A stretch of DNA of 64,000 nt from the NCBI GenBank assembly GCA_022711115.1, contig JAKLFP010000006.1:86214-150213 (forward strand), in the 5' to 3' direction. This document shows positions 1 to 64,000 of the stretch, piece by piece (positions within the stretch are counted from its first letter, which is position 1; every line of letters begins with the position of its first letter). The stretch comes from Candidatus Omnitrophota bacterium (GTDB lineage Bacteria; Omnitrophota; Omnitrophia; Omnitrophales; Aquincolibacteriaceae). The notes under the pieces are model-generated. The model was not told the DNA's origin, made no database searches, and saw nothing but the letters and a program-made list of their open reading frames with translations. The position numbers were made by a program, and so were the translations under genes.

Positions 1-3000
1 TAAAGTGTTTGCGCCCAGTTGTTTTTCCAAACGGTTCATCAAAATATCCATGGGATCCAGAAGAGCGCTTTGATTTTTAACTTTTCCGGCCGTCTCTTTT
101 TCTATTTGGGCTTTCCTTCCCGCCAAGTTAATCGCTTCTTCCAGTCTCTGCAGACCCAGAACAAATTCATCCATACCCGGGAAAATAGGTTGGGCTTTAG
201 CTGCCTCCAGTTTGCTTTTTGATTTTTTCAGATCGTCTTTTGCTAAAGCGCCTTCGACACCTGCCAAGAAACTTTTTAAAATCTCATTCCGCCGCGTCCA
301 TTCCTGTATGTCCTGCCCGTTTCGGACAAATTTTCCGAGTGCTTCAAGTTCTGTTTCTGAAAGAAGCGAAACCATGGCTTCATAAATTCTTCCGGCTTCA
401 TAAAGTTTTTTCTTTTTGGAATCGACATCCTGCAAGGCGCCCCGCTCCTCCATAAGGGCAACCAGCATCTCAAGTTTTTCAAGTACTAGAAGCTCCTTCG
501 CGCTCTGTTCTTTTGATGTCGCGAGAAAAACCTCGGCGATTCGTTCAACGGACGCAAGATATTCCTGAGAAGTGACCCATGGCAAAATCGTTTGCCGAAA
601 ATTTGCGGCAGAAGTTGCCTTTTTTGTTTTCAACATTTGGATCGTTGCGGCAAGCCGCCCCGCCGCGCCGCCATGTCCGCTCAACGCATCCTCCCACGAA
701 GCTTTGAAAAGAGCGCTACGGCCTTCTTTTTCTTCAGAGAAACCTATTTGGATCCACTCATCCGCATTGGGCCATTGGCCGCTTGGATCGAAATATTCTT
801 TGAGAAAATCAAAAAATTTTGTCCGCACAGCGGAAAGCCGGGTTTCCTTCACGGTCCTTTGATCATCCAGGCCCATGCGCTTGAAAAAAGCCACATTAAG
901 CGCGATCAGAAAACGGTTCTTTTCTCCGGCGTCCGGAATGGCATCGAGATAACTCTGCATCTTCTCTGTCGCGGGAACCATATCGTCAAGAACCTTTTTT
1001 AGCGGTGGAAAAAGAGACGTCCCGCTGGAAAAACGGCCGAAATCTTTCTGAGTGATCAGTGCTTGTCTTGGGTTCTCCTGCATAGCAAGGAATAGACCGA
1101 GTACCGGCATATAGATTTCACGCATTTGTTCTGGAATCTCAAAAAGCCTTTGCCTTTCCGGGGGAACCTTGCCGAACTCCTTTTGAAGCCGTTCCAAAAG
1201 ACTTCGCTTGGGACGCGCCGCTTCTGACAAAGATTGGACGGTACGCGCGACCTGTTTATGAGCTTGTATCAAGGGGTAGAGCACTGAACGCAGTTCCGGA
1301 AAATCTTCGCGCAAGGCTTCATAGGCCTGCGCCGAATCTTGCGGGGTGCCCGTTTCAAGGGCTTTACGAAAATCAATCAGCCGTTGGAATTGAGCAAGCC
1401 GCACGTTTAGATCTTCCACGACACTTCTTAATTCACTGCGCGGCGTTTTAGTTTGCACCCATTGAAAAATAGCCTCCACGCTTTGGACAAAAGCATCTTG
1501 TGAACTTAAATCGAAAGACGGCGGGCTGTTCATTCTTTTTATTTCGCTAAGCTCGATAAGCCGGCGAACCTGTCCTTGATAAATCTCAAAAGCCTGGGTT
1601 AATTCCTTTAAAATTTTATTGGCATAATCAGCCGCCGCCAGATTTTTAATCTTTTGTTCGAGACCGGCCAGATTTTTTTGTTTTTCAAATTCACGAACCG
1701 CGCCATGCCAAGTCTTATAAAAAACGGGCGTTTCTCCGGCGTCCGGGGCATACTTCATCATGAAATCGTCCAACCGGTCTCTCAGCACTTCGCCATCGGA
1801 TGTTTTAAAGGCATCATTGGAATCCATTCCAAGAGAGGTCAAGAAGGCCAGATTGAGGGCAACATACAATTCCCTTGCGGTTTCCGGCTTCGCTTGAAAA
1901 CGCTTTAAGATTTCAGAAGATGCCTTCTCGATCCATGGGTTGATAATGCGGAATTTGGAGCGGAATGCATGCATGTCTTGTGGCTGCAACAGGAAAACAA
2001 CTTTTCCGCTTGTTTTATCGAGATAAGTCGCAAGGAGAAGTCCGAGAACAGGAAAAAAGTGATCGGCTATTGAAATGTATTCCGTGAAGAATCCCATCCG
2101 GCCTTCAAGACCGGAATAACTTTTTGCGGGATCCAATCCGAACTCCCGCATCAGATTTTCTTTGGAAGCTAGGGGTTTAAGCGCGCGGCGGATCTGTGTT
2201 TCGGCTTGATGAAATGCTTGCAGGATCTGTTGGGTAGAACCTGCGGGGATCGTTTCCGGAGAGTGGAGTTTAAAAACACGCCGCTCATACTGTAATTCTA
2301 CTTTCATATGGTCATAGGTGGCCTGTTTCTCTTCTTCGGTCCGGGTGATTTGATGTGAATAAGCAACAATGGCCGGGGAGTTTCGCCCATGCTGGCGCGA
2401 CTCCGGAAAAAGACGCCCGTGCAGGGCGACTTCGGTAAGGAGTTTTTTCAGAGTATCAAATTTTTCATCTGTGTTCATCCCTTCATGAAACGCATATTTT
2501 TGAACCTCCGTATCCGCATAGACCATATTGGGAATCTCCTGAATGTCAACGCTGGGAGAACGAAGCGGCGATTCCAAAAACGCTACGATGAGCTCCTTCA
2601 TGAAACTTGCTTTGCTTTCATGGCCATGGGCCTCTGCCGGGGGGTCGACGATAGGCTGGTTGAAAACCAGTTTTAAACGGGGCGGATAATGGATCAAAGG
2701 TGAGAACTCTTTGCCCAGAGGATCCGCCGGAACGGACGGAATAAACTGGATGTCTACCACGTTCTTCAAGGCACGTGCAATTTCATATTCGGAACGTAGC
2801 ACCGGTCGAAAACCAAGATTGAGCATGACCCACAGCAAGATGATATTGGCTGCTCTGGGACTGGGTGGTGTGAAGCGGGGTTTTTCTGACGATGGAAGCG
2901 ATTCCGGAAAAAGATTCAAGAGACGATAGGCGAGAAGTTCATTGTCCCGGAACGCGCTAACAGTCGTGATTTCATTCGGAGGCTTGGGTTTGTCGCCAAG

Positions 3001-6000
3001 AGACGGCACCTTCGGATCGATGTCCGTGTCCAAATTAGCCAGGATCCGCCGAACCTTGAAGGCATCCCGAAGAAGGACCCAGATGGGATGGTTTTGATCT
3101 GCTAAGAGCAAATTATATTTTTTTCTTGCCCCGACAAGAACATGCATTAACTGAACTAGATTTCCGGTCTTTCCTTTCGTAAGATACTCCTGATAGTACA
3201 ATTTTCTGGCCATTTCTTCTGTGGTAAAAAGATTTTTCCCCGCATTGAGCCGTTCCAGATCTTTGAGAACATATTGGAAAAAGATTCTATGTTGTTCTTG
3301 CAATTCAGGAACGTCATGAGGTGAAAGCGCCACACCCGGTCGCGAATCAATATCAAACAAGCTGATATCTTGAAGCAATTTCCGGTACTGCAAGCCTTCC
3401 TGAACCCGATTCAGTTGGTCCATGACATCGGGATTGATCCGAGAAACTTCTTGAGCTTCGACATGACCTTCGGCATCCATACTTAAATAGGAAATACCAT
3501 GGGGCTCCGAAGGAGCTTGGACGGCCATATGAATGCTTTTGTCGGCTCCAAAAACAAACCCGAAAATATGTTCAATGGTATTTTCTTTCGCATTCGACTG
3601 CGTTGTGATTTTAAGCACACCCGCGCCACTGACAGAAAACACATAAAAGTTTTGATCCGGGAAATCACTTCGAATCTCATTTATCCGCCTCTGGAGGGCT
3701 TTGGAATCCATCACGATTTTTCCGTTTGCCGCCGGAGCTTGCGACATTTTCGAAGAGCCTTCCCCGCTGCGCACTTCAGAACGTACAGGACCATCTGCTC
3801 GTGATTTTTCTACAGCCTTTGAAACAGCATAGATGACCGGCTCCCAGCTCACCTGACCCGCTTTATCTTCCAAGATGCTTGTTAGCTGGGTATGGACGTA
3901 ACTGCTTATCGCATTGTAATGAGGCCGGACTTCACCGCTGCGAACTCTTGCAACAAAAAACTCCACCCATTTTTGTCCGGAACCTTCGCCAAAAGCTTTA
4001 TCGATTTTTTCAAAAGAAGAACGCACCTCCGCTCGATGTATAGACCTATGTTTCGGTTGTAAGATTATCGCGGTCGCTCCCCCATCATAGAGTTGCTCAA
4101 TTTTTTTAGACGCATACCATTGGCCTTCAGGGTCGAGATGCTCAAGATATCGGCGATAGCGGTCTTGCAGCATTTGCCTGAAATAGGTATGCCTGCTGAT
4201 GGTGTTATCCCACAATGGAATATCCGCGTCCTTTTCGACAGAGCTTTTTTCCAACAGCAAATGGGATCTTAAACTATTAGCAATCACGGCCGCCTTGGGC
4301 AATTGGGTTAAAGAATGAAGCGACGCTGTGGTGATCCTGACTGCATTATCAAACGGGTCTCCTTCTTCACTCCCCCCCAGCGATAAAACTCCACTATTGA
4401 GAATAAGATCGAATTTTTTCCCATGAAAATATCCTTTCGTATCCATCAGGCGCGCATCACCGTTTCGGGCATCTATTCCATTTTCTCTTTTACCATTCCA
4501 TCCTCCGACCGTAAGGGTCGACATAGCGCCACCGGCTTTTTTCAGAATATCATTGAGGAAATTCTCAAACACTCCGTCCGAGCCAATCTCTAAAATGTTT
4601 TTGATGCCATAATGCCTGAGGAGAAAGAGCAGCCGGTCCTCGGGATCCGATGGAAGCTCACCGTCAAAATCGTGCTCAAGATGATAAAAAATCATTGCTA
4701 AAAGATGCACATAATTGAATCTGGGAAGCTCAAAGCCTTCTTCGCCTTTCTTAATCAGCAAAGCTCTTGCCAAATAGTAATATTTTTTGGTTTTTGAATC
4801 CGGGAATTCTACGTAATTGAGAGGAACGACAGTTTTCGAATCATAGCGTTGTTGCATGTCCGACTGCAGTTTCTGCCATAGAGTAGGTTCAACAATATTG
4901 GGATGCGAAATAATGGACTGGGATTCTTGCTTGTACATCTGTGCCACAACGGTTTTGGATTGATCGAAAATGGGAGTCAACTGACCTTCAAAAGGTAAAG
5001 TTGCATTTCTTATTTCGGAACGATCAAAGGTAAGGCCTTGATTTGCAACAGTGAGACCGTGCTCTTCCAGGACAAGGGGATCAAGTGAACGGAGTAAAGC
5101 GGCAAACGGATGGTCGGCATCACCGACCTCGCGAAGACCTGTATTCAAACCCTCCAAATATTGAGTCCCCATTGCTTCGCTGAGCTGTGACTGAATAGCG
5201 CCTAACCCCATGAGGAGTGTAGGTTGGCGAATCGTTGACCCTGCCAAGACCCGGTCTTTGATCTCATGCGCACGAAGCTTAAGACCGGGTCTTGATTGTT
5301 CGGTCATAAGCTTGAGATAGCACTTGCCGTCGATTTTTTTCGAAATCCTTGGCGTAACGCGTATAAAAGAAATCTGGTGATCCTTGAAATATTGCGAAAG
5401 CCCTTCCGAGTGAAAGCCCCCGGTTACGAGAACCGCGTTTGGTTGATTGAGTGATTTCATCCGCCGCAGCATTTTTTCGAACATAATTTTTTCGCGTGCT
5501 TCCGCCAGCTCATAGAATCGCAAAGCGTCCACTACCCTGTCTTGGACGGTTCCGTTCCCTGGCGGATTATGCTCAGCGTTCAAAAGACGGTTTTGATCGT
5601 TGCCCGCTGACCGTTTTTCTTTGATTGTTCGATATTCTTCCCTGCTTAGTTCCAGAGCAAAGAGCTTCTTCAACAACAAATAATCTTGGTAACGATGGAT
5701 CACTTCTTTTTCAAAAGTTGTCTTCCCGAGCTTCTCCAGAACTTTTTCATTAAGTTGTTCGATTTCCTTAAATAGATCCGTCGCTTGAAGTTCGCTGGAA
5801 AGAATCGCCACGCCTATCCGACGCGTAAGGTTGGGATAATCTTCGAAACGAAAACCTTTCGGGGCAACGATACTATAAAATTCTTCAAAAAAACTTCGGG
5901 ACTCAAGACTCGGGGCTGGGGACTTGACTAAAAACGTTTCAAAACCATCTGCCATGGTGCCCAGTTTATGATCTATGAGCCATTTTTTCAGTTTTTGTAT

Positions 6001-6942
6001 TTCAGATTCAACAAGGGACGAGTTCCGGGCAACAAGTTTCTGTAAATTTTGGATTTTAAAAAATCGAACTAGCATGGGCCATTCAATCTGATGGCGAGTA
6101 TCGTTAAAATCGTGCCCTAAATAATCACGGGCATATTTCTCAAGAAGCGTTAAATGCGAAAGGATATCCTTGCCGGCTTCTTCTTGAAAAATCCAGGCTT
6201 TAAAAAAATCTTTTAGCTCTTTATTCAGAACCTTCGAGCTCTGCACCATAATCTTTCGGCGCATCTCATTCAAAAAACGATCCGTTTCGTTCTTGTGGCC
6301 GTAAACATCTCGAAAGACTTCAAGGTTCTTGCGATAGAGCACTTCGTCTTCAACTCCATAGACCACAGACTGAAGACTGGCGACTGAAACTTTAAAGTCT
6401 TTGGCCTGACGTCTTTGGCCGGCAGTCTGTTTTGAAAGAAACCGCTCCACGCCGCCAACGAACCCGAGTTTCGTCAATGCATCGATATATTTTTGATTCA
6501 GTTTTTCATCTTTGAAAAAAGCAAGTCTTTCCGGTTTTAACTCTCCGAAGCCGCCTTCTAAAAGAATCGTGTCGAACCCGTAACGGTCCTTCAGATGATT
6601 GAGAATGCGTTCTGTCTTGATCTGTGCTTCCTCACTGCCGTGGGCATCTTCGATATGGACAACCAGACTGGAGACTGAAAATGGAAGACCGAAGCGAGAG
6701 GTATTGCCAATTTCGGGTTTATAAATCTCGTTGATGATACCGATTTCGGAAGGAATAGCGATTTGATCGACCAATGAGGAGATGCTAGTCTCTAGTCTCT
6801 GGTCTACAGTCTGTAGTCTTGGAATTGAAAGATCCGCAGGCGCAGCTTGGGTGATGGTGGTGGTGGTGAAAATAAATACAATGATTCCCGCCACCAAGCG
6901 AATAGGAAAAGAGAATCTGGCACTTTTCTCGACGAAGCGCAT
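1..6942 (-). CDS. Multi-module giant-family protein, paralog A (5' end complete, 3' end beyond the window, more than 2,314 aa)
   Basis: Absent from the ORF track because no stop codon lies inside the window. Manual reverse-strand translation starts at ATG 6942..6940, with an in-frame stop upstream at 6976-6978. It gives MRFVEKSARFSFPIRLVAGIIVFIFTTTTITQAAPADL... The frame has codon ends at multiples of 3, and no competing minus-strand ORF is listed in it. I spot-checked the frame at 6942-5200, 4495-4620, 3922-4035, 3769-3783, 1402-1443 and 870-920. The N-terminal ~640 aa align with the N-termini of 25993..61080 and 61396..63573 (VVHIEDAHGSEEAQ, ILLEGG, VLVTGGFHSEGL, SFIRVTP). In-frame junction motifs are RSEIR 5008-5022, RAEVR 4021-4035, RSEVR 3769-3783 and RSELR 1426-1440. 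Confidence 0.8.
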   Translation of the reverse strand, partial: MRFVEKSARFSFPIRLVAGIIVFIFTTTTITQAAPADLSIPRLQTVDQRLETSISSLVDQIAIPSEIGIINEIYKPEIGNTSRFGLPFSVSSLVVHIEDAHGSEEAQIKTERILNHLKDRYGFDTILLEGGFGELKPERLAFFKDEKLNQKYIDALTKLGFVGGVERFLSKQTAGQRRQAKDFKVSVASLQSVVYGVEDEVLYRKNLEVFRDVYGHKNETDRFLNEMRRKIMVQSSKVLNKELKDFFKAWIFQEEAGKDILSHLTLLEKYARDYLGHDFNDTRHQIEWPMLVRFFKIQNLQKLVARNSSLVESEIQKLKKWLIDHKLGTMADGFETFLVKSPAPSLESRSFFEEFYSIVAPKGFRFEDYPNLTRRIGVAILSSELQATDLFKEIEQLNEKVLEKLGKTTFEKEVIHRYQDYLLLKKLFALELSREEYRTIKEKRSAGNDQNRLLNAEHNPPGNGTVQDRVVDALRFYELAEAREKIMFEKMLRRMKSLNQPNAVLVTGGFHSEGLSQYFKDHQISFIRVTPRISKKIDGKCYLKLMTEQSRPGLKLRAHEIKDRVLAGSTIRQPTLLMGLGAIQSQLSEAMGTQYLEGLNTGLREVGDADHPFAALLRSLDPLVLEEHGLTVANQGLTFDRSEIRNATLPFEGQLTPIFDQSKTVVAQMYKQESQSIISHPNIVEPTLWQKLQSDMQQRYDSKTVVPLNYVEFPDSKTKKYYYLARALLIKKGEEGFELPRFNYVHLLAMIFYHLEHDFDGELPSDPEDRLLFLLRHYGIKNILEIGSDGVFENFLNDILKKAGGAMSTLTVGGWNGKRENGIDARNGDARLMDTKGYFHGKKFDLILNSGVLSLGGSEEGDPFDNAVRITTASLHSLTQLPKAAVIANSLRSHLLLEKSSVEKDADIPLWDNTISRHTYFRQMLQDRYRRYLEHLDPEGQWYASKKIEQLYDGGATAIILQPKHRSIHRAEVRSSFEKIDKAFGEGSGQKWVEFFVARVRSGEVRPHYNAISSYVHTQLTSILEDKAGQVSWEPVIYAVSKAVEKSRADGPVRSEVRSGEGSSKMSQAPAANGKIVMDSKALQRRINEIRSDFPDQNFYVFSVSGAGVLKITTQSNAKENTIEHIFGFVFGADKSIHMAVQAPSEPHGISYLSMDAEGHVEAQEVSRINPDVMDQLNRVQEGLQYRKLLQDISLFDIDSRPGVALSPHDVPELQEQHRIFFQYVLKDLERLNAGKNLFTTEEMARKLYYQEYLTKGKTGNLVQLMHVLVGARKKYNLLLADQNHPIWVLLRDAFKVRRILANLDTDIDPKVPSLGDKPKPPNEITTVSAFRDNELLAYRLLNLFPESLPSSEKPRFTPPSPRAANIILLWVMLNLGFRPVLRSEYEIARALKNVVDIQFIPSVPADPLGKEFSPLIHYPPRLKLVFNQPIVDPPAEAHGHESKASFMKELIVAFLESPLRSPSVDIQEIPNMVYADTEVQKYAFHEGMNTDEKFDTLKKLLTEVALHGRLFPESRQHGRNSPAIVAYSHQITRTEEEKQATYDHMKVELQYERRVFKLHSPETIPAGSTQQILQAFHQAETQIRRALKPLASKENLMREFGLDPAKSYSGLEGRMGFFTEYISIADHFFPVLGLLLATYLDKTSGKVVFLLQPQDMHAFRSKFRIINPWIEKASSEILKRFQAKPETARELYVALNLAFLTSLGMDSNDAFKTSDGEVLRDRLDDFMMKYAPDAGETPVFYKTWHGAVREFEKQKNLAGLEQKIKNLAAADYANKILKELTQAFEIYQGQVRRLIELSEIKRMNSPPSFDLSSQDAFVQSVEAIFQWVQTKTPRSELRSVVEDLNVRLAQFQRLIDFRKALETGTPQDSAQAYEALREDFPELRSVLYPLIQAHKQVARTVQSLSEAARPKRSLLERLQKEFGKVPPERQRLFEIPEQMREIYMPVLGLFLAMQENPRQALITQKDFGRFSSGTSLFPPLKKVLDDMVPATEKMQSYLDAIPDAGEKNRFLIALNVAFFKRMGLDDQRTVKETRLSAVRTKFFDFLKEYFDPSGQWPNADEWIQIGFSEEKEGRSALFKASWEDALSGHGGAAGRLAATIQMLKTKKATSAANFRQTILPWVTSQEYLASVERIAEVFLATSKEQSAKELLVLEKLEMLVALMEERGALQDVDSKKKKLYEAGRIYEAMVSLLSETELEALGKFVRNGQDIQEWTRRNEILKSFLAGVEGALAKDDLKKSKSKLEAAKAQPIFPGMDEFVLGLQRLEEAINLAGRKAQIEKETAGKVKNQSALLDPMDILMNRLEKQLGANTL
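5023..6942 (-). other. Paralog A N-terminal signal anchor plus conserved family domain (aa 1-640)
   Basis: Hydrophobic segment LVAGIIVFIFTTTTITQA near the N-terminus. Conserved blocks are shared with the other two paralogs. The domain ends exactly at the first RSEIR motif (5008-5022). Confidence 0.7.
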
Positions 6943-7163
6943 CTTCTTTTTTGTAACTCCAATGAGGCTTGGTATTTAGAGCATGTAAAAGTTAACACAT
7001 GTTTTTAAGTCTTACAATGGACTTATAAAATTTATTTATAAAATATAACAAGCTTTGGATAAAAAAAACTATCTTAAAATAGCATTATTATTCATAAAAT
7101 CAGCAACCTGCTACCTGGAGTTATTTATGAAATCCTTGTGATTTTTAACAATATTTTTGAGAC

Positions 7164-7191
7164 TTTACGATGATTTTTGTCATGCTATAAT
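7164..7191 (+). promoter_or_regulatory. Sigma70-like promoter candidate upstream of the peroxiredoxin remnant and sodB
   Basis: Extended -10 element TGcTATAAT (TG 7183-7184, TATAAT 7186-7191). A -35-like TTTACG/TTACGA sits at 7164-7170 with a 15-16 nt spacer, in an AT-rich intergenic region. Confidence 0.35.
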
Positions 7192-7226
7192 GCCTCTTCT
7201 TGAAATTGTAAAGGGGGACCTGAGCC

Positions 7227-7360
7227 ATGCTGCAGATCGGCGAAACCGTTCCTGATTTTGAAATACCATTCATTTAAATGGGAACGAAGTCTTTCCGGCA
7301 GGCTGGCAACCCGATAAAAGGATATTTAGACTTAACCAAGCTTTGGTTAAAAAAATATAA
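7227..7360 (+). pseudogene. Peroxiredoxin (AhpC/Prx-type) gene remnant with an internal deletion and frameshift
   Basis: ATG 7227 follows an AAGGGGGA RBS and encodes MLQIGETVPDFEIPFI*, a Prx-like N-terminus of the G-x-x-x-PDF type. A different frame from 7271 encodes HLNGNEVFPAGWQPDKRIFRLNQALVKKI*. That resembles the 2-Cys Prx C-terminus (HGEVCPAGWKPG) with Cys replaced by Phe. The ~150 aa catalytic core between the two pieces is missing. Confidence 0.45.
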
Positions 7361-7442
7361 AACCCAGCGATTAATTTCAGGCCATTGCGGTAGAAAACTT
7401 TTTACGGCTGTGTTTTTATCGCTTACAAAATGAGAGGTATTT

Positions 7443-8021
7443 ATGCCATTTTCACTTCCTGAACTCCCTTACGCCATGGACGCTCTCGCGCCTCACATCA
7501 GCAAGGAAACCCTCGAATACCATTATGGGAAGCACCATAATGCCTATGTCACGAATCTCAACAAACTTACGGAGGGAAAACCTGCGGCTGGAAAAACCCT
7601 TGAAGAATTGATCAAGACTGCCAAGGGACCTGTTTTCAATAATGCCGCCCAGGTTTGGAACCACACCTTTTATTGGAATTGTTTGAAAGCGAACGGCGGC
7701 GGCATTCCCACCGGGCCGGTAGCCGAAGCCATCAACGCTTCTTTCGGTAGTTTTGAAGAATTTAAAACTCTTTTTACAAATATGTCGGTCGGACTTTTTG
7801 GCTCAGGCTGGACATGGCTTGTCAAAGACAGCGACGGCTCTCTCGGCGTCGAAGCGCTCTCCAATGCCGGAAATCCGCTGACCAATGACCAGAAACCCCT
7901 TCTCACCTGCGATGTCTGGGAACATGCCTATTACATCGATTACCGGAATGAGCGCGCGAAATACGTGGAAACTTTCTGGAATTTGGTGAATTGGGATTTT
8001 GTGAATCAGCAACTCAGCTGA
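7443..8021 (+). CDS. sodB: Fe/Mn-family superoxide dismutase (Fe-type signature)
   Basis: 192 aa. Motifs: LPELPYAMDALAPHISKETLEYHYGKHH, AQVWNHTFYW and DVWEHAYYIDYRN (metal ligands). RBS GAGAGG at 7432-7437. Confidence 0.95.
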   Translation: MPFSLPELPYAMDALAPHISKETLEYHYGKHHNAYVTNLNKLTEGKPAAGKTLEELIKTAKGPVFNNAAQVWNHTFYWNCLKANGGGIPTGPVAEAINASFGSFEEFKTLFTNMSVGLFGSGWTWLVKDSDGSLGVEALSNAGNPLTNDQKPLLTCDVWEHAYYIDYRNERAKYVETFWNLVNWDFVNQQLS

Positions 8022-8049
8022 GTCTGCAGGCTGAAGACTAGAGACTTAA

Positions 8050-8086
8050 GACTAAAACTGTGAAAAGCTTCAGTTTGTAGTCTTTG
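8050..8086. terminator. Hairpin between convergent sodB and the TPR gene (possible bidirectional terminator)
   Basis: GACTAAAACTG (8050-8060) pairs with CAGTTTGTAGTC (8071-8082), with a one-nt bulge and a 10-nt loop. An outer GAAGAC/GTCTTC pair lies at 8033-8038 and 8087-8092. A short T-run follows on the plus strand. Confidence 0.35.
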
Positions 8087-8095
8087 GTCTTCCGG

Positions 8096-8590
8096 CTAAT
8101 TGAGCATGGATTCCATACGACTGATCGCTTTCGCCGCCAAAGTGTATTCCGTGTTTTGTTGAAGGGCATGACGATAAGCTTCAAGCGCCTTGCTCCAATC
8201 ACCCTGATGCTCCCAAACTCTTCCCAAGTTATACCACGCATAGAACCGACCGTCATAACGTTCCGCAGTGGTCGCCTTTTCAAGCCAGGGAAGCGCTTCC
8301 TGCCAACGGCCTGTTTCGATCAGATAGGCTCCGATATCGTTATAAGGATTCCCATATTGCGGATCAATCCGAATCGCTCTCTCGCATTCCCTGATGGCAT
8401 CCCCGTAACGGCCTTTGACACTGTAGGCCCATCCTAAAAAGGTATGTGCCTCAGCGGTCGGCTGAGAGGCTATGGATTGGAGATACAATGTGACGGCCTC
8501 GTCGACTTTTCCGGCCATTTGTTTTTCATAACCTTCCTGAAGATAGCGATTTGCGGTTTCTTGAGGGTTCGGGATATCGAAGTTTTCCAT
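8096..8590 (-). CDS. TPR-repeat protein
   Basis: The ORF track gives 8096..8662. I prefer the start MENFDIP at 8590, which lies 1 nt after the stop of the upstream gene. Repeated TPR-like A/Y/W..G patterns are present (AEAHTFLGWAYSVKGRYGDAIRECERAIRIDP, YNDIGAYLIETGRWQEALPWLEKA, WYNLGRVWEHQGDWSKALEAYRHAL). Confidence 0.8.
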   Translation of the reverse strand: MENFDIPNPQETANRYLQEGYEKQMAGKVDEAVTLYLQSIASQPTAEAHTFLGWAYSVKGRYGDAIRECERAIRIDPQYGNPYNDIGAYLIETGRWQEALPWLEKATTAERYDGRFYAWYNLGRVWEHQGDWSKALEAYRHALQQNTEYTLAAKAISRMESMLN

Positions 8591-8591
8591 A

Positions 8592-9200
8592 TTAAAATCG
8601 CATAAAAGGGTTGGTTTTCTTTTCGTGACCCATCGTTGACTCCTCAGCATCGCCATAGGCATGGCCTGGAAAAACCTTGAGAGTTTCTTTCAAACCGGCT
8701 AGTCGCTTCAAACTTTCCCGCATTTTCAGTTCACTGCCTCCCGGAAGGTCACAACGCCCGCAAGCCCCGACAAAAAGTGTGTCCCCGGTCACCAGCCTAT
8801 CCTCGACAAGAATACATTGAGATCCTTCCGTATGACCCGGCGTGTGTATCAATATCAACTCCACATTGCCGATCTTCAGCAGAAAGCCTTCATAAGTTTC
8901 CAGAAGACGCTCTTTGATATCCTTGAGATGCCTTGCCTCTTTTTCGTGGACATAGACAGGACCCGCTATTTTTTGAATAAGATCGTTGACGCCGTTGCAG
9001 TGATCAAAATGCGTATGCGTCAAGACTCCGGCCACAACCTTCATTCCATCTTTCTCGGCTTCGCTCAAAACCGCATCCACATCCCAGGCCGGATCAACCA
9101 CAACGCATTCTTTTTTGCTTTTGTCCCCGATCAAATAGCAAAAATTCTGCATATAGCCAACCGGTATTTGTTTAAAATAAAGATTGCCGCTGTTACTCAC
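8592..9200 (-). CDS. MBL-fold metallo-hydrolase (glyoxalase II-like)
   Basis: 202 aa with the HxHxDH motif (THTHFDHCNG), a later HTPGHT, and a downstream D/H ligand pattern. Confidence 0.85.
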   Translation of the reverse strand: MSNSGNLYFKQIPVGYMQNFCYLIGDKSKKECVVVDPAWDVDAVLSEAEKDGMKVVAGVLTHTHFDHCNGVNDLIQKIAGPVYVHEKEARHLKDIKERLLETYEGFLLKIGNVELILIHTPGHTEGSQCILVEDRLVTGDTLFVGACGRCDLPGGSELKMRESLKRLAGLKETLKVFPGHAYGDAEESTMGHEKKTNPFMRF

Positions 9201-9684
9201 CGCATGGACACCTTTTCGTCTGGATACGTTCGTAATAAATACTTTCTATCTTAGGCTGGTCGCATAAATTCAAACGGGATTGTTCCGAAAAAGAAAACGG
9301 AAGCGGTGGATAAAAAACATCGCCGTCATAATTCTGATGAATCCGCGTCATATAGACCCCATCAATGAGAGAAAGTGTTTGCATGAAAAGATCCGCTCCC
9401 CCAAGGATAAAAGCCTTTTGTGTTTTGATTTGCCCAAGGGCATCTCCGAGCGTATCGAAGAATTGCGGATTGTCACCTCCTGAGGGAAGAGATTTGCTCA
9501 GAACAAAATTCTGACAATCCGGCAACGGTTTGCCGAGACCTTCATAGGTTTTGCGACCCATGATCACCGTGCTCCCAATGGTCAACTTACTGCGGTGTTC
9601 CCTGTCTTCTGGAAAACACCAAGGTATTTTCTGGTTCTTTCCGATAATATGATTTTGAGCGACCGTCACGATATGAAATAGCAT
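9193..9684 (-). CDS. folA: Dihydrofolate reductase, copy 1
   Basis: 163 aa. IIGKNQKIPW, VIMGRKTYEGLGKPLP and ILGGADLF match the DHFR layout. It overlaps the downstream MBL gene by 8 nt. Confidence 0.85.
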   Translation of the reverse strand: MLFHIVTVAQNHIIGKNQKIPWCFPEDREHRSKLTIGSTVIMGRKTYEGLGKPLPDCQNFVLSKSLPSGGDNPQFFDTLGDALGQIKTQKAFILGGADLFMQTLSLIDGVYMTRIHQNYDGDVFYPPLPFSFSEQSRLNLCDQPKIESIYYERIQTKRCPCGE

Positions 9685-9726
9685 AAGACCTTCCCTGCAG
9701 CAGCTACCTTAAAGAATTAAAAAGAC

Positions 9727-10221
9727 TCACGCTTGTTTCTCATAAAAAACAACTTCAAGCAAGGGATCGTCCTGCAGTTTTTCCCGTGATTTTTCTTTAA
9801 AGGCAGCCGGGATTTCCGGATAAAAAACATCGCCCTGGTAATCGGCGTGAATACGGGTGAGATAAATGCCGTGGGCTCGATTAATGGAAGTCCTGTAAAG
9901 CTCCGCACCCCCAATGATAAAAGCGCGCTCGGTCTTCACATTTTTCAAAGCGTCCTCGAGCGTGGAGAAATAGGTTTGACCTGGATAGGGATTTTGACCG
10001 CTCCGATCCAAAATAAAGTTTTGACGTCCCGGCAACGCCTTGCAACCAAGGCTTTCAAATGTCTTGAGGCCCATAATCACCGTCTGGCCTGTGGTCATTT
10101 TTTTGAAATGCTGCAGATCTTTTGAAAAATGCCAGGGGAGTTGATTCCCCTTCCCAATCACTCGGTTATTCGCAACAGCCACAATATGGTAAAGCACAAA
10201 ACCTCCAAACTTTTTGACCAA
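9727..10221 (-). CDS. folA: Dihydrofolate reductase, copy 2 (tandem paralog)
   Basis: 164 aa. VIGKGNQLPWHF, VIMGLKTFESLG, LPGRQNFIL and IIGGAELY are present. By eye it is roughly 45% identical to copy 1. Confidence 0.85.
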   Translation of the reverse strand: MVKKFGGFVLYHIVAVANNRVIGKGNQLPWHFSKDLQHFKKMTTGQTVIMGLKTFESLGCKALPGRQNFILDRSGQNPYPGQTYFSTLEDALKNVKTERAFIIGGAELYRTSINRAHGIYLTRIHADYQGDVFYPEIPAAFKEKSREKLQDDPLLEVVFYEKQA

Positions 10222-10277
10222 AGCTTATGGCTCATAGCTTAGAGCTAGCCGCTAGGGGCTATAGTCTATGGTCTGAT

Positions 10278-11072
10278 TTAAACAGCAACAGGTGCCTTGA
10301 TCGCCGGATGAGGGTCATAACCTTCCAGCTTAAAATCTTCGTATTTAAAATCAAAAATATTTTTTACCGAGGGATTCAGAACCATCTTCGGCAGAGTTTT
10401 CGGCTCGCGGCTCAACTGCAGCTGAACCTGTTCCCGATGATTCAGATAAATGTGCACGTCTCCAAACGTATGCACAAATTCGCCCGACTTCAGACCCGTC
10501 ACCTGTGCCATCATCATAGTCAGAAGCGCGTAAGAAGCAATATTGAAAGGCACCCCCAGAAAAACATCCGCGCTCCGCTGAAAAAGCTGGCAGGAAAGCT
10601 TCCCGTTCAGAACATAAAACTGGAAAAACGCATGGCAGGGCGGCAAAGCCATTCGGTCGATCTCCCCGGCGTTCCATGCGCTGACGATGATTCTCCGGCT
10701 GTCCGGATTGATTTTGATCATGTTAACCGCGTCCGAGATCTGGTCCACCGTCGTTCCGTCATTTTTTTTCCAAGACCGCCACTGAGCGCCATAAACCGGC
10801 CCAAGATCTCCGTTCGCGTCGGCCCACTCGTCCCAGATGGTCACACCGTTGTCTTTCAAAAATTTGATGTTCGTATCCCCTTTTAAAAGCCAAAGCAATT
10901 CATAGAAAATCGATTTGGTGTGGATTTTTTTGGTGGTCACTAGCGGAAACCCTTCCGCCAGATCAAACCGCATCTGATAACCGAAGGTGCTGATCGTCCC
11001 AACGCCCGTGCGGTCTTTTTTTTCGGTGCCGTTTTTGAGGATATGCCGTAGAAGATCAAGATACGGCTTCAT
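10278..11072 (-). CDS. thyA: Thymidylate synthase (ThyA type)
   Basis: 264 aa. [39 protein letters not shown] (catalytic Cys) and the C-terminus PAIKAPVAV. The start overlaps the stop of the upstream gene (ATGA at 11069-11072). Confidence 0.95.
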
Positions 11073-12142
11073 GAAGCCTGTCCGGCAGCATTGAGCTCTT
11101 GCATCTTTGTCTTCTGCGAATCTGCGGGCGGCTGAGACTCTTTGAAAAAATGAGTGTCATCGATATTAAGATCTCCGAAGTAATAACCATTCACAAGAAA
11201 AATCGAGGATGCATCGGAGATCTTCGCATAATAACCCCCTGCTTTTTCGTCATTCACCCCTAGACTGATCGCGGTTTCTTTCCCCCCTGCCGTCACAGCG
11301 ATTTCTAACACCGGTTTCTCAAGGCCATACCCTTTTCCGTCCGGGTCCACGACATTCTTCGCTTTAATGCTGTTCAAAGTCGCGATAAAACGTATGACCT
11401 TATCCGGATCAATGGAGGAAGAAAGATCCTGCCTTAAAAATTTCCAGGAGTTTTTCGTGGGATCTGATTTATCGGTGACTAATTCTATTCCGGCAGCGCC
11501 CGTTTTCGCGCCGTTCTTTAACTGGAATACTGTTATTTTTTGAACGTTTTCGGGTTGAAACTTAAAAAGAGTCAAATCCGCCCAATAATCACTTGAGGGT
11601 TTCCCTTCTTCAAGGGGCGTATAGATCCCAAGGAGATCCGCCATGTTCACATCGGAGAAGTAAACCTCATCGCTGGCCGTTTGGCGCAAAAAACACCCCT
11701 GCATCCCGGCCTGTTTCGTGCCCACCTTCAGATCTAAAAGAACCTTTCCTCCGTCCCCTGAAATCACCATGGAAAAAGCATCTTCATTTTTTATTTTAAA
11801 ATCCTCAAAAAGCTTTTTTTCATTCCCGCGCAATTCGCCTTTGGCCGTACTAAGTTTTTCCAAAAGATGATTCACCTTCGTAACATCTGCCGGAACATCC
11901 CAAAGGCTTTTGACTCTCCAAAGATCCTTTTCTTTGACAAGTTCGACAGGCGGCATGGCCACACCGCGGCCGATCAGGATCTTTTTCGCTTTCGTCGAAT
12001 CGAAATGAAACAGCCTAGTCCCCTCCGCTGACTTCAAGGATGCAACAGTCGTGTCACCGGACCGAACCCAGTATTTCGCTAAGATACCGAGCGAAAGAAT
12101 TCCAAGGATCAAAACCAAAACGATTATTTGTTTTTTTTCCAT
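11069..12142 (-). CDS. Membrane-anchored DUF4340-like protein (third gene of a GldG-type ABC cluster)
   Basis: 357 aa with an N-terminal TM ([17 protein letters not shown]). Its position directly after an ABC ATPase and a permease-GldG fusion is the usual context for DUF4340. The family call rests on context and general resemblance only. Confidence 0.55.
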
Positions 12143-12193
12143 AGCAAGAGAGGCGCCAGAAGTTTGTTCCGCTGACGCTCGGTCTGAGGTCCG

Positions 12194-14701
12194 TTAAGCT
12201 GTCAAACTTTTCAGATACACCTGTTTTGCTCGACGCCGCCAATAAGCCCGTCCAAAACCAAGGATCGCAATAAGCAGCGGTACAAGAAGCGTCGCAAAAA
12301 AACGCCAAAACATTTTTTGAGTTGCCGAGATCTTCGGCAACATCCGATCCACAGGCCCTTTGGAACGGATCCCGATCAGGGCATCCCCTAACGTCAATAT
12401 ATCCATGGCATTAATGAAAAAGTTGAGATGACCGCCCCCCTGCATCAATTGTTTTTGAAAAGGAATAGAAGCACCGATTAAAATGAGTTTCCCCGGTTTC
12501 GGCTGAAGAGGGGGCGCATTTTTTTCCGAAGTTGCATTCGGTTCAGGAGGTGTCGAAGGCGGCTGTGTGGGTGTCGATTCGGCCCATTCAGGGATTTTTT
12601 GGTCTTTAAATGCATCGGCGAATTGGCCTTCCGCCATCACTGCCAACGGAAATGGCCCTTTGGGACTCTTGGGCTGAGACGCGAGAGATGCCGCGCCCAT
12701 AGGCTCTTTTTTAAACGGTACTGTCCAGGAGTTCTTCGACGATGTCAACAAAGTCTCGAGCTTAAGCTGCTGCTCGTTGATTTTCTTGGTATCGATCTTT
12801 AAGGCGCTCCCCCACATATAGAAAAAAGTCGAAAGACGAGAAGTGATGGAAACGTTTAAATTCATCTCCGCATCAGACAAGCGTATCTGAACCGGCAGTT
12901 TGACGGGAATAGAAAGACCCAGGAGTTCGGCACGGGCGCCGCCGCCAAGACTGATCACTTCACTCTGTTCATCCGCCAGAATGTTTTCATCCACTTGGAA
13001 TCCCCAATGTGAAAGCAGGTCATTTACTTCAGGCTCTTTGTTTTTGGGAACAAGAGACAAAGACCCCGTTGCCGAAGGCCGGTAGCTGAATTCATAATTT
13101 TGAACGGCCATGAAAACGGACCCGCCCTGGTAAAGGAACCTGTTGATCTCGTATTTTTGGCGTTCGCTCAATTTGTGAGGTTCGATAACGGCGAGAGTTT
13201 TCATCCCGTCAGGAATCGGCGTCTCTTTATCAAGGGCAATCCGCGCCACAGAATAGCCCTCATACTGCAATCCCAACTGGAGGAATTCATAAGGATCGTC
13301 CCGGTAACTTGGCGGGATCTGACCGCCTCCGAGCTGCTGCAGCAAAGCCATCAGGTTCGGGTCCATGGAACGCTCTTCATAGGGTGCCACCAGTGCGATC
13401 TTGGGAATTTCCGGCAAGGTCATGCGGTAAAGTTTTGAAACAATGGTGTATTCGAGCTCGTTGAGATTCCCGGGATGAATACGCGGCAAAACCTCCTCGG
13501 GCTTTTCTTTATAGGAAAGCGTGATCCCTGAATAAATCAACCGGACGCCCATTTCATCGGACTGGATGGATTCCACCTGAAAAGGCTCAATGCCTTTTTT
13601 GGAAATTTTTTCTTCCATCGTCTCTTCTTTCTTACTTCCTTCGACCGCGTTCGCCGCATCCATATGGAACACCTTATACTGAAAACGGCCTTCAGATACG
13701 GCGCGCAATTCCTCGAGTTTGTCGCGGACATCCTGCTCCAGGGTTTTCATGGCAGTCGGCATCTTATCGGCGGAGGAAATATAGAATTTTGCGATCACGG
13801 GTGATTTAAGATCCCGCAGGATCTTTTTCGTTGCCGTTGAGATCGTGTACATTTTCCCTTCGCTCAAATCAAAACGGCCAAGCGGAATCTCCGCCACAAA
13901 CCAATTGCTCAAAAGAAAAATAGCGGTGCAGATTACCGTCGTTGTTGTAAATATCGATACCGCTTTCGGACGCATCCGTCCTTCGACCCAAAACCCGTTC
14001 AGCACAAGCGCCACCGCGCTACCGACCACAAAATAAAGCACATCCCGGTTATCAACCACTCCTTTGGCAAAAGAAGCATAATGGTCCGCGGCCCCCAGAA
14101 AATGCCTGAGAAACGTGCCCAAACCCGAGACCCAGCCGTCGAGTGATGTGGCGACAAATTCCGTCCCGATCAGGAACAGGCCGAAGCAGATCATCATCGA
14201 GAGAATAAAAGAAACAATCTGATCGCGAAAAAATCCTGAAATAAGAATGCCCATAGCGAGAAAAAAACCTCCCAGAAATGCCGCACCGACATAACCGCTT
14301 AAGATGGCCCCGGTATCCGGACGGCCGAGCGCTTGAAGCATGACCGGGACGGGAAAAGTAGCGACAAGGGCGATTAGATAAAAAAGGAAGCTTGCAAAAA
14401 ATTTCCCGAGTACAAGTTCTTGAGGCTGCATCGGGAAAGTCAGCAGAAGCTCCTGAGTGTTCCCTCGTTTTTCTTCGGACCAAAGCCGCATCGAAACCGC
14501 GGGAATAAACGCGGCCAGCAAGAACGGCAACATATAAAAGAAAGTCCGCATATCCACACGGCCGATCAAAAAGAACTGGGTCATAAAAAGACCGCCGTTC
14601 AGAAGCGTAAAAATGATCAGGAAGATATAAGCGATGGGAGAATTGAAATAGGTTGCCATTTCCCGCCGCAGAATAATGGAAAGATTCGAAAGCGTTTTCA
14701 T
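12194..14701 (-). CDS. ABC-2 type permease fused to a GldG-like auxiliary domain
   Basis: 835 aa. The N-terminal ~240 aa are polytopic (ABC-2/GldF-like). A large soluble region follows, then a C-terminal TM (FWRFFATLLVPLLIAILGF). The start overlaps the ATPase stop (ATGA at 14698-14701). Confidence 0.7.
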   Translation of the reverse strand: MKTLSNLSIILRREMATYFNSPIAYIFLIIFTLLNGGLFMTQFFLIGRVDMRTFFYMLPFLLAAFIPAVSMRLWSEEKRGNTQELLLTFPMQPQELVLGKFFASFLFYLIALVATFPVPVMLQALGRPDTGAILSGYVGAAFLGGFFLAMGILISGFFRDQIVSFILSMMICFGLFLIGTEFVATSLDGWVSGLGTFLRHFLGAADHYASFAKGVVDNRDVLYFVVGSAVALVLNGFWVEGRMRPKAVSIFTTTTVICTAIFLLSNWFVAEIPLGRFDLSEGKMYTISTATKKILRDLKSPVIAKFYISSADKMPTAMKTLEQDVRDKLEELRAVSEGRFQYKVFHMDAANAVEGSKKEETMEEKISKKGIEPFQVESIQSDEMGVRLIYSGITLSYKEKPEEVLPRIHPGNLNELEYTIVSKLYRMTLPEIPKIALVAPYEERSMDPNLMALLQQLGGGQIPPSYRDDPYEFLQLGLQYEGYSVARIALDKETPIPDGMKTLAVIEPHKLSERQKYEINRFLYQGGSVFMAVQNYEFSYRPSATGSLSLVPKNKEPEVNDLLSHWGFQVDENILADEQSEVISLGGGARAELLGLSIPVKLPVQIRLSDAEMNLNVSITSRLSTFFYMWGSALKIDTKKINEQQLKLETLLTSSKNSWTVPFKKEPMGAASLASQPKSPKGPFPLAVMAEGQFADAFKDQKIPEWAESTPTQPPSTPPEPNATSEKNAPPLQPKPGKLILIGASIPFQKQLMQGGGHLNFFINAMDILTLGDALIGIRSKGPVDRMLPKISATQKMFWRFFATLLVPLLIAILGFGRAYWRRRAKQVYLKSLTA

Positions 14702-15450
14702 GCATTCACCGTTTTCCGGGGGGCCAATAGCTGGATAAAAATATCTTCGAGGCTCAGCTCTTTTGCAGACTGACCTTGCGCTAAAACTTTTTCCGCCAGT
14801 TCTCTTTTCGTCCCCTGCGCCACCAATTTCCCTTCGTTGATGATCACAATCCGGTCCGCAAGAACTTCGACTTCTTGTAAAATGTGTGTGGAAAAAATAA
14901 TGGTCTTTTCTTTGGCAAGGCTTTTGATCAGGGAACGAATCCCGATGATCTGAATCGGATCCAGCCCGGAGGTCGGCTCATCAAGGATCAGAACTTTAGG
15001 GTCATGGATCAGCGCCTGCGCAAGCCCGACGCGCTGTCCATAGCCTTTGGATAACTCGCAAAGCAAATGTTTCCACACGGATTTCAGCTGACAAGCCTCT
15101 CTCACCCATCCGAGACGTTCCTGGAGACTCTTCGAAGAAAGTTCACGCGCCTTGCCGACAAAATTCAGATATTCCTCTACTTGCATATCGGCATAAAGCG
15201 GCAAGGTTTCCGGCAGATAGCCGATGCGTTTGCGGACTTCAAGCGGATTTTCCAGAATGTCGATCCCGTCGACCTTCGCGGTGCCCGAGGAAGGATAAAG
15301 GTAGGTCGTCAGAATTCTCATCGCCGTGGTTTTACCGGCACCATTCGGCCCCAAAAGACCGAGAATCTCTCCGGGATTTGCCTGAAAAGAAACCCCGTCA
15401 AGTGCGACCACGGGGCCGTACCGCATGGCTAAGGATTGAACATCTATCAT
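14698..15450 (-). CDS. ABC transporter ATP-binding protein
   Basis: 250 aa. Walker A GPNGAGKTT, signature LSKGYGQR, Walker B LILDEPTSGLD. Confidence 0.9.
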   Translation of the reverse strand: MIDVQSLAMRYGPVVALDGVSFQANPGEILGLLGPNGAGKTTAMRILTTYLYPSSGTAKVDGIDILENPLEVRKRIGYLPETLPLYADMQVEEYLNFVGKARELSSKSLQERLGWVREACQLKSVWKHLLCELSKGYGQRVGLAQALIHDPKVLILDEPTSGLDPIQIIGIRSLIKSLAKEKTIIFSTHILQEVEVLADRIVIINEGKLVAQGTKRELAEKVLAQGQSAKELSLEDIFIQLLAPRKTVNA

Positions 15451-15491
15451 AAAAAATAAAATTCCTTAAAAAATATAGATCAAAGTTAAAT

Positions 15492-16199
15492 TTACCGGCG
15501 CCGTCCAAAAAGCCGGAGGAGAAACAGAAACATATTAATGAAATCGAGATAAAGCCTCAAGGCGCCCATGATCGCAAGCTGTTCCGGCGCATGGGACCCG
15601 CTCTGGTGGATCGCTTTCAGTTTTTGAGTGTCATAAGCCGTGAGACCGATAAAAACCGCGACCCCGACATAAGAGAGGATCCAGTCAAAGACCGGCGAGT
15701 GAAAGAAAATATTTACAACACTGGCAAGGATCACTCCCCAGAGAGCCATCCCGCAAAAACTGCCGACTGAAGTTAAATCTTGTTTGGTCACCCATCCGTA
15801 CAAGCTCACCCCTGCGAAGGTCATGGCCGTGATAAAAAAAGTCGCAGAGATCGACGCCATGGTGTAAATAAGGAAAATAGTCGCCATGGTAATGCCATTC
15901 AGCGCGGAATAAATAAGAAACCCGAGTACGGCCGTTTGTGCGGAAATCCTTTGGATGCTCGCGGAAAGCCATAGGACGATTCCGAATTCCGCGATAAAGA
16001 AAAGCCAAATACCGCCTTTTAAGAGAAACCGAAGTAAGGGAACATTGCCTGCCGTAAAAAAAGCGATAAGCCCTGTCAGTGCAAGCCCCATGGCCATCCA
16101 CTGATAGACGCGTTGCATAAAAGTCGAAAAAACGGCTCCGTGGGAATAGGAAAATTGGTTCTGTTCATTCTGCTCCATAAAAAAATCCTCCTTTGACAT
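15492..16199 (-). CDS. Bax inhibitor-1/YccA family membrane protein
   Basis: 235 aa with about 7 TM segments. It has a typical BI-1 N-terminal FMQRVYQWMAMGLALTG and a basic C-terminus. The true start may be the internal MEQNEQ. Confidence 0.8.
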   Translation of the reverse strand: MSKEDFFMEQNEQNQFSYSHGAVFSTFMQRVYQWMAMGLALTGLIAFFTAGNVPLLRFLLKGGIWLFFIAEFGIVLWLSASIQRISAQTAVLGFLIYSALNGITMATIFLIYTMASISATFFITAMTFAGVSLYGWVTKQDLTSVGSFCGMALWGVILASVVNIFFHSPVFDWILSYVGVAVFIGLTAYDTQKLKAIHQSGSHAPEQLAIMGALRLYLDFINMFLFLLRLFGRRR

Positions 16200-16291
16200 T
16201 ACTGATGTGCGTGTATTGTAGCTAAAAAAACACTCTTTCTCAAGACAGATGCGAGACCCACCCGCATGGAAGGAATAAAAGCTTTTTCAGA

Positions 16292-16693
16292 TCAAGCAAC
16301 CGGCGGCACGTCTGAAGTAACAGGAGGCGCCAGAAATTCCCTGATCTTTTTGGCCGGTCTCGCCACAATGGCCTTATCCCCCTTTTCCACAATCGGTCTT
16401 TGAAGAAGATCCGGATAAATTGCTAAAAGATCCAGCCATTGGTTTTCGGTAAGTTTTTTCTGGTTCAATTTCAAGTCAAGATACAGCTGGTCCTTTTTCC
16501 GGATCAGTTCTTCGATGGGAAGTCCGATCTTCTGAATGAGTTCCTTAAGTTTTGATTTCGGGATCGGGTCTGTAAAATAATCCACCGCTTCAAAATCTAC
16601 ATTGGATTCTTTCAGGATCTGATGAACTTCCTTACAAGTCGTGCAGGTAGGTTTCTGATAAACTGTGATCTCTGACATGCTTACTCCTTCCAA
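16292..16693 (-). CDS. ArsC/Spx-family thioredoxin-fold protein
   Basis: 133 aa. ITVYQKPTCTTCKE near the N-terminus and LLQRPIV near the C-terminus are typical of the ArsC family. An alternative start at 16678 (MSEITVY) avoids overlap with the NUDIX gene. Confidence 0.7.
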   Translation of the reverse strand: MEGVSMSEITVYQKPTCTTCKEVHQILKESNVDFEAVDYFTDPIPKSKLKELIQKIGLPIEELIRKKDQLYLDLKLNQKKLTENQWLDLLAIYPDLLQRPIVEKGDKAIVARPAKKIREFLAPPVTSDVPPVA

Positions 16694-17280
16694 TCATTAG
16701 GCGGACGGATCTGACAGGAAGAAGGTCCTTGGTCAGGGTTTTGCTTTTCTTCCTTCACTTTGCGGTCCGCAAAGTAAATTTTTAAAAAATAGAGTCCTGT
16801 ATACACTTTCGGGTCCACAAGATAACCGTGTTTTTCCATGGTATGCAGCCACAAAGCCGCTCCCGTCAGAGGGACTTCATGGACGATGATGGATTCTGTC
16901 GCGTCCCCTCCGCCCGGCCCTTTTTTAACAACGCCGATGGCTTGATAGAATGTAATGATCTCGGAACTCAACCCGCTTGAAACAGGTCCCTCGACGATCA
17001 AGGAAAGATGTTCCGCTTCATAACCTGTTTCTTCCAAAAGCTCGCGCCGGGCCGCATCTTCCATGGTCTCGGGATCATGGGACAGCTTGTCATTGACGAG
17101 GCCGGCCGGGAATTCGATCACGTGAGATTTGACCGGTCGGCGAAACTGTTCGACAAAAAGAACCTTTTCTTCCCTCGTCACCGCCACAATGACCACGATA
17201 CCGCTGCAATTGGTCCTTTTGACGTACTCCCAGTTGTCTTCGCGAATCAAATCAAGATACTTCCCCTTAAAAAGAATCAT
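16681..17280 (-). CDS. NUDIX hydrolase (ADP-ribose pyrophosphatase-like)
   Basis: 199 aa. The Nudix box is G-x5-E-x7-REUxEExGU, seen here as GLVNDKLSHDPETMEDAARRELLEETGYEA. Confidence 0.85.
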   Translation of the reverse strand: MILFKGKYLDLIREDNWEYVKRTNCSGIVVIVAVTREEKVLFVEQFRRPVKSHVIEFPAGLVNDKLSHDPETMEDAARRELLEETGYEAEHLSLIVEGPVSSGLSSEIITFYQAIGVVKKGPGGGDATESIIVHEVPLTGAALWLHTMEKHGYLVDPKVYTGLYFLKIYFADRKVKEEKQNPDQGPSSCQIRPPNDWKE

Positions 17281-17318
17281 GCCTGGAATCTCCGTTTTCG
17301 ATGAATGGAAGCGGCTGC

Positions 17319-19085
17319 TTATAAAGTTTGCCGCGGATCACTTTCGCCCGCTATTTTACCAGAACTATCTTCAAAACAAATCATTTGTGCAGTACCGATC
17401 TTTTCCTTTTTCTCGATCTTATGGCCTAGAAGCTCAAGCTTGACCCGCATCGTCTCTTGCGCATAGATCCCCGGCTCCATCCATAAAATGCCCTCGCGAT
17501 CCAAAACACGTGAAGCCGCTATGGAATCAGCGCAGGTCCTGCCGAAATCGATCTTCTGGACAAAAAGATTCATCAGAACCGCCGCGGGATCTTCATCCCC
17601 ATAGGCATCCATCACAAGAAAAGGCTTCCCCTTTTCAAAGACCAGTGTCGAAACAACCGGAGCTCGCGGTCTCTGCCCGGGGGAAGGAATATTGACGGCC
17701 TCCCCCTTTTTGACAAGGTCGGGTGTGGCATTAAAATCTGTCAACTGGTTATTCAGGAAAAAACCATAACCGGGGACCATGACCGCAGAACCAAAGGCGT
17801 CTCCGAGCGTCATAGTTAATGCGGCGATATTCCCGTGAGTATCCGCAACAAGAACAGAAGACAGCATCTGTTTTCTGCCGGTCTCAGGGGTATTTTTTTG
17901 AGAATCTTTTAATCGGAGAACTTTATCAAATTTGATCGATTCCCTGAGTTCCTGAGCCCATTTTTCAGACAGAAGCTCCTCCAGAGGAACTTCAAAGACA
18001 TCCGGATCGGCAATGGCAAGGCCCCCGGTAAAAGCATGTTTTTGAGTTTCCTCCAAAATATGATAGGTCTCCGCGGTTTTTCCAAAACCCGCAAGTCCGA
18101 ACTGAGACAAAATATTGAGCGCACGAAAAAGCATGATACCGCCGGCCGCCGGAGGACTGACGCTGAAAACATCATACCCTTCATAGGTGATATGGATCGG
18201 GTCCCGCCTGGCTACACTGTAATCTTCAAGATCACGATAGTTTAGAAACCCCGGCCGAAAAGAATTTTTTTGGACCGTTTGCACTATCGCTTTGGCAATC
18301 TCTCCCTCGTAAAAAATCCGGATCCCTTTTGACTGTATGAGTCGAAAAGTTTTGGCAAGGTCGGGTTGAGAGATTTTGGATTCTGCGCTGACCGGTTGGT
18401 TGTTTTTTAAAAAAAGCCCGCGCCCCGCATCAAAAAGCGCCAGTCTTTCTTTGTGTTCCTGAATCGCTTGCGCCAACGATGCAGAAACAGCGGCCGCCCC
18501 ACCGGCTTCCTGGATGGCAGGATCAAAAAGTTTTGCAAAAGAAAATTTTTGAGTGCCATACCGCGCATGCACCTCCTCCAACAATTTCAGAAGCCCGGGC
18601 GTGCCGACAGGAAGTCCGCCGGTGTTCCGATCCGACCGATAAGGACGAAGTTCCCCTTTTTCATCAAAAAACATTTCCGCAAAGACCTCTGCCGGCGTTT
18701 GAACGCTGCCATCAAAAAAAAGGATCCGCCTTGTCCCGATATCATAAAAAAGGAGATACCCGCTTCCGCCAAGGCCGGACGACTGAGGCTGCACCACATT
18801 GAGAACCCAAGCCGCGGCTACCGCAGCATCAATCGCATTGCCTCCCTGCCCTAAAACTTCCGTGGCGGCTTTTGTCGCACGGAGATCTGAAGTCACAGCA
18901 ATAGCTTTATCACTCAGGGCTGCCTGAAGTACCGGAGAAAAAAGAAAGGTGAGAAAAAGGCTTCGTAAAACACAGGAAGCAACGGGGAAGGTATACTTTA
19001 GAAAAAACTTCATTTTAAGAGGCCCAGAACGCCGCACATCATGCGTTGGATAATTGAAAATTTTCATTCCGAAAATATTCTCCAC
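17319..19085 (-). CDS. ggt: Gamma-glutamyltransferase
   Basis: 588 aa. GGNAIDAAVAAAWVLNVVQPQSSGLGGSGYLL, plus a catalytic-Thr region DTHGNIAALTMTLGDAFGS. The signal-like start may be the internal MKFFLKY (19013). Confidence 0.85.
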   Translation of the reverse strand: MENIFGMKIFNYPTHDVRRSGPLKMKFFLKYTFPVASCVLRSLFLTFLFSPVLQAALSDKAIAVTSDLRATKAATEVLGQGGNAIDAAVAAAWVLNVVQPQSSGLGGSGYLLFYDIGTRRILFFDGSVQTPAEVFAEMFFDEKGELRPYRSDRNTGGLPVGTPGLLKLLEEVHARYGTQKFSFAKLFDPAIQEAGGAAAVSASLAQAIQEHKERLALFDAGRGLFLKNNQPVSAESKISQPDLAKTFRLIQSKGIRIFYEGEIAKAIVQTVQKNSFRPGFLNYRDLEDYSVARRDPIHITYEGYDVFSVSPPAAGGIMLFRALNILSQFGLAGFGKTAETYHILEETQKHAFTGGLAIADPDVFEVPLEELLSEKWAQELRESIKFDKVLRLKDSQKNTPETGRKQMLSSVLVADTHGNIAALTMTLGDAFGSAVMVPGYGFFLNNQLTDFNATPDLVKKGEAVNIPSPGQRPRAPVVSTLVFEKGKPFLVMDAYGDEDPAAVLMNLFVQKIDFGRTCADSIAASRVLDREGILWMEPGIYAQETMRVKLELLGHKIEKKEKIGTAQMICFEDSSGKIAGESDPRQTL

Positions 19086-19130
19086 CCAGGAAAAGTGTGA
19101 TCATCGGTACAAACCACGAGGGCCTAACGG

Positions 19131-20075
19131 TTATCGGCCAAGGATTTTTTTTGCAGTCTTGACAATATAAGGCGAAGTAAGATTGTATTTTTCCAAAAGC
19201 TCTTCGGGTTGACCGGATTCCGCGTAAGTATCCTGAATAGCCACAAATCCCACCTTGCAAGGATGTTTCCTGGCAAGCAATGTCGCAACCGCACTCCCGA
19301 GACCGCCCCAGATTTGATGTTCTTCCGCGACTACCACGTGCCCGGTCTTTTTAGCTTCTTCAAGGATCAGTTCGGCATCCAGGGGCTTTACAGTGTGCAT
19401 ATCAATGACGCTAGCTTGAATACCATCATCCTCGGCTAGTTTTTCTGCGGCGCATAGGGCTTCAAAAACAAGAAAACCGTTGGCGATAATCGTTAGGTCC
19501 TTTCCTTCGCGCATCCGAACGCCTTTACCGATTTTGAATGGGGTCGCGGCTTTATGAATGATCGGAGCTTTCGGCCGACCCGTACGGATATACACCGGAG
19601 CGGGATAATGAACCGCTTCCAAAACCAACGCGCGCGTTTCGACCTCATCGCTTGGAACCATGACCACAAAACCGGGCAGACTGGTCATCAAGGCAACGTC
19701 TTCGATGCTCATCTGCGAAGCCCCGTCTTCCCCCACCGTAATACCGCCATGGGAACCGACCACTTTGACATTGAGTTCTGAAAAAGCAACGCCCATGCGG
19801 AATTGGTCAAAACCCTTGCAAACCAAAAAAGACGCAAAACTGGAAATGAACGGGATCTTCCCGCAAGACGCAAGACCGGATGCAACACCGACCAGATTGG
19901 CTTCCTGGATTCCGACATTTAAAAAACGTTCCGGAAACACCTGGCTAAAAGCGTAGGATTTGGTGGATTTGGAAAGGTCTGCATCCAGCACCACCACATT
20001 CGGATTGGCTTTGCCGATCTCGACGATCGTTTCACCGTAAGCATCTCGTGTGGGCTTCCCGTATTTCTTTTCCAT
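19131..20075 (-). CDS. Transketolase, C-terminal (pyrimidine-binding) subunit
   Basis: 314 aa. It shows the layout of the split transketolase second half (ERFLNVGIQEANLVGVASGLA, GSHGGITVGEDGASQMSIEDV). Confidence 0.9.
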   Translation of the reverse strand: MEKKYGKPTRDAYGETIVEIGKANPNVVVLDADLSKSTKSYAFSQVFPERFLNVGIQEANLVGVASGLASCGKIPFISSFASFLVCKGFDQFRMGVAFSELNVKVVGSHGGITVGEDGASQMSIEDVALMTSLPGFVVMVPSDEVETRALVLEAVHYPAPVYIRTGRPKAPIIHKAATPFKIGKGVRMREGKDLTIIANGFLVFEALCAAEKLAEDDGIQASVIDMHTVKPLDAELILEEAKKTGHVVVAEEHQIWGGLGSAVATLLARKHPCKVGFVAIQDTYAESGQPEELLEKYNLTSPYIVKTAKKILGR

Positions 20076-20076
20076 T

Positions 20077-20895
20077 TTAAGTGAGTTCCTTCAAAGCTTT
20101 TTCCACTTCCGCCGGCGTCGGAGCCACCCCGTGATAATGATTATTCCCTTCCATGAATGAAACACCTTTGCCTTTAATCGTATGTGCCACGATCATTGCC
20201 GGTCGATCTTTGACCTTTTTGGCTTTTTCAACAGCGTTCAAAATCGCCTTGAGATCATGCCCGTCGATCTCCTGTACATGCCAGCAGAAAGATTCCCACT
20301 TTTTGATGACGGGTTCCATATCGCAGATCACGCGGGTGGCATCATCCAGCTGGAATTTATTATAGTCAAGGAACGCAATCAGATGATCCACCTTATGATG
20401 CGCAGCCATGGCCGCGGCTTCCCAGGTCTGGCCTTCATTCATCTCACCATCGCTTGTGACCACGTAGGTATAATAATTTTTTTTATCAAGACGCCGCGCA
20501 AGCGCCATCCCGATCCCCATCGATAATCCCTGTCCAAGAGACCCCGTGGAAGCTTCCACACCCGGTAGCTTCCGACGATCCGGATGCCCTTGAAGGGGGC
20601 TGCCAAATTTGCGAAAATCTTTTAACGTGCTAGGATCAAAATAGCCGGCCTCCGACAATACAGAATAAAGCGCCGGCGAGGCATGTCCTTTACTTAAAAT
20701 GCAGCGGTCACGGTCCGGCCAATGAGGATCCTGGGGGTTGTGGTCCATGAGGTTAAAATAGAGGGCGACCAGTATTTCAGTCGCGGAAAGCGAGCCGCCC
20801 GGATGACCGGAGGCTGCGGCACCCGTCATCTCGACGATATGTCGGCGAACCACTTTTGCCTTGGCCTTAAGCTGTTCTATCGAAAAATTTTCCAT
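20077..20895 (-). CDS. Transketolase, N-terminal (TPP-binding) subunit
   Basis: 272 aa. GHPGGSLS, SKGHASPALY and the GDGEMNEG-like TSDGEMNEGQTWEA. It sits 1 nt upstream of the C-terminal subunit. Confidence 0.9.
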   Translation of the reverse strand: MENFSIEQLKAKAKVVRRHIVEMTGAAASGHPGGSLSATEILVALYFNLMDHNPQDPHWPDRDRCILSKGHASPALYSVLSEAGYFDPSTLKDFRKFGSPLQGHPDRRKLPGVEASTGSLGQGLSMGIGMALARRLDKKNYYTYVVTSDGEMNEGQTWEAAAMAAHHKVDHLIAFLDYNKFQLDDATRVICDMEPVIKKWESFCWHVQEIDGHDLKAILNAVEKAKKVKDRPAMIVAHTIKGKGVSFMEGNNHYHGVAPTPAEVEKALKELT

Positions 20896-21044
20896 GAATA
20901 TAAGGACTGTCCTGACTGCTCATTAAAACACTTGTATAGGGGAATGAGGAATGAAGTTTAACGGCTTTCAGTGTTACCGTCAATGACTAAAAACCTGTGG
21001 TTTGTCCGTTGCGCGCCTTGCCCTCTGCGTGTTATTCTTACGAC

Positions 21045-22169
21045 ATGTCCAAACCAGCGGCTCTGATCATCGGCTCCAGCGAGAAAGATTCTGACCTTTT
21101 TTATGCAACAAAGTTCATCGCACCGGATCCTTTTATTTTTGTGGAGATCCGGAATAAAAAATATCTCCTCGCTAACGATCTTGAGATCGACCGTGCCAAA
21201 AAACAGGCCGCCGTTCATGCCGTGGTCTCAACCTCTGTTTTAAGCAAAGCCTACCGCGCAAAGTTCAAGAAAGCCGCACCCCTCGAGGAGAAGCTTTTCT
21301 GGTTCCTGAAAAAGCATCGGGTCAAGTCCTTGATCATTCCTGCGGATTTCCCAGTCCGGTATTACGAGCCTTTAAAGCGCGCGGGATTCCGGATTCGCTA
21401 CAAAAATCCTCCTTTTTATGAAAAGCGCAGCATCAAGAACCGCTATGAAATTGCGGCGATCAAACAAGCTCTTCGCGCCACGGAATATGCCGTCGCGAAA
21501 GCGATCCAGGTCCTGAAAAAAAGCGTCATCAAAAAAAACAGGCTTTATTACAAATCAAAGCTTCTCACCAGCGAATTTCTCAAAACGATCATCCATCAAT
21601 CTCTTCTGGAAAAAAGCTGCATCGGAGAACATACGATCGTTTCCTGCGGCCAGCAGACCATCGACCCGCATCACCGCGGCTCCGGCCCCCTTTACGCGCA
21701 CCAACCGATCATCATGGATGTCTTCCCCCGTCATGAGCAAACGCTTTATTACGCGGATTTCACGCGCACGGTTGTCCGCGGCAAAGCTTCGCCTGTGTTG
21801 AAAAGAATGTATGCTGCCGTCAAAGAGGGCCAGAAAATTGCCTTTCAAATGATCCGTGCGAGGATGGACGGGAAAAAAGTTCATGCCGCAATTCAAGAAA
21901 GATTCTCGCAATCCGGTTTCCAGACCGGAAACATGGGAGGTCGCATGCAAGGTTTTTTCCATAGCACAGGACACGGCCTCGGGTTGGATATCCACGAGCC
22001 GCCGCGCATCGGCGCCGCCACTGACCTCTTGAAGGCGGGGCAGGTGGTGACTGTGGAGCCCGGACTTTATTATAAGGGTATCGGCGGTGTACGTCTGGAA
22101 GATGTGGTGCTTGTCACAAAAAAAGGCTGCACCAACCTCACTAAATTTCCTAAATTCTTAGAACTCTAA
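21045..22169 (+). CDS. M24-family Xaa-Pro peptidase
   Basis: The ORF track starts at 20997. MSKPAALI at 21045 is the more likely start. HSTGHGLGLDIHEPP, VEPGLY and GGVRLED form the metal-ligand pattern of M24B. Confidence 0.85.
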   Translation: MSKPAALIIGSSEKDSDLFYATKFIAPDPFIFVEIRNKKYLLANDLEIDRAKKQAAVHAVVSTSVLSKAYRAKFKKAAPLEEKLFWFLKKHRVKSLIIPADFPVRYYEPLKRAGFRIRYKNPPFYEKRSIKNRYEIAAIKQALRATEYAVAKAIQVLKKSVIKKNRLYYKSKLLTSEFLKTIIHQSLLEKSCIGEHTIVSCGQQTIDPHHRGSGPLYAHQPIIMDVFPRHEQTLYYADFTRTVVRGKASPVLKRMYAAVKEGQKIAFQMIRARMDGKKVHAAIQERFSQSGFQTGNMGGRMQGFFHSTGHGLGLDIHEPPRIGAATDLLKAGQVVTVEPGLYYKGIGGVRLEDVVLVTKKGCTNLTKFPKFLEL

Positions 22170-22252
22170 AGGTTGTTGGTGCTGCACTAAATTCCTTATT
22201 CAAAAAAATTAATGGGAGTCAGTGCTGCACCAACCTTACTAAATTTCCTAAA
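22126..22252. repeat. 29-nt direct repeat duplicating the 3' end of the M24 peptidase gene, with a partial middle copy and an inverted partial copy
   Basis: GCTGCACCAACCTCACTAAATTTCCTAAA (22126-22154, inside the CDS) matches GCTGCACCAACCTTACTAAATTTCCTAAA (22224-22252) at 28 of 29 positions. A partial copy GCTGCACTAAATTCCTTA lies at 22181-22198. AGGTTGTTGGTGCTGC (22169-22184) is an imperfect inverted copy of the repeat's 5' part. Confidence 0.6.
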
Positions 22253-22298
22253 CATTTGGAAATTTAAGATCCTGGCAATGCCGGGTACTGCAGAAGCT

Positions 22299-22664
22299 TT
22301 ATCGACCGCCTCTCATGACACCAGAAACAAGCGCTTCTTTTTTCTTCCTCGGCCATTCTTTGACTTCACATTCACGGACAAGGGCCTGTGTCCTATCTCC
22401 GCATTTCTCATGGTAGACCATTTCTACCGGTCGATGCACCCGCGTGTAACGAGAGGCCTTGCCGGTCTGATGCATTTTGAGACGCCGTTCCAGATCTTTA
22501 GTGATCCCCGTATAGAATGAATCGTCGCAGCATTTGAGAATATAAAGAAACCAATCTCCGCGGGTTTTTTCCCTCCGGGAAATCTTCTTCTTTTTTTGAA
22601 GCCCTTGAAGCATTTTTTTATAGGTTGGATGCATCTTAGAATCCGATCCACGTGCAAGGCGCAA
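22299..22664 (-). CDS. GIY-YIG nuclease-domain protein (YhbQ/URI-like)
   Basis: WFLYILKCCDDSFYTGITKDLERRLKMHQTGKASRYT...VYHEKCGDRTQALVRECEVKEWPRKKKEAL matches the small GIY-YIG family. The start is uncertain (M1, M11 or M18). Confidence 0.8.
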   Translation of the reverse strand: MRLARGSDSKMHPTYKKMLQGLQKKKKISRREKTRGDWFLYILKCCDDSFYTGITKDLERRLKMHQTGKASRYTRVHRPVEMVYHEKCGDRTQALVRECEVKEWPRKKKEALVSGVMRGGR

Positions 22665-22693
22665 GGTTAGAAGGTCTTTTAGACACGCGTTGC

Positions 22694-22975
22694 TTATTGC
22701 TTTTTTGGGTCTTTAACGCGATGATGATACTTTATCGTTACAAAAACAACCGCGGTGAAAAATATCAGGTTGCTGTATCCAAACAGCCTGAAACTTAATT
22801 CCTTGGACGCGAAAGTCGCCGGCAACATCAAAAGGATGCAAGTCCAGACCCCCAAAAGCCACACCAGACTGATATCGTCCGAGGATTTGCGTTTGATGAT
22901 CCTGAGGATCATGGGGATGTTGAAAAGCGGCATGACAGCTCCCGCATAGATGGCGATATGCTGAAAGATCTCCAT
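22694..22975 (-). CDS. PQ-loop/SemiSWEET-like small 3-TM membrane protein
   Basis: The ORF track gives 22694..23146, but its first 57 codons overlap the azoR-like gene. Starting at MEIFQHI (22975) gives 93 aa and three TM segments. AGAVMPLFNIPMILRIIKRKSSDDISL resembles the PQ-loop motif, with P-M in place of P-Q. Confidence 0.5.
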   Translation of the reverse strand: MEIFQHIAIYAGAVMPLFNIPMILRIIKRKSSDDISLVWLLGVWTCILLMLPATFASKELSFRLFGYSNLIFFTAVVFVTIKYHHRVKDPKKQ

Positions 22976-22977
22976 TT

Positions 22978-23592
22978 TTACTTGTACCATTCCCTTGTGA
23001 TGGCTCTGACTTTTTCCTGAGCTTCCGCTACAATCTCCTCCGGCTGACGCTTCCCAGCGTTCATCCCCGACGCGGTCACGGCGCGAATGTCCGAAAATCC
23101 CATGAGTTGAAATTCCACTCTTGCCAGACTTACCGCGTGTTCCCAAGAGGCCATCGGCCCTTCATAAATCCCCCCGCTCGCCAAGAGAATCAGCGCTTTT
23201 TTCCCAGTCATAAGCCCTATGAATTTTCCGTCCTGGATATCCCAGGTCTCACTTTTGAGCAAAATAGAATCGAAATAAGTTTTAACGCATCCAGGCAAGG
23301 AGAAATTATGCATCGGTGTTGCCAGCACCACAATATCCGCCCCCTTGAACTGGGCGGTCATGCGGTCCATGGTTGCGATGGCCTTTTGATGAACGGCATC
23401 CAGCTTTTGTCCCATATAATTGCGTTGGATATAGGCCTCAAGACTTGTTTCCATGAAAAAGCCGGGGATATCTTTAAGAAGATCCAGAGATTCAATGGGT
23501 TGATTTTTTATGCCTTCCAAAAAAGCATCTGCTAACTTTTTTGTGTAGGATCGTTCTCCCCTTGGAAGATACGTCACCATCAGTGTTTTCAT
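22978..23592 (-). CDS. azoR: FMN-dependent NADH-azoreductase-like flavoprotein
   Basis: 204 aa. The N-terminal beta-strand with S/Y, ADIVVLATPMHNFSLPGCVKTYFD and GKKALILLASGG parallel the AzoR/flavodoxin-like fold family. Confidence 0.7.
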   Translation of the reverse strand: MKTLMVTYLPRGERSYTKKLADAFLEGIKNQPIESLDLLKDIPGFFMETSLEAYIQRNYMGQKLDAVHQKAIATMDRMTAQFKGADIVVLATPMHNFSLPGCVKTYFDSILLKSETWDIQDGKFIGLMTGKKALILLASGGIYEGPMASWEHAVSLARVEFQLMGFSDIRAVTASGMNAGKRQPEEIVAEAQEKVRAITREWYK

Positions 23593-23680
23593 GATCAGTC
23601 TCCTCTTCGAATCTCTGTTTGTTCAAGATCCAGTCTCAAACCAGTTTGCGACCGGATCTTAAAACGGGCCATCTGCAAAG

Positions 23681-24280
23681 TCACTCAAGTTGATCTGCTA
23701 ATTTCTGGGCCAAGGTATCCATTTGTTTTAGTAGGTAATCCGGTACAAGATCTTCTTCTTCGAGCTGACTTTTCGCTGAGTTAAGAAAACCTATTAACCG
23801 CTTCAAAACGCCGTTTCGTTTTTGCTCCTTGGCTTCCGGAGTGTCTTTGGGCTTATGGACTTCAAGGATCTTTTTGACCTGGGCCCGAACTTCCTTGGAT
23901 TCTTTGCCTTCGTTTAAAACATCGTTGCGAAGTTCCGCGAATTCATTGGTAGGAATATTTTTATTATTTTTGGCGAGCCGGAGCAAATTCACAGCTTCAT
24001 AATCCGGGATCTTTCTCGGCGTTTCTTCTTCCGTGTAATCCGGCTTTACAATCCGGGGCTCTTCTTTTTCAAGAAAAGAGTAAGATTTGATCAGTTTGGA
24101 GGCTGTGGCCTCTTTAACGCCTAATTCTTTATGACAATAAGTCTCAAACGCTTGATAGCCCCATTCTTTATAAAGCTTGTTCTTGTAGATCGAAAAAAGG
24201 TGCTGCCCGAGCTCGATCCAGGAAGCTTTGTGTTTTTTAGCCACTTCGACTGTTTTAGCTCTCAACTCATCGCTTCCCAT
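23681..24280 (-). CDS. Hypothetical protein (possible HTH, K/E-rich C-terminal half)
   Basis: 199-aa ORF with coding-like composition. I recognised no family. Confidence 0.55.
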   Translation of the reverse strand: MGSDELRAKTVEVAKKHKASWIELGQHLFSIYKNKLYKEWGYQAFETYCHKELGVKEATASKLIKSYSFLEKEEPRIVKPDYTEEETPRKIPDYEAVNLLRLAKNNKNIPTNEFAELRNDVLNEGKESKEVRAQVKKILEVHKPKDTPEAKEQKRNGVLKRLIGFLNSAKSQLEEEDLVPDYLLKQMDTLAQKLADQLE

Positions 24281-24317
24281 GTTTTCCTTTCATGTAACTT
24301 AAAATAACTTTAAACCT

Positions 24318-24944
24318 CTAATTGTTGATTAAAAAAGGCCGTTTTTTAAGCGCCTTTGCCAAAAAAAATCCTAAATTATTTTTAAATAATTTATAAAATC
24401 TGTCCTTCATAGTATTCTTCCTTGGAAAGGCAATCCTCGGAATGGGCTTGCCTAGAAAAGGGCACAACGTCTTCCACCCTTCGCCGTCACAAATCCGAAA
24501 GATCAATAATTGACTCGGTTTTTCCTTAAAATAATGCAACACGTCCGAAGTGTGGTTTAGATATAAATCTTCGCATTTTTCCTTGTCAATTTTTAAAAAA
24601 TCAAACTTATAAAAAGGATCTTTGCGGTTTACCCAGGCGTGCACTTGATTGCTTCGCATCCAAGATTCAAAATCGCGGCCCGTAAAGATAAACTGGCTGT
24701 CGGGATACTGCTGATCCAGGATCTTATAAAACTTTTTTACATTAAACCCCAGAAAGGCATCATATGTTTCAAGGCCGTCTAAAAGTTTTTTACCCTGATT
24801 CATATTTTCTTGAAATAAATCCATGAGGCGTTTGCCTTTAAAAACGTCATGAAGACTCCGATATCCCAAAAGAATCAGAGCCTCATGAAGCGATAAAGTC
24901 CCTGTTTTTCTAAGGCCGATACAAAATATTTTTTTATTTCCCAT
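24318..24944 (-). CDS. Sulfotransferase-family protein
   Basis: 208 aa. The N-terminal IFCIGLRKTGTLSLHEAL resembles the PAPS-binding P-loop-like motif (G-x-P-[RK]-T-G-T-T-S-L) of the Sulfotransfer_4-type family. Confidence 0.55.
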   Translation of the reverse strand: MGNKKIFCIGLRKTGTLSLHEALILLGYRSLHDVFKGKRLMDLFQENMNQGKKLLDGLETYDAFLGFNVKKFYKILDQQYPDSQFIFTGRDFESWMRSNQVHAWVNRKDPFYKFDFLKIDKEKCEDLYLNHTSDVLHYFKEKPSQLLIFRICDGEGWKTLCPFLGKPIPRIAFPRKNTMKDRFYKLFKNNLGFFLAKALKKRPFLINN

Positions 24945-25023
24945 AATTCCTTATCCAAAAAAACAGTTTTATGCTTCCGGTTTGTGCGTTTTTATTCTGA
25001 AAAATCTCCGCCTTGAACTAAAA

Positions 25024-25902
25024 TCAAATAAATTCCAAAAGGACTTTTCGGGGAATCATGCAACATTGATATGCTTCATCCATCAATCTCTGAAATCCCT
25101 CTTCCCCTTTTATGCCAAGTTCTAGCGTAAAATCGTTCACATACATGCCGACAAAACGATCATTCAGGTCTTCCGAAATACCGCGGCCGTACTGAAGCGC
25201 GTATGCTAAGGCTTCGCGACGGTGCGTCAATGCATACTGAATGCTTGTCTTGAAAAGTCTGGCGAAATCCCTGATTGTTTCTTTTCCCAGGTCGCGACGG
25301 ATAATATCGATGCCAAGCGGCAACGGAAGTTTTGTTTTTTCATGCCACCAGACACCCAGATCCACGGCCTTGTTCAGCCCATGCTTTTCATAAGTGATCT
25401 GCCCTTCATGAATGATCAAACCGTAATCTACTTCACCGTTTTTGACAGCATCAAGGATCTTGTCGAAAGGAACAAAAACAGGCGCAAAATTTTTTTCAAA
25501 AAGCTGGAGGACGAGAAATGCCGTAGTTAATTTACCGGGAATCGCTATTTTTTTATTCTTTAAATCGTGCCCCGGCGAACGAGGAGCATCCCCCTTGCAA
25601 ACCAGAATGGGTCCGTAACCATCGCCCACGCTCGCGCCGGAACGCATCACGATATATGGATCCGCCAGATAAGCGTAGGCGTGACAGGAAACGGCCGTCA
25701 CCTCAAGCTCCCCTTGGAGTGCTCGCTGGTTCAGACTTTCGATATCCTCGATCACATGCTCAACCTCGAACCCGCATATATCGATCTTTTTTTTAGCGAG
25801 CGCATAAAACATGAAGGCGTCGTCAGGATCGGGGCTGTGGCCGATGCGGATAAGTTGTTTGCCTGTGGTTTTCATAGGGAAGGCATTATAACGCAATTTC
25901 AA
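25024..25902 (-). CDS. MqnA/MqnD-family protein (futalosine-pathway, 1,4-dihydroxy-6-naphthoate synthase-like)
   Basis: 292 aa. IRIGHSPDPDDAFMFYAL, LEVTAVSCHAY and SGASVGDGYGPILV parallel the MqnD signature (GxSPCPNDTFxFxAL ...). The start may be the internal MKTTGKQ. Confidence 0.6.
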   Translation of the reverse strand: MKLRYNAFPMKTTGKQLIRIGHSPDPDDAFMFYALAKKKIDICGFEVEHVIEDIESLNQRALQGELEVTAVSCHAYAYLADPYIVMRSGASVGDGYGPILVCKGDAPRSPGHDLKNKKIAIPGKLTTAFLVLQLFEKNFAPVFVPFDKILDAVKNGEVDYGLIIHEGQITYEKHGLNKAVDLGVWWHEKTKLPLPLGIDIIRRDLGKETIRDFARLFKTSIQYALTHRREALAYALQYGRGISEDLNDRFVGMYVNDFTLELGIKGEEGFQRLMDEAYQCCMIPRKVLLEFI

Positions 25903-25992
25903 AAAAATCGGGACTAGTTCCTCGGATCTTGAAACTCTTTTTGGTTTTTTATTGAGACGAATCTCATGGAACGAAATCCGAATCCGTGCTTT

Positions 25993-28900
25993 TTACGCGC
26001 TTCTTGCCATCGCGAACTGCGCTTGGACTTCCGTCACAAGCGTATTGATGCGGTCCCCAGCAAGGGTGAGGAAATTCTTGAGCATTTTAGGCATCACCAG
26101 CATCGTATCCGGCCATTGCGCTTTCAGGGCCACGGCCAAAGGTTCGCTCGCATAGGCCAATGGCTTGAGATTTAAAGATAAAATACCGGTACTGCGCAGA
26201 CGCGCGGCTTCTATATCCAGGAGTTTTCTCGCTTCATCCAGATGATCGGCTGGAAGGATCGGCGGCCGATGGGCTTGGGCAAGCTGGATATTGATTTTTT
26301 CAAGGAAGCCGCGGTCTGCGGCATTACGTACTAATACGATAACAGGCGTATCGCCGAAAATCGGACGGATAGCCGCGATCAAGCCATGATCCAGCGCAAG
26401 TTCAGGAGCAAGGATCAAGGCATCGGAGGTGGAAATTGTTTTAATCCCAAGGGCTTTAAGCGCTTGGGTGAAACGAACTTTGTCCAGAACCTGTTGAGCC
26501 TTTTGCACCATAGAATCCGGCAAAAGCGATATGGCAAGTTCCGCCGCGTTAAAGGCATAAGCCTGAAGCGAAACAAGGCCATCAGTCAGCTTTTCCGTTA
26601 CTCCTTCGAAACCTTGCAGGTTCCCGCCACCTATTTTTCTGTTTTCCCTGATCAGGTCTTCGATAGTTTTCACGGCAACACGCTCTGGCGTAAAAGTCGT
26701 CAAAGTAACCGTAGGAAGCGGAACAGACAAAGGAACATTTCCAACAACGGCTGCTGTCATGGTGGGTGTTACCGTATGAATCGCCATGGTTTGCCGCACT
26801 TCCGAACGTGACGCCTTTCCTTTGTCTGCCTGTAATTCAGAATGGATAGGTTTAAGATGTAAAATTTGCGCATGATCCCCATCCCTGACCGGTACGCGAT
26901 GTTTCCAACCCGAAAGCAAGTTATCGCGTTCTCCATAGTTTTCCCAGGTTAACATATCCACTACTTGGTAACGGACGCCCGGGTCGATCATTCTTTCAAG
27001 ACCGTTTGTAAGTGTTGTCGATACTTTCCCGTCACCGGCTAATTCACCCTCCTGAATGCCGAAAATAATCGAGGCAAAAACCATTTGCCCAGAATCACTT
27101 TTCCTTGCGAAAACAAGAGAACTCTGATTGGAAGGATCAAAAACTGTCCATTGATGTCCTTCAGCATCGGAAAGATTGTCTCCAAAAACAGCTTTGATCT
27201 CTGTGACTGCCTTCCGAAGTTTTGAGTAATATCCCGGGTTCCAATGTGCAACTTCGGATTTTTCTAGAAGTTCCGGTCTAAAAAGAGCTATCAGGGTCAT
27301 TAAGGGCTTTATGTTTTCTCCAAAGTAATGGGCCGCATCTTTAGCCGAAAAACTGGCCATGATCGCCAATTGTTCAAAAAAGTGGTCCGACCGTACAACA
27401 CCGTCTGTTAAAGTGTACCCTCTGCCTTTTTGGCGGACGAGTTGTTTCATAAGCGCCATCGCAGAGGTTTCACGGTTTCGGATCTTTTCCGCAATATTGG
27501 CAACTTCCGGCAACTCAATGGCCTCCCATTCTTGGACTTCCACAGCGATGGGCATCGAGATCGACGCAGGAACTTCCGAAGCGACTTCATCGCTATGTTG
27601 AATGGTGTGCTTTTTCTCGTATTTGGGGTCCGAGATTCGAACAAGAGGAACATTGCCCGTTTTTCCGACCAACCCGGCAAAGATAGCCGGATCGATGGCG
27701 ATGGAAGTCCGAGACTTGAAAAGTTTCCCCCCGCTCGAGGGGACTTCTTCTCTCACAGGAGCACCTGTATTAATATTCACCTGAAGCGGTTTTCCTCCTC
27801 GTGGAGTAAAAATGAAAGATTGGATCTCGGTGCGCCGGCTCTTTAGGGGTTTGGCGGCCGGATGACCTTCAAGGTAACGCACAATATAAACAGCCCAAGG
27901 CTGATATTTGGGACTGACGTTTTGCGTCAATTCTTTTCTTAGTTTATGGGCTTCCGCGGGAGAAGCTTGCATGTAACGTTCAAACCAATCACCCGCCATA
28001 CGAAGCAACAGTTCTTCTGTCAGATCCAAAGCTTCCAAATTAAGCCGGATTCTTGTCTTTTCATCTGCCGTTTCCGCTTCCGCGGCTAATTGTCCGATCC
28101 GTTTTTTAAAGGGCTCCAATCCTGAAGAAAATTTGGTGAGGACTTGCTCGCGTAAATATCTGAAGATATCATCGTAATAAACATGATGCCGTAAGCTGTT
28201 TAAGGCTTCAACGCCGCGCGAAGAAGGGCTTCCCGTGGGCTGCCATGTTTTGATTTCTCGAAATGAACGGAACATCCCGAAAAGCCCCAAGCCTTCAGCT
28301 GAATGTTTTCGGAATCTGCTTAAACCCTCCCACACAAAATCAGGCGCCTGCACAGGAACCGCATAATCGGAAAACTGATATTGAAGCTGGCTAAATAACG
28401 CTTCCCGCTCTTCATTTTCCTTGAGCATATTTTCAAACAAATAGGCGTGCCCCATGGCCTGTCCTGTCACCATATCCACACGCCAGGCGGCCGCTACGGA
28501 TTGATACATACGTTCACGGCGGGTCGCAGGATCTTTTCTTAATGCTTTGACTGTTTTCAAGGCTTCAAAGAGACTGCGGGCCGAAGGGCGCCTCCCCCCG
28601 CCTTCCTGGCTACTTTTCTCGCTATCGTCATAGGCTACAAAAACACCGCTCAAAATCTCCCAGTCACCGCTTCTTAAACGTTCCCTCAAAATGTCCTGAG
28701 TGATCACTTTGGTGTTCGGTTCCCCTTTTTCATTCAAGACATCGATCATCGCCCCTGTTTTTCTGTCGCGGATCACCCAAACCTCGGGGTTGCTTCCGGC
28801 AAAAGGTCCGACAACTTCGCCTCCGTTGGCCATGACTTTCATCATGCTCGTGGCGGAAGCTTCCAGATCTTCATCGGACAGCATAACTCCTGCTTGGGCT

Positions 28901-31900
28901 CCTCGAAAAATAATTTGCGCTTCGTAATAGGTGTAATCTTCGAGAGTGGCTATCCGGTCTTCCAATCCGAGAAGTTCCGTCATAAAACGTATATAAAGAA
29001 AACGGTCATGCGCGTCGTCTGCAAAAGTACGCCCGCCGATCAACAGGCGAGACATGGTACGCCGCAAAACTTCAACTGCCGGCTGGTTTTTAAGACGTTC
29101 CCGAAGCCCTTCAAAATCATTTTTATAGCGTCCATGATTTTGATCCCTTCCATCTCTATACGCTTTCCAAAAAAGAAAAAGTTGATCGAAAGGCCTTGCA
29201 AAAGGGCCGGAAAATTCCACTTTAAGCCCGGCTTGAGTCACCGCTTCTTCCACTCTTCGTTTGAGCGTTTCTTCGGCTTCTACGGCTGTCATGATAGGTT
29301 TTTTTATCTTTTGGGCGGCTTCGTCTGCGGCTTTGGCAGCGGTGTCTTTCAATCTTTCTTCATATTTATCCGGACCTTTATAAGGTACCTGGCGTCTGAC
29401 ATTCGATGAAATAGGATCGCCAAGAAGCAGATCGCGGGCTTTCCCATAATTTTGTTCAAGTGTCGCCCAGTTTTCTGGTCGGTTTTCTTGAATCGCTGTC
29501 GAAAAAAGTTCCTGCATTTCTCTTAAATGTCCCGCCAGCTGCGTGTCATCTAAATGGCGTTCCGTTTGATAATCTCTAAACGTGCTCCCAAGCCAGTCGC
29601 TCGCGCCTTTGAAACCGCGTTTTTCGCGGAGCCAGATCAGAAGCTGGGCTGCATCGGCCGCGCTGACCCATTCATTTTGAATCTTGAATTGTTCGCGCAG
29701 ATCCGAATGTTTTTCAAGCTCCTGGAAAAATTGCCGGTCGTTGGCTTCTGAAGGAAGTCCGTTTTCCGGTTTTGGGATCTGAAGTTCTTGCTTAAAACGT
29801 TCGATCAAAAGCCTTCTTGCCGGAGACTGCCAACGCGGCAGAAAAACACCGTTCGTACTTCGAATACCTTTAGAAGGATCATAAAAACCTTTGACGCGAT
29901 GCCATGCGGCGCGAAAAATATTTTTTAGAAGCGCCGGTAAGTGTTCCACAAGATTGACGCCGGAAATGAGATGAAAAACCTCTGCCGTAAACCCGGCAAT
30001 ATCGATCATACCGTCATGAACCAGCGTGGAGCGCAACCATTCGGGGAATCCCAAAAGCTCGTAGTGACCTTCCCAGGCTTCAAAAAGACCCGGACGAAAA
30101 ACCGTATGGTTCAGTGTCACTCGCTTCGCACTCTTGAGATGCCGCACCGGGAGGCTCACGAACACTTCATGGTCCAGAAGAATGATGTTCTGGGGATTGT
30201 TTTGATTTTCAAGGATTTGGATCAGACGTTCGCTCGCGGCGCTGAAGAAAGCCATATCAATTTCGCGATTACCCGTATCGTCGTAAACCTCCAAAAAGGC
30301 CGGCGCTTCTTCTTGTCCATTCGGACCTTTGACATAGGCGTCCAGATAATACTGCGGTGATTTGTGAAATTGAAAATAAGTTTTGTAAACCCGGAAAGAG
30401 ACCGTTCTGGGAACTCCTCTCACGGGAAGTGTGACCTCCAAGGCAATATCGGTAGGATCTAAAAACTTTTTGATGATCTGACCGAGAAGTTTCCGCTGAT
30501 GATGATCATAACCTTTGCCGGGCTTATTTTTGATGAAGTTCCAAAGCGGATGAATCCCGGTTACATTCATCCCGAGCGCAGCCCAGGCTTCAAAAAGGTC
30601 CGGCATCAAAGCTCCAAGGCCGCCTGTCAAAGTTGTTTGGGAAGCTTCCCCTGCAGTCCAAGCGCTCATCTCCGCAGCGATTTTTTCCAGAACAGGCATC
30701 GGAAGACCGCATTCGAATTGCCGGCTATAAATATGCTGTTTATGAACTCGGGGCGTATTAACTTCGACCCACTTTGGCACCTTTTGCTCCCGCAATTCTG
30801 AACGTGGAAAAGACGGGGTTATCCCGAGTGTTTTGAAATCAATATTGATCAGGCGGGGATGGCTTAAAAAATCCAACGCGACATCCCAGGATTTCAGCGC
30901 AAGACCCGCTGCGACAAGATTTAAAACGGTCCTGCGGTACAACTCAAAATCCGGACGGTCGACAAGCTCATAAGCTTCCATGCCCTCATAGAAAGATCCA
31001 TGGCCTGCAGCGGCAAGCTTTTGGATCCCTGCCAGGAAATGGGTCTTGGTGTTTTCTTCGAAAATCTTTTTTCTGACCCAAACGATTGTTTTCCCTCTCA
31101 CACCGTAATACCAGCTTGTCTTCATATCCACTTCGACAAATTCATCTGGCTCCGACGGCCGCTCATAGGTCACAAGCCACTGAAGCATACCGGCTAAATA
31201 GTTCGGAGTAATAACGGAATGGTCTATCAAGCTTCGCACCTCGGATCGCCGGTAACGAATGGTTACTTTGGAATTGTTGATCACGGTGTTTTCCCAACCG
31301 CGGGAAGAAGCAGTGACCGATTGGGTTCCCCAGCTTACGGAAACAAACCGGTATCTATTCATATCTGAAATGCCCGCAGCCCTGATTCCGTCAGCACCTT
31401 CAAAATGATTGTCAATGAATTGCCTCACGGTCAGTCCGCGCGGCACATTGATAAAATTGATTGCGATCAGATTTGAAGCGGGCGCAGAAGGTTTCGGCAT
31501 CTCTTGTTGTTTAGGCGCCGGCGGAAGTATTCCCATAATCTTCGCCGCCATTGCTTCCCCGGCAGCTTTCGCTTTTGTTTCATCCGCCACAGTTAAAGGT
31601 ATTTCTTTTTGAACTGGTTCGACGGGTGTTGTTTTTACCGTTGGCACAGACGGTGTATTCCGGGAAGATAGCGCGGCAGCTTCTTCGGTTTTGGACAAAG
31701 CTTGTATGACAAAATGGAGCTCATTCGTCCACGGGTGATCAGGTCGACGGTCTAAAATAGTAAGCGCTTGGATCCGATGGAGAGGATAATGCTCAGGCTG
31801 GTCTCGAAGCATACGGCGCACCGCTTCAGCAATACGTTCCGGAGCTTCGCCCATGCCCACATGATGCACAAGCTTGCGATTGCTATAGCTTGTATCCGTG

Positions 31901-34900
31901 GACGTTTCAAAACTAATCTCATCAATCCTCATCTTCACCTGGAACATAAGCCGATACACAGCATCCCGGACCTCAGAAGGCGTACGTGCAAACACCTCCA
32001 TAGACTTGGATTCTGCTAATGTTTCCGAAACCTTTTTTGGGCTAATTTTCTCTGAAACAGTCATCACGTCGATCTTCTGCCCGATTTGAAACTCGGGTTT
32101 AGGCGCGACAGTCGGTTGAAGTGTGAGCGTGATCTCGCCTTTGTTGTTCTCGGCAGTCAATAAGAACCATCCGTATATTTCTTGGTGGGATGGCACATTC
32201 GCGAAAAAGTCGTTGCCCGTATCGTTCCAAAATGCTGAGGATTGAATCCGGCGACCTGCGCTTTGATAAATAACTTCAATGGCGTGGTCCCGCGCGATAT
32301 TCCACCGATCACCGATTTGGCGCAATGCGTCGGAAATCCGGTCAAATGTCAGCGGTTCAGAGGTCCACGTGTCTTTAGACGGAGCATAAGAAACGCTTAC
32401 AATGCGGTTCGCGTTATAACCGGTTGAACCGGCTTTCTCTTGGATATAAAGCGTCCCGCCTATCAATGCCTCGAATTTTCCTTCGTAAACAGTTCCATCC
32501 TGCATGGAAAGCTTCAACATCGTCCCCAAAGCGACATTTCCCGCTTGAGCATCCGTTTTAAATTGCGCGAACGGGACTTTGGCAAGCAACGTTTCCGCTA
32601 TGTTTTTGGCCATCCCTTCCGGCTTTGGTTGCTCTTCACCGCGCACTTCCGAGCGTTTGGAATCCACATAGGTTAGTGAGGGAGAGAGACGATCATCGGC
32701 AAAATGCAGCCAAAAAATTTCGCCTTTCTGAATAAGAATATCTCGCCATTCCATCGGACGGCTATAAGCATAACGCTGGCCTTTGCTAGAAACCTCTGCA
32801 CCGACCAGGGCCTTATCACTGAGCGAACGAAGACGGATAAGAGATTCCATCAGATCCGCGAGAGACGATTTCTTTAACGCCTTGACTTTTATGAGTGCTT
32901 CCGAGCCATGGATTATCTGGACAGCCTGCTGCGAAGCGCTAAGCCCGGAACCCGGACTCACTAGGCTTCTCAATTCCGAGCGGGACTCGGCGATGAGGAA
33001 GGAATCGCCGGCTCCGGCAATTTCGAAAGTTTTCAAATCCGGATTCAGAAAAGAGCGCCGGAACGCTTCGCCCAAGGACATCCGTCCCGCACTATCCAAT
33101 TCAATAAAAATGGCCCTGCGATGAATTTGATCCATATAGTCTCTTGCCGCAACCGGATCTTGAGGCGTTGTTTGCTCAACCATTTGCTGCCATGCTGTCG
33201 AAGGATAAACCCGCAAGGCTTTGCCTGCCTTTTCCGATACAGCGATAAGTTGAGTCTCCTCTCCTAACATGGTTCGGAAAGGTGCGGGAAGTTGGATCCT
33301 ATTTTTATCATCCACCTTGAAGGTATAAGAGCTGGTGAAGATCACCGGCGCCCGCACTTCAGAGCGGGAAATCACGGGTAAGAGACCTTTATATTTAAGA
33401 TCAGGTCTTTGTATGCCAAGAGAAAAATTTGAACTGCCATCCGCGTACCGGATCACCCATGGTTTTTCGGTTTTGCTTTGGGCTTCCAGCAGTTCAGAAA
33501 GCGATGGTAACTTCACCGGTTGGCCGTTCTTGAACCATTCCAAAACTCGGTTTTGCTGCGACGTATAGCCCAATTTTTTTGCTAGGGTCTCGCGAAGCGC
33601 TTGGGAATCCATGAACTTCATGGGCCAAGGAGCTTTAAGATCAGGCGGGAACCTTGGATTGGTGCGAATCCCGTATACTTGTTTAATTTCACCATCCTGG
33701 GTGATAAAAATTGCCTGGAGAGGGAAACGGCCGTCAAAGCTGCTTCGTAATTGGTCACCGTCAAAAAACCTGGTTTTAAACCGGCCAAAGTGAACGGAAA
33801 TGTTTTTGGCGCCGGTCCGATAAACGAGTTCATGGTCAGGTCCAAGATAAAATCCTTCGAATTCCGGGCTTCTCGGGTCCTGCGTTCCGTTGAACGCGAC
33901 AACTCCCTGCTCAACCGGCTGCTGATACTTCTGCGCCAAATCGAACAGGATTTGTTCTCCTTCAAAATAAGTGACATACGGATCAAGCGCCTGCGCGAGG
34001 TCCCTGTCCCCGAAAAGATTGCCGACGATTTTGACCGTAACGGGTTGCACTGCCTTTGCCCCTTCCGCTTGAGCAAGGCTGATGATCTCGATGCTGTTCG
34101 GATCCTTCGCAGGTTTAAAATCCACGCCCTCGATCAAATAAAGTTTGTCGCGCCAGGCCTGAAGCTGGCTAATCAATTCATTGATAGTGATCTGCGGTCC
34201 GGTTAATGGTTTCAACGTAATCCTCGATTGCCCGATCTGTATCCACCTTGTCGGGCTCGTCACGGACCGGCTGTAAAGAACTTGGGTTTCCGGTAACGCA
34301 ATGGCCGGTTCGGGTTTCTGTTCAACGGGTTCTGTTTTCTTGACTTCTTCTACAGGGGCTTGCGCTGTCTGAACCGGGGTCTTGGGAGAAGCAAATCCCT
34401 GCCGTTGCTGAGCCGCTTTCTCACGGAGTTCTTGCTCTTTCTGAGCTACTTTTGACACCCTGACATCCCACTGCCCGCTACGGCGGGCGTCGTCTTTATT
34501 CATTCGCACTTCAGAGCGGGAGGTAAGCTCGACAATTTGGACGGTAAGTCTTTTCATTTTCTCTTCAGCGGAAGTATTGAGTAATCGATAGGCCGTAAAC
34601 GGTCCCGCAAGCATTTCCGTCACTTCTTGAAAGCCATATTGCCTGACCTTCGGAATAGCGTAATTGAATTCCACAACCGTGACAGTTTGAGAAGCGCTAT
34701 CGACTTTAGCGATCACTCTTTTCCATGAAATGGAGCCGAGATTGGAATTGTCGATGCGCCAATCCTTAGAGATCAACACGCTATTTTCTAAAGTATCGAA
34801 GTCCCCTGCCGAGGTTTGAGAAGTGATCCTGCCGCTTGCCGTATTATTTTCAAGGAGCTTCAGAAGATCGCCATACGGGATGAATCTAACTTCCCCTTCC

Positions 34901-37900
34901 GCTTGCGAAATAACAAGATAAGATTTGTATGCGTCGTGTTCTTGTTCTGCGACAAAAAAGCTAAGATCGCCTGTGGTTTCATCTTTTTGGAAGTCAAGGA
35001 TCCGTTTCCCGGCAAGGAATGTTTCGATTTCTTTTTGAAGTTCCGCGGCAGAACGCCCATTCGCGGCCTCAAATTCAACCTGCCGTTCACCTTGCTTCAC
35101 GATTAATTTTTGTCCGGATTGTTCAATGATAATTGCCGGCGGCGCTGAGTAAGGCCCACCCCACGGAATGCGTCCTTTTCGGGACAGGCTGCGTACTTCC
35201 GAGCGCAACGCAGGTTTTTCCTGCGGTAATTTTCCCAAAACCGCTCTGGCCGCATCATGAACAAGGCTTTTTCCTTTTTCATCAAGACGATTTCCTGAAA
35301 CAAGCTGCTGGACAACATTGGTCACACGGGCATTTACAAAATCGATGAGATCCTGGACCGTCAAACCTGAAAATTCATAATAGGCCGGTTTGCTTTTGGC
35401 CTGCAAGGCGGCTTCATCCGTTTTTGTGATTTCGATGCCGAATCTTTCTTCGAGAGACTGCATCAGACTCATTTCATCCAGGGAATCCATGCCGAGATCT
35501 TCTACTAACCGATCCGTCAGACGAATTTCTTCCTCGATCGCGGGAGGTAAAACCTCTTTTAAAATATCGATGACCTCTTGATCAATATTTTCACTCACCG
35601 TTCCCCGCATTTCCGAGCGACTGGCCTTTCTTCTTTCATTGATGGCGTGCTGAAAGGCATTCGAAAGTATTTTGTAGGGATTTTGCGAATAAAAATAATT
35701 TTGCCACAACCAATGCGCCAGACCTGAAATCCCGATAAAAATCATGCTAAACGCAACCACGCGGGGGATCTGTTCCTCCGCCGGCAAGAAGAATGTTGCC
35801 GTCCCGATAAGAGGAAATATAATCCCCACCAGGACCTTCATAAAAGCACTGCTCCGTCGGAATTGGAGTTCAGCAAGAAAAGAGGTGGGGTTACCGTTTT
35901 CCGCTTTTTTGTAATTGTCGGCATATCGGTTTTTCATTTTTTCCCACAATTGTTCTAAGCGGTCTAAGGTTATCCGGTTTTTACTATTTGATCGGAGATA
36001 TGCTCTGACCGATTCATCAAGAGAGCGCAATTCAGACCTTGCTTCCGTAAAGAGAACAGGATTGATTAAGTCATGGCTTAAATTAAGGGCATCATATTTC
36101 AAAGCTTTTTTTTGCTGTAAAAGTTGAATGCTTTTTGAAGGAATAGTTCGAAACTCAATACGATCAAACTCTGGGACTGTTTCTGTCCTGACGTTTTTGG
36201 TCGGTTTGATGCCCATGGAAGATATCCAGCCTTCAAAGGTTGTTTCCCCTGCTTCTTCCTGAAAGAAGTAAAAACGAAGTTTGAACGGCCCTTGAACAAT
36301 GTCCTCGGGTCCCAATTCGCGGGACCGGATGGTCCCGGCAGCCCCCGCTAACCATGAAAACCACACAAGATGGGAAAATTGTGTCCTTGGCAAATGTTCG
36401 TGGTGGGAATTATAAAGTTTATCGGGAAGTGCGAGATAGTGCTGTACCGCCTTACGGTTCTTAAACAACGTGATCATAAGACCTAAGGATCCTTGCTCAT
36501 CACCTTCAAAGTCATGGGCATCCAACCGAAGCTCCCGCTCCCATCCGATGCCTCCATTTCTCATATTCCAAACAAGCGGTTGGTGGACCAGATCCGACAG
36601 TTTGAATAAAGGTCCCTGAACAGCCCGTACTTCGGAACGAGTTTCCAGCTTCCTTGGCATAAAGAAATTTCCCGCATCGTCCTTCGAATCCCCCATAGAA
36701 AGCTGCTCGATGCCTTTAAAAACTTCGGCAAAAAACTTTTTTGCTTCGGCCTGTCTTATAGATTTTGAAGCGATAGAAAATTCCACTGTGATATCACGGC
36801 CATAGCTATTCAGCATCGCCTGCGTGTGATAGTTCAAGCCTAAAAGGGTCATCTCGTCCCACGACAAAAGATTAAATCTCTGTCCGTCGCTGCGAATAAT
36901 GGCTGCTTGAAAACTCTTGTCTTGAACAAGATATTTTCTTTCGAGAAGATGTTTGGTTCTGGCGGTAGGCGCCGTGTGAAGCCCGAGAGCGTTTCCGATG
37001 CTGTATTTCTTTGCCGCGATCCAGCGATCTCCTATTTTTGTCAGCTTAAAATCAGTTTTTCTTAATTCGGAGCGCTGATCGTTCATGTAATTCGGCTTGC
37101 GGGTCACCGGAAAAGCAGGCTCGGCGGTTTTTCGGGCATATGCAAGCAGGTATTTCTGCATTTTTTCGTATTTTGTACCGACGTTGATCGGGCCTTCGAT
37201 CCCACGGATGGGCTCCGTCAGTGTGAATCCCGCGGCCCGAAGAAGTGTTTCGAAATAACTCGGCGTGACAGTAAAGACCCAGCCATTGAGAAGTCGATCG
37301 CCGCTTAATTTTTGATTTTTAGGCTTGAAGATATTTCCCCCCGGGGCCCATCGGACAAAAAGAGGCGCGTCTTTTTCGAGAAGGTCCCTGAGCGAAAGTA
37401 ATGCGTTTAGCTGTTCTTCGGGCGAAAAATAAAGGAGCACATCGCTGATAAAAATCCCTCCGAAAGTTTTCCCGTTGAAATCAGCCGTTCGGAAATCGGC
37501 GGTCATGAACCTGTCTTTAGACATGTCCCCGAAAGAGGGATCTTCGAGAGCGGCTTTGATAAGCGACGGCGAGATGTCCGTTCCCCAAAGGTCGGTAAAT
37601 CCCTGTTCCTTAAATTTCTTGAGCGCCCTTCCGATGCCCATACCCACATCAAGAATGCTTTTATCCTTGCCGGCCATCAACGCCAGGAACTGATCGATCG
37701 TTTCTTGATGCGGAGAAACGTTCCAATCGCGGAGCTTATGGCGTTCAAAATCAAGGGAGAATTCATCATCCGTCCAGTACCGGACATTGCTGATCGCCGG
37801 GTCGGGGGGTGATTTTCTGAAGGTTTCTACCGCCGCCTGGAATTCCGGAGAAGTTTCCATCAGCGTTGCCAAAACCCGGGCAAATTCCGGATGATGTCTT

Positions 37901-40900
37901 ATCTCGGAACGTTTTGGGGAAGCTGGGACTGCGGAAGATACAGGCAGCAACGGTATGAGCGGCTCATAATAATGTGGCGCCGGATTGTAGTAAGAAGAAA
38001 CGTCTTCTGTTTCTTGTGCGCGTAATTCATTGCGCGGTGGAGCAATGTAGATACCGTCAAAAACAAGTTTGCCAACCAGATTGGTCCCGGCGTATTCTCT
38101 TTTTACAATAAAATCTATCTGGGCAATGCCACCATCTAAATACAGTATTGGCACCTCTACTATTTGATTTGCATATACCCTGGGAATGTCTCTCCCATCA
38201 CTTCCATGCAGTTGTATTCTAAACTGGCTGGGCACATTAATTGTTTCAGCGCCAACATGAAGTCTCAGTATAGTATTAGTCGGCCAACTTGCCAGTGATA
38301 CGTAATTAATTTTCGCCCATGCCCCTTCCCAGTTGCCTTGCCTAAAATCAAAATTAATTGTCCATTTACCCCCTGAGATACTTTCAGTCACTCCGCTCCA
38401 AAGAATGCCATGACTGGTAACTAACGGGATCAGGGATATGTTTCCTGAGGCACTAAAAAATTCCTTCTCGAGCTCTGTGGAATTCAAAGGGCGGGTAAAG
38501 GATGCGTCTCCGTTTTTGCCGGGAACATTCGTAAGGACTGCGGAGGATCCCGTAAAATTAGCCGGATAAGTTCGTATGTCATAAGCGTTGTAATTGGTGG
38601 GGCCGGTAATATTCATCGTGACTTGATTTGTCGCAGGTCCTTTTCTGATCGACATCAGTATATTCGTCATCTGTGCCAGCGCGCTTTGCGCCTGAAGTCC
38701 GAGCACGAGCAGGCCGGTTATGACAAGTTTTGAGATCGCGCTCATCCGTACTTCAGAGCGGCCGGCGTTATTGTTGTCGTTCAGTATCTCCAGTAGTTTT
38801 AGAATGTTTGGCTGAAGAATATCTTCTGTTGAAACATACTTCCGAAGAATGGTTTCGACTTGAGCAACCCGTAAGGTCCTTTGAGCCGCTAAATCCCGTA
38901 TATCTCCGTAAAGAACACTTGCAACGCCCCCCAACCCAAAAGCAATAAGGAATGCTACTGCGCCAAATCCGAAAAGACCGATGCTCCCTATTCCTAAAGC
39001 CAACGCGAAAAGCTTATGACGTTTTAATTGGGATTCTGTTTTAAAGGAAAGCTCATTCATCCAAAACGTATATAAAACGGCTATCTGGGCAAAATCAACC
39101 TGCGCCTCCTCACCCTCCATTTGAGCCCATTTGTATATACTTTCCGCGATCTTATTCCATTCTTCTTCTTGATAAATCGTAAGCCGTTGTTTTACCCATT
39201 GAAGATCGACTTTCTCAATTGGTTTACGGGAAGCCGCCATAGATAGAATGTCATCAATAGCGCGCAAGGAATAAGGATGCGAAATTCTTCCTTTTTTGAT
39301 TGATTCGTTTAAAAAATTGATCCCCTTAAAAACTTCGGTTCTTCTTTCATCTATGAGAGGGGAAACTTCACCTGCAGGGAATGCCTCTCCACGCACCTCG
39401 GAACGTTTTTGAGAAACAGGAACTGTGGCAGGCATGAGTGATAGCCGATGACCGCTCCGGTTATAAATCACTCCATTGAGTGTTAGTGTTTGATCGTCAT
39501 TAAAATGGACGCTCTCAAGAGGAGCCTCTAAGGTTGCCCATTGGATTCCTAAATTGGGATAAGGATTGAACATGTCTATCAGATGGATCCCCGCCAAGTA
39601 ATTAGTCATACCTCCGGCGCGGACCCATTCTCCCCAAACTACCACCTTGCCATCCGGCGAAACATCCCAAACATTAGGAACCAATCCGCGATCTTCCGCT
39701 GAATCATGTAACTTAAACGTTCTCCAGGTATGCGAGCGCGGGTTTCGAAGATCAACCATTTGAAGCGTTTGAATGCCAGAGGGTAAACCTGGACCTACTT
39801 GCACCCATGTTCTAAGCTCAAAATCAGGATTGGAAGTAGCCCGGATAAAAGGTGTTGGCGAATATTGAATCAGTGGAAAAACCTGATCTGTTTTGACACG
39901 ATAAAAAGCCTCAGCCCAGTAAGGCGTCATATTCACTACGGTTTGGGTTGCTCCCACAATGCCGGCCTGTGCCGTGAACCAAGTCCCGGAAGCAAGATTG
40001 GTCGAGATCTGAACCCAGTAAGTACGGTTGGTGGAACTTTTAAAACCCATGCCCATGACTGAACCATTTTTTACAAAAGAAATTATTTCGACCAGATTCG
40101 TCATCTGTGCCAGCGCGCTTTGAGCCTGAAGTCCGAGCACAAGAAATCCAAGCAAGGCAATCTTGGAAATCGTCTTGGCGCGCATTTCGGAACGTGTCTT
40201 TGAATGATAAGTTCCGGGCAAATGATAAGTACCGGGTAATAGCTTTATATAAGTTTGCTGCCCCGGAGAAATAAAAGCCAGTTTCTCATCAAGTTTCGCC
40301 GTCACATCCACTATGTTTTCTTGCAAATTCCATGATGAGATAGCCTTAACAGTAAACAAAGGCCCTTCAGATTTCCAGGAGGGCGCACTCATCATCACAA
40401 ATCCCATCGCACTAAACGCTTCTATCGCATCCTTTTCGAATTCAGCCCTGGAATACGAACGGGCCGTCCGCGCCTCGGAACGCCGGATTCCGTTGCGGTC
40501 ATACGTCCTGTTGCCATTCAGAGTGATGGTTCCGTTTTCATTGAAGCGGATTGATTGCAACGGATCCGGAAGATCAAGAAAGATTCTTTGCTTGGTAGCT
40601 GGTTTATAAAAAACAGCACGATTGCCTAAGATTCCATAGACAACAATGACTCCATCCTGGGAAACATCCCATGGGAAAGCTGAAATACGCGCATAGTAAG
40701 CGTCATCAGAAATGATTGTCCATGTTCGATTACGCAAATTCATCATGTCAAAAAAGATATCCCATGATGTTCCCCCTGTCGTCCGCGGATCAATTCGAAA
40801 AGCGAAATCAGGGTTGGATGGGGCTCGGGTCCAACTAACAATAGATCCGGGTGATGAAGGCACAGCATACAAAGAACCGGCTTGTATTTTAAGAAACCCT

Positions 40901-43900
40901 TTCCCGGTAAAAGATCCGAACAACTGAACAGATGTTTGTGGGGTGCTAATGAAACCCGCCCAGGCAAAATTCCATGTGGGATTTGCCGTAAGATTCGTTG
41001 CAGTTAAAACGCGATGTGCGATATTGGTCCCGAAATTCGTTTCGCTGAGAAATCGTAGCCAAAGATTTGTCGGCGAGTAAGCAAACGAAGTGATCACCGG
41101 CGGGTTTATCTGCGGGATTGCGGGATACCCGATAGCACGGAAAAATCTCTGGCTTGGATTTAGAGCCAATCGATTTAAATAGAGGGCGACAGAATCCACA
41201 TAAGATTCTCGGCCGTAACCGCTGCCCATTACGTCAACTGACGTAACCGTATCGCCTTCCGCAAGTCCGAGCTCCTGAACCGTAAAAGTTCGGGTCACCC
41301 ACTGATTCTGCGGAACTAAAACAAAATTGGTATTGCTGGCTGAATTTTCATCATGCCTGTAATTAAAGTACCTGGCTACCTGATAGGCCGAGCCGTTGTT
41401 TCTCAAGCCATTCAATCGGAAATAAACTGGCGCTTCCCTCCCCGAACCGTCTCCAGTAAGTGGGGCTGAAACAATTTTGAAAGTTATATCAAATCGGCTG
41501 AAATTACTCAGCGTAATCGGTGTGTTATATTCCTGCATCATAAAACGGCCTTCACCGTAATCGGGAGGACGTGACAGGCTAACAACTCCTGTGCGTCCAT
41601 CGTAAGAAGAAAAATATCTGGGAACAGTTTCCGCATTAGTCGAATATGGGACCCAACTGTCTGGCAGGCTATTGGTAGATGATCTTTGAAGAAAATCCCC
41701 ATTGACGACCCCATCAACCACATCCGACGGAACCGTAAAGGTATAAGAAGCTGAACCATTCGTTGCCGCAACATTGGCAAAATGAAGAAAATTTGTGGCT
41801 GTCCCGTTGAAAAGCCGCTCAGCGCTTTGGATCTCATAGGTTTTGTTGGTCGCCGGCCCCGTGATGCCCAGCGTGAATTGATTGGTCGCAGGCCCTTTTC
41901 TGATCGACATCAATATGTTCTGCGCCCATCCTCCGACAGAGGACAGCATCAGGCCAATAAGAGCGGTAATCGCTAATTTGCCCCGCACTTCGGAGCGAGG
42001 TGCGACCGGAGCTGCGGAAGAAGTAGGCGGAGATTCTATTAGCGGCTCATAATAATGCGGCGTCGGGTTGTAGTAAGAAGAAACGTCTTCCGTTCCTTGT
42101 GCGCGCAATTCGTTGCGGCGTGGTGCGACATAGATGCCATCAAACACAATCCTCCCGACCATGTTGGTTCCCGCGTCTCTTTTGTCCAGAACAAAAGCAA
42201 GCTCGTTATGCGCAGTTGGCTTAAGCGGCAACTCTATAATCTGTCCCGCTTGTGGATTATGAACCCCTAGAATTTGCGTATTGGGCTTAAATTCGATTTT
42301 GATATAGGTCGGCAGATTTGTCGTACCGGCGCCAAAATGCAGCCTCAAAACCCTGTCGGCGGGAATGTACATTATATCTCCATACTTCAATCTCCCCCAC
42401 GCGCCGACTAAGCTGCTAATGTTAAAATCAAAGTCGATTGTCCATTTTTTGTCCGCTGAAATTCTCTCGACCACACCTGTCCAAATGATGCCATGGTAAT
42501 AAAATAACGGAATCCACGAGACATTCCCTACGGCACTAAAAAATTCGTGGTCTAATTGGCTCGAATTTAAAGGATGGACATAGGAGGCAATTCCACCCGT
42601 TGCGCGAATATTTGTTAAAACCATGGGTGAGCCTACGAAATTAGGGGGATAAGTTCGCAGATCATAAGCATTGTAACTTTTAGGACCAGTAATGTTCATC
42701 GTGACTTGATTTGTCGCAGGTCCTTTTCTGATCGACATCAAGATATTCGTCGCCTGCGCTAGCGCGCTTTGAACTTGAAGCCCGAGCGCAAGCAGTCCGG
42801 CCATGGCGAGTTTCGAAACCACTCCAACCCGCACTTCGAAGCGGGCGAAAGAAGTGATGAGTTGGCGGACTTCCCTGTGAACGGCAGGAGCCCCTAAAAG
42901 AGCTGAGAGGTTAAAGCGCGGAGAATTGACTTTTTTAAGATTGATATTGTCAAAACGCATCGGAAAGATTGGATCACCGTTCTCAAGAGTCGCTTCTCCA
43001 CCGGCCTTCAAGACCAGAAACGCTCCCTGAACAATATCCCAGATTGACGGAGTGGGTTTCATGTAAAAGATCTCAGGGTCTCCTTGGTTATAAACACCGC
43101 TTGAAATGACGCGCCCGATATTGATAAACCCGGATTCTCCTTTATTGAAGATCACTGAACGAGCCGCCGCCTGAACGGCCGCATAGTAAGGCGCCGGAGA
43201 AACTCCGGCTTTATCGGATTGATAAATAGCAACCCTGGCATTTGCAAGGGTACCGGCTGCAGGATCGATCCAAACGGGTTTTCCGTTCAATAAAACTCCG
43301 GGCCGATCCCGGGTGGCGGTCCACATCGAGCTGCCTGTTCCGTCAACATCGTATTCGGGAGCAAAAATAACTGAAAGGACCGGCATGCCGTCTTCAAGCA
43401 GAAGAAGCGCGGTATCATAGCCTTTCTTTTTTGTCTCATAAGCTTTAGTGCCATCAATAGGGTCCACGATCCAGACATGCTTCGCTTTCTTGGCATTCTC
43501 GATCAGCTGCCTGTTCGCTTCCAGATCGGCATCGTCCTGAGAAAAATTTTCTTCACCGAGGACCACAGAATCAGGCACGATCCTGGGAAGTTCAAGATTG
43601 AAGAGATTCTGAATGTCTCGATCAGCCTTTGTTTGCCCTGAGTTGTCACTTTTGACGACGCGATCCAGATCGGAAGACTGAAGGGCTTTTCGCATAATTT
43701 CACCGGCTTGTCTGGCTAGGCTTTCAACTTCACTCAGCGCTTTTTGAACTTCGCCCGGTGTTAAATCCCGCATTTCGGAACGAGATTTTGGTTTTCCGAG
43801 ACGGACGAAAAATTTATGATCCATGTGACCAATGGCGGTTGTCCGTGCTACCGGACGATCTCGATAAGTCTCATCGATCTTGTGCACCCGCAAACCTTTG

Positions 43901-46900
43901 GGAGCTTCCACGCTCAAGTTTGCCGTTTGAAGATCCGCCACTTGCCGCAAAGAAATCTTAACAACACCTTTTCCTGTCTCGATTACAAGCGGTTGGGACA
44001 ACGAAACCTCAAAAATTTGTCCGGCCAAAATCGCCACACCGCCTTTTGTGATCATCGAACCGTCCTTGATTAAAGGAATGGAAACCATCATCCTTTGCTG
44101 TTGTGAAGACAATGTATCGATCTGGACCCGGAAGATCCCGGGGCCGAAAACAAGTTTATGCCCGCGGGAAACGCGCATTGTCTCTGTGGTAAGGATAGTG
44201 GGCTTTTCCGGATTTCGCATTTCCGAACGATGCTTTTTTTCAATTCCTATTTCAGCATACAAAGGCTGCCCTGTGTCCTGGACTTTATGAAGATGAACAA
44301 TAATATCACCGACGGAAATGCTTTCTCCGGCAATCCGTCTGCCCTCTTGGATTACTTGGCCCTCCTTTAAAATTTGCAAAAAAGCGGCAGGCAGACTATC
44401 CCAACCATAACGACCGGGATAAGCTTCAACATCTACGGTCAAAGATAATCCATGGTCTAATTCGATAGTTTGCTGATCTTCAACACGTTTTAAGGATAGT
44501 TCTATTTCATTCGACACTTCAAGTTTTTGTCTTTGGGGACGGTTTTTATAAAGTTCTTTTATTCCTATCACGATCATCCCTAAGATCGCAGCCGGTGCAA
44601 CAATCCTGGCCAGAACAACCAGGGAATTGACCCAATCGATATCCATCCGCAATTCCGAGCGACGAAAATGAGGCGCTTCGTCCATTTCCGGGGCCAAAAG
44701 ATCTTGAGTTTGCTCCACCGCGGCCCTGACAACCGACATTTCATCAAGATAGCGGCGATAAGCGCGCGTGGTCACGGGATCGGCCGGCGATTCCTCGGAC
44801 AAAGATTCGATTTTCTTTTCCAGACCCTGAAGCCAGCTCGCCCATGCCGCAGAAGCCGCGTAGAGCCATCCCAGAGTTCTTACAAGATTTTCGACGTTTT
44901 CCGGTTTTGCGTTTTGACGGTCCGACAGAAGCCGTTCGGCCGCAGGATTGAATTTACGAACCAACGGATCCCGGATCTGGCTAAGCATGCTCGGTTGGTC
45001 CAGCCGGTTATCCTGGAGATGCCTTCCGATCTCTGTCTTGATCCTCACAGGGTCCGTGGAAGGATTCCCGTTGTGCGGCGCGAGCGCAAATAAAGCGTTG
45101 GAAACTTCTCGGAGCGCGGACAAAGCGTCGGCGTGAACCTGTTCCGGTAACAATTTATTTTGATAAATCTCTTCCAGACTCAACAGCCTGTCCATAAGAG
45201 ACGCGGTATTTGAACCGATAAAATCAAGCCCTTCCTCTCCGGCTACCGCCTCTTGTCCTTCTTTTTCAAGAAAACGCTGCGCTTCCCGTCTGCTCTGAAA
45301 GATCAAGGCCGTTTCATTTTCAATCCGCAACTCCGAGTGAGGCGTTTGGGAAGCCGTGTCCCCGCCCGTAAGCGAGAACAACCGCCCGCGCAACACCTCG
45401 AGCCGGCTCGATAAAACCTTCCGGCTACGTTCCAAATTTATCCGTTCTTGTAAAGAGGTTGCTTGGCGAAACTTTACAGCAAAAGATTTTGAGCTGGATT
45501 CCAAATTGGCGATCCTCAAACGAATCTCTTGTTCGTCAACTGGAATCCCCGGATCCGGATCTTCGGCACGCGCCTCCGACCGGGAGATCTTAGTCATGTC
45601 CGGAATATTCCCGAGCAGCTCTCCGACAGCACGGGCTATGCGAACCCGGGAATTGTTGGGATCATCACCGAAATTCCCGGCATTGCTCTGCACTATTCCG
45701 ATCAAGTCAGAGACAACTTCCGCTTGTTTACGGACAGCCTCGGGAAATCCTTCCGTGGAAATCACGTCGAACAGCCCGCCTTTATTTTCCGTAATAGCCA
45801 GGAAAAGTTCCTTCAGCTTTTCACGATCCCCTTTGAAATTTTCCTTGATGCCGGTCATGTCGGGATTAACGCTCCGGACCAAAAGCCTCAAAAGGATCTC
45901 GGCCTTGATTTCAGAAGTCAATGTCCGGTTGCTCATAATATCGTTCAGGACTTTTGCCCGCCGCTCCGCCTCAGAAAAACCCGTCATGGATTCAGGCAAT
46001 GATTCTCCGAGATTCAGAGCCTTGGATTTTTGTTCCTGCGCGTGAAACTCATAGGCCGAGGCCACGATCAGATCCAACCCACGCTGTGCCCGCCAAGCCA
46101 GTTTCCGCGTCGCCAATTCACTGCTGGCACGAAGAACATCCGGATCGCCCTGCCGGCGCGGACCGTAATCCACCACTAATTTGCCGCGCTCTGCCGCGGG
46201 AAGCACTTTCCTGAAACTTTCAACGATCTGATTATTGGAGGTTGGGGTTCCTGTCCCTAAGGTAAAGACTTCGCCTACTTTTTTATTCTCTGTCTTGGCT
46301 TGATAAGACAGTGACAAAGATTTCATAATCGCGTGACCAATGTCCAGAACATGGATATAATCCCGGATATTGGTGCCATCGGGCGTCTGATAATCTTTCC
46401 CAAAGATCTGGAACGGAACCTTTTCTTTTCCGTAAAGGAAATATTTGATGAGCCTCGGGATGAGGTGCGTCTCCGGACCGATATGCCCTTCCCCGACCCA
46501 CTCTCCGATCTCCTCCCAGTAAAACGCTCCTGCCAGATTGAAAAAACGCAGCGCCGCGAAATTAACGCCCTGCGCTTGATAGGCCTGCATCAGGCGTTCC
46601 ATCAGATATTTGGTCTCTCCGTAAGGGTTCATCGGTTTTGCCGGGATCTTTTCATCAAGCAATCCGTATTTATTGAAATTCTTTCCTTCAAAAACACCAG
46701 CGCTCGAGGCGAACGCCAGGGGGATCCCCAGTTCCTTCGCGACTTCTTCCACATCCAGCGTACCAACCACATTATTGTCAAAGTACGTCGCCGGAAAATT
46801 TCCGGAGACCCCAGCGGCAATGTAAGCCGCCAAATGAACAATGCTGTCCGCGTGATGTTCCATCGCGACCTGCTTCAAAAGATCGCGGCTTGCGATATTT

Positions 46901-49900
46901 CCTTCCACCACTGAAACTCTTCCAGGGTAGGCCGCCTGGACCTTCCGCAGATAGGCCTTCCGCTTGGGTGTGAGCATGTTGTCAAAAAGGACGACCCTGG
47001 ACCCGTTGGAAAGCGCTTCATACATGACCCCTGAGGCTACATAACCAAAACCTCCCGTGATCAAGACGGTCTTTCCTTCATGGATTTTAGGATCCACATT
47101 CGGAGCCACCGGGCTTTCGATCATGGATTTCTGCCAATTTAAAAAGTAGAGACGCTCGTCATCTTTAGGAAGGATCTCAAGTTCCCAGTTCTCTTTGATC
47201 AAAATTCCGCCGAGCTCATAAGATTTCTTGGAAGCCAGAAAGGCCGCGATCTTTTCAGGGATCCCTTTTTCCCGAAGTTTGCGTCCCAATTCTTCAGAAG
47301 ACATGTAAAAAGCTTCCTGGGCCGCGATCTCGACAGCGATATGATCGTCTTGCGTCACCTCCACGCCTCCGATGCTGCCAAGACTGGCCTGAAGACGTTT
47401 TTTCCAGTAATGAGACTGCGCCAGATACGAAGTAGCGACCGTTTCCACCACGGCTACGGCATCGGGCTTTTTGATCGGTTCGAAAGTATCTTCGCGCGTC
47501 AGCCCGACCAGAGGAGATTCCGGTCTGCGGGGCCTGTCATCGCTCGCACGTTCTAATTTTTTGACAGTTCTTGTATTCCCCTCGAAATCCACCTGCGGTT
47601 TGGTGTCAAGCCGCCACGGCGTTCGGCTGGACGCTTTGAGACTTTTTCTCCACAACACGCGAAAACTCGGGTCCCCCCACAGCACTGTGTCCTTAATGGC
47701 GTCCGTGGCGTTCCCGTAGCCGATATGGCGCCACTGCCCGTCGGAGGTTTTGATCTGGTTCCCAAGCCGGTCATCGCGATTATTTTTCTTCACAACACCC
47801 AATGCGATATGGGCTCGGTCATCCTGATTGCCGGGATTCCATGTCATTTGCCCGTAGCCGATCAATCGCTCATCCGCGATGGGGTTCAGCTGATTGTCCA
47901 CATTAAGGTACTGGACCACTTCAACGCCGAAGGAATCGAGAAAAGCGTTCACATCCTCCCGGAGAAGAACATCATCAAACGTATCCCCATGACCGGTTCC
48001 CCCTGTCGCGATCTCGCCGTTCTTGTTCAGAAAAGGCATTCCTGTTTTCGCGTCAAAAAGCGGCATCACGCCCTGTTGGGCGATAAAGATCCGGTCTTTC
48101 ATCCCGAACCACTGATTTTCCTCAAAGAACTGTATCGTTTTTTCATGGGTGATATCGCTTGTCATGATGATGACGGGAAAAGACGCGTCGTGACCGTAAT
48201 ATTTTGCTGCGGCCTGGATCTTCTTGATGATCCCGGCATAAAGCGGGAGCTGGCTCAAGGGTGTTCCGGGCAAAAATCCCTTGGGGTCAGGGCTCTTAAA
48301 CTCAGACCCCGAACCTCCGGCCGCCAGGACAAGCGCAAATCTTGATTTCCCGGGCATCGCCGGATCCGCCCGCAAAACTTTTTCCCGGGCCAGACGCTTT
48401 GCGGCGGCATCCTCCGCTGCTCCCGGTTCATGAACAGGAACGGTGAACGTTTCCGGAACTTCCGGCTTCGGCACTCCCGGCATCACAATCGTGTCCCGGA
48501 GTCGCTTGGCCTCTCTCCACAGAATTGTTTTAATCTGTCCGAGTATTTTTTTCTGCTGCTTTTCGCTTAAGGAATCCCACGGCGCCAGCAGGTGCTCCCA
48601 GCCGACTTCCTTGAGGCTTTTCATGGCCCAGGATGGGATTTCCGCGGCAACGCGTACTTCGGAACGTTTCTGCGAACCGCTTGCCGGAACAATCCCGCTA
48701 AGAATATCTTTTTCCCCCGCCGTCAGAACGGCATACGCTTGCGCGTGTTGTTCCGCAATGTCTCGCAAAACTTCTTCAGCGTAGTCTTCATCATCAACTT
48801 CCGGATCAAGACTTTGCATGACTTCTTTAAGAACGCTGGCGAATACTCTCGTGTTGAATTTCCCGTCGGCAAAAGTCTTCGGCAAAAGTTTCCCTTCCGC
48901 CAATTCCTCGGGAGAAAGGTCAAGTTTGGAGATCGCCTTTGCCGCGGCCTCTTCCATAACATGTAGTTTCAGGTCTTTCAGTGTCGGCACATCACGCAGC
49001 GCCCTGAAAATGGCCGGAAAACTGTAGCTGTTGTTCAAGGTGCTTCCCTGCGGGTATCCAAAAGCGCCTGTTGCGATAAAACGGATGTTCGGCATTTTTT
49101 TGAGTTCTGCCGGGTCCGCTTCGGGAGTCGGGTTCGAGCCCATAAAAGCACTGGCCTGGTCCTTCATGCCAGAAAAGATCGATTCCTTGCCCCACAAAAA
49201 CCCAGGCTCGGATAATCCTATAAAAGCATCCGCCCCTTGCAGTCCTTCCGCCAAACGCCCCTGATCGATCAAAGAAAGGACTATTTGGTTAATCTCGGGC
49301 ATAAGATCGCCGTATTTTTCGCTGAGAAATCCCGCGATGTTCTCCGGCAAACGGCCTTGTTTCTGCAGGGCCTCCATCGCGGCCAATCTTTCTGCCGCGG
49401 CATGGGCAACATGCTTTTTATCTCCTCCCTGCTCGACTTCGGCTAAAGCCAGTTCATGGGCCTTCGCAACCGAAAACTCCAGGCTTCCTTTAAATCCCTG
49501 AATGTTCAAAGCCGCCAGGTCATTTTTATGCTCTTCAAAGATTCCTTTTCGGCCCGAATAAAGAGGGCCCTTGGTGTCGTATACGATAATATTGCCACCC
49601 CCTGTTTTATCCATACCGAAACCGAGACGTTTCAGGAGAAGTGCTGTCGCGGTGGCAGAGGCCCCGGCGCCGGCGATCACCACTTTCATTTTAGAAATAT
49701 CACGGTTGGTTTCTTTCGCGGCCCGTAGAAGAGCTCCCGCAAAAACCATCGCGGTCCCGTGCTGATCGTCATGAATGGTCGTGATCCCTGTTTCGTTCAG
49801 TTCTCTTTCCAGCGGAAAACAGACCGGCGACCCGATATCCTCCAGCATCACCACAACCTCAAGTCCTTCCTCCTCGCGAACCTTGGTGACATAAGCCTGG

Positions 49901-52900
49901 ACTTGCTGTTTGATCTTTTCCTTAATCTCAAACGCTATTCGTTTTTTCGCCCCGGGATCTTTTTCTGCCTTGTATTTGAGCCACATGTCCCGCGTATCCA
50001 CAAACGCGATGTCCACGTTCACGCCGCCGAACCACTTCAGCAAAATCCTTTTCCCTTCCGATACCGCGCGCATCACGGCCGGCCACTGCAGTCCGATCCC
50101 AAGCACCGCGGAAGCGTCCGAAAAAATCACGATCTTTCTTTTTTGAGCCGGGAAAGACAAAGGCTTTTTGCCGTAAAGCGGCGTTTCAAGGTCCAGGCCT
50201 TTTTTCAGCGCGTCCGCGATCGCTTCACAAACGGCTCCCACGCCGGGGGTATAAACCGTCTTCATCGCTTCGATCACATCGACCGGGACAATGCCGTGCT
50301 TAAAAAATATGTCGATGAGTTTTTTGTAAGTCTGATATTCCGATGGGATCGCCGCCGGCAAGCTGTCCTCAGATGTCTCCCGAACTTCAGACCGGGGTCT
50401 GCTTTCCATACTAACCGCTACTTTGCAATTATTTGTGTCGGCCCGGGTCCTTACGCGGACATTTTCCCATCCCAATCGGGTAAGGTTTTTGAATGGAATA
50501 TCAAAGACAACCCAAGTTGTCCGATTTGAATCTACAATAAGCGAAGCTTCTTCTATCAATGCGTGGATATCTCCGTAGATATCAGCAGGCCTTTTCCCGG
50601 AAGGATCCACGTATAACCGCATAGGGATCCGGATCCGATCGTCCGGCTCAATGAGTTCGACTTGAAGTTGTTTGTGATCCTTAAAGAAGGATTGCTTAAC
50701 AAAAATATTGACGGCTTTGTCGTTTGTTTCGACGAAACCCGGAACCAAAAGGCTGATATCCTGTGCGGGTAAATGCCATTGGGGGCCTATGAAATCTCCC
50801 AGCGGCTCCCGAAAACTCCATGCCGTCAGCGCAAGAATTAACAACGCCATAGCCATACTTAGGTTTAAGAAAATAGCCCGTGAACTTAGGTTTGGATTCC
50901 ACCAGCGCCTTATCTGGGTGTCTGTGCGTGAAGCTTCTGGGATGGCAGCAACAGAACCGCCTTTCGGGGGCATGGTTCGTATTTCGGAACGGCGTCCAAA
51001 AGCTTTGGTAAGCGCTTCGGCAAGGGCTTTCGGATTGTCCCATGGAGCAAGATGTAATGAGGAATCTTTTTTGGGGTTTTTAAAAACAATTTTTTTCTGG
51101 AAAGGTTCAAGGCTTCGTTTTTCTCCTGACTGTATGACAGACACTTGTTTTGAGTTCAATCCAAGCGCCCGCTGTAATGTTAAAACAAGGTCTTCCGGAC
51201 TTTGCACAAAATCCAACGGGGCCATGTCAATGCCCACCCAAATACCGTTTCCAGCCTGATGAAAAGTTACCTCATACCCAAGTACTTTTGCCGTCTCACC
51301 CCGCATTTCGGAACGGCCCAGGTTTTGGCTTGGATCTGTTCTACCATTTGCGCGCTGATGAACGTTGATGATCGTTTGGGCGATCTCCATGGAGTTCATA
51401 ACAAAACCGTCTTTCATCACCGGTTTTACATTTTCGGTAACAAACTCCGAGGGACCCTGAGCGTAAACAAGCAACTGGCCGTCTTCGCTCTCAATAACAT
51501 GAATCCCATTCGGCAATGTCCTTCCCATACCTTGGATCAATCCTGCGAGCTGTTTTGCCGAGAAAACCGTGGTGTAATCACCGATGACCGCCGCAAGAGA
51601 TGTCGGATCTTTCCGGCTAGCGGCCCTCACTTCAGCCCGTTGAATGGCAGCAATTGCATTTTTTGCACTTAGGTGAACGGATGGATCTGAATCATTCAGC
51701 GCTGAGTAGAGCGCTGAAAGCGCTGGTTGGGCCTGGGGACCAATTTCCCCAAGTGTGATAATGGTCTGCTCACGAATCTCCGGAGAAGGGTCCCTCAATT
51801 GGGGCATTAACTGCCAAACTGCATCGCCCGCCTCAGAACCCAAGGCGCCAATAGCGGCAATGGCCTTTAAACGCACCTCTTTTTCCGGGTCGCCGATTAA
51901 ATGAAGCCAATCACTCACATTTTTCGGCATAGCCGTTTCAGACGTACTCCTCATTTCAGAGCGATTGTCCGCGGGATGTTTTCCTTCGAAGTGTGATGGT
52001 TTTTTGACAAAGGTGACTTTAGCGGTTGTCCCTTTAGGATAAGGATGTTTCAGGGTTTCGGGATTTTTTAAATCAACTGCTTTATGGCCGGGAGATGGAA
52101 TGATGCTGGCAATGTATTCACCGCCGCCTAGATTTTCACGTACCTCAACGGCTCGCTTGATAGCCTTGAGCGTCATGGTTGCCTCAAGTTTATAGATTTT
52201 AAAATGAAGGGCGTCGTCAGCTTTCACTTCCGTTAGCCCTTTGACCTTCGTCCTCATCTCGGACCTGGCAGAACGGCTTTTCAGGGTATCTATTTTTCTT
52301 TGACCCTCTTGATCTTCCGGTTGGATATAGCGGTGCAGAAAATGCCAAAGAAGAGATTCAGGAGTGAGAAGCGACTGGTCCCAAACCGGCATGTCTTTAA
52401 AAATCGTCTTGAATCGTTTCAGGACGTTGAATACAAAATCATTCTGCTTTCTCTGGAATTGCTGGGCATAGGCGATTTCGATTAACGGCCCCAAAAAACG
52501 GTTAAGAAACGGCAGTTCATAAGCAAGTTGTGTATTAATGGAACGATGCGCTTTTTTCATGGTTTTAAAGCTACGTTCCGTTTCTTCGAATCTCATCTTT
52601 TGCCATCTCCGGATCACCTCGGCAACCGTATGCTCCGGTCCCACCACCAAACTTGCGAGGATATCCCGCATCAAGCGGATGTCATAACCTGTCAGGATAT
52701 TATTGCCGTAAAGCAGCATATCAGGACTTGTATAAAGAAAGATCCCATAATGTGTTTCTTCAGGTTTCAAAACGGCCAACAACTCATCACTCAAAGCTTC
52801 AACCCCTGTCACAATCAAGGTCTCGTCCGGCGCAAGCTGCAAAAGCTGTTTTTCTCCTCGGTCGTCTTTAACGCGGATTTTCTTCCCGTCCAAAGCATTA

Positions 52901-55900
52901 CGGACATCCCACGGATTGGCAAATTCAAGGTCCAAATGTTTCAGCTTAAGACCTGCTTGAGCGAGCATTTCAGAGAGCTCTTCGGTGATTCCATGTTTGC
53001 CCGAAGCGCGCATGCCACCGATCAAGATCACCTTGGGTTTTTTCTCAAGGATCTCACGGATAACCTCCTCGGTCTGTTGCTTTTTGGATCGATCCACCTT
53101 TTCGACCAATGCTTTTCTTTCCTCTTCGGTTTTGATCGCTCGAAGTTCGTCGAGAGTTTCGGGCAGAAGTTCCAGGCTCATGCCTTCAAGGTCATAAGGT
53201 TTTTGGCCCTCAAGTTTTTTCGCCCATGCTTCGGGATGGCGCGCCAATTCCGCATTCATAATACGGATGACGGCCAAAATAAAGGCTGCTTTTCGAAGAC
53301 TTATTTTTTTCGCGTCGGCAATACGAACAACATTGTTAAAAGCGCTGATAATTTTATCTTCCATAATGCGGTTCACGGCATCTTCCGGCCATTGTTCACG
53401 AACAAGGTTCTGCCGCCATTCCAGGTAAGAAACGATCACGCCGCCCGCATTGGCAACCACATCCGGAACAACGATGACACCTTTTTGCTTCAAAATTCCG
53501 TCGGTTTCCTTGTTTTTGATCGGTCCGTTGGCTGCTTCAATCACCAATTTGACCCGGAGCAAACGGGCAATGCGTTCATCAATGGTATTTTCGAGTGCGG
53601 CAGGCACTAGGGTATGAACCTCGCTGGCCCAAAATTCTTCCTCGGAGATCACTTTCACTTCTTCGGGGTATTCTTTTGCATAATCCAAAATGGTTTTCCT
53701 GGGAAGCATGTTGCCGGCCGCGTCTTTCCTGGGTGCCAGGAATTCCAGAATCTTGGGAATGTTCAAACGTTCACCGGTTTTGGTCGCAATAGCGCCTTCT
53801 TTTTCTTTCACGGCCATAATCCTTGCTCCATTTTCATGAAAGATTTGCGCGCCATGCCCGCCCACATTGCCGAGTCCTTCAAACGCAACGGTTTGTTTTT
53901 CTATCTCTGTCCCGATGCCGAGCCGGGCTCCAAAAACTTTGACTGCTTCGCGCCAGACAAAAAACACCCCACGGCCTGTTGCTGCAGTCCGACCATGTGA
54001 ACCGCCTTTTTTCTCGGGCTTGGCGGTCACCACAGCAATGGGAGATCCTTCTACCATTGGAATTTTATGCTTTTCAGGATTTGCTAAATACGCGTCTAAA
54101 TAGGGTGTGTCGACATCTTTGGAATTGCTTAGTTTCCACCGAAATTCGATTGTTTTTTTGAATAATTTGTCATGCTTAATCTTTAAAAATTCATCTGCCA
54201 TCCATGCCATTTCCTTTTCTCCAGTGCCGACATCCGGAGCCGGAATATCATTCAAAGGACCGATCGCATCGGCATCTTTGGCAAGCAAAGCCTTCACATA
54301 ACCTCGAGTCAATCGTGCGAGCTCGCCTTCTGAAAGCTCGCGCGGATTCACGGCAATGCCTCCCTTGCCCCCTCCGTAAGGAAGCCCTGTGATGGCATTT
54401 TTGATGCTCATCCACATGGAAAGAGCCTGCACATCCTCAAGATCGACATTCGATTTATAGCGCACACCGCCTTTTCCCGCCCCCCGCGCATCATTGTGAT
54501 AGACGCGATAGCCTTTAAAGATCTTTGTGGTGCCATTATCCATACGCACCGGAATATTTACTTCAAGGATACGATAAAAGCTGAGGAGCCATTCAAGAAG
54601 TTGGGGATCAAGGTGGATCAGCTCTGCGACCTCCGAAACCTGACGCTTTGCATTATCAAGGGCCACCTGACCTTCGGATGCTTTTGCCTGTGCTTCTTTT
54701 TCTGCTCGCACTTCGGACCGTCCTTCAAGTTGGCCGGGCATGTCGGCCATCAAAATTCCCTCGTCATCTGACAGCAACGTCTGCTGACCGCCAGGCGCTA
54801 CATAGCGCGACACCGGCCTGCTGAGTTTTTTTCCTCCGCTGAAATTCAGGAAAGCGATCGGTTTCCGGTTGAATTTTTCAGAAAGTTTGGAAGCCCAAAA
54901 ATCAGCGCTAAACTGATCCGTTCCGGCCACTACCAAAATCTGGTCTGCTTCTGATAATTCGTTAAATAACCTGTCGGGAGGTGAAGTGATGTCGATGGCC
55001 CATTCACTCTCATTGCAGATGAGCAGTGCCAGTTTGAATTTTTGATTCAATAAAATGATTCGCGATTCTTGGTTATGAGCGTATTTCTTGAATTCTGTTT
55101 TTTGAACTCGACCCGTTCCATCGGAAAGGAAAAAGACATAGAAAGCCCTTAAGTACTCCAGCCCTTCGGGAGGGATCCTCTCCAAACCGTAGCCGACCGA
55201 AATTCCAAGACGCCGGACCGTTTCTGAGAGAATTCTTTCTCTTTCTTTTTCGCGTTCCGGAGTGTAGCTGTTCCAACCCACAACTTCATCCGGGCTTTCA
55301 GGGAAAACAACAAGATCGGGGGCATTTGTTCCGAATTTATCTTTGAGCCCTTGCAGAATCCCCGCCATTCTGGCTGTGCTCGCATCAAAATCATTTTCCT
55401 TCATTTGGACCCAAGCGATCCTTGGAGCGTCACTTTTTGCCTTTTCGTCAAGCCACACAATCTGTGCGGGTAACGCTTCTTCTTTTTTTCTCACTTCGGA
55501 ACGAGAAGAAACTTCGGGCGGCTGTTCTTCAAAAAGAAGATCAAGGGCCAACTGACCTTCTTGACCATAACCTTTCTGCCGAAACAGATCTTCTAAGCGA
55601 GGGCGTTGTACGAGGTCGCTGAAATCCGCATCTTCGGAAATTTGGTCTTGTATGGTCTTGCGAAGCAATTCCAGAATCCTTCCCGCGGATGAATAATCAG
55701 AACCACGTTGAGTCTTACGAATAAGAGAATCTGTTAACGCCGTAAAAATATTAGCGAGAAAAATAGTGTCTCGAGCTTCCTGAGAGATATTGGCAGGAAC
55801 ACGGCTGGCTGGTTTTTGATCCTGCATTTTTGCCCTCGCAATAGCACTTTGAATCCAGTCCATGACCGTTTTCTTGGTTTTGTTTTCAGTCCTCACTTCA

Positions 55901-58900
55901 GAACGAACTGTGGCAGAAACCGTCATCTTTTCAAGAAGCTTTTGAGGTACAGGACGGCCCTCCTCAAAAAAATTGGCTGTCGCCCAATCATAAATGGCAC
56001 CCCCTACGGATTTTTGGGCTTGGAAAAAGTTTTCTTCTTTATTGCCGGGAAATTTTGATAACGTTTCGCCGGCTACCTTTAAAAACTCACTTTCAAGAAA
56101 TGTTTGCATCTCCTTTTTTCGCTTGGATAAATCCTGAAAAAATTTTCTTTCTTCTGCACTTGCGGTTTCTTCTATGTTTTTGGGGCGTTCAAGGAGTCTT
56201 TCGATAAAAAGCTTGGCGTAGAATTGCGCCATTTCGAGGTTAATCTTGTCCCATTTTAAATTTTTAAGCTCTTCGAGGGCTTTCTGCGCTTGCTGCCCCG
56301 CCGTCGTCAAAGCATCTTTTTTGGATAGGGCCAATTTTTGCCAATATTCGGAAGGCATACTCGCGATCATTTCGGGCGTTAGGTCATCCGCGCGAGTTGC
56401 GTTTTTGATTTTTTCCCAAGCAGCTTCGTTTTGTGCTAGGAATGCAGCTTCAGCTTCTCTTTTTTCAGCTTCAACGGCTTCCAGCTCTTCGATCTCCTTG
56501 TTTGTCACATCGAGTAAGAGGCGGCTCTTTTTCTCTAGAGCTTTTTGTTTTAACTCAGGAGTCGGCAACGCTTCGATGATTTCTTTTGTGATTTCTCCTG
56601 GCTCTGTTGCGTTCTGAACTACGGTGAGAGCATTCTTTACAGCCTGTCGCTTATTTTGCTCAACAACGCGCATGTAGTCTGTTTGAACCTGACCCATTTG
56701 CTTTGCTGTCCTGGTTTCTCCTTCTTGCATCAGTTTGGCTGTCGCTAATGCCTTTTTTTTAGCCCTTGCTAATTCCTGCCAATATCCGGATGGCATCCTT
56801 GCGATCATGGCTGGGGTGATGCTTTTGCTGCTTGTGGCTGTCCGGATGGTTTCCCAAACTTTTTTATTTTTTTCTGCTTGGACATCACCGGATCTCCGGA
56901 CTTCAGCTTCTTCAGATTCCATCTTCGAAATTTCCGCAGCTGTTATCTCCGAGAAAAGACGGCTTTTTGTCGCGATGGCTTCCTGTTTCAACGCCTGCGT
57001 CGGCAGTGCGTCGATAATTTCTTGCGTGATTTCTCCGGGCTCCATGGCACGCCGCACTACTTCTAAGGCATTTTGGATGATTTGCCGATCGTGCGCCTGA
57101 AGTTCGCGAGTCTGTTGCTCAAGCAAGGCTGTCTGACGAGCTTCACCGGCCGCTATGACTTTCCCCCATGACAATTGAGAAGCTTTTATTGCCGCTTTTT
57201 GGGCCTTTTGAACAGCAGCTTCTTTTGCAGCTTTTTCATCGGCCTTTTTCTTCGGTAAGGCAGCTCCCTGGGCAAGTTTCGACTTTTGAGCTGCTTCTTT
57301 GGATTTCTGAGTTTCTTGTTTCTCCCTTTCTTTTTGTTCCTTGGCCAACAAAGTAGCTATCTTCAAGGCTTCTGCCTTTTGAGCCGCCTCCTTGGCTTTT
57401 TGAGCCGCTTTTTCTTCCTCTTCTCTTTGTTTTTTTTCTAAAGCAGCTATTTTCGCAGCTTCTGATTTTTGAGCTGCTCTTTCTTCTTTTTCTTTTTCCT
57501 TTTTTTCAAGAGCGGCTAATTGGGCTTCGGACAAGCTTGGCTTTGCCGGTCGCGAAGTAATAATCTTTGGCTCTCTCCTTTGAGCCCGTTCAACCAAATA
57601 AGTTTTAAGAACCTCGCTTTCGGGATACATCTGCTGCAACTGGGTCATGGCACCATGGATCTGCTCCATGGTTCCCGTTTTTTGGATCTGGCGCACGCGG
57701 GCTTCTACTGCATTCCGAACGGTTTGAATATACATGTCCCTGTCACGCCGCTGCCTTTGTTTGATCTGTTGCAGATCCAAAAGTTTTTCGGCTGTCTTTT
57801 TTAAATCAGGATGTTTCGCGACCCACTGAGCCAATGCTTCTTGGAAGCGCCGGCCAATAAACACATTTCTTTTGCCAAAAAAAACATCCGCATTCCCTTT
57901 CCCATAGATTTGATTGATCTTCCGTCCGATACTTGTTGTTTCGATGACGCGCAGTTCGTTGGCGAGTATTTCAAGAGGAACGGGCATATTTTTGAATTGC
58001 GGGTTTCCATAATCGCGGATTCTTTTCAAAGCGCTATCCACTAATTCTGTGAAATCTTTATTTTCACTCGGAAGATGCAGTCCCCAAACTCCCATCTCCC
58101 TGAAATCCACTTCAAAACGGTGGATCGTGGAAGCTACAATCCCCGTTGTTTTTTCAAGGGCTTCCTTCAAACGAAGAAGCGTCAGCTTTTGATCTTTCGC
58201 GAGTTCTTTTTCGAGGTCTTCGACAGTCTTTATCACGGTATCGAACGTCAGCGTGACATGGCCGAGATTGACCTTTGTTTCCTTTGCTTTCTTTGCTCTT
58301 ACCTCGGAGCGAGAATGCGAAAGAAAAAGTTCCTGGATAGCCGACTTCTGATAATTCATGTCGGCGGGCCAGTCCTTTCCAAGAACGCCGTGGGCCCATT
58401 CGTGAAGATCCGCAAGAATATCCAAGAAAAATGCTTCTTTGGGATGGAGATCCGCAAGCTCGTGCGCGTAACCGATAATAGAAAACCGTTTGAGTGAATC
58501 AAGAAAAGTCAGTGCGCCATGAAAATTTGTATCCGCCGTACCGGCCTCAAGCGCCAAAAAAAGATCTTCCGATTCCTGGATCAATCGCTCAAGAAGTGGC
58601 CGCCAAATTTGATGCGCGGGAGTAGAGCTCGAGAGATTCCATTGTTGCAGGACCTTTACAAGTCGATTGTTGGTCCGGTCTAAAAGGCTCTTCAGCTCCT
58701 TGATGGATTTTTCATCCGCAGGCGAAAAAGAAATATTCCTGGAAAAAACAACCCCATAGAAATTTTTATCCGGTATCGGAGAAATCCCAGGGACATGCTG
58801 CCTGGTGAACATATCCAATGCCTCAAGCCATAAACCTGAAAGCTGATAATAAACTGCTCCAAAATGCGCCAAAAGCACGTCACCCTCTTTGGCATTCCCT

Positions 58901-61080: not shown

Positions 61081-61188
61081 GAAATAGGTTGTCTTTCCTT
61101 ATTTCCGATCTGGATCTTTAGGTATGAGAAAACTCGCTGAAAGCGTAACATATTTTTTTATAATTTCAAGTTCTTGAAAAAGGATTTA

Positions 61189-61204
61189 TTAATGCATGCA
61201 TTAA
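61189..61204. promoter_or_regulatory. Perfect 16-bp palindrome in the divergent intergenic region (candidate operator)
   Basis: TTAATGCATGCATTAA at 61189-61204 is its own reverse complement. It lies in the AT-rich 315-bp gap between the giant gene start (61080) and the 725-aa paralog start (61396). Confidence 0.3.
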
Positions 61205-61395
61205 GATTTTAAATTTCGTTACTAATGACACTCCATTGCTATATACTGCTAGAATAAGAAAATTCATGGCAGGAGCTGTCTCTACTCCGTGTTGATTTTA
61301 GACACGATCTGGGCTATATATATTGTGCATTGCGCGAGAGTTCCAAGGTACACTGCAATAAAATTACGTAATGCTGTTTCCAAAATGAGGACACG

Positions 61396-63573
61396 ATGCG
61401 TCATCCTATTTCCTATAAAAGCGCTAGTGTGGCATTGGCTGCTATTTCAATGTTCCTTTTTTACAACTGGACTGCCACGGCGGAAACAACTCCTTCGTTA
61501 CCTTTAGAAAATCTTGCAATCCCTGAGTCCTTAGGCAAGGTTCAGGAACGTTTCGTCGGTTCCGGAAACCGCATCATTATTCAGATTCAGGATGTCCATG
61601 CACACGCCGCCGCACAGGAAAACATCGCGGCCATTCTGGAGCATCTTCAAATTGTCGGCAGGATCGATAAAGTCGCCTTGGAGGGTGCCTGGATCACAAC
61701 TGATTTGCCGAAAAGCCACGCTTTACCGACTTCCAGAGAAAAACAACTTCTCGCCAGATCCCTGCTGAGCGATGATCTTATTTCAGGCCCTGTCTACGCC
61801 TCCCTGATTGCCCCCTCCCCCTTGATGCTGATGGGGATGGAAGATGCGGAGTTGTATGAAAAAAACCGCGATCTTTTCATTAAACATCTTGAAGCCGCAC
61901 CAGCCATTGATTCGAAAGTTCGTGCTTATGGAGAAAGATTGCAAAACCTGCAAAAACAAGCCTGGAACCAGGATCTTCTGACTTTTGGAATTGCTTTTTC
62001 AAAATTTGAAGAAGCGATGGATTATGGAAAATTTTTTCCTTTCTTAATAGAAATTTCAGGTTCTCACAACGTTGATTTTTCAGACCTCGCTCAGATTGTT
62101 TTAACACGGGACATTATGGCTTTCGAAAAATCCATCTCGAAAGAACGCCTCGAGAAAGAGGCCAAACAGCTTATGCGTCAATTCAAGGACACTCCCTGGA
62201 CGCTGGAAGAATTGATTCGAGGCAATAAAATCCCGTCCGAACAGCTGGGTTTTTATCCGGAAATAAAAAAACTCCTCCACTTATTCAAACTTAGAGATCG
62301 GGTTTCTCTAACCGAGCTCATGTCTCAGACGGAAACCCTCATCAGTCGTATCCTCAAAATGCTTATTCAGACACCGGAAGAAGAGGCTTTGTGGGGAAAA
62401 AGTGAAAGATTTTTCCTGGCGAAACGGATTCTTCTTCTCAAGGCAGCGCCAGATGACCTCAAAACTTATGAGGATGAAAAAGCGGCTCTGGAGGCGGATC
62501 TTCAAGAGGCCGGACTTTCCGAGGGATTAGATCTTTCCTTGAAATTTTATGAAGTTGTTAAAAAACGCGATGAAATCTTTTATGACAAGATCGTTAATGG
62601 CCCCGCGTTCGCGGGTCCCCTTGCCGTCGTCACGGGGGGATTTCATACGGATGGTCTCTCCAAAAAATTTCGCGCCGCAGGAATCTCATATATCACGATT
62701 GCTCCCGAACTCGGGAACACTTCTATGGATGAAAAGCTTTATGTTGAGAGAATGCGTTCTTCAAAACCAGCGCAATACCAGGATTTGCCGCCCTTGGCAG
62801 ATCCCGGTATTGCCGAGGGTAAAACGGAAACTCTCTCGGAGCTTCGCAATGCTATTGCTTGGATCGACGAAAGATTTTTCGAGGCTTATGAGGTCTTGAT
62901 GCAAACCAAGGATGTACGAAAAGCCGTTGCTGCTTTTTCCGGAACAACCGTCACTATTTCTAACGCGCAAAAGATATCGTATGCCTATTCTGCGGGCAAA
63001 GTTGTTTCGGCAAGAAAGACAGGGGGAACCACCATTCCGGCCATTCATGAAGCTGAATTCCTAGCCAGCACGCGACAGGAACAATTAGCCGTTGTGCAAG
63101 GATGGCTTGATAAAGCTCCCCGCGTCGATCAAAAGGCCATGCTGGTCTCTTCTGTCAGTGTTCTTAAAAAATTGCTTTCGGACGAAAAAGTTCCAGGGCT
63201 GATCGAAAAAATCACTAAAAACGGGGATTTGCTTGTACTCCTGCAGGATATTCCCTTAACCGAAGTGCCTGAATCTTTGATGACAGCACGAGGGATCGAT
63301 CGTTTTGATGCGCCGGATTTCCAGCACTTGCTCCAAAATATGCCGCGTTTTCAAAGGCTTGCTAAAAAATATCCTTTTGCAATCATGAAAGAGGGCTACC
63401 GAAGCCAGGCCTATGTGGTGCTTCCGGAAGATCCGGCCTCATTAATCCTTTACCGAATCGTCACCTTAAGCCCAAGCCTTTATCAGGCTGCCAAAAACCC
63501 TCGCTTTCTTAATCTTTTGAAGGAGCTTGTTGCAGAGATCTTGTCCGAAGAGCTTCCTAAAAAATCCGTTTAG
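61396..63573 (+). CDS. Stand-alone paralog C of the giant-family N-terminal domain (725 aa, no junction motifs)
   Basis: RBS GAGGA at 61387-61391. Signal/anchor ALAAISMFLFYNWTATA, IIIQIQDVHAHAAAQENIAAILEHL, VALEGAW, LAVVTGGFHTDGL and SYITIAPEL align with the N-termini of the two multi-module genes. The C-terminal ~255 aa are unassigned. No R-S-E-x-R is present. Confidence 0.85.
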   Translation: MRHPISYKSASVALAAISMFLFYNWTATAETTPSLPLENLAIPESLGKVQERFVGSGNRIIIQIQDVHAHAAAQENIAAILEHLQIVGRIDKVALEGAWITTDLPKSHALPTSREKQLLARSLLSDDLISGPVYASLIAPSPLMLMGMEDAELYEKNRDLFIKHLEAAPAIDSKVRAYGERLQNLQKQAWNQDLLTFGIAFSKFEEAMDYGKFFPFLIEISGSHNVDFSDLAQIVLTRDIMAFEKSISKERLEKEAKQLMRQFKDTPWTLEELIRGNKIPSEQLGFYPEIKKLLHLFKLRDRVSLTELMSQTETLISRILKMLIQTPEEEALWGKSERFFLAKRILLLKAAPDDLKTYEDEKAALEADLQEAGLSEGLDLSLKFYEVVKKRDEIFYDKIVNGPAFAGPLAVVTGGFHTDGLSKKFRAAGISYITIAPELGNTSMDEKLYVERMRSSKPAQYQDLPPLADPGIAEGKTETLSELRNAIAWIDERFFEAYEVLMQTKDVRKAVAAFSGTTVTISNAQKISYAYSAGKVVSARKTGGTTIPAIHEAEFLASTRQEQLAVVQGWLDKAPRVDQKAMLVSSVSVLKKLLSDEKVPGLIEKITKNGDLLVLLQDIPLTEVPESLMTARGIDRFDAPDFQHLLQNMPRFQRLAKKYPFAIMKEGYRSQAYVVLPEDPASLILYRIVTLSPSLYQAAKNPRFLNLLKELVAEILSEELPKKSV

Positions 63574-64000
63574 ACTTTTTCCGCCAGTTCTTTCCAGTTT
63601 GCAAGCGTCGTTTCAAAGCTTTGTTCGAGAATGTCTCTGACCTTCTGCTCGCCGAGAATCATACCTGCAATCCCCAGATCCCAGGCCACTTCAATGGCAA
63701 CCTGAACACCGTCTGAAACCGGCTGAAAGTCGTGCGTTCTTTTCATGACACCATTCATCGGAAGCTTGCTCTGAATGACCGCATGGCGCATCGGTTCCCA
63801 AACCATCATTTCATGCTCAGCTTCGATATGCTGCCGGCCAAGTTCACAGGATTCGCGCCAGCACAGGCCTTTCCCTTCCACGATCTCACCCATCCGTTCG
63901 GTTTCCTTGACACCATCGATCCATTCGGGATACCGGCGGACATCGGCAAGCAGTCCCCAAACTTTGTCAAGAGACGCATTGATGAAAATTGATTTTTTAA
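63570..64000 (-). CDS. SRPBCC-superfamily (polyketide cyclase/START-like) protein, with the 5' end beyond the window
   Basis: The track lists 63570..63893, but the frame stays open to the window edge. Manual translation upstream gives ...KKSIFINASLDKVWGLLADVRRYPEWIDGVKETERMGEIVEG... This is the typical SRPBCC N-terminus (I-x-I-x-A-x-x-x-x-VW-x-x-L-x-D...P-x-W). It overlaps the convergent 725-aa gene by 4 nt. Confidence 0.75.
   Translation of the reverse strand, partial: KKSIFINASLDKVWGLLADVRRYPEWIDGVKETERMGEIVEGKGLCWRESCELGRQHIEAEHEMMVWEPMRHAVIQSKLPMNGVMKRTHDFQPVSDGVQVAIEVAWDLGIAGMILGEQKVRDILEQSFETTLANWKELAEKV

Follow-up and report, generated by a model that had tools for sequence, protein, structure and literature searches.

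We identified, on the reverse strand of positions 1-6942 of the analysed stretch of DNA (the window, 64,000 nucleotides), the beginning of a second giant multi-module gene, whose membership in the family of the neighbouring 35-kb gene is supported by a shared head domain and by a recurrent five-residue motif, R-(S/A/P)-E-x-R, at the boundaries between its modules. We tentatively propose, at a little below an even chance, that its product is a polyprotein which is cleaved at these junctions, with the head domain of the same protein as the probable cutter. Whether the products of the giant Omnitrophota genes, which run from 10 to more than 100 kaa (thousand amino acids), act as one chain or as cut pieces is a recent puzzle according to published analyses; a strict five-residue motif could supply the cleavage points, and would give the first concrete candidate cutting sites for the suspected processing.

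Translation of the minus-strand frame from 6942 to 1 gives 2,314 codons with zero stops, as a sequence-only reading of the window had found by manual translation, and the ATG at 6942 is the first start codon past an in-frame stop 11 codons upstream. A partial protein at NCBI (PLO78_07890, P0001, "hypothetical protein"; assigned by NCBI to Candidatus Omnitrophota bacterium) is 100% identical and starts at the same ATG. The stop codon had been placed beyond the window edge, and it does lie there, ~23.9 kb further to the left: an identical 462-kb contig (L001, 100% identity) extends the frame leftward to a full ORF of ~10,277 aa, that is, the JGI call of 9,554 aa plus 723 in-frame residues upstream (the JGI call begins at internal residue 724; the NCBI and JGI callers differ on the start). 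The part in the window (1-6942, reverse strand, aa 1-2314) makes up the 5′ 22.5% of this ORF, the whole gene being ~4.4 times longer. The proposed leftward extension succeeded for the length of the frame; the sequence read directly (window and L001) comprises the first 3,166 aa of the ~10,277. The contig is metagenomic and its start calls disagree, so one could suspect an assembly artefact or a decaying pseudogene whose long frame is no real gene; this is effectively refuted, since chance cannot produce a stop-free frame of ~30.8 kb, at least four samples yielded independent assemblies of the sequence with 100% identity, and there are hundreds of homologous loci.

The neighbouring paralogue is an ORF of 11,695 aa (25993-61080, reverse strand; hereafter the giant ORF), with the same head domain, 32 strict junctions, an end in ...FAMARSA, and many distinct Pfam families that tile the polypeptide. 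The "family domain" that had been claimed for both genes is real: their N-terminal ~570 aa share 31% identity (E 1e-61). A scan of species-representative genomes with an eight-sequence fragment alignment (the full 30-sequence alignment is too diverse) found this domain at the head of at least 586 loci, nearly all of them in Omnitrophota. The family of these giant "beads-on-a-string" proteins is large and mostly from Omnitrophota. At the other end, the C-terminal 265 aa of the giant ORF had no family relative in a jackhmmer search. A universal "C-cap domain" was considered and dropped in favour of a tail rule, because only P0002 to P0004 have a detectable conserved domain at the C-terminus.

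The junction consensus is R-(S/A)-E-(V/L/M/I)-R, with the looser form R-(S/A/P)-E-x-R. A motif scan of the window gene recovered the four strict junctions listed by the sequence-only reading, all on the reverse strand: RSEIR (aa 641-645, 5008-5022), RAEVR (aa 970-974, 4021-4035), RSEVR (aa 1054-1058, 3769-3783), and RSELR (aa 1835-1839, 1426-1440), together with the looser variants RSGEVR (3925-3942) and RINEIR (3670-3687); the next junction past the window is RSEMR at aa 2542, in L001. Four strict motifs R[SA]E[IVLM]R compare with 0.03 expected (1,000 composition-preserving shuffles), and 32 in the giant ORF with 0.12 expected; an unbiased k-mer scan of the giant ORF also returned SEVR/RSEV as the top 4-mer (p~1e-28). 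The motif had been taken for a family trait and not a one-off, and the wider counts bear this out: strict motifs lie in-frame downstream of the head domain 136 times in 70 independent loci (2.1 expected), and the looser R[SAP]E.R occurs 304 times in 76 head-domain ORFs (12.4 expected), whereas 281 ordinary ORFs of the same loci and the window contain it at background (13 vs 9.3 expected). The motif is confined to head-domain ORFs or their same-strand continuations. No strict motif was found in 32 of the 70 loci, and some of these have no recurrent string at all. On the head-domain tree the junction type is clade-specific (R-x-E-x-R in two clades, GARLA in another), a pattern that would also be expected from shared ancestry together with a protease encoded elsewhere.

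The codons of the motif bear on whether it acts as peptide or as nucleic acid. Serine had been described as encoded by AGT in the window gene, which is true of one of its three motif serines only (that of RSELR, 1426-1440); for the giant ORF, the description of all motif serines as TCN is correct (31 of 31), and 29 of the 31 first arginines are CGN. This bias, and the shuffling of modules between giants with a junction at each end, would fit a nucleic-acid signal (for mRNA processing, for an internal restart of translation, or for module shuffling at a recombination hotspot) with the peptide as its by-product, a reading that we consider very improbable. Codons vary at every motif position (Arg1 is CGC, CGT, CGG, CGA, or AGG; Ser is TCC, TCT, TCG, TCA, or AGT; six codons serve for Arg5), position 4 may be V, L, M, or I but is always hydrophobic, and there is no Met enrichment after junctions. 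Because the codons differ synonymously between instances and Ala or Pro can take the place of Ser, even in whole lineages, selection is on the protein and not on the DNA; the TCN bias itself is explained by the interchange of Ser, Ala, and Pro via first-base changes. Junction chemistry that depends on Ser (phosphorylation, or self-cleavage by an N-to-O acyl shift) was discarded on account of the same replacements.

The motif falls between Pfam domains, in linkers predicted to be disordered, and at the points that correspond to the ends of stand-alone homologues. All 13 Pfam domains of the giant ORF, P0007, and P0031 lie wholly inside inter-junction modules (median length 286 aa), and the junction flanks are P/S/T-rich and aromatic-poor. 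In the AF2 model of aa 601-1005, pLDDT drops below 50 in just two internal segments, which contain RSEIR (model residues 28-54, before module 1) and RAEVR (model residues 366-375). Stand-alone homologues of module 1 (P0055 and P0066) stop 5-6 residues short of RAEVR, and relatives of this module within P0043 and P0048 have a junction on either side (RAEVR...RSEVR and RSESR...RSEAR, respectively). Junction placement is conserved between homologous modules of different giants; for example, the RSEVR at aa 1054 is kept as RSEVR at the aligned site of P0041 (aa 2108) despite divergent flanks. The first junction trails the TGGFH motif of the head domain (see below) by a median of 167 aa. In addition, there are double junctions 11-26 aa apart, and some modules open with a TM segment of their own a few residues past the junction, like an N-terminal signal anchor.

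These boundary features weigh on a different reading, in which the protein stays uncut and works as one multi-enzyme scaffold of giant size, with R-S-E-x-R serving the linkers as a structural or docking element, e.g., a short β-strand that binds the head domain, a chaperone, or a membrane surface. In a 2026 preprint, each such protein is regarded as one polypeptide (a "multi-enzyme metabolic cluster") that has many TM helices (bioRxiv 10.64898/2026.06.07.730766); R, E, and R at i, i+2, and i+4 would share one strand face, which suits a binding epitope; and cleavage is so far inferred. We nevertheless think an uncut scaffold unlikely: a five-residue motif with three strict positions, a position 2 that tolerates S, A, or P, and unconserved disordered linkers around it is typical of protease sites, module ends match the ends of stand-alone proteins, the modules that begin with a TM segment a few residues past the junction speak against it as well, and double junctions make poor sense as spacers.

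Module 1 (aa 646-969 between its junctions; folded core aa 660-965, 4048-4965, reverse strand) had been called methyltransferase-like from a Rossmann-like stretch at nt ~4390-4600, and this is supported by fold and by transitive homology: the stretch is real and lies in a domain with the Rossmann-like, seven-stranded fold of class-I SAM methyltransferases. Its AF2 core blocks have pLDDT values of mostly 85-98, and every one of its top 50 Foldseek matches in the PDB is a SAM methyltransferase, with E from 7e-6 to 1e-3 and a probability of ~1.0. Among ~24 relatives of the module, the stand-alone ones match Methyltransf_23/11/25 (for P0055, Methyltransf_23 at 37.7 bits vs a cut-off of 27). Module 1 itself has no Pfam methyltransferase match above threshold and no match to PDB sequences, and the glycine-rich loop of motif I (E/D-x-G-x-G-x-G) is absent from it: the SAM loop (nt 4579-4605) is degenerate, with IGSDG instead of IGCGxG, and its ILEIGSDG--VF, set against the ILDIGCGPGYF of the relatives, has two glycines replaced and a two-residue gap. 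As a methyltransferase the module may, to judge from this loop, be inactive or divergent.

The per-module profile searches that had been suggested gave a mixed outcome, in that module 1 could be assigned through its relatives, and modules 2 and 3 have no Pfam assignment. Module 2 (79 aa, aa 975-1053, 3784-4020, reverse strand) holds the looser RSGEVR and has no family match; module 3 (776 aa, aa 1059-1834, 1441-3768, reverse strand) has no Pfam or NCBIfam match and is homologous over ~865 aa to an internal region of P0041, a family member of 3,955 aa. Module 4 starts in the window (aa 1840-2314 and beyond, 1-1425, reverse strand) and runs on in L001 to the RSEMR at aa 2542. A comparison of modules 1-6 with 40 family proteins gave no match. 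The leftward extension holds a canonical methyltransferase-like module, identified by weak Pfam matches; with module 1, identified by its fold, this makes two methyltransferase-type modules in the first 3,166 aa, the rest of which is Pfam-dark. The internal repeat reported for the C-terminal part is real but has two copies, not three: copy 1, within module 3, aligns over aa 1571-1798 (1549-2232, reverse strand), and copy 2 over aa 1885-2138 (529-1290, reverse strand), the duplicated unit being ~320 aa. The self-comparison proposed as a check shows no repeat by BLASTP of the 2,314 aa, and the two copies are visible only by Smith-Waterman alignment with shuffles. RSELR lies between the two copies; its aligned counterparts are a decayed RTEEEK (aa 1535-1540) that precedes copy 1 and, in P0041, RSEVS.

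The N-terminus (aa 1-33, 6844-6942, reverse strand) resembles a signal peptide, with a basic n-region, a hydrophobic core, and ...TQA before AP; the N-terminal segment is the sole stretch with a Kyte-Doolittle value >1.8 in the first 3,166 aa, and, by eye, family members have a like N-terminal pattern with AxA-like ends. The conserved head domain follows (aa 53-550, 5293-6786, reverse strand). It is predicted to have a TIKI/erythromycin-esterase/ChaN/TraB-type α/β core, with a central parallel β-sheet and helices on its flanks, plus a helical insertion of ~300 residues. In an alignment of 30 family sequences (A1), His101 (6640-6642), a candidate catalytic His in an (I/L)-Q/E-D-A-H motif, is invariant (30 of 30), and so are Glu129 (6556-6558), a candidate catalytic Glu 28 residues past His101, Arg483 (5494-5496), a candidate substrate-binding basic residue 28 residues before His511, and the two glycines and the histidine of G508-G509-F-H511 (the TGGFH motif, 5410-5421; all reverse strand), His511 being the second candidate catalytic His. 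By motif and spacing, His101 has its counterparts in His3902 of RRSP and His85 of Bcr135 (PMC6254334). The His-to-Glu spacing of +28 is common to the head domain, RRSP (H3902-E3930), and Bcr135 (H85-E113), the spacing from Arg to the second His is 28 in the head domain and 29 in RRSP (R4001-H4030), and His511 matches RRSP His4030 in order and spacing (PMC6254334). In RRSP, H3902/E3930 and R4001/H4030 are essential to peptide-bond cleavage, and Glu3900, two residues before the first His, is only partially required (PMC6254334); the residue at this place is Asp99 here, and D, T, or N across the family.

We thus predict that the head domain has a TIKI/erythromycin-esterase/ChaN-like hydrolase fold with an intact catalytic constellation, which is the main new mechanistic lead of this analysis; the sequence-only reading had not recognised the family domain as such a fold. 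Family searches place the domain at a distance from curated models: PF04187 is matched by 6 of the 30 members, more than any other family (best E 1.3e-4, all below the gathering threshold), and the head domain of the window gene has no Pfam or NCBIfam match. A PDB profile search with the head-domain alignment returned chance troponin matches only, and a Foldseek comparison of the head domain with the PDB found nothing significant, with Bcr135 (E 0.17) as the best of the relevant matches. In the di-arginine clades, unlike in the GARL clade, acidic residues occupy the columns beside the catalytic ones, which is a weak signal.

Taken as a mechanism, the window gene would encode a polyprotein in which variable, shuffled modules follow a head domain of ~500 aa, itself preceded by a signal-peptide-like segment; the junction pentapeptide would be recognised by an endopeptidase, whose cleavage would free each module as a protein of its own; and the leading candidate for this endopeptidase would be the head domain of the protein itself, acting in cis or on paralogues. 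We infer all three of its parts, namely cleavage at the junctions, the head domain as the cutter, and the cellular site; literature and proteomic searches found no cleavage product or proteomic data that bear on them. Some observations speak against the protease role. The superfamily also includes esterases and a haem-binding protein, and therefore the fold alone implies no protease activity. About half of the head-domain ORFs (the 32 of 70 loci above) have no strict motif, although the catalytic residues are invariant in all aligned members. As to the site, a Sec-type signal would put the head domain outside the cytoplasm, and the modules resemble cytoplasmic enzymes.

The junctions could instead be cut by a protease encoded elsewhere, with the head domain serving as an esterase or lipase (of envelope or prey lipids), in ChaN-like binding of haem or a cofactor, or as a membrane anchor; in our judgement this is quite unlikely. 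The catalytic residues are invariant in all aligned members, also in those with no recognisable junction motif, and therefore head-domain function would be independent of the motif; C39 and S8 peptidase domains occur in other Omnitrophota giants (West-Roberts et al., bioRxiv 10.1101/2023.11.21.568195); and an M24 peptidase and a gamma-glutamyltranspeptidase are encoded between the two giants, although neither has a fitting specificity. These points are opposed by the confinement of the motif to head-domain ORFs or their same-strand continuations, by a junction type that tracks the head-domain clades, and by the finding of no conserved protease or exporter gene beside either giant.

A bolder version of the self-cut polyprotein, which we regard as conceivable rather than probable, is that Omnitrophota have true polyproteins: ORFs of 2 to >10 kaa, exported by Sec, would be cut by a TIKI-fold head at R-(S/A/P)-E-x-R into dozens of enzymes, with the cargo shuffled between paralogues as junction-flanked cassettes and possibly delivered to prey or host cells by predatory or parasitic nanobacteria. 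If true, this would be a strategy of enzyme expression or delivery analogous to viral polyproteins and MARTX toxins. A candidate enzyme with defined substrates allows a concrete and cheap test, and the motif, which recurs in hundreds of genomes, is a rule for in silico cutting of the giants into foldable, annotatable units. If confirmed, cleavage would establish a bacterial polyprotein system of unprecedented scale and add a new class of substrates to the TIKI superfamily; should it be refuted, a large uncurated protein family, with its grammar of modules, would still be defined by the motif.

Giants of Omnitrophota have been published with their Pfam content, repeats, and topology (bioRxiv 10.64898/2026.06.07.730766; 10.1101/2023.11.21.568195). 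Post-translational cleavage was suspected for them, the cleavage points were stated to be unknown and the proteins hence not split, and C39 and S8 peptidase domains were proposed as the processing enzymes (West-Roberts et al., bioRxiv 10.1101/2023.11.21.568195). The genes studied here resemble the published multi-enzyme giants in phylum, size (≥10 kaa), occurrence of several per genome, and putative N-terminal signal peptide, and, for the giant ORF, in the tiling of one polypeptide by unrelated enzyme domains (methyltransferases, NUDIX, PGM, PPDK, HEAT, and others). They differ in that C39 and S8 peptidase domains were not found in the 3,166 aa of the window gene, and in that the papers have no junction motif, TIKI-like head domain, or C-terminal tail rule; our literature search found no description of the R-S-E-x-R junction motif or of the head domain.

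The MARTX toxins of Vibrio are very large secreted proteins, in which conserved ends flank shuffled effector modules and a built-in protease frees the modules at linkers. Giant size, a conserved terminal region, variable and shuffled enzyme modules, and inter-module linkers are common to both systems, and RRSP, a MARTX effector, is itself a TIKI-fold endopeptidase (PMC6254334). In contrast, no Pfam match to glycine-rich RTX repeats was found in the window gene, its extension (3,166 aa), or the neighbour, and no Peptidase C80 domain (the inositol-hexakisphosphate-activated cysteine protease) in the 3,166 aa of the window gene or the complete neighbour; the candidate protease here is of another fold and N-terminal, the site is R-S-E-x-R as opposed to Leu-X, the modules resemble housekeeping enzymes and not known toxins, and the putative N-terminal signal is of Sec type, not for type I secretion.

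With the TIKI/TraB-PrgY/ChaN/erythromycin-esterase superfamily (RRSP, TIKI1/2, EreB/C, Bcr135/136, HopBA1), the head domain shares the α/β core, the order His, Glu (+28), Arg, His (+28), and would share an extracytoplasmic or membrane-associated site, which is common there. It differs in the ~300-residue helical insertion that splits its core and in matching no curated model at threshold; to our knowledge, no member of the superfamily heads a modular protein of several thousand residues. In the polyproteins of picornaviruses and potyviruses, and in the gingipain/adhesin polyproteins RgpA, Kgp, and HagA of Porphyromonas gingivalis, a single ORF encodes both an embedded protease and a short site that recurs at each boundary; the gingipains also begin with a signal, are cut at Arg/Lys, and have a conserved sorting domain at the C-terminus. 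The giants described here differ from these self-processing systems in their ~10-12 kaa, their dozens of unrelated enzyme modules, and the fold of the candidate protease, and their cleavage is predicted from sequence. What they share with them is a short consensus that recurs wherever one independently folding unit borders on the next; their candidate for an embedded protease is the head domain, a hydrolase fold with an intact catalytic constellation and putative peptidase activity.

The minus-strand frame traced by the sequence-only reading from position 6942 to the left edge of the window is indeed open, translating as 2,314 codons without a stop. Its ATG at 6942 is the first possible start, with an in-frame stop 11 codons upstream, and NCBI called the same start for a 100% identical protein (P0001, [quoted passage not shown]). 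The gene had been thought to be missing from the ORF track because it runs off the window, and this proved to be the sole reason: L001, part of a 462-kb JGI contig reached via the neighboring superoxide dismutase gene (7443-8021), is 100% identical to window positions 1-18021 and extends 2,558 nt further left, and the frame stays open in this extension, giving 3,166 readable amino acids in total. The gene called on the JGI contig has 9,554 residues, counted from the internal Leu724 of this gene (L001 7331, window 4773), so the head domain (aa 53-550) was omitted from that call; the ORF from ATG 6942 is therefore ~10,277 aa long. It occupies about 68,312-99,145 of JGI contig 3300010429|Ga0116241_10000037, on the opposite strand from the record. 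With the paralogous ORF of 11,695 aa (25993-61080, reverse strand), the number of giant genes in the window rises from one to two, both in the same orientation. The observation is real and goes beyond what had been stated from the sequence; we find it barely conceivable that an assembly artefact or a pseudogene lies behind it. A ~100-aa tandem repeat, helical and charged, spans the window's left edge (window 1-30; L001 about 1990-2590; aa about 2305-2500), its aligned parts being about aa 2305-2400 and 2400-2500 (Smith-Waterman score 135). Elsewhere in the window, tandem dihydrofolate reductase genes (9193-9684 and 9727-10221, reverse strand) adjoin a thymidylate synthase gene (10278-11072, reverse strand), and a 725-aa ORF (61396-63573, forward strand) that has no Pfam match diverges from the start of the 11,695-aa giant.

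All of the junction motifs claimed for this gene are present: four strict ones, RSEIR (5008-5022; aa 641-645), RAEVR (4021-4035; aa 970-974), RSEVR (3769-3783; aa 1054-1058), and RSELR (1426-1440; aa 1835-1839), and two looser ones, RSGEVR (3925-3942) and RINEIR (3670-3687; aa 1086-1091). Two further junctions lie in the L001 extension (RSEMR, aa 2542; RSEVR, aa 2976). Strict R[SA]E[IVLM]R is expected 0.03 times in this gene and 0.12 times in the 11,695-aa neighbor, and is observed 4 and 32 times, respectively. The looser R[SAP]E.R occurs 304 times in 76 head-domain ORFs (12.4 expected), as compared with 13 times in 281 ordinary ORFs of up to 1,200 aa (9.3 expected). A k-mer scan without any prior found SEVR/RSEV to be the most over-represented 4-mer of the neighbor (p about 1e-28), and RAEV, RSEM, SEVR, or AELR to be the top 4-mers in several relatives. 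The logo built from 109 instances reads R, S (77%) or A, E, V/L/M/I, R, with small residues favored directly before and after; Pro, Ser, and Thr are enriched in the flanks, and Tyr, Cys, and Ile are depleted. The family often shows junctions in pairs, spaced 11-26 aa. The looser RINEIR is kept as RLNEIR at the aligned position of the family protein P0041, 27 residues past the conserved RSEVR; it is a conserved feature of module 3, and possibly a second, degenerate site.

The serine of the motif had been said to be encoded by AGT in this gene and by TCN throughout the giant gene. The second half stands, and the first holds for one codon, but the three window serines are TCC, TCT, and AGT. All 31 RSE[IVLM]R serines of the giant ORF (25993-61080, reverse strand) are TCN, against a background of 31% AGY (p about 1e-5), and the first arginine is CGN in 29 of the 31 sites. 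This bias probably reflects codon-family trapping via Ser/Ala/Pro interchange, or common descent of the junctions. It also leaves some room for nucleotide constraint, as would apply if the junction were a signal at the nucleic-acid level, but codons vary at every position across instances and we consider such a signal very improbable. Since the codons vary in this way and Ser is interchanged with Ala or Pro, selection acts on the peptide. Ser-based self-cleavage or phosphorylation at the junction is excluded, since Ala or Pro can stand in place of the Ser.

Scanning a single genome for each species turned up at least 586 loci that encode the head domain, often several per genome. We took the best 80 of these, unused in defining the motif, as a test set, and 70 of the 80 had enough in-frame downstream sequence. 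In these 70 independent loci (138,835 aa) the strict motif, with Phe also permitted at position 4, was observed 136 times against 2.1 expected, which bears out the suggestion that the junction is a family trait and not peculiar to the 35-kb gene. Among 5.8 billion proteins searched, 39 relatives came up in addition to the entry for the gene itself. Almost all of them are from Omnitrophota and 1.5-4 kaa long; they have only the N-terminal ~550 aa in common and carry very different enzyme domains downstream. Motif enrichment in the closer relatives is 20- to 100-fold. Neither the 9,554-aa JGI product nor the 11,695-aa neighbor was returned, so the longest family members are under-represented in this search, and the lengths of the relatives come in part from truncation at contig ends. 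The few long motif-bearing ORFs without a recognized head domain are all on the strand of a family gene; most lie directly downstream of it and are probably continuations of the same gene, and one is itself a family gene missed by the head-domain pattern.

The junction also varies by lineage, for example RPESR in locus L009 and RAEKR in L066. A separate clade (the proteins P0021, P0018, P0028, and P0025, and locus L041) has no R-x-E-x-R and repeats G-A-R-L-A/S instead, starting shortly past the head domain (over-representation of GARLA: p about 1e-10 in P0021 and about 3e-9 in L041); this string may be an alternative type of junction. In a neighbor-joining tree of the head domains, R-x-E-x-R is present throughout two clades, in all 13 members of one and all 6 of the other, and GARLA belongs to a third. 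Junction-like strings also occur between the signal peptide and the head domain in P0003 (RSSEIR, aa ~43-48) and P0010 (SSEVRT, aa ~34-39), where they could be a pro-peptide site; no equivalent string was found in this gene. At the other end, almost all complete family members close with an amphipathic helix and, after it, a small residue plus Ala (SAA, KSA, RSA, QAA, or ASAA), as seen in the giant ORF (...FAMARSA, 25996-26016) and in the C-termini of P0002-P0049 that we compared; the ~250 aa ahead of this tail are conserved only within subgroups. The tail looks like an element recognized in secretion, in sorting, or by a tail-specific protease.

In the neighbor, P0007, and P0031, the Pfam domains each lie wholly within one inter-junction module and have about the size of a free-standing family protein: glutamate dehydrogenase, malic enzyme, HEAT, UDP-glucose pyrophosphorylase with epimerase, inositol monophosphatase, methyltransferase, acyl carrier protein, MraZ, PLP enzyme, histidine phosphatase, and acyltransferase. 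The median module is 286 aa long. At aa 3040-3368 of the giant ORF (50977-51963), the junctions at positions 3040, 3148, 3256, and 3364 delimit three consecutive units of exactly 108 aa. Their lengths match, but homology is not evident (identity among them only about 24%), and the first alone is a HEAT-repeat unit.

Module 1 of this gene (aa 646-969) has no Pfam, NCBIfam, or PDB sequence match. About 24 relatives were found by exhaustive HMMER search, the stand-alone ones match class-I SAM-methyltransferase families, and the top 50 structural matches of the module's model are all SAM methyltransferases. The module had been called methyltransferase-like, which holds for the fold, but enzyme activity is doubtful because it has a degenerate glycine-rich SAM loop (IGSDG and a gap of two residues, versus IGCGxG in relatives). 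Module 2 (79 aa) received no family assignment, and module 5 (aa 2547-2975, in the L001 extension) gave weak matches to several methyltransferase families. In the AlphaFold model of aa 601-1005 (15 relatives, pLDDT 78), only two internal segments fall below pLDDT 50 (model residues 28-54 and 366-375), exactly those that contain RSEIR (41-45) and RAEVR (370-374), and the core between them folds confidently (pLDDT mostly 85-98). It could be that the junctions are never cut and act as linker or docking motifs, which we rate as somewhat unlikely. We found no proteomic evidence on the processing of these proteins. The free-standing module-1 relatives P0055 and P0066 stop 5-6 residues short of RAEVR, and copies in other giants have junctions on both sides (RAEVR 2948 and RSEVR 3270 in P0043; RSESR 1498 and RSEAR 1832 in P0048). 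Module 3 shares 37% identity over about 865 aa with an internal region of P0041, where RSEVR (aa 1054) is conserved in place and RSELR (aa 1835) appears as RSEVS. Modules with their junctions thus behave as cassettes, at different ranks in different giants; no relatives of this gene's modules were found in the neighboring giant.

The head domain quite probably belongs to the TIKI/erythromycin-esterase/ChaN/TraB superfamily, which also includes esterases and a haem-binding protein. In its confident AlphaFold model (pLDDT 85, pTM 0.82), a helical insertion, ~300 residues long, interrupts a small alpha/beta core; Foldseek returned no significant match, and no curated family model reached threshold. 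H101, E129, R483, G508, G509, and H511 are invariant across an alignment of 30 family sequences. Peptide-bond cleavage by RRSP requires H3902, E3930, H4030, and R4001, and in part E3900, and Bcr135 has an H85/E113 pair (PMC6254334). The His-to-Glu spacing is 28 in all three proteins, and the Arg-to-His spacing is 28 here (R483-H511) and 29 in RRSP (R4001-H4030); the family residue matching E3900 is variable. The head domain is a candidate protease. Acidic residues occupy positions 105, 138, 145, and 484, beside the catalytic residues, in both di-arginine clades and not in the GARLA clade; this would be in keeping with a specificity pocket, with phylogeny as a confounder.

Together these features suggest a polyprotein with an embedded processing enzyme, because their combination is the signature of one: a strict pentapeptide inside predicted disordered linkers, placed at the natural ends of protein-sized units, and restricted to ORFs headed by a putative hydrolase-fold domain with an intact catalytic set. 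We also counted toward this reading the position of the first junction, a median of 167 residues past the last motif of the head domain, and the site variants specific to clades. That cleavage occurs, which enzyme performs it, and in which compartment are all inferred here. That the gene's own head domain would cleave the junctions is our tentative proposal, to which we give a little less than an even chance. Another protease might do so instead, which seems rather unlikely to us; genes that flank the two giants or separate them have ordinary housekeeping functions, and none is a dedicated exporter or protease gene. The remaining probability was assigned to explanations outside the five considered here.

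Where such processing would take place depends on topology. The family N-termini resemble cleavable Sec signals, and there is no other strongly hydrophobic segment in the 3,166 aa of this gene. A Sec-type signal would export the head domain, as in TIKI, ChaN, and PrgY; at face value, enzymes of cytoplasmic type, thousands of residues in all, would be exported too. Possibly the modules act outside the producer, which by analogy would suggest MARTX-like delivery by a predatory or parasitic cell; a cut at the first junction may uncouple an exported head from a cytoplasmic remainder; or the N-terminal segment may be an anchor in an unusual orientation. In the neighbor, some modules begin with their own TM helix a few residues past the junction, and this would have the look of a released membrane protein, or of a signal anchor belonging to a released module. 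In the giant ORF, a stretch of 19 strongly hydrophobic residues (aa 5487-5505; 44566-44622) starts 8 residues past RSELR (aa 5474-5478), and three more TM-like segments lie at aa 3402, 7372, and 8414.

Giant Omnitrophota genes, including the 'multi-enzyme metabolic cluster' class, are already in preprints (bioRxiv 10.64898/2026.06.07.730766; West-Roberts et al., bioRxiv 10.1101/2023.11.21.568195), neither of which mentions a motif, linker, or polyprotein, and our literature search on the RSEVR motif and on Omnitrophota polyproteins found nothing relevant. The gene adds a member to a known class of giants; its junction grammar and its TIKI-like head domain have, as far as this search reached, not been described before, and they make the question of processing directly testable. 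RTX repeats and the C80 domain, both features of MARTX toxins, were not found in the 3,166 readable aa of this gene, which therefore does not qualify as a MARTX toxin; the nearest functional analogues are MARTX toxins, viral polyproteins, and gingipain polyproteins.

Follow-up and report, generated by a model that had tools for sequence, protein, structure and literature searches.

A recurrent pentapeptide delimits the modules of a giant Omnitrophota open reading frame, a candidate bacterial polyprotein

Results

A delimiter motif at the module boundaries

The window analysed here, a DNA stretch of 64,000 nucleotides, contains one giant open reading frame (ORF) in which about 35 protein modules are set apart by a recurrent pentapeptide, R-S-E-[VMLIA]-R. 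According to the interpretation that we favour, and to which we give slightly better than even chances, the product of this ORF is a polyprotein processed at specific sites. A candidate polyprotein had already been proposed in the original prediction, which missed the motif; the presence of the motif at the module boundaries gives that idea strong new support, and it is from the sequence that we infer cleavage, the cut position and the identity of the protease.

The pentapeptide occurs 33 times in the giant ORF, compared with ~0.09 occurrences expected from 2,000 shuffles. Together with four variants (RAEVR at aa 3148, RFEVR at aa 6080, RNELR at aa 6322 and 7683), the delimiters, characterised by shuffle statistics, variable codons and a sequence logo, extend over 26794..59202 on the minus strand, the first being located at 59188-59202 and the last at 26794-26808. 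The codons used for the delimiter vary between copies, and the motif is therefore conserved at the protein level, which rules out a DNA-level repeat as its origin. Counted by its delimiters, the product falls into 38 segments (median 222 aa), near the figure of about 40 modules given previously. The linker signature comprises only ~10 residues on each side, and the 33 strict and four variant delimiters represent recurrent consensus sites in short linkers between independently folding units. Homology blocks shared with relatives begin and stop at delimiters, and the adjoining modules differ; the delimiters mark true module boundaries. Four classical signal peptides and one transmembrane (TM) anchor start 1-9 residues past the motif, and the signal peptides found directly after it look cleavable, with AxA-type ends. 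Several TM-like segments are also present, in agreement with the signal-peptide-like module starts and TM segments noticed at the outset. The motif strings were also looked for in the literature, where all matches proved unrelated.

The giant ORF is a genuine frame under purifying selection. It occupies 25993..61080 on the minus strand and runs from an ATG start through 11,695 aa with no internal stops, in a window holding no N. The 11,695-residue product and the same neighbouring gene are called in ENA ERZ27257456, JGI 3300009838, JGI 3300025706 and NCBI GCA_035390585.1, four independent assemblies from different samples whose first 9.7 kb is identical to the window. Furthermore, a strain variant 99.5% identical to the giant ORF is present in two Logan assemblies, and differs by one 9-nt in-frame indel and no stops; 25 synonymous and 16 non-synonymous differences among the 3,225 codons compared correspond to a pN/pS of ~0.18. 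The architecture of the giant ORF is also found in at least 19 syntenic orthologous loci, plus thousands of family members. Both the existence of a single 35-kb ORF and the view that its modules are selected rather than decaying are borne out by these data. The assignment to Omnitrophota, previously a guess, was correct as well: the contig belongs to a Candidatus Omnitrophota metagenome-assembled genome (MAG), the neighbouring proteins are, by exact sequence match, NCBI HOW59601-HOW59624, and all 80 related loci bearing a phylum name are from Omnitrophota.

A large family with genome-specific delimiters

An exhaustive profile search recovered 9,920 representatives of the family at 50% identity, while the genome scan for related loci used an 8-sequence alignment. 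A rare family, as would follow from the 14 matches in a word-index homology search, was rejected, since that number reflects the sensitivity limit of the search. Family members consist of a signal-anchored N-domain, cargo made of shuffled whole genes, and a C-terminal module that is conserved. They are best explained as modular precursor proteins forming a very large family specific to Omnitrophota.

In most long relatives, the patterns found enriched de novo are headed by this pentapeptide or a related one; among 96 long representatives RSE.R ranks first in 45, enriched 50- to 200-fold. Variants in the family include RPESR, RSESR, RAExR, LSDSR and [AG][AS]SLG. Each variant is uniform within a protein and a genome and differs between genomes (RPE[SA]R in CAYQTU, RSESR in CAZDVO, [AG][AS]SLG in JAKQXH, JAJDCD and JACROU), and within one genome it is common even to paralogs with N-domains only ~30% identical. 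Such a concerted change per genome would be expected of a recognition site that co-evolves with its reader, and the co-variation at the genome level suggests one reader specificity per genome. Hydrophobic segments are ~2.5-fold enriched 5-40 residues after delimiters across the family.

The C-terminal module of the giant ORF, recognised by its position in the family (aa 11430-11695, 25996..26793, minus strand), ends in ...FAMARSA-COOH. Such a module is placed at the extreme C-terminus in 19 out of 20 family proteins having one, and C-terminal modules end in [R/K/H]-S-A. In two independent delimiter classes the native C-terminus resembles the opening half of the motif, with R-S-A in the RSExR class and -A-A in the [AG][AS]SLG class. 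A Pfam search with the C-terminal module gave no match, its AF2 model, built from three sequences, had a pLDDT of 39.5 and was unusable, and no relationship was detectable between this module and the C-terminal tail of the 725-aa paralog described below.

The N-terminal domain and its paralogs

The product starts with a signal peptide or signal anchor read from the sequence (aa 1-34, MGYFKKLKRLLSSIVVITFSITNTISPSSVSYAQ, 60979..61080, minus strand), conserved in position in the family alignment and modelled as a helix over aa 2-25. It is followed by the family-defining N-terminal domain (aa 35-626, 59203..60978, minus strand), whose core, a parallel beta-sheet flanked by helices, presents the TIKI/TraB/ChaN/erythromycin-esterase fold. 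The domain differs from the TIKI/TraB/PrgY/ChaN/erythromycin-esterase superfamily by a ~300-residue helical insertion, located at aa 189-489 in the model, and by Pfam similarity that stays below threshold. Tiki and PrgY are membrane-bound or extracytoplasmic, and the N-domain would resemble them in placement. Residues [D/E/N]82-x-H84 (here D82), E112 and H503 (in G500-G-F-H503) are invariant or nearly so across alignments, and form a 2His/2Glu constellation, in which acid-x-His is followed after 28 residues by Glu and more distally by a second His, matched by sequence position and not by structural superposition. This pattern and its spacing are like those reported for the catalytic residues in RRSP (E3900, H3902, E3930, H4030) and Bcr135 (H85, E113) (PMC6254334).

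In regard to sequence similarity, curated Pfam and NCBIfam models, including PF01963, PF04187 and PF05139, gave no match to the N-domain at E <= 0.01, and among 15 N-domain members PF04187 matched four weakly (best E 0.0046). A sequence search of PDB was negative, and Foldseek found no significant match in PDB, owing to the dominance of the helical insert. The N-domain, having a signal peptide, should be extracytoplasmic, and the NAD(P)-dependent enzymes, the acyl carrier protein (ACP) and MraZ in the cargo look cytoplasmic.

Two more family members are present in the window. The second (1..6942, minus strand) starts at 6942 and continues beyond the edge of the window, so that its length is 2,314 aa or more; its N-domain is the same, its delimiters are RSEIR, RAEVR, RSEVR and RSELR, and its cargo is Pfam-dark. 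The third (61396..63573, plus strand) is a cargo-less N-domain protein of 725 aa ending in ...KKSV, related to the N-domain alignment with an hhalign probability of 99.8% (E 1e-30). It is divergently transcribed from the giant ORF and is the same divergent partner in 19 syntenic loci. Clustering of the upstream flanks for a conserved protease gene returned only synteny genes and this cargo-less paralog, with no classical protease among them. The M24 peptidase and the GGT in the window were considered as the dedicated protease and rejected, both being ordinary.

Cargo modules

From the twelve modules named in the original prediction, Pfam recovers nine, the phosphorylase-like one only below threshold. 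The nitrilase-like and HPr-like modules find no support in Pfam and PDB sequence searches, and the uridine-kinase-like region proposed to be fused to glutamate dehydrogenase (GDH) shows weak P-loop kinase matches only. The GDH itself is clear: the module at aa 2126-2943 (52252..54705, minus strand) matches ELFV_dehydrog_N and ELFV_dehydrog (E 5e-58 and 8e-50) and continues into a C-terminal P-loop domain. Over 97% of its length it aligns colinearly with P0173, a free-standing protein of 796 aa encoded in an ordinary neighbourhood elsewhere, so that it is fair to speak of whole genes welded into a single frame.

The remaining recognisable cargo, all encoded on the minus strand, is heterogeneous. 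HEAT repeats (aa 3045-3152, 51625..51948; HEAT_2, E 8.5e-18) are followed by a divergent malic-enzyme-like module (aa 3568-4143, 48652..50379), in which Pfam matches the N-terminal domain (malic, E 1.6e-14) and part of the NAD domain (Malic_M), and which scores 124 bits in NCBIfam against a cut-off of 1178. The next module (aa 4144-5171, 45568..48651; UDPGP, Epimerase) joins a UDP-sugar pyrophosphorylase and a GalE-type epimerase with no delimiter between them, the epimerase scoring 233 bits with TIGR01179 galE against a cut-off of 262. An inositol-monophosphatase-family module (aa 5772-6084, 42829..43767; Inositol_P, E 3e-23) precedes a block of paralogous secreted-type modules read from the sequence (aa 6085-7728, 37897..42828), four of which carry a signal peptide 1-5 residues past the delimiter, e.g., RSEMR|AKTISKIALLGFLVLGLQAQSALAQ. 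Further on are a SAM-dependent methyltransferase (aa 7729-8007, 37060..37896; Methyltransf_25/23/11), 57% identical to a module in the related locus L011, an ACP-like module with the DLGMDSLD motif (aa 8493-8630, 35191..35604; PP-binding, E 2e-7), and an MraZ-like module (aa 9244-9371, 32968..33351; MraZ, E 2.7e-10) found again in six relatives, where it is delimiter-bounded too. The last cargo module (aa 10098-11429, 26794..30789) is large and conserved and bears a GT35/phosphorylase-like PLP-lysine signature. Its sub-threshold Phosphorylase and Glyco_transf_5 signal is restricted to the PLP-lysine region, with TIGR02094 at E 2.5e-5 and PDB 1ygp at E 1e-4 over 59 aa only. This module is 53-59% identical in L005, L009, L011, L019 and P0054 and is the most widely shared cargo of the family. 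Besides these, the cargo includes many modules with no assigned family.

The modules had been described as complete housekeeping enzymes. Most of the families are recovered and catalytic signatures are visible, but the modules are not ordinary copies: the GDH module has only 40-43% identity to its nearest relatives, and none of the enzyme modules reaches its equivalog cut-off in NCBIfam.

Discussion

In the processing model that we favour, the precursor is laid out as a signal peptide or anchor, a ~600-aa TIKI-type domain, a variable string of cargo, and a C-terminal module ending in [R/K/H]-S-A. Each cargo module is equivalent to a whole protein, and the short exposed linkers between modules hold the five residues that would be recognised. 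A sequence-specific endopeptidase would cut the delimiter, most likely between the Glu and the hydrophobic residue, and thus release about 35 individual proteins from the precursor; some of these could then be exported via their newly exposed signal peptides. Prime candidates for the reader of the site would be the TIKI-like domains of the family itself, including the conserved cargo-less 725-aa partner, and the TIKI-fold N-domain, with its catalytic residues conserved, is a candidate cognate endopeptidase. However, processing in cis by the N-domain meets a topology problem, because this domain would be extracytoplasmic and much of the cargo looks cytoplasmic. Delimiter variants common to divergent N-domain paralogs would fit a separate trans-acting protease at least as well as the N-domains.

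Alternatively, the product could function as an uncleaved multi-enzyme scaffold, a single ~1.3 MDa chain threaded through or anchored in the membrane, with the pentapeptide as a hinge or as a docking, chaperone-binding or modification site. Published Omnitrophota giants are described as single membrane-threaded polypeptides with regularly spaced TM helices, approximately one per 370 residues, and the TM-like segments of the giant ORF would agree with such an organization, as would multi-domain modules that have no internal delimiter (UDPGP with GalE, GDH with the P-loop domain) and the fact that no dedicated protease was identified within the window. We nevertheless regard this scaffold as unlikely, if still a serious contender. 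Concerted change within a genome and unconserved flanks of the motif are commoner in sites recognised by an enzyme than in hinges, signal peptides that look cleavable come directly after the motif, and the native C-terminus mimics half a delimiter in both motif classes. Moreover, GDH, malic enzyme, GalE and MraZ are normally homo-oligomers, and permanent tethering in one chain is hard to reconcile with cargo enzymes of this kind.

It could also be proposed that the delimiter acts during translation, as a nascent peptide or as mRNA, by programming a ribosomal pause or 2A-like bond skipping with no protease involved. Indeed, the ORFs of the window and 282 family motifs show a codon signature beyond what the amino acids need. 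The first Arg is encoded by CGY in 79% of delimiters against a background of 39% (p ~8e-43), Ser uses AGY in 10% against 33%, position 4 has a codon ending in G in 61%, the last Arg is enriched in CGG/AGG, and Shine-Dalgarno-like tetramers are ~3.5-fold enriched within the motif. This bias may hint that something at the RNA or translation level also matters. On the other hand, the information at third positions is small (0.15-0.32 bits), the Shine-Dalgarno enrichment is partly forced by the Glu and Arg codons, and the motif differs radically between genomes (RSExR and [AG][AS]SLG) although the ribosome is conserved. We know of no 2A-like mechanism in bacteria, and altogether a signal at the level of translation appears improbable.

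Even less credible, at a very low probability, is an operon in disguise, with modules translated separately by internal initiation near delimiters that would be fossil or active stop-start junctions. The Glu codon GAR is one substitution away from the stop TAR, position 4 is often ATG, GTG or TTG (~62% of the delimiters in the giant ORF), and three modules start with Met just past the motif. Across the family, however, only about one third of position-4 codons are start-capable, non-start codons (GTA, GTT, TTA, ATA, GCG) are common there, and Met at +1 is not enriched (1.9% vs 2.0%). An R-S-stop-hydrophobic-R junction between long frames was not found in 88 loci, in a poorly filtered search that returned mostly noise, and where relatives seem to be split, the cause is a frameshift overlap or a scaffold gap filled by an N run. 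Internal initiation and welded stop-start junctions were rejected on the missing +1 Met enrichment and split junctions. Finally, the frame could be an artefact of assembly or annotation or a pseudogene in decay, resulting from chimeric joins, from collapsed stops or from read-through without function, as the MAG origin and extreme length could suggest. This reading has practically no probability left and is ruled out by the independent assemblies and the strain variant, the shared architecture of the related loci also opposing it.

In comparison with known systems, polyprotein processing would have a parallel in viruses. Flaviviruses, picornaviruses and nidoviruses produce unrelated mature proteins from one ORF, cut within exposed linkers at short consensus sequences that co-evolve with the specificity of the reader; a small residue often follows the site, and leader proteases occur. 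The giant ORF is alike in being one ORF of unrelated modules with co-varying linker sites, often followed by a small residue, and a candidate N-terminal protease domain. It differs in being a bacterial chromosomal gene whose cargo is metabolic or secreted, instead of a replication machine, and is shuffled between species; protease activity and cleavage are here predicted from the sequence.

Among bacteria, MARTX toxins are likewise large precursors of unrelated modules, with effectors released by site-specific processing. They carry ~3-5 effectors, cut at Leu-containing linkers and activated by host InsP6, in contrast to the about 35 modules and strict pentapeptide described here. The gingipain/HagA polyproteins of Porphyromonas gingivalis and the P97/P102 adhesins of Mycoplasma hyopneumoniae are also precursors cut at recurring short motifs. 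They consist of a few related adhesin or protease domains, whereas the giant ORF holds dozens of unrelated enzyme-sized modules, and the motifs, proteases and phyla differ. Pfam searches of the giant ORF and its neighbours gave no match to RTX repeats, the CPD cysteine-protease domain or a T1SS context; the MARTX effector RRSP (PMC6254334) has a TIKI fold, as does the N-domain. With regard to PKS/NRPS megasynthases, Pfam found in the giant ORF a single PP-binding domain and no KS, AT, C or A domains.

The statement that the ORF is unlike known giant bacterial proteins is outdated, as multi-enzyme giants of Omnitrophota are a described class, tiled with many distinct enzyme Pfams (Nielsen & Lui 2026, bioRxiv 10.64898/2026.06.07.730766; West-Roberts et al. 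2023, bioRxiv 10.1101/2023.11.21.568195). The giant ORF belongs to their 'multi-enzyme metabolic' type, having at least 10 kAA and many distinct Pfams (ELFV_dehydrog(_N), HEAT, malic/Malic_M, UDPGP, Epimerase, Inositol_P, Methyltransf, PP-binding, MraZ), none dominating by copy number. It comes from the same phylum, shares with them a signal peptide, TM segments, HEAT scaffolding, a methyltransferase and a starch-synthase/GT5-type module, and at 11.7 kAA is at the low end of the size range in the two preprints. Dockerin, C39 or S8 peptidase and SecA-like domains, as in the Archaeovorin/Dockerin-type giants (West-Roberts et al. 2023), are absent from its Pfam matches. West-Roberts et al. already speculated on cleavage of Omnitrophota giants, stated that the cleavage points were unknown, and noted that this missing information blocked even structure prediction. 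No inter-module motif is reported in either preprint, and the words 'cleav', 'motif', 'linker' and 'polyprotein' are absent from the text of Nielsen and Lui. Neither work describes the TIKI-like N-domain, the conserved module at the C-terminus or the delimiters with their genome-specific variants.

Whether the Omnitrophota giants exist as a single megadalton chain or as many cut products is explicitly an open question, and the delimiter motif, by supplying candidate cut points, offers the first concrete way to test the cutting of giant bacterial proteins. Giant ORFs can be segmented by the delimiter into modules for annotation and folding, neo-termini at R-S-E | hydrophobic-R are searchable by proteomics, and the TIKI-fold N-domain with its cargo-less partner represents a candidate protease testable by simple co-expression. 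If cleavage were confirmed, polyprotein processing on a large scale would be seen for the first time in cellular life, and the system would offer a natural toolkit of orthogonal site/protease pairs for stoichiometric multi-enzyme expression.

A broader proposal, on balance doubtful, is that Omnitrophota may employ a polyprotein strategy at massive scale, with thousands of Sec-targeted precursors led by a TIKI-type endopeptidase domain and carrying shuffled cargo, their sites co-evolving with a genome-specific protease. If true, cells would have, on their chromosome, a counterpart of the way in which viruses express polyproteins, and this would explain how Omnitrophota afford giant genes, providing sets of enzymes and secreted proteins at fixed stoichiometry, possibly delivered to the cell surface or to prey.

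Integrity and surroundings of the giant ORF

In the window, which contains no Ns and shows an unremarkable base composition with a GC content of 45-52% throughout, the giant ORF starts with ATG and continues uninterrupted over 11,695 aa (25993-61080, minus strand). The single 35-kb frame of the original prediction stands, as the same 11,695-residue product with the same neighbour was found in four independent assemblies from different samples (ENA ERZ27257456, JGI 3300009838, JGI 3300025706 and NCBI GCA_035390585.1), all identical to the window across the retrieved 9.7 kb. Two further assemblies hold a strain variant (99.5% identity) with one in-frame 9-nt indel and, among 3,225 codons, 25 synonymous and 16 non-synonymous changes (pN/pS ~0.18). 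The four matching assemblies and the strain variant rule out an artefact. The surroundings consist of ordinary chromosomal genes, namely Fe/Mn SOD, two DHFR, thyA, a Gld-type ABC transporter, Bax1-I, NUDIX, GGT, a split transketolase, an M24 peptidase, a flavodoxin-like protein, a sulfotransferase and MqnA. The two DHFR genes lie in tandem (9193-9684 and 9727-10221, minus strand) directly downstream of thyA (10278-11072), and an AT-skew peak of +0.20 (14001-16000) covers the region of the ABC transporter ATPase and Bax1-I.

In several relatives (loci L001 at 2432-2469, L034 at 13078-13216, L041, L051 and L069), a short frame overlap or an N-run interrupts the polyprotein frame, with no clean gene boundary at the break. 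Such breaks are probably sequencing or scaffolding errors, and automatic gene calls for this family would then often be split or truncated.

A pentapeptide delimiter between the modules

The feature that organises the giant ORF, and which the original prediction did not report, is the pentapeptide R-S-E-[V/M/L/I/A]-R. It is present in 33 copies, whereas 2,000 shuffles gave 0.09 on average and never more than 3, and is accompanied by four near-variants (RAEVR, RFEVR and two RNELR). These delimiters divide the ORF into 38 segments, whose median length is 222 aa. Since codons vary among the copies, the motif is conserved at the protein level. Its flanks are unconserved, save for a small residue past the second Arg, and linker-like composition extends only about 10 residues to either side. 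The strain polymorphism at aa 3043 (51952-51954; compared with loci L084 and L087) changes RSEMR to RSEIR, which keeps position 4 inside the permitted residue set. Four classical signal peptides begin 1-5 residues past a delimiter (for example, RSEMR followed by AKTISKIALLGFLVLGLQAQSALAQ), one TM anchor starts 9 residues past another, and across 1,000 motifs of the whole family hydrophobic segments are enriched about 2.5-fold 5-40 residues past delimiters.

Distribution of the family and shuffling of modules

A profile of the N-domain (aa 35-626) retrieved 9,920 representatives of 50%-identity clusters out of 1.84 billion, 6,928 of them at E <= 1e-30. Among these the domain is always N-terminal, in proteins of up to 7,498 aa. 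With one genome scanned per species, 154 loci were obtained, with several paralogs per genome, and all of their records with a phylum name belong to Omnitrophota. The window itself carries a second family member (1-6942, minus strand), which opens at 6942 and leaves at the left edge after at least 2,314 aa; its first ~600 residues are shared with the giant ORF, it contains RSEIR, RAEVR, RSEVR and RSELR, and its cargo gave no Pfam match. The divergent neighbour of 725 aa (61396-63573, plus strand), likewise without a Pfam match, represents a third, cargo-less paralog of the N-domain (hhalign probability 99.8%, E 1e-30). The divergent pair of a giant-ORF family member and a 725-aa type paralog is kept in 19 syntenic loci, and the cargo-less paralog is a candidate trans-acting partner.

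In most long members, the pentapeptide that de novo pattern discovery ranked as most enriched was a delimiter; RSE.R took first place in 45 of 96, with a typical excess of 50- to 200-fold over expectation. Module content is mosaic and most cargo of the giant ORF is unique to it. About 20 relatives carry the large phosphorylase-like module, at varying positions and with 53-59% identity in the closest, and a conserved C-terminal module occupies the extreme C-terminus in 19 of the 20 proteins that carry it. Members complete by the latter criterion range from 1,164 to 6,908 aa, the giant ORF being the largest seen. In modules shared with relatives, homology starts just past a delimiter and stops at one in the relatives as well (10 of 12 on each side), so the delimiter-bounded module is the unit of shuffling.

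Module content of the giant ORF

The original prediction saw about 40 unrelated modules welded together, with complete housekeeping enzymes among them. Pfam recovers glutamate dehydrogenase (GDH), UDPGP with a GalE-type epimerase, HEAT repeats, inositol monophosphatase, a SAM methyltransferase, a PP-binding domain and MraZ. For malic enzyme, the N-terminal domain was recovered and the NAD domain in part, while the proposed GT35 module is supported around the PLP-lysine signature only (Phosphorylase, E 3e-4; TIGR02094, E 2.5e-5; PDB 1ygp, E 1e-4 across 59 residues). The uridine-kinase-like region gave weak P-loop matches and nothing beyond, and neither Pfam nor PDB sequences supported the nitrilase-like and HPr-like modules.

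The enzyme modules are full-length and their motifs intact, yet every one of them scores below its NCBIfam equivalog cut-off (GDH 346 against 750 bits, GalE 233 against 262, malic enzyme 124 against 1178). The GDH module has as its closest relatives free-standing GDHs (415-425 aa) of several phyla, to which it is only 40-43% identical. Such scores and identities indicate deeply diverged modules rather than recent copies of housekeeping genes. With 97% coverage, the GDH and P-loop module (aa 2126-2943) aligns colinearly to a free-standing gene of 796 aa and the same two-domain layout (P0173; locus L088, 1540-3930, JGI 3300045117), whose neighbourhood in another metagenome comprises miaA, hypE, hypD and hemE. 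What lies between two delimiters can thus correspond to an entire gene, and the fusion of the two domains is older than, or independent of, uptake into the polyprotein.

Internal duplication is also present. Within aa 6085-7728 (37897-42828, minus strand), modules aa 6085-6366 and aa 7446-7728 form a pair of close paralogs, both followed by a 40-aa mini-segment past an RNELR, while modules aa 6367-6871 and aa 6968-7230 have a C-terminal region in common. Near-identical signal peptides (…GLQAQSALAQ) open all four. A K/E/A-rich, coiled-coil-like module at aa 929-1730 (55891-58296, minus strand) contains an internal repeat of ~130 aa, with units including …EPGEITQEIIDALPTQALKQ… and …EPGEITKEIIEALPTPELKQ…, and coincides with the extreme AT skew (-0.36) of bin 56001-58000.

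Lineage-specific delimiters and C-terminal ends

Within one protein, and throughout one genome, the delimiter keeps the same form; between genomes it differs. It reads RPE[SA]R in both paralogs of CAYQTU, RSESR in both of CAZDVO, RAE[LRK]R in L021, RAEVR in L025, [LF]SDSR in L027, and [A/G]-[A/S]-S-L-G (80 instances) in all paralogs of JAKQXH, JAJDCD and JACROU. Paralogs with N-domains only ~30% identical have the variant in common, while orthologous N-domains in other genomes go with other variants. Such concerted change at the genome level is the strongest computational evidence that a co-evolving factor reads the delimiter, and it favours one specificity per genome.

The C-terminal ends follow the same classes: in the RSExR class, complete members terminate in [R/K/H]-S-A-COOH, and in the [AG][AS]SLG class, members terminate in -A-A-COOH. 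Ends in -SA or -AA were found in 101 of 144 representatives, and the cargo-less paralog ends in K-S-V. The native C-terminus thus resembles the first residues of the delimiter of its own lineage, which suggests that processing leaves such a delimiter-like end, for instance by a cut between R-S-E and hydrophobic-R. A cut placed in this way would give new N-termini beginning with hydrophobic-R, precisely the start that the signal-peptide modules would then have (MR-AKTISK...).

The N-terminal domain

An AF2 model of the N-domain from 15 sequences (pLDDT 77, core >90) shows an alpha/beta core broken by a helical insertion of ~300 residues, and a disordered tail ahead of the first delimiter. A Foldseek search against PDB gave no significant match. 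In structure comparison, scores were 8.7 for TraB, 8.6 for Bcr135, 8.4 for HopBA1, 7.9 for EreC, 7.8 for Bcr136, and 7.6 for both RRSP and ChaN, Bcr135 and Bcr136 counting as one of six. At relaxed thresholds, PF04187 (Tiki superfamily, ChaN) was the sole Pfam family that more than one member matched, with hits from 4 of 15. Active TIKI-superfamily hydrolases have a 2His/2Glu motif in common, which in RRSP takes the form E3900-x-H3902, then E3930 and H4030, while Bcr135 has the pair H85 and E113 (PMC6254334). In the N-domain, [D/E/N]82-x-H84, E112 exactly 28 residues on and H503 in G-G-F-H are all (nearly) invariant. Judging from the modelled fold and these catalytic-type residues, the N-domain is very probably an active hydrolase of the TIKI superfamily.

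Possible mechanisms and comparison with known systems

The best-supported reading is that of a precursor cut at its delimiters into module-sized proteins, in which we place slightly more belief than doubt; our confidence that the delimiter is a functional recognition site is much higher. Besides esterases and a haem-binding protein, the superfamily of the N-domain includes sequence-specific endopeptidases (Tiki, RRSP). Obvious candidates for the protease are the TIKI-like domains, the conserved cargo-less partner among them. However, the signal peptide should place them outside the cytoplasm while much of the cargo looks cytoplasmic, and one separate enzyme would account for the uniformity of delimiters within genomes just as well or better.

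The delimiter could also act at the translation level through a pause, either as a minor rival reading or on top of cleavage. In the giant ORF (26794-59202, minus strand) and loci L002-L081, its first Arg is encoded by CGY in 79% of cases against a background of 39% (p ~8e-43), Ser by AGY in 10% against 33%, the codon at position 4 ends in G in 61%, R5 leans towards CGG/AGG, and Shine-Dalgarno-like tetramers are ~3.5-fold enriched inside the delimiter. This bias exceeds what the amino acids require and keeps a translation-level role alive; possible origins are a pause, a shared ancestry of the junctions, or microhomology that serves shuffling. Internal initiation at delimiters is not supported.

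Of the known systems, viral polyproteins are the closest functional analogues and MARTX toxins the closest bacterial one; the giant ORF is a member of neither. Cleavage has been speculated for other giants from C39 and S8 domains, with cleavage points explicitly unknown (bioRxiv 10.1101/2023.11.21.568195); Pfam found no C39, S8 or dockerin domains in the giant ORF. The original observation is confirmed and its interpretation as a bacterial polyprotein supported in part; the claim that this ORF is unlike known giant bacterial proteins is outdated, as Omnitrophota giants tiled with unrelated enzyme domains have already been described (bioRxiv 10.64898/2026.06.07.730766). Four features appear to be undescribed in the searchable literature: the delimiter with its variants across lineages, the family of TIKI-like N-domains, the C-terminal module that is conserved together with its ending, and the pattern of modules as shuffling units. 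The giant ORF represents a known class, with a new and testable organising principle.

Follow-up and report, generated by a model that had tools for sequence, protein, structure and literature searches.

Giant proteins of Omnitrophota have been described as 'Archaeovorins' (West-Roberts et al. 2023, bioRxiv 10.1101/2023.11.21.568195) and, for proteins of at least 10 kaa, under the class name 'multi-enzyme metabolic cluster' (bioRxiv 10.64898/2026.06.07.730766), with genes that reach 147,155 codons. Post-translational cleavage of these giants is already suspected; neither preprint reports a junction motif, and both state the cleavage points as unknown. The missing cleavage-point information blocked the splitting of the proteins for analysis (bioRxiv 10.1101/2023.11.21.568195), while in the later work the predicted topology was found to be at odds with the enzyme content and internal signal-peptide calls were discarded as chunking artefacts (bioRxiv 10.64898/2026.06.07.730766). 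Within a window of 64,000 nucleotides from a Candidatus Omnitrophota bacterium (the whole stretch of DNA analysed here), an open reading frame of 11,695 aa on the minus strand (25993..61080) falls into the 2026 class, being from Omnitrophota, longer than 10,000 aa and composed of many Pfam families (more than 15 distinct ones) of which none dominates (bioRxiv 10.64898/2026.06.07.730766). Like the published giants, it combines starch synthase, methyltransferase, HEAT and epimerase Pfams with a signal peptide and scattered TM segments. In contrast, peptidase domains of the C39 and S8 types, to which the preprints point, are absent: Pfam and NCBIfam searches of the ORF returned no recognisable peptidase cassette and no C39/S8 domain. 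The preprints likewise do not describe the TIKI-like head, the Ala-terminal tail or the cassette as the unit of shuffling. Thus, multi-enzyme giant ORFs were already known in Omnitrophota, whereas the junction signal reported here is new with respect to the literature searched; within that literature, the remark of an earlier, sequence-only reading of this DNA that the motif was not known from any described bacterial system also holds.

Flavivirus and pestivirus polyproteins carry many proteins per ORF, separated by a short junction consensus in which P1 is basic and P1' small. Their sites co-evolve with a lineage-specific protease, and internal signal peptides, later removed by signal peptidase, can have a cytosolic protease site directly upstream. 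The present ORF likewise contains several complete proteins, joined by a motif that is conserved while its flanks have diverged. It differs in residing on a cellular chromosome, in carrying housekeeping-type enzymes and secreted proteins as cargo, and in lacking a chymotrypsin-like or papain-like protease; its cleavage is also something that we infer. A similar comparison applies to MARTX toxins, which are giant bacterial proteins with independent effector modules and inter-module cleavage, the last of these being putative here. MARTX toxins have RTX repeats, are exported by type I secretion and are cut after Leu by an internal InsP6-activated cysteine protease domain (CPD). Pfam and NCBIfam searches of our ORF found no CPD and no RTX, type I secretion features were likewise not detected, and its Sec signal peptide is N-terminal, as opposed to the purely C-terminal signal of MARTX. 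Among the MARTX effectors, RRSP belongs to the TIKI family and acts as a site-specific endopeptidase; its 2His/2Glu constellation (PMC6254334) is shared by the head domain described below, although the TIKI domain of MARTX toxins is cargo and not the processing enzyme. Polyketide and nonribosomal peptide (PKS/NRPS) megasynthases and gene fusions are also long multi-domain ORFs with flexible linkers, but they lack a conserved pentapeptide at each unit start, genome-specific variants of it, internal cleavable signal peptides and the free shuffling of unrelated complete proteins. Pfam and NCBIfam detected no PKS/NRPS domains in the ORF beyond a single ACP.

A pentapeptide at the cassette junctions

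The ORF consists of a head domain, ~40 cassettes and a conserved tail. Many of the cassettes are complete proteins, including glutamate dehydrogenase (GDH), malic enzyme, an inositol-monophosphatase (IMPase) family member, acyl carrier protein (ACP), MraZ, an epimerase and a methyltransferase; others are secreted proteins bearing their own signal peptides or small repeat modules (HEAT-type, ~108 aa). The whole protein contains only 5 Cys. The sequence-only reading had listed 33 strict R-S-E-[VMLIA]-R sites (17 RSEVR, 7 RSEMR, 5 RSELR, 2 RSEIR and 2 RSEAR) and 6 one-off variants (RAEVR, RFEVR, HSELR, PSEVR and 2 RNELR), and our counts reproduced these numbers exactly. All 39 sites are in frame, from 59188-59202 down to 26794-26808. 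Its estimate of well under one site by chance was also borne out, as 0.074 strict sites are expected from composition, and 2000 residue shuffles gave a mean of 0.086 and a maximum of 3. The only other in-frame occurrences of the strict motif in the window are in a truncated second polyprotein ORF (3..6975, minus strand, Met at 6942) that runs off the window and whose head domain is 31% identical. This ORF was counted with 4 sites in the in-frame scan, and its junctions are RSEIR (5008-5022), RAEVR (4021-4035), RSEVR (3769-3783) and RSELR (1426-1440), the last with the AGT codon for Ser (1435-1437) that had been pointed out before. Four further matches in the window are out of frame and presumably reflect chance.

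The junctions, all on the minus strand, begin beyond the head domain with RSEVR at residue 627 (59188..59202), followed by RSEVR at residues 924 (58297..58311), 1726 (55891..55905), 1860 (55489..55503) and 2121 (54706..54720), the last preceding the GDH cassette. RSEMR at residue 2939 (52252..52266) is followed by RSEMR at 3040 (51949..51963), which opens a HEAT-type cassette of ~108 aa, and the variant RAEVR at 3148 (51625..51639) lies in register with this 108-aa series, succeeded by RSEMR at 3256 (51301..51315) and RSEIR at 3364 (50977..50991). RSEVR stands before the malic-enzyme cassette (residue 3563, 50380..50394) and before the UDPGP plus epimerase cassette (residue 4139, 48652..48666), while RSEAR at 5167 (45568..45582) marks the end of homology with the related locus L019. 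HSELR at 5248 (45325..45339) is a possible junction. RSELR at 5474 (44647..44661) has a TM segment 8 aa later, and RSEMR occurs at 5618 (44215..44229) and, before the IMPase-family cassette, at 5767 (43768..43782).

Four cassettes open with n-h-c signal peptides that end in SALA/Q and stand right after the motif. The variant RFEVR at 6080 (42829..42843) is directly followed by the internal Sec signal peptide VGVVSKLAMAGLLALGLQVQSALA/Q (42757..42828), RSEVR at 6362 (41983..41997) by GKLAITALIGLMLSSVGGWA/Q (41923..41982), RSEMR at 6963 (40180..40194) by AKTISKIALLGFLVLGLQAQSALA/Q (40108..40179), and RSEVR at 7441 (38746..38760) by MSAISKLVITGLLVLGLQAQSALA/Q (38674..38745). Between them lie RSEAR at 6867 (40468..40482), where a 96-aa cassette is common to L023 from motif to motif, and RSEVR at 7226 (39391..39405). 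Downstream, RSEIR at 7724 (37897..37911) precedes the methyltransferase cassette, and RSELR at 8003 (37060..37074), RSEVR at 8148 (36625..36639) and RSELR at 8348 (36025..36039) lead to RSEMR at 8488 (35605..35619), before the ACP cassette. RSEVR then recurs at 8626 (35191..35205), at 8855 with Met as the next residue (34504..34518), and at 9239 (33352..33366), 3 residues ahead of the MraZ N-terminus. The remaining sites are RSELR at 9367 (32968..32982), RSEVR at 9476 (32641..32655), the possible junction PSEVR at 9701 (31966..31980), RSEVR at 9945 (31234..31248), RSELR at 10093 (30790..30804), before a 1,332-aa glycogen-synthase-like cassette, and RSEVR at 11425 (26794..26808), before the tail.

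None of the 39 sites lies within a Pfam envelope (P ~ 7e-4), which agrees with the earlier claim that the motif never falls inside domains, except that the two RNELR sites (residue 6322, 42103..42117; residue 7683, 38020..38034) sit in a paralogous domain that is conserved, with the real junction 40 aa further on, and are probably not junctions themselves. The claim that the motif marks essentially every boundary was too broad, since the boundaries between GDH and a P-loop domain (~aa 2619) and between UDPGP and epimerase (~aa 4660) lack it. Where a canonical N-terminus could be compared (MraZ, IMPase, ACP, HEAT and malic enzyme), it follows the end of the motif by 3-19 residues. The complete GDH cassette (aa 2126-2618, 53227..54705; Pfam 197 + 166 bits) provides an example: among 120 stand-alone GDHs, Met-1 projects to aa 2128-2136 and the C-terminus to aa 2618, such that 3-10 residues separate this Met-1 from the end of the motif. 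Downstream of the motif, hydrophobic segments show a 3.6-fold enrichment, and upstream of it they are depleted.

With respect to the flanks, said to be unconserved, orthologous junctions keep the motif while the adjacent sequence is unalignable, although a weak bias toward S/A at -3 to -1 (2-2.7-fold) and toward E/A/G/S at +1 is present. The reported variety of synonymous codons held in part: third positions vary, with a period-3 pattern, and the non-degenerate codon positions are invariant, but the variation is not free. The first Arg codon is CGY in 27 of the 33 strict sites, none of them uses AGY for Ser, and codon 4 is purine-ended in 31 (Monte Carlo, p 2e-4 to 5e-4). The same bias is found in 222 sites from other genomes, giving a consensus of CGY-TCS-GAR-NTG-MGG. 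Codon 4 is ATG, GTG or TTG in 21 of 33 sites here and in 41% of the 222 elsewhere; Met is enriched 6.9-fold, and the remaining codons (ATA, GTA, GCG and CTG) are one-step neighbours. RNA structure at the motif was not in excess (MFE -22.0 vs -21.5 kcal/mol, p = 0.54), Shine-Dalgarno (SD)-like sequences were not enriched there (12% vs 16.5%), and Rfam gave no match. Real gene starts in the window showed no counterpart of R-S-E upstream of the start codon. The data support selection on the motif as a peptide and not as RNA. A residual codon bias exists inside the motif beyond what peptide selection alone explains.

Head, tail and junctions across Omnitrophota

We compared the locus with 80 related loci, all from Omnitrophota MAGs. 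Downstream of their head domains, the strict motif occurs 216 times in 148,828 aa, compared to 27 times in 520,815 aa of their other ORF segments, and most of these 27 are in neighbouring polyprotein ORFs; the scan of related loci proposed by the sequence-only reading found the motif enriched. In 126 further proteins, sampled independently, R[SAP]Ex[RK] was counted 606 times, a density of 2.19 per 1000 aa vs 0.13 expected. The head family comprises ~10,000 clusters, and the motif is present in most sampled members. Fifty-seven percent of inter-genome HSP starts lie within 10 aa of a motif, vs 6% under random placement, with a modal offset of 0, and HSP ends peak at the final residue of the next motif. 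As judged by these alignments, cassettes bounded by the motif are shuffled between genomes, with homology starting at the motif. Alignment of orthologs, also suggested earlier, gave the same picture of retained motifs and unalignable flanks: the counterpart of the junction at residue 10093 is conserved in L004, L005, L009 and L023, with upstream sequence that cannot be aligned. The five motif residues are kept across head domains that are only 20-30% identical. Single genomes show their own uniform variant, namely RAExR, RPEx[RK], LSDxR, KSExR or xSLG (16 RPEx[RK] in L003, 13 RAExR in L020 and 11 LSDxR in L025), which paralogs within one genome have in common and which form isolated tips in the head-domain tree. 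One and the same head domain occurs with differing junction types (R-x-E-x-R vs xSLG), and one head-domain subfamily has no detectable junction motif.

At the other end of the ORF, the tail module (aa 11430-11695, 25996..26793, minus strand) ends in FAMARSA-stop and is 40-43% identical (tblastn) to the ORF ends of L001, L010, L012 and L021, with a terminal Ala that is invariant in 27 of 27 complete ORFs. With its head-cassettes-tail design, the 35-kb ORF belongs to a very large family of Omnitrophota polyprotein genes.

The head domain (aa 1-560, 59401..61080, minus strand) resembles hydrolases of the TIKI/erythromycin-esterase/ChaN/TraB superfamily and begins with a Sec-type signal peptide, MGYFKKLKRLL...SVSYA/Q as read from the sequence (60979..61080), of a design common to all head-domain homologs. 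The 2His/2Glu motif is defined as E-x-H, a Glu of a His-Glu pair and a second His (PMC6254334). Its first element here is D82-A83-H84 (60829..60837), in which H84 is present in 47 of 47 homologs and position 82 is D/E in 36 and Asn in 11. E112 (60745..60747; 47/47) would complete the His-Glu pair; its spacing of 28 residues from H84, kept in 46 of 47, matches Bcr135 H85/E113 and RRSP H3902/E3930, a correspondence drawn by sequence position alone. The second His lies in G500-G-F-H503 (59572..59583; 46/46), a GxxH motif preceded by the invariant R475 (59656..59658; 47/47), and this segment aligns with the C-terminal motif of PF04187 ('Tiki superfamily, ChaN'). The PF04187 profile matches 3 of 13 members over R475 to GGFH503, with a best E of 0.0046 and below the gathering score. 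The domain has an alpha/beta fold with a central parallel beta-sheet flanked by helices, as described for the superfamily (PMC6254334), and shares with it the alpha/beta core, the 28-residue His-Glu spacing, the second GxxH His and the conserved Arg. HMM/profile searches against the PDB gave no match and Foldseek no significant match. We place moderate confidence in the TIKI-superfamily assignment. TIKI, TraB/PrgY and ChaN are extracytoplasmic or membrane-associated, as is predicted for the head domain. Unlike them, it has a helical insertion of ~300 residues and is always fused or adjacent to a cassette array, and the known substrates of the superfamily (Wnt, Ras, pheromone peptides and macrolides) are unrelated to R-S-E-x-R. 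A stand-alone paralog with a signal peptide, p725 (61396..63573, plus strand), is divergently transcribed and recurs as a neighbour in 12 related loci; the search for a conserved protease neighbour around these loci found none. Since the head domain and p725 both carry Sec signal peptides, they are predicted to be periplasmic.

Proposed cleavage and competing explanations

The sequence-only reading took the motif for a site-specific cleavage signal, a view that is partly supported: all comparative predictions that could be tested here were positive, and the cleavage itself is inferred from them. On balance, we think it probable that R-S-E-[VMLIA]-R is a junction signal recognised by a dedicated site-specific endopeptidase of a cellular polyprotein. 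The signal stands immediately before each cassette, and the endopeptidase would cut at or beside it to free the cassettes as separate proteins, presumably after the final Arg, with an acidic P3, a hydrophobic P2, a basic P1 and a small or acidic P1'. Nucleotide-cofactor enzymes make up most of the cassettes and others open with Sec signal peptides, for which reason cutting would likely be cytoplasmic and either co-translational or shortly post-translational. Freed cassettes with an N-terminal signal peptide, the head domain included, would next enter the Sec pathway and lose this peptide to signal peptidase, a cut-then-export logic like that of flavivirus polyproteins. The uniform, genome-specific variants imply a reader that would co-evolve with the site. 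As to its identity, the head domain is the leading candidate, since its superfamily includes site-specific endopeptidases (TIKI and RRSP). With its intact 2His/2Glu motif, it is also the sole catalytic domain always encoded in cis. We regard this assignment as tentative and somewhat doubtful: the superfamily also contains esterases and non-enzymes (ChaN, PMT C1/C2) (PMC6254334), and the periplasmic prediction for the head domain and p725 is a poor fit with the cutting of cytoplasmic enzyme cassettes. A proteomic record exists (PRIDE PXD025008). Some domain boundaries without the motif, unlike junction types with the same head, the head-domain subfamily in which no motif is detectable, the residual codon bias, and the failure of the searches to find a peptidase cassette in the ORF or a conserved protease neighbour are observations that run against cleavage.

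Alternatively, the motif may be an uncleaved docking or recognition element, bound by a partner (head domain, chaperone or assembly factor) or capping a linker, in a giant that stays whole and serves as a multi-enzyme scaffold tethered to the membrane. In both preprints each protein is viewed as one membrane-associated giant, our searches found neither a peptidase cassette in the ORF nor a conserved protease neighbour, and genome-specific variants would equally fit a co-evolving binding partner. Nevertheless, cleavable signal peptides right after junctions would have no role in an uncut chain, and implausible localisations were pointed out by West-Roberts et al. as well (bioRxiv 10.1101/2023.11.21.568195); we consider an intact scaffold rather unlikely. 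The layout of the site speaks against docking as well. A basic P1, an acidic P3 and a small P1' are typical of protease sites, and the motif resembles them.

Two further explanations start from the codons. If codon 4 were a former start codon, the motif could be a scar of gene capture or fusion with little present-day function, as suggested by the ATG/GTG/TTG share and Met excess at this codon, by the position of the motif just upstream of the projected native Met-1, and by the bias in the first Arg and Ser codons, which suggests common descent. A neutral scar would decay, yet the motif persists across the diverged heads between unalignable flanks; moreover, a change to RAE, RPE or LSD affects every junction of a genome at once, and real gene starts in the window lack the R-S-E, making a scar an improbable account. 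Non-random synonymous codons and the exchange of cassettes between genomes at the motif might instead point to a nucleic-acid signal that happens to be read in frame, whether for RNA processing, for internal initiation of translation at codon 4 or for DNA recombination in cassette exchange. We judge this very improbable, given that conservation tracks codon degeneracy exactly with all sites in one frame, that the RNA structure, SD and Rfam analyses were negative, that 36%-59% of codons 4 are not start codons, and that the variants alter amino acids coherently.

Returning to the cleavage signal, R-S-E-x-R is the first concrete candidate for the cut points of Omnitrophota giants and provides cut sites that can be tested. 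With it, the giants could be divided into their cassettes before structures and functions are predicted, and the head domain, the motif and the Ala tail together offer a search key for the ~10,000 protein clusters. If the cassettes are cut apart, the topology paradox would be resolved, because the location of each cassette would depend on whether it has a signal peptide of its own. The protease and its site would then be a new pair, possibly of use as a tool. More broadly, it is conceivable, though we stop short of calling it probable, that a substantial share of the Omnitrophota proteome, with cytoplasmic enzymes, regulators and secreted proteins among it, is expressed from thousands of virus-style polyprotein genes, in which a genome-specific pentapeptide replaces the stop-intergenic-start arrangement, a dedicated, co-evolving endopeptidase, possibly the TIKI-family head that opens each such gene, cuts the chain into free proteins, and the cassettes bounded by the motif are exchanged between genes and genomes. 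Should cleavage hold true, this would constitute a polyprotein strategy of gene expression in cellular organisms.

The giant ORF, its cassettes and its head and tail

The minus strand carries a single unbroken ORF of 11,695 codons (25993..61080). Searches against Pfam and NCBIfam indicated that this giant ORF is a row of unrelated, essentially full-length proteins, with cassettes for glutamate dehydrogenase (GDH), malic enzyme, UDP-glucose pyrophosphorylase (UDPGP), a GalE-type epimerase, an inositol-monophosphatase/CysQ-family protein (IMPase), a methyltransferase, acyl carrier protein (ACP), MraZ, HEAT modules and a glycogen-synthase-like region, all on the minus strand. Since all cassette scores fell far under the NCBIfam equivalog cut-offs, the cassettes are divergent copies. 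As a database query, the glycogen-synthase-like cassette returned only 2 matches, and very few stand-alone cassette homologs were present in the flanks of related loci. Cysteine accounts for just 5 of the 11,695 residues (0.04%; 25993-61080). The surrounding genes are those of an ordinary chromosome (thyA, transketolase, GGT, an ABC transporter and a menaquinone gene), and all 80 of the 80 related loci from reference genomes lie in Omnitrophota MAGs. Giant multi-enzyme ORFs are already known from Omnitrophota (West-Roberts et al. 2023, bioRxiv 10.1101/2023.11.21.568195; 2026, bioRxiv 10.64898/2026.06.07.730766), and the giant ORF belongs to this class.

The N-terminal ~560 residues, here termed the head domain, are common to the giant ORF, a second minus-strand ORF that runs past the left window end (3..6975; 31% identity) and a divergently transcribed 725-aa gene, p725. 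The latter (61396-63573, plus strand) is a stand-alone, signal-peptide-bearing head paralog with a ~280-aa C-terminal extension, read away from the giant gene; a p725-like stand-alone paralog is a conserved neighbour, in like position, in 12 related loci. An exhaustive profile search returned 9,995 head-domain clusters at 50% identity. Nearly every one of the top 150 clusters has the head at its N-terminus, with lengths of up to 7,376 aa. Polyprotein genes frequently stand in tandem, and each then has a head and a tail of its own. Catalytic-type residues of the head are [D/E]82-x-H84, E112 and H503 (in GGFH), with R475 invariant; E112 follows H84 by 28 residues, the spacing of H85/E113 in Bcr135 and H3902/E3930 in RRSP. 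The match to PF04187 was weak (best E 0.0046) and aligned over the R475-H503 segment, PDB HMM searches gave no link to solved structures, and Foldseek returned nothing significant.

Complete head-domain ORFs close with an amphipathic helix and then x-[S/A/R/K]-Ala-COOH; this last Ala is found in 27/27 genome loci and 86/126 metagenome proteins. The giant ORF ends in ARSA-stop (25996-26007, minus strand), and Ala ends also occur in loci L001, L010, L012 and L021 and in 22 further loci. The same four named loci conserve the tail module itself (aa 11430-11695, ending ARSA), which is directly preceded by the motif described below. The terminal x-[S/A/R/K]-Ala may act as a degron or as a signal for secretion or assembly. 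A subfamily of 19/126 metagenome proteins ends in -[SA]-Leu instead of Ala, and in this '-SL'-tailed subfamily no junction signature rose above shuffled controls. The idea that the ARSA tail is related to the motif's R-S half was dropped, as the tail does not change along with the motif variant.

A junction motif at the native start of cassettes

Translation of the giant ORF yielded exactly the counts given by the sequence-only reading for the motif R-S-E-[VMLIA]-R: 17 RSEVR, 7 RSEMR, 5 RSELR, 2 RSEIR and 2 RSEAR as strict sites, with RAEVR, RFEVR, HSELR and PSEVR present once each and RNELR twice. Against these 33 strict sites, the composition of the ORF predicts 0.074 and 2000 residue shuffles gave a mean of 0.086 (maximum 3), bearing out the enrichment over chance first estimated by hand. 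A scan of the 80 related loci, which that reading had proposed, found 216 strict sites in 148,828 residues downstream of head domains versus 27 in 520,815 residues of other ORF segments; nearly all of the 27 lie in adjoining long ORFs, which proved to be further polyprotein genes. The shuffles together with this background rate rule out chance or low complexity as the source of the motif. The second ORF carries four further in-frame sites, among which is the AGT serine codon already pointed out. Out of frame, an RSEIR-coding 15-mer lies in the 5' leader of the giant gene, 17-31 nt before the start codon (61097-61111, minus strand), and the plus strand has three matches (12180, 41991 and 56610); these are probably chance.

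The motif had been described as marking essentially every module boundary and as never falling inside a domain. Both statements hold in large part, as 0/39 sites lie within Pfam envelopes and the motif ends close to cassette N-termini (3 residues before MraZ, 5 before IMPase, 8 before ACP, 10 before HEAT and 19 before malic enzyme). However, the boundaries between GDH and a P-loop (GxxxSGK) domain (53011-53253) and between UDPGP and epimerase (47056-47163) lack it, and both RNELR sites fall within a conserved paralogous domain, 40 residues before the true junction. Each motif-free pair may be a true fusion whose two parts remain together. In the database, the GDH cassette is closest to ordinary GDHs of 416-424 aa that stand alone. 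Met-1 of 120 stand-alone GDHs projects onto aa 2128-2136, 3-10 residues past the motif at 2121-2125, and their C-terminus projects onto aa 2618. The motif sits where cassettes natively begin. Four consecutive HEAT-type cassettes of ~101-108 aa (50992-52251; aa 2944-3363; spacing 101, 108, 108 and 108) are each motif-bounded, so very small modules are punctuated one by one too. Single-sequence structure prediction of a junction-spanning stretch gave a pLDDT of 34, too low to be informative.

Cassettes are also the units of shuffling. Relatives with head domains 45-50% identical differ greatly in their downstream content, and any shared block begins at a motif. Among 414 inter-genome HSPs, 57% of starts lay ≤10 residues from a motif compared to 6% for random placement; the mode of the starts was exactly the first Arg of the motif, while ends peaked at the last residue of the following motif. 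The expectation that orthologs would keep the motif as its flanks drift was confirmed at the junction ahead of the glycogen-synthase-like cassette: R[SA]E[LVM]R is kept in five genomes, where nothing upstream of it can be aligned and the alignment of the cassette starts a few residues past the motif.

Lineage variants of the motif

In 126 of the head-domain proteins, R[SAP]Ex[RK] occurred at 606 sites, or 2.19 per 1000 residues versus 0.13 expected. Single genomes have their own version of the motif, uniform within the genome: RPE[SA][RK] in L003 (16 sites), RAExR in L020 (13 sites), LSD[SAT]R in L025 (11 sites) and RSESR in L049, with KSExR, RSDxR and RTExR in metagenome proteins. Polyprotein paralogs of one genome likewise use the same variant. 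Across the head-domain tree RSExR prevails as the general state, with the variants at isolated tips. Concerted, genome-wide switching of this kind would be expected of a recognition site that co-evolves with one reader. In two head-domain clades R-x-E-x-R is replaced by an unrelated junction-like signature, [AGS]-[AQS]-S-L-G, carried by loci L024, L027, L028, L031, L034, L064 (JAKQXH, JACQVP) and L062 and by P0244, P0252 and P0254; it recalls double-glycine/Gly-P1 protease sites.

Proposed proteolytic processing and its alternatives

The non-degenerate codon positions of the motif are invariant, third positions vary and every site is in one frame, indicating selection on the peptide. Synonymous variety had been read in the same way, but synonymous use is not free: the first Arg codon is CGY at 27/33 sites in the giant ORF and at 77% of 222 sites in loci L001-L080 (background 38%), Ser is almost never AGY, and codon 4 is purine-ending (GTG, ATG, TTG for Leu, ATA for Ile, GCG for Ala). 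The bias persists across distant genomes (the 33 and the 222 sites). A signal at the nucleic-acid level is nonetheless very improbable. Three tests at the RNA level were negative: junction windows folded no better than random windows (MFE, p = 0.54), SD-like sequences were not enriched before codon 4 (12% vs 16.5%), and an Rfam search of the window found no match. Structured RNA and known RNA families at the junctions are thereby rejected, as is an internal translation start at codon 4, many codon-4 triplets not being start codons. At codon 4 the pattern is what a preference for Met/GTG-Val, plus one-step neighbours, would give; the first-Arg bias has no such explanation. That the motif is a fusion scar, with codon 4 the former start codon, appears improbable.

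Directly after the motif, a textbook Sec signal peptide ending SALA|Q or GWA|Q opens four cassettes that are paralogs of each other (junctions at aa 6080, 6362, 6963 and 7441); the N-terminus of the giant ORF is of like design (SYA|Q). These cassettes (38674-42828; aa 6085-7469) have the mature N-terminus QxTN(I/L)LMSIRKGPATNQ..., each behind its own predicted cleavable signal peptide. Over 374 sites, a hydrophobic segment ≤12 residues past the motif was 3.6-fold enriched relative to random positions, and such segments were depleted ahead of it; the arrangement is present in distant relatives too. Lipoprotein signals followed none of 1,007 junction sites. Because the giant ORF has an N-terminal signal peptide and then no strong hydrophobic segment until residue 3402, an uncut chain would put GDH outside the cell, a paradox that cutting at the junctions would remove. 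We lean towards the motif being a site of specific endoproteolysis, and regard an uncleaved docking or linker element as unlikely. Under endoproteolysis, the cut would probably fall after the final Arg, on the cytoplasmic side, with signal-peptide-bearing cassettes exported after cutting. The giant ORF would then work like a flavivirus-type viral polyprotein. MARTX toxins offer a loose likeness only, as neither CPD nor RTX, the features that define them, was found in the giant ORF (Pfam, NCBIfam).

Pfam and NCBIfam revealed no peptidase cassette within the giant ORF, and flanking-ORF clustering over the 80 loci found no peptidase adjoining polyprotein genes, the clusters being xth-like, SRPBCC, ACT and p725-like neighbours. 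In ~20 loci (L001-L023, upstream flanks), the orthologous polyprotein gene is preceded by conserved genes for exonuclease-III-like, SRPBCC and ACT-domain proteins. A candidate protease is the TIKI-like head or the paralogous p725: no other catalytic domain is constantly present, and the superfamily of the head includes site-specific endopeptidases. We hold this assignment to be doubtful, given that the head has a signal peptide, co-occurs with very different junction types and also fronts the '-SL'-tailed subfamily.

As the sequence-only reading had supposed, a literature search found no paper that reports the motif as a protein signal, and both giant-protein preprints make no mention of it. 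The novelty lies in the junction signal with its variants, in the cassette as a unit and in the frame of head and tail; with these, it becomes directly testable whether giant Omnitrophota proteins are processed.

Follow-up and report, generated by a model that had tools for sequence, protein, structure and literature searches.

A giant chromosomal ORF of an uncultured Omnitrophota bacterium resembles a virus-style polyprotein that may be cut into separate proteins

In viral polyproteins, such as those of picornaviruses (protease 3C) and potyviruses (protease NIa), complete proteins are concatenated, each boundary carries a lineage-specific short motif and the protease lies in the same chain. 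The enzyme that processes the MARTX toxins of Vibrio is an inositol-hexakisphosphate-activated cysteine protease domain, which cuts after Leu. MARTX toxins are very large bacterial proteins whose independent modules are freed by proteolysis at sites between them, through a protease domain of the chain itself (available text of PMC6254334). Also among the closest known systems to the gene described here are giant ORFs of Omnitrophota, namely the 'multi-enzyme metabolic cluster' class (Nielsen and Lui 2026 preprint, 10.64898/2026.06.07.730766) and the Archaeovorin and Dockerin types (West-Roberts et al. 2023 preprint, 10.1101/2023.11.21.568195). As far as the available portions of the two preprints go, the likeness consists of the phylum, very long ORFs and many unrelated Pfam domains, including methyltransferase, sugar-metabolism and starch-synthase-like ones. 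Post-translational cleavage has already been suggested there for these giants, and C39 or S8 peptidase domains have been proposed, which are absent from our giant ORF. Term searches of the same portions of both preprints returned no mention of a cleavage site, a junction motif or a polyprotein. The junction motif reported below is undescribed in the literature examined, and the leader apparently so.

The ORF lies in a 64,000-nucleotide stretch of DNA, referred to as the window, from an uncultured Omnitrophota bacterium, and looks like a virus-style polyprotein that would be cut into separate proteins. We consider it moderately probable that the region belongs to a cellular polyprotein whose modules are proteolytically released, with the leader module M01 as the candidate protease. 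Shared with viral polyproteins are the concatenated proteins, the lineage-specific boundary motif and a candidate protease in the chain; in contrast to them, this is a cellular chromosomal gene with several times more modules, and the candidate protease belongs to another fold family. MARTX toxins carry 3-5 toxin effectors per chain, directed at eukaryotic cells, whereas a strict pentapeptide junction separates the roughly 37 modules of the present chain, many of which are of housekeeping type.

The giant ORF and its junction motif

The initial annotation had placed the region in one chain of 11,695 aa, and a single uninterrupted ORF does span it. The genes concerned are as follows.

25993..61080, (-) strand: giant ORF, 11,695 aa, stop-free, about 37 junction-delimited modules (M01-M37); a 35-kb gene
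25996..26793, (-) strand: M37, conserved C-terminal module, also last in the polyproteins of L005, L014, L016 and L025
1..6942, (-) strand: second polyprotein gene, at least 2,314 aa, continuing beyond the window edge

The giant ORF is chromosomal and sits among ordinary genes (SOD, DHFR, ThyA, transketolase). Its modules are mutually unrelated units parted by the pentapeptide R-S-E-[V/M/L/I/A]-R. The enzymes, all encoded complete, are glutamate dehydrogenase (GDH), malic enzyme, UDP-sugar pyrophosphorylase plus epimerase, inositol monophosphatase (IMPase), a methyltransferase and a phosphorylase/glycosyltransferase-like protein. The remaining cargo includes a type-II-like ACP, an MraZ-like protein, membrane proteins and signal-peptide-bearing secreted proteins. 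In the second polyprotein gene, an M01-type leader comes first and is followed by RSEIR, RAEVR, RSEVR and RSELR.

The pattern [RH]SExR occurs 34 times in the giant ORF, as 33 RSExR and one HSELR. By composition, 0.23 RSExR would be expected, and 1000 shuffles yielded a maximum of 2; the window's other ORFs (11,635 aa) contain none. The junction motif is a feature of the protein, vastly over-represented, specific to these ORFs and variable between lineages.

Leader plus cargo modules is an architecture found in dozens of Candidatus Omnitrophota species. A leader search of species-representative genomes gave 154 matching places, of which the best 80 were kept as loci; among these 80, all loci whose record titles name a taxon are Omnitrophota, the others being labelled 'uncultured bacterium'. 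Each polyprotein ORF consists of an N-terminal leader of about 600 aa with an intact 2His/2Glu motif, followed by motif-separated cargo modules, and most leader-headed ORFs of at least 1,500 aa have a repeated motif at module-like spacing. The form of the motif follows lineage: RSExR, RAExR, RPE[SA][RK], LSD[SAT]R or A[ASQ]SLG. Other polyproteins, too, contain MraZ-like, methyltransferase, epimerase, M36 and M37 modules, at different positions and with junctions still flanking them. Modules are exchanged between polyproteins as units, junctions included.

Such exchange precisely at junctions, together with a junction-specific synonymous bias (CGY-TCN-GAR-NNG), would fit a conserved element that acts mainly as a nucleic-acid signal, for in-frame cassette recombination or RNA processing, the peptide being a by-product. 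We regard this as highly improbable. Synonymous codons vary at the junctions, and Ser and Arg are retained even across switches of codon class (31 AGY, and 15 AGR at the first Arg, R1, among 264 junctions); selection therefore acts on the peptide. Moreover, the 15-nt consensus is very degenerate, no Rfam family or repeat-like RNA element is reported, and an RNA cut without stop and start codons would leave non-stop, non-initiable fragments, with NTG making up just 34% of x codons. The bias itself (77% CGY at R1, 88% TCN at Ser, and a purine at the third base of the x codon in 75% versus 42% in a matched control) can be accounted for if the junctions descend from an ancestral CGY-TCN-GAR-GTG-CGN; a single mutational step from GTG gives each of the x variants M, L and A. 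A bias at synonymous sites is not predicted by a purely peptide-level signal.

The M26, M29 and M32 modules

Within positions 32983-37059 (aa 8008-9366), the initial annotation had singled out three R-S-E-x-R-bounded units as HPr-like, ACP and MraZ-like. Flanking junctions and lengths agreed with that description.

37060..37074, (-) strand: junction RSELR, aa 8003-8007, upstream boundary of the M26-M32 span
36640..37059, (-) strand: M26, the supposed HPr-like module, 140 aa, with GLHTAPTA; an orphan of unproven HPr homology
36625..36639, (-) strand: junction RSEVR, aa 8148-8152
35605..35619, (-) strand: junction RSEMR, aa 8488-8492
35206..35604, (-) strand: M29, ACP module, 133 aa, ACP core at aa 8497-8585
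35191..35205, (-) strand: junction RSEVR, aa 8626-8630
33352..33366, (-) strand: junction RSEVR, aa 9239-9243
32983..33351, (-) strand: M32, MraZ-like module, 123 aa, with both DxxxR half-repeats (DDKNR, DSAGR)
32968..32982, (-) strand: junction RSELR, aa 9367-9371, downstream boundary of the M26-M32 span

M29 held up as an ACP in the PF00550 profile search (33.5 bits, cut-off 20.8), and its DSL serine codon had been placed correctly at 35482-35484, within DLGMDSLD (aa 8528-8535). It is 35-50% identical to free ACPs of 77-87 aa and 39% identical to E. coli AcpP residues 20-76. With free type II ACP (AcpP) it shares the PP-binding domain and DSL serine; it differs in being embedded in frame, without the usual gene neighbours. 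An 11-residue insertion precedes helix IV, and a tail of about 45 aa follows. M32 likewise passed its profile search (PF02381, 46.9 bits, cut-off 23), with DDKNR at aa 9257 and DSAGR at aa 9329. These two half-repeats are its likeness to free MraZ, from which it differs in the same two respects as M29 from AcpP. L012, L025 and, in two copies, L016 encode junction-bounded homologues of M32, which align collinearly to E. coli MraZ starting at residue 1. Against the NCBIfam equivalogs, M29 reached 37.9 bits (TIGR00517, cut-off 70.45) and M32 38.8 bits (TIGR00242, cut-off 98.35). Since these scores are about half the cut-offs or less, the ACP and MraZ modules are, on sequence grounds, probably divergent paralogues; it is unjustified to treat them as functional equivalents of acpP or mraZ. 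As had been claimed, KS/AT/C/A, EI/EII and mraW domains are absent from the giant ORF and the window.

The HPr-like identity of M26 did not survive. Neither PF00381 nor TIGR01003 matched it, even at E<=10; PDB sequences gave no match, no homologue appeared among 1.84 or 5.8 billion proteins, and an HPr fold was not seen in its predicted structure, a low-confidence model. HPr was rejected by these profile and fold tests, leaving a weak pairwise alignment with E. coli HPr (26.6 bits, z about 6.7 relative to shuffled sequences) in which His15 and Ser46 are paired, and which was not reproduced with B. subtilis HPr. The likeness to free HPr is just the GLHT.P string (GLHTAPTA, aa 8033-8040) and this collinear alignment; M26 differs in being embedded in frame and in having Ala at HPr's Arg17 in the E. 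coli HPr alignment. Overall, the initial annotation's observation was largely real and partly confirmed.

Module boundaries and membrane topology

The MraZ, ACP and CsrA modules have their native N-termini 0-5 residues downstream of the motif. MraZ residue 1 aligned 1-4 residues past the last Arg (R5) in five modules, and the CsrA module of L028 has its own Met immediately after RAEVR and matches PF02599 positions 1-52. In M29 the PP-binding match opens 9 residues past R5. A Sec-type signal peptide or TM segment directly follows the junction in 25/381 cases versus 47/1930 at random positions, a modest enrichment in which four of the window's examples are paralogues. Several of these signal peptides have classical AxA-type ends.

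37897..42828, (-) strand: region M19-M24, with M19, M20, M22 and M24 as four paralogous modules and M21 and M23 in between

Each of the four paralogues begins with a Sec-type signal peptide immediately past its junction. Single transmembrane segments separate sets of NAD(P)- or nucleotide-dependent enzymes. Those of M11 and M16, each one hydrophobic stretch, sit between GDH, malic enzyme/epimerase and IMPase; if the chain were uncut, these enzymes would lie on opposite sides of the membrane.

These features bear on whether the chain stays intact as a membrane-anchored mega-enzyme or scaffold, with RSExR as a conserved linker feature, for example a docking, chaperone-binding or modification site (at Ser or Arg). 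Omnitrophota multi-enzyme giants are indeed interpreted as membrane-anchored cytoplasmic assemblies in the available part of the Nielsen and Lui preprint (10.64898/2026.06.07.730766). Fusion as such is tolerated, because M06 and M13 are multi-enzyme fusions without an internal junction, and cleavage is our own deduction. We nevertheless think an uncut chain unlikely. A passive linker needs neither four invariant residues nor a coherent switch of motif across a whole lineage, and one chain would hardly accommodate signal peptides, full-length oligomeric regulators (MraZ, CsrA) that keep their native N-termini, or cytoplasmic-type enzymes parted by an odd number of TM segments. Nor do partner enzymes adjoin the ACP.

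Release as individual proteins, as the initial annotation proposed, fits the motif, the module exchange, the native N-termini, the signal peptides and the TM segments, and we consider that interpretation partly supported, release being what we infer from these features. Its argument that small proteins could hardly function inside the chain was overstated for ACP and HPr, because carrier domains function within megasynthases and fused PTS proteins include HPr domains; oligomeric MraZ and the L028 CsrA are better arguments. By the most probable mechanism of release, the whole chain would be translated as a single polypeptide, and an endopeptidase would cut at, or just past, the last Arg of each junction. 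Each module would thereby gain a near-native N-terminus, and the junction would stay behind as the C-terminal end of the module before it.

The leader and its stand-alone paralogue

The leader and its paralogue are encoded next to one another.

59203..61080, (-) strand: M01 leader, aa 1-626, N-terminal hydrophobic signal/anchor segment plus TIKI/TraB/ChaN/Ere/RRSP-like domain
61396..63573, (+) strand: stand-alone M01 paralogue, 725 aa, divergently transcribed, DxH...E...GGFH residues conserved

Invariant residues of M01 are H84, Q90, E112, R475 and GG(F)H503, after which the first RSEVR comes next; H84, E112, R475 and H503 are unchanged throughout 69 domains. The AF2 model has a pLDDT of 76.7. 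The pattern [D/E]-x-H...28 residues...E...H agrees with the 2His/2Glu motif of RRSP (E3900, H3902, E3930, H4030) and also with His85/Glu113 of Bcr135. The leader shares with the TIKI / TraB-PrgY / erythromycin esterase / ChaN / RRSP superfamily these residues and an identical 28-residue His-Glu spacing. It differs from that superfamily in its position at the head of a polyprotein, in a helical insertion of about 300 residues that splits the core, and in sequence, since no superfamily profile matches and none of the Pfam and NCBIfam profiles recognises it.

RRSP is a site-specific endopeptidase (available text of PMC6254334). The fold family also takes in esterases (Ere), the haem-binding protein ChaN and the type III effector HopBA1; because of Ere and ChaN, the fold alone does not imply protease activity. 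RRSP, an effector with the fold family and catalytic motif of the leader, is cargo in MARTX toxins and not the processor, whereas the leader is the candidate processor here.

The kinship with RRSP and HopBA1, the signal-like segment at the leader start and proposals that Omnitrophota are predators or parasites, with giant proteins implicated in host interaction, could together suggest a MARTX-like multi-effector, secreted or injected by means of the N-terminal signal and processed outside the producer or in host or prey, where its modules would reprogramme the victim. This is distinctly unlikely in our estimation: the cargo resembles housekeeping metabolism rather than toxins (GDH, malic enzyme, IMPase, ACP), the modules' own Sec signals make more sense with release in the producer's cytoplasm, and the window is without secretion-system genes or RTX-type repeats.

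For release within the producer, M01 is the best protease candidate because it heads every junction-rich ORF whose 5' end lies inside its locus (best 80 of the 154 places) and combines a TIKI/TraB/RRSP-like hydrolase fold with an intact 2His/2Glu catalytic motif. Those junction-rich ORFs that do not start with a leader appear to continue another ORF past a frameshift or assembly gap. M01 may act in cis, or the cuts may be made in trans by the stand-alone paralogue, whose gene lies divergently upstream. This paralogue is related to M01 at a phmmer value of 6.6e-14, and such a paralogue adjoins the polyprotein gene in 27 loci. Leader and paralogues start with a Sec-signal-like segment that would put the domain outside the cytoplasm, yet many cargo modules are cytoplasmic-type enzymes.

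Modules of the giant ORF and their junctions

Two genes of the window carry the pentapeptide junction R-S-E-x-R, in which the first Arg, the variable fourth position and the last Arg are designated R1, x and R5.

25993-61080, minus strand: giant ORF, stop-free, 11,695 aa
1-6942, minus strand: second polyprotein gene, starting at ~6942 and running beyond the window start, at least 2,314 aa

The giant contains 34 matches to [RH]-S-E-x-R, with x being V (20), M (7), L (5), I (2) or A (2), and degenerate copies such as RAEVR and RFEVR are also present; the RFEVR copy lies ahead of module M19. The strict form RSExR was observed 33 times in the giant, compared to 0.23 expected from composition and a maximum of 2 in 1000 shuffles. 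The second polyprotein gene has the junctions RSEIR, RAEVR, RSEVR and RSELR and its own leader of the same TIKI-like type as M01, the N-terminal leader of the giant. RSExR is absent from the remaining ORFs of the window (11,635 aa). The other genes there are of ordinary chromosomal type and comprise SOD, two DHFR, ThyA, an ABC transporter, a split transketolase, GGT and MqnA. The DHFR genes form a tandem pair adjoining thyA (9193-11072, minus strand), and the N- and C-terminal halves of transketolase are separate genes (19131-20895, minus strand), so ordinary small genes are also retained here for some enzymes.

Cutting the giant in silico at its junctions gave approximately 37 modules of 76-1,327 aa. 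As in a polyprotein, a short putative recognition site recurs where independent proteins meet. Two modules are composite and have no internal junction: in M13 (45568-48651, minus strand) a UDP-sugar pyrophosphorylase-like part is fused to an NAD-dependent epimerase, and M06 (52252-54705, minus strand) is a glutamate dehydrogenase extended at its C-terminus by ~330 aa, in which a P-loop-like GxxxxGK motif is found.

The initial annotation had singled out positions 32983-37059, corresponding to aa 8008-9366 of the giant, as holding three normally free small proteins: an ACP (M29, 133 aa), an HPr-like protein (M26, 140 aa) and a MraZ-like protein (M32, 123 aa). Lengths and motifs are exactly as described there, including the ACP Ser codon at 35482-35484. 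Profile searches with the excised modules recovered ACP (PF00550) and MraZ (PF02381) but not HPr (PF00381). M29 scored 33.5 bits against PF00550 (cut-off 20.8) over module residues 9-62, and in a HMMER scan of 1.84 billion representative proteins its core shared 35-50% identity with free-standing ACPs of 77-87 aa; the ACP observation is real. Its DLGMDSLD motif places the Ser on Ser36 of E. coli AcpP; over AcpP residues 20-76 identity is 39%, and M29 has 11 additional residues ahead of helix IV. M29 misses the equivalog level of TIGR00517 (37.9 bits, cut-off 70.45) and scores below the respective cut-off of every other ACP equivalog model. No phosphopantetheinyl transferase domain was found within the window.

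The MraZ-like module is likewise real: M32 scored 46.9 bits against PF02381 (cut-off 23), contains both D-x-x-x-R half-repeats (DDKNR and DSAGR) and aligns collinearly through both halves with E. coli MraZ. At the equivalog level of TIGR00242 it falls short (38.8 bits, cut-off 98.35). Since M29 and M32 both lie far under the NCBIfam equivalog cut-offs, they are, as judged by profile scores, divergent members of the ACP and MraZ families and not canonical AcpP and MraZ. Neither mraW/rsmH nor other dcw genes were found in the giant or the window, which bears out the earlier remark that M32 has no mraW neighbour.

The HPr identity of M26 did not survive the profile search proposed for it. Neither PF00381 nor TIGR01003 matched the full module or its core, even at E<=10; phmmer found no sequence match in the PDB, and no homologues appeared in the scan of 1.84 billion representative proteins or in a word-indexed search of 5.8 billion. 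A low-confidence structure model of M26 showed no HPr fold. In favor of the assignment, M26 and E. coli HPr gave a collinear pairwise alignment of 26.6 bits (z ~6.7 relative to shuffles), M26 was the top-scoring segment of the entire giant in this comparison, and its GLHTAP lies on GLHTRP of E. coli HPr, with His15 and Ser46 aligned and Arg17 replaced by Ala. However, B. subtilis HPr did not reproduce this result, as it gave 16.9 bits and 64 of 2000 shuffles scored equally well. On sequence grounds the HPr assignment of M26 is therefore unproven. Searches with aa 8008-9371 of the giant (the M26-M32 region) found no homologous proteins, and a metagenome-contig scan for orthologues of the region gave no match.

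Related polyproteins and module exchange

A leader scan of species-representative genomes matched 154 places, and the best 80 of the 154 were taken as loci (L numbers). Among these best 80, all loci with taxon-naming titles are from Candidatus Omnitrophota, the leader almost always stands at the head of a very long ORF, and RSExR is repeated in most. Other loci carry alternative motifs at similar spacing: RAExR (L024 and L028), RPE[SA][RK] (L007), LSD[SAT]R (L030) and A[ASQ]SLG (L067, L069 and L084). These variants tend to track leader clades in a rough neighbor-joining tree. All junction-rich ORFs that have their 5' end within the locus begin with the leader, and apparent exceptions resemble continuations past a frameshift or an assembly gap. 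At two places (L037 ~13078-13213 and L072 ~10415-10512) a leader-headed ORF ends and a junction-rich ORF resumes in another frame with an overlap of ~100-135 nt; frameshift errors in the metagenome-assembled genomes are the probable cause, although programmed frameshifting may be an alternative.

When the 37 modules were compared with the other polyproteins by phmmer, the same modules were found at other positions and were still flanked by junctions. The methyltransferase module, for example, is also present in L014, and the two halves of M13 are separate elsewhere, the pyrophosphorylase in L024 and the epimerase in L023.

25996-30789, minus strand: modules M36 (1,332 aa, phosphorylase/starch-synthase/glycosyltransferase-like) and M37 (266 aa)

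M36 recurs in L005, L008, L012, L014, L016, L022 and L025, and four of the M36/M37 loci have M37 as their C-terminal module. Module order thus suggests a conserved frame, from the leader to M36-M37, around variable cargo.

The theme of normally free small proteins as junction-delimited modules extends beyond the window. Of 90 small junction-bounded modules surveyed in other species, five had a Pfam match (MraZ and response-regulator receiver twice each, CsrA once). The CsrA is full-length (PF02599, 78.6 bits, profile positions 1-52 of 53) and occupies aa 698-821 of the leader-headed ORF of L028. It begins at its own Met directly behind RAEVR, as does the module that follows it. MraZ-like modules are present in L012, L016 (two copies) and L025. 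The first D-x-x-x-R motif is preserved in all five Omnitrophota MraZ-like modules and the second in four, L025 reading EAGR. All five align collinearly with E. coli MraZ starting at its residue 1, which is placed 1-4 residues past the last Arg of the junction. In the L016 leader-headed ORF (aa ~850-1140) the MraZ-like modules are in tandem and the intervening junction has decayed (…FKAGET…); such a fused pair is evidently able to persist.

Proposed release of the modules and a candidate processing enzyme

Sequence evidence favors selection on the junction at the peptide level: synonymous codons vary, and Ser and Arg survive a change of codon class. Sec-type signal peptides or transmembrane segments directly follow 25 of 381 junctions, compared to 47 of 1930 random positions, and several of these signal peptides end in classical fashion, for example with ...AKAQ|T. 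The four in the window (M19, M20, M22 and M24; 37897-42828, minus strand) are paralogues that share a 'ILMSIRKGPATNQ' motif in addition to the signal peptide. M11 and M16 each contain a single strongly hydrophobic segment, and these segments separate glutamate dehydrogenase, the malic enzyme and UDP-sugar enzymes, and inositol monophosphatase from one another, so that an uncut chain would misplace at least one set of cofactor-dependent enzymes relative to the membrane. Taken together, peptide-level selection, signal peptides, topology and native N-termini favor cutting at or just after R5. Release of the modules as individual proteins, proposed in the initial annotation, is the reading best supported by junctions, N-termini and topology. 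We consider it rather probable, and we infer cleavage rather than having observed it.

At odds with a purely peptide-level signal, codon usage at the junctions is biased. CGY makes up 77% of R1 codons and TCN 88% of Ser codons (34 of 34 in the window). At x, 75% of codons end in a purine (G/A), compared to 42% for the same amino acids ahead of other Arg codons, and ATA accounts for 50% of Ile codons at x as opposed to 10%; R5 codons show no bias. This bias suggests either shared descent of the junctions or a nucleotide-level constraint. A CGY-TCN-GAR-GTG-CGN ancestor junction spreading along with the modules could be its source; a single step separates GTG from the x variants M, L and A, and TCN from the position-2 variants P and A. 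With regard to a nucleotide-level constraint, the window contains no Rfam family at gathering thresholds and a tRNA scan found nothing. Internal translation starts at the x codon were rejected, as NTG makes up only 34% of these codons and Met is not enriched at +1 past the junction. Self-cleavage at the Ser and a 2A-like skipping peptide were set aside, since conservation in the logo is confined to the five residues and the upstream context is not conserved.

Two proteins of the leader family were considered for processing.

N-terminus of the giant, minus strand: leader M01, ~626 aa
61396-63573, plus strand: stand-alone leader paralogue, 725 aa, divergent and just upstream of the giant (phmmer 6.6e-14)

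M01 had no Pfam match at E<=0.01 and no NCBIfam match at E<=0.1, and no superfamily profile recognizes it. In an AF2 model (pLDDT 76.7, pTM 0.71), M01 is predicted to have the parallel beta-sheet core fold of the TIKI/TraB/Ere/ChaN/RRSP superfamily. Across 69 leader domains H84, Q90, E112, G185, E187, R475 and GG(F)H503 are invariant. The 2His/2Glu motif of M01 comprises [D/E]82-x-H84, E112 and H503, of which H84, E112 and H503 are found in 69 of 69 domains. RRSP residues E3900, H3902, E3930 and H4030 match this arrangement, an equivalence drawn from sequence pattern and not from superposition. Assigned in the same way, the H-to-E spacing of 28 in M01 equals that of H3902/E3930 in RRSP and of H85/E113 in Bcr135. 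RRSP is a site-specific endopeptidase (PMC6254334). Tiki is a protease, and the superfamily also includes esterases and a haem-binding protein. A homologue of the 725-aa paralogue is present in at least 27 other Omnitrophota polyprotein loci among the best 80 of 154 leader matches.

We tentatively propose the M01 leader in cis, or the 725-aa paralogue in trans, as the processing enzyme, at somewhat less than even chances. The leader and its paralogues open with a signal-peptide-like segment, which would place the hydrolase domain outside the cytoplasm, yet many cargo modules are of cytoplasmic type. The M24 peptidase and the gamma-glutamyltranspeptidase of the window were rejected as processors because they are not conserved beside polyprotein genes. 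No C39 or S8 domain was found in the giant.

Relation to published giant ORFs and wider implications

Omnitrophota giant ORFs are already known and were described as 'poorly understood' by Seymour et al. 2023; they occupy a large share of small Omnitrophota genomes, and their function is an acknowledged puzzle. West-Roberts et al. 2023 (10.1101/2023.11.21.568195) suggested C39/S8 cleavage and stated that the cleavage points were unknown. Nielsen and Lui 2026 (10.64898/2026.06.07.730766) place giants of up to 147,155 aa in a 'multi-enzyme metabolic cluster' class, and a term search of that preprint returned no mention of cleavage, motifs or polyproteins. In the literature searched, RSEVR does not occur in the sense of a junction and Omnitrophota and polyprotein are nowhere relevantly paired; a system of a TIKI-like-fold leader, lineage-specific junction motifs and exchangeable modules is undescribed there.

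A broader reading, which we regard as speculative and rather doubtful, is that Omnitrophota make a sizeable share of their ordinary proteome in the manner of RNA viruses. Polyproteins encoded on the chromosome, from 3,000 to more than 10,000 residues long, would be cut by a TIKI-family leader protease after a lineage-specific pentapeptide, and modules would be moved as cassettes. The cargo would include enzymes and carrier proteins as well as global regulators, MraZ and CsrA among them. Residual conservation of junction codons would then reflect in-frame module cassettes, each bringing its own cleavage site. If true, this would be a cellular organism with polyprotein processing as a general expression strategy for housekeeping proteins. 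To our knowledge, this strategy is otherwise tied to viruses, apart from a few toxins and adhesins.

The published suspicion of cleavage came without sites, and a defined junction motif with lineage variants now makes the question testable. Predicted neo-termini can be searched for in existing metaproteomes (PRIDE PXD025008, from V. archaeovorus, is the proteome set named in PMC12583861), and the four invariant catalytic-type residues of the candidate protease are open to mutation. The junctions also allow every giant to be split in silico into modules for annotation and structure prediction. Metabolic reconstructions that ignore these modules would miss ACP, MraZ, CsrA, GDH and malic enzyme functions. 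One database protein, a homologue of module M28 (P0014), begins 'VRGEDL...' and was apparently called from the GTG of the junction Val codon; where public databases contain pieces of such polyproteins, these have probably been mistaken for small proteins.
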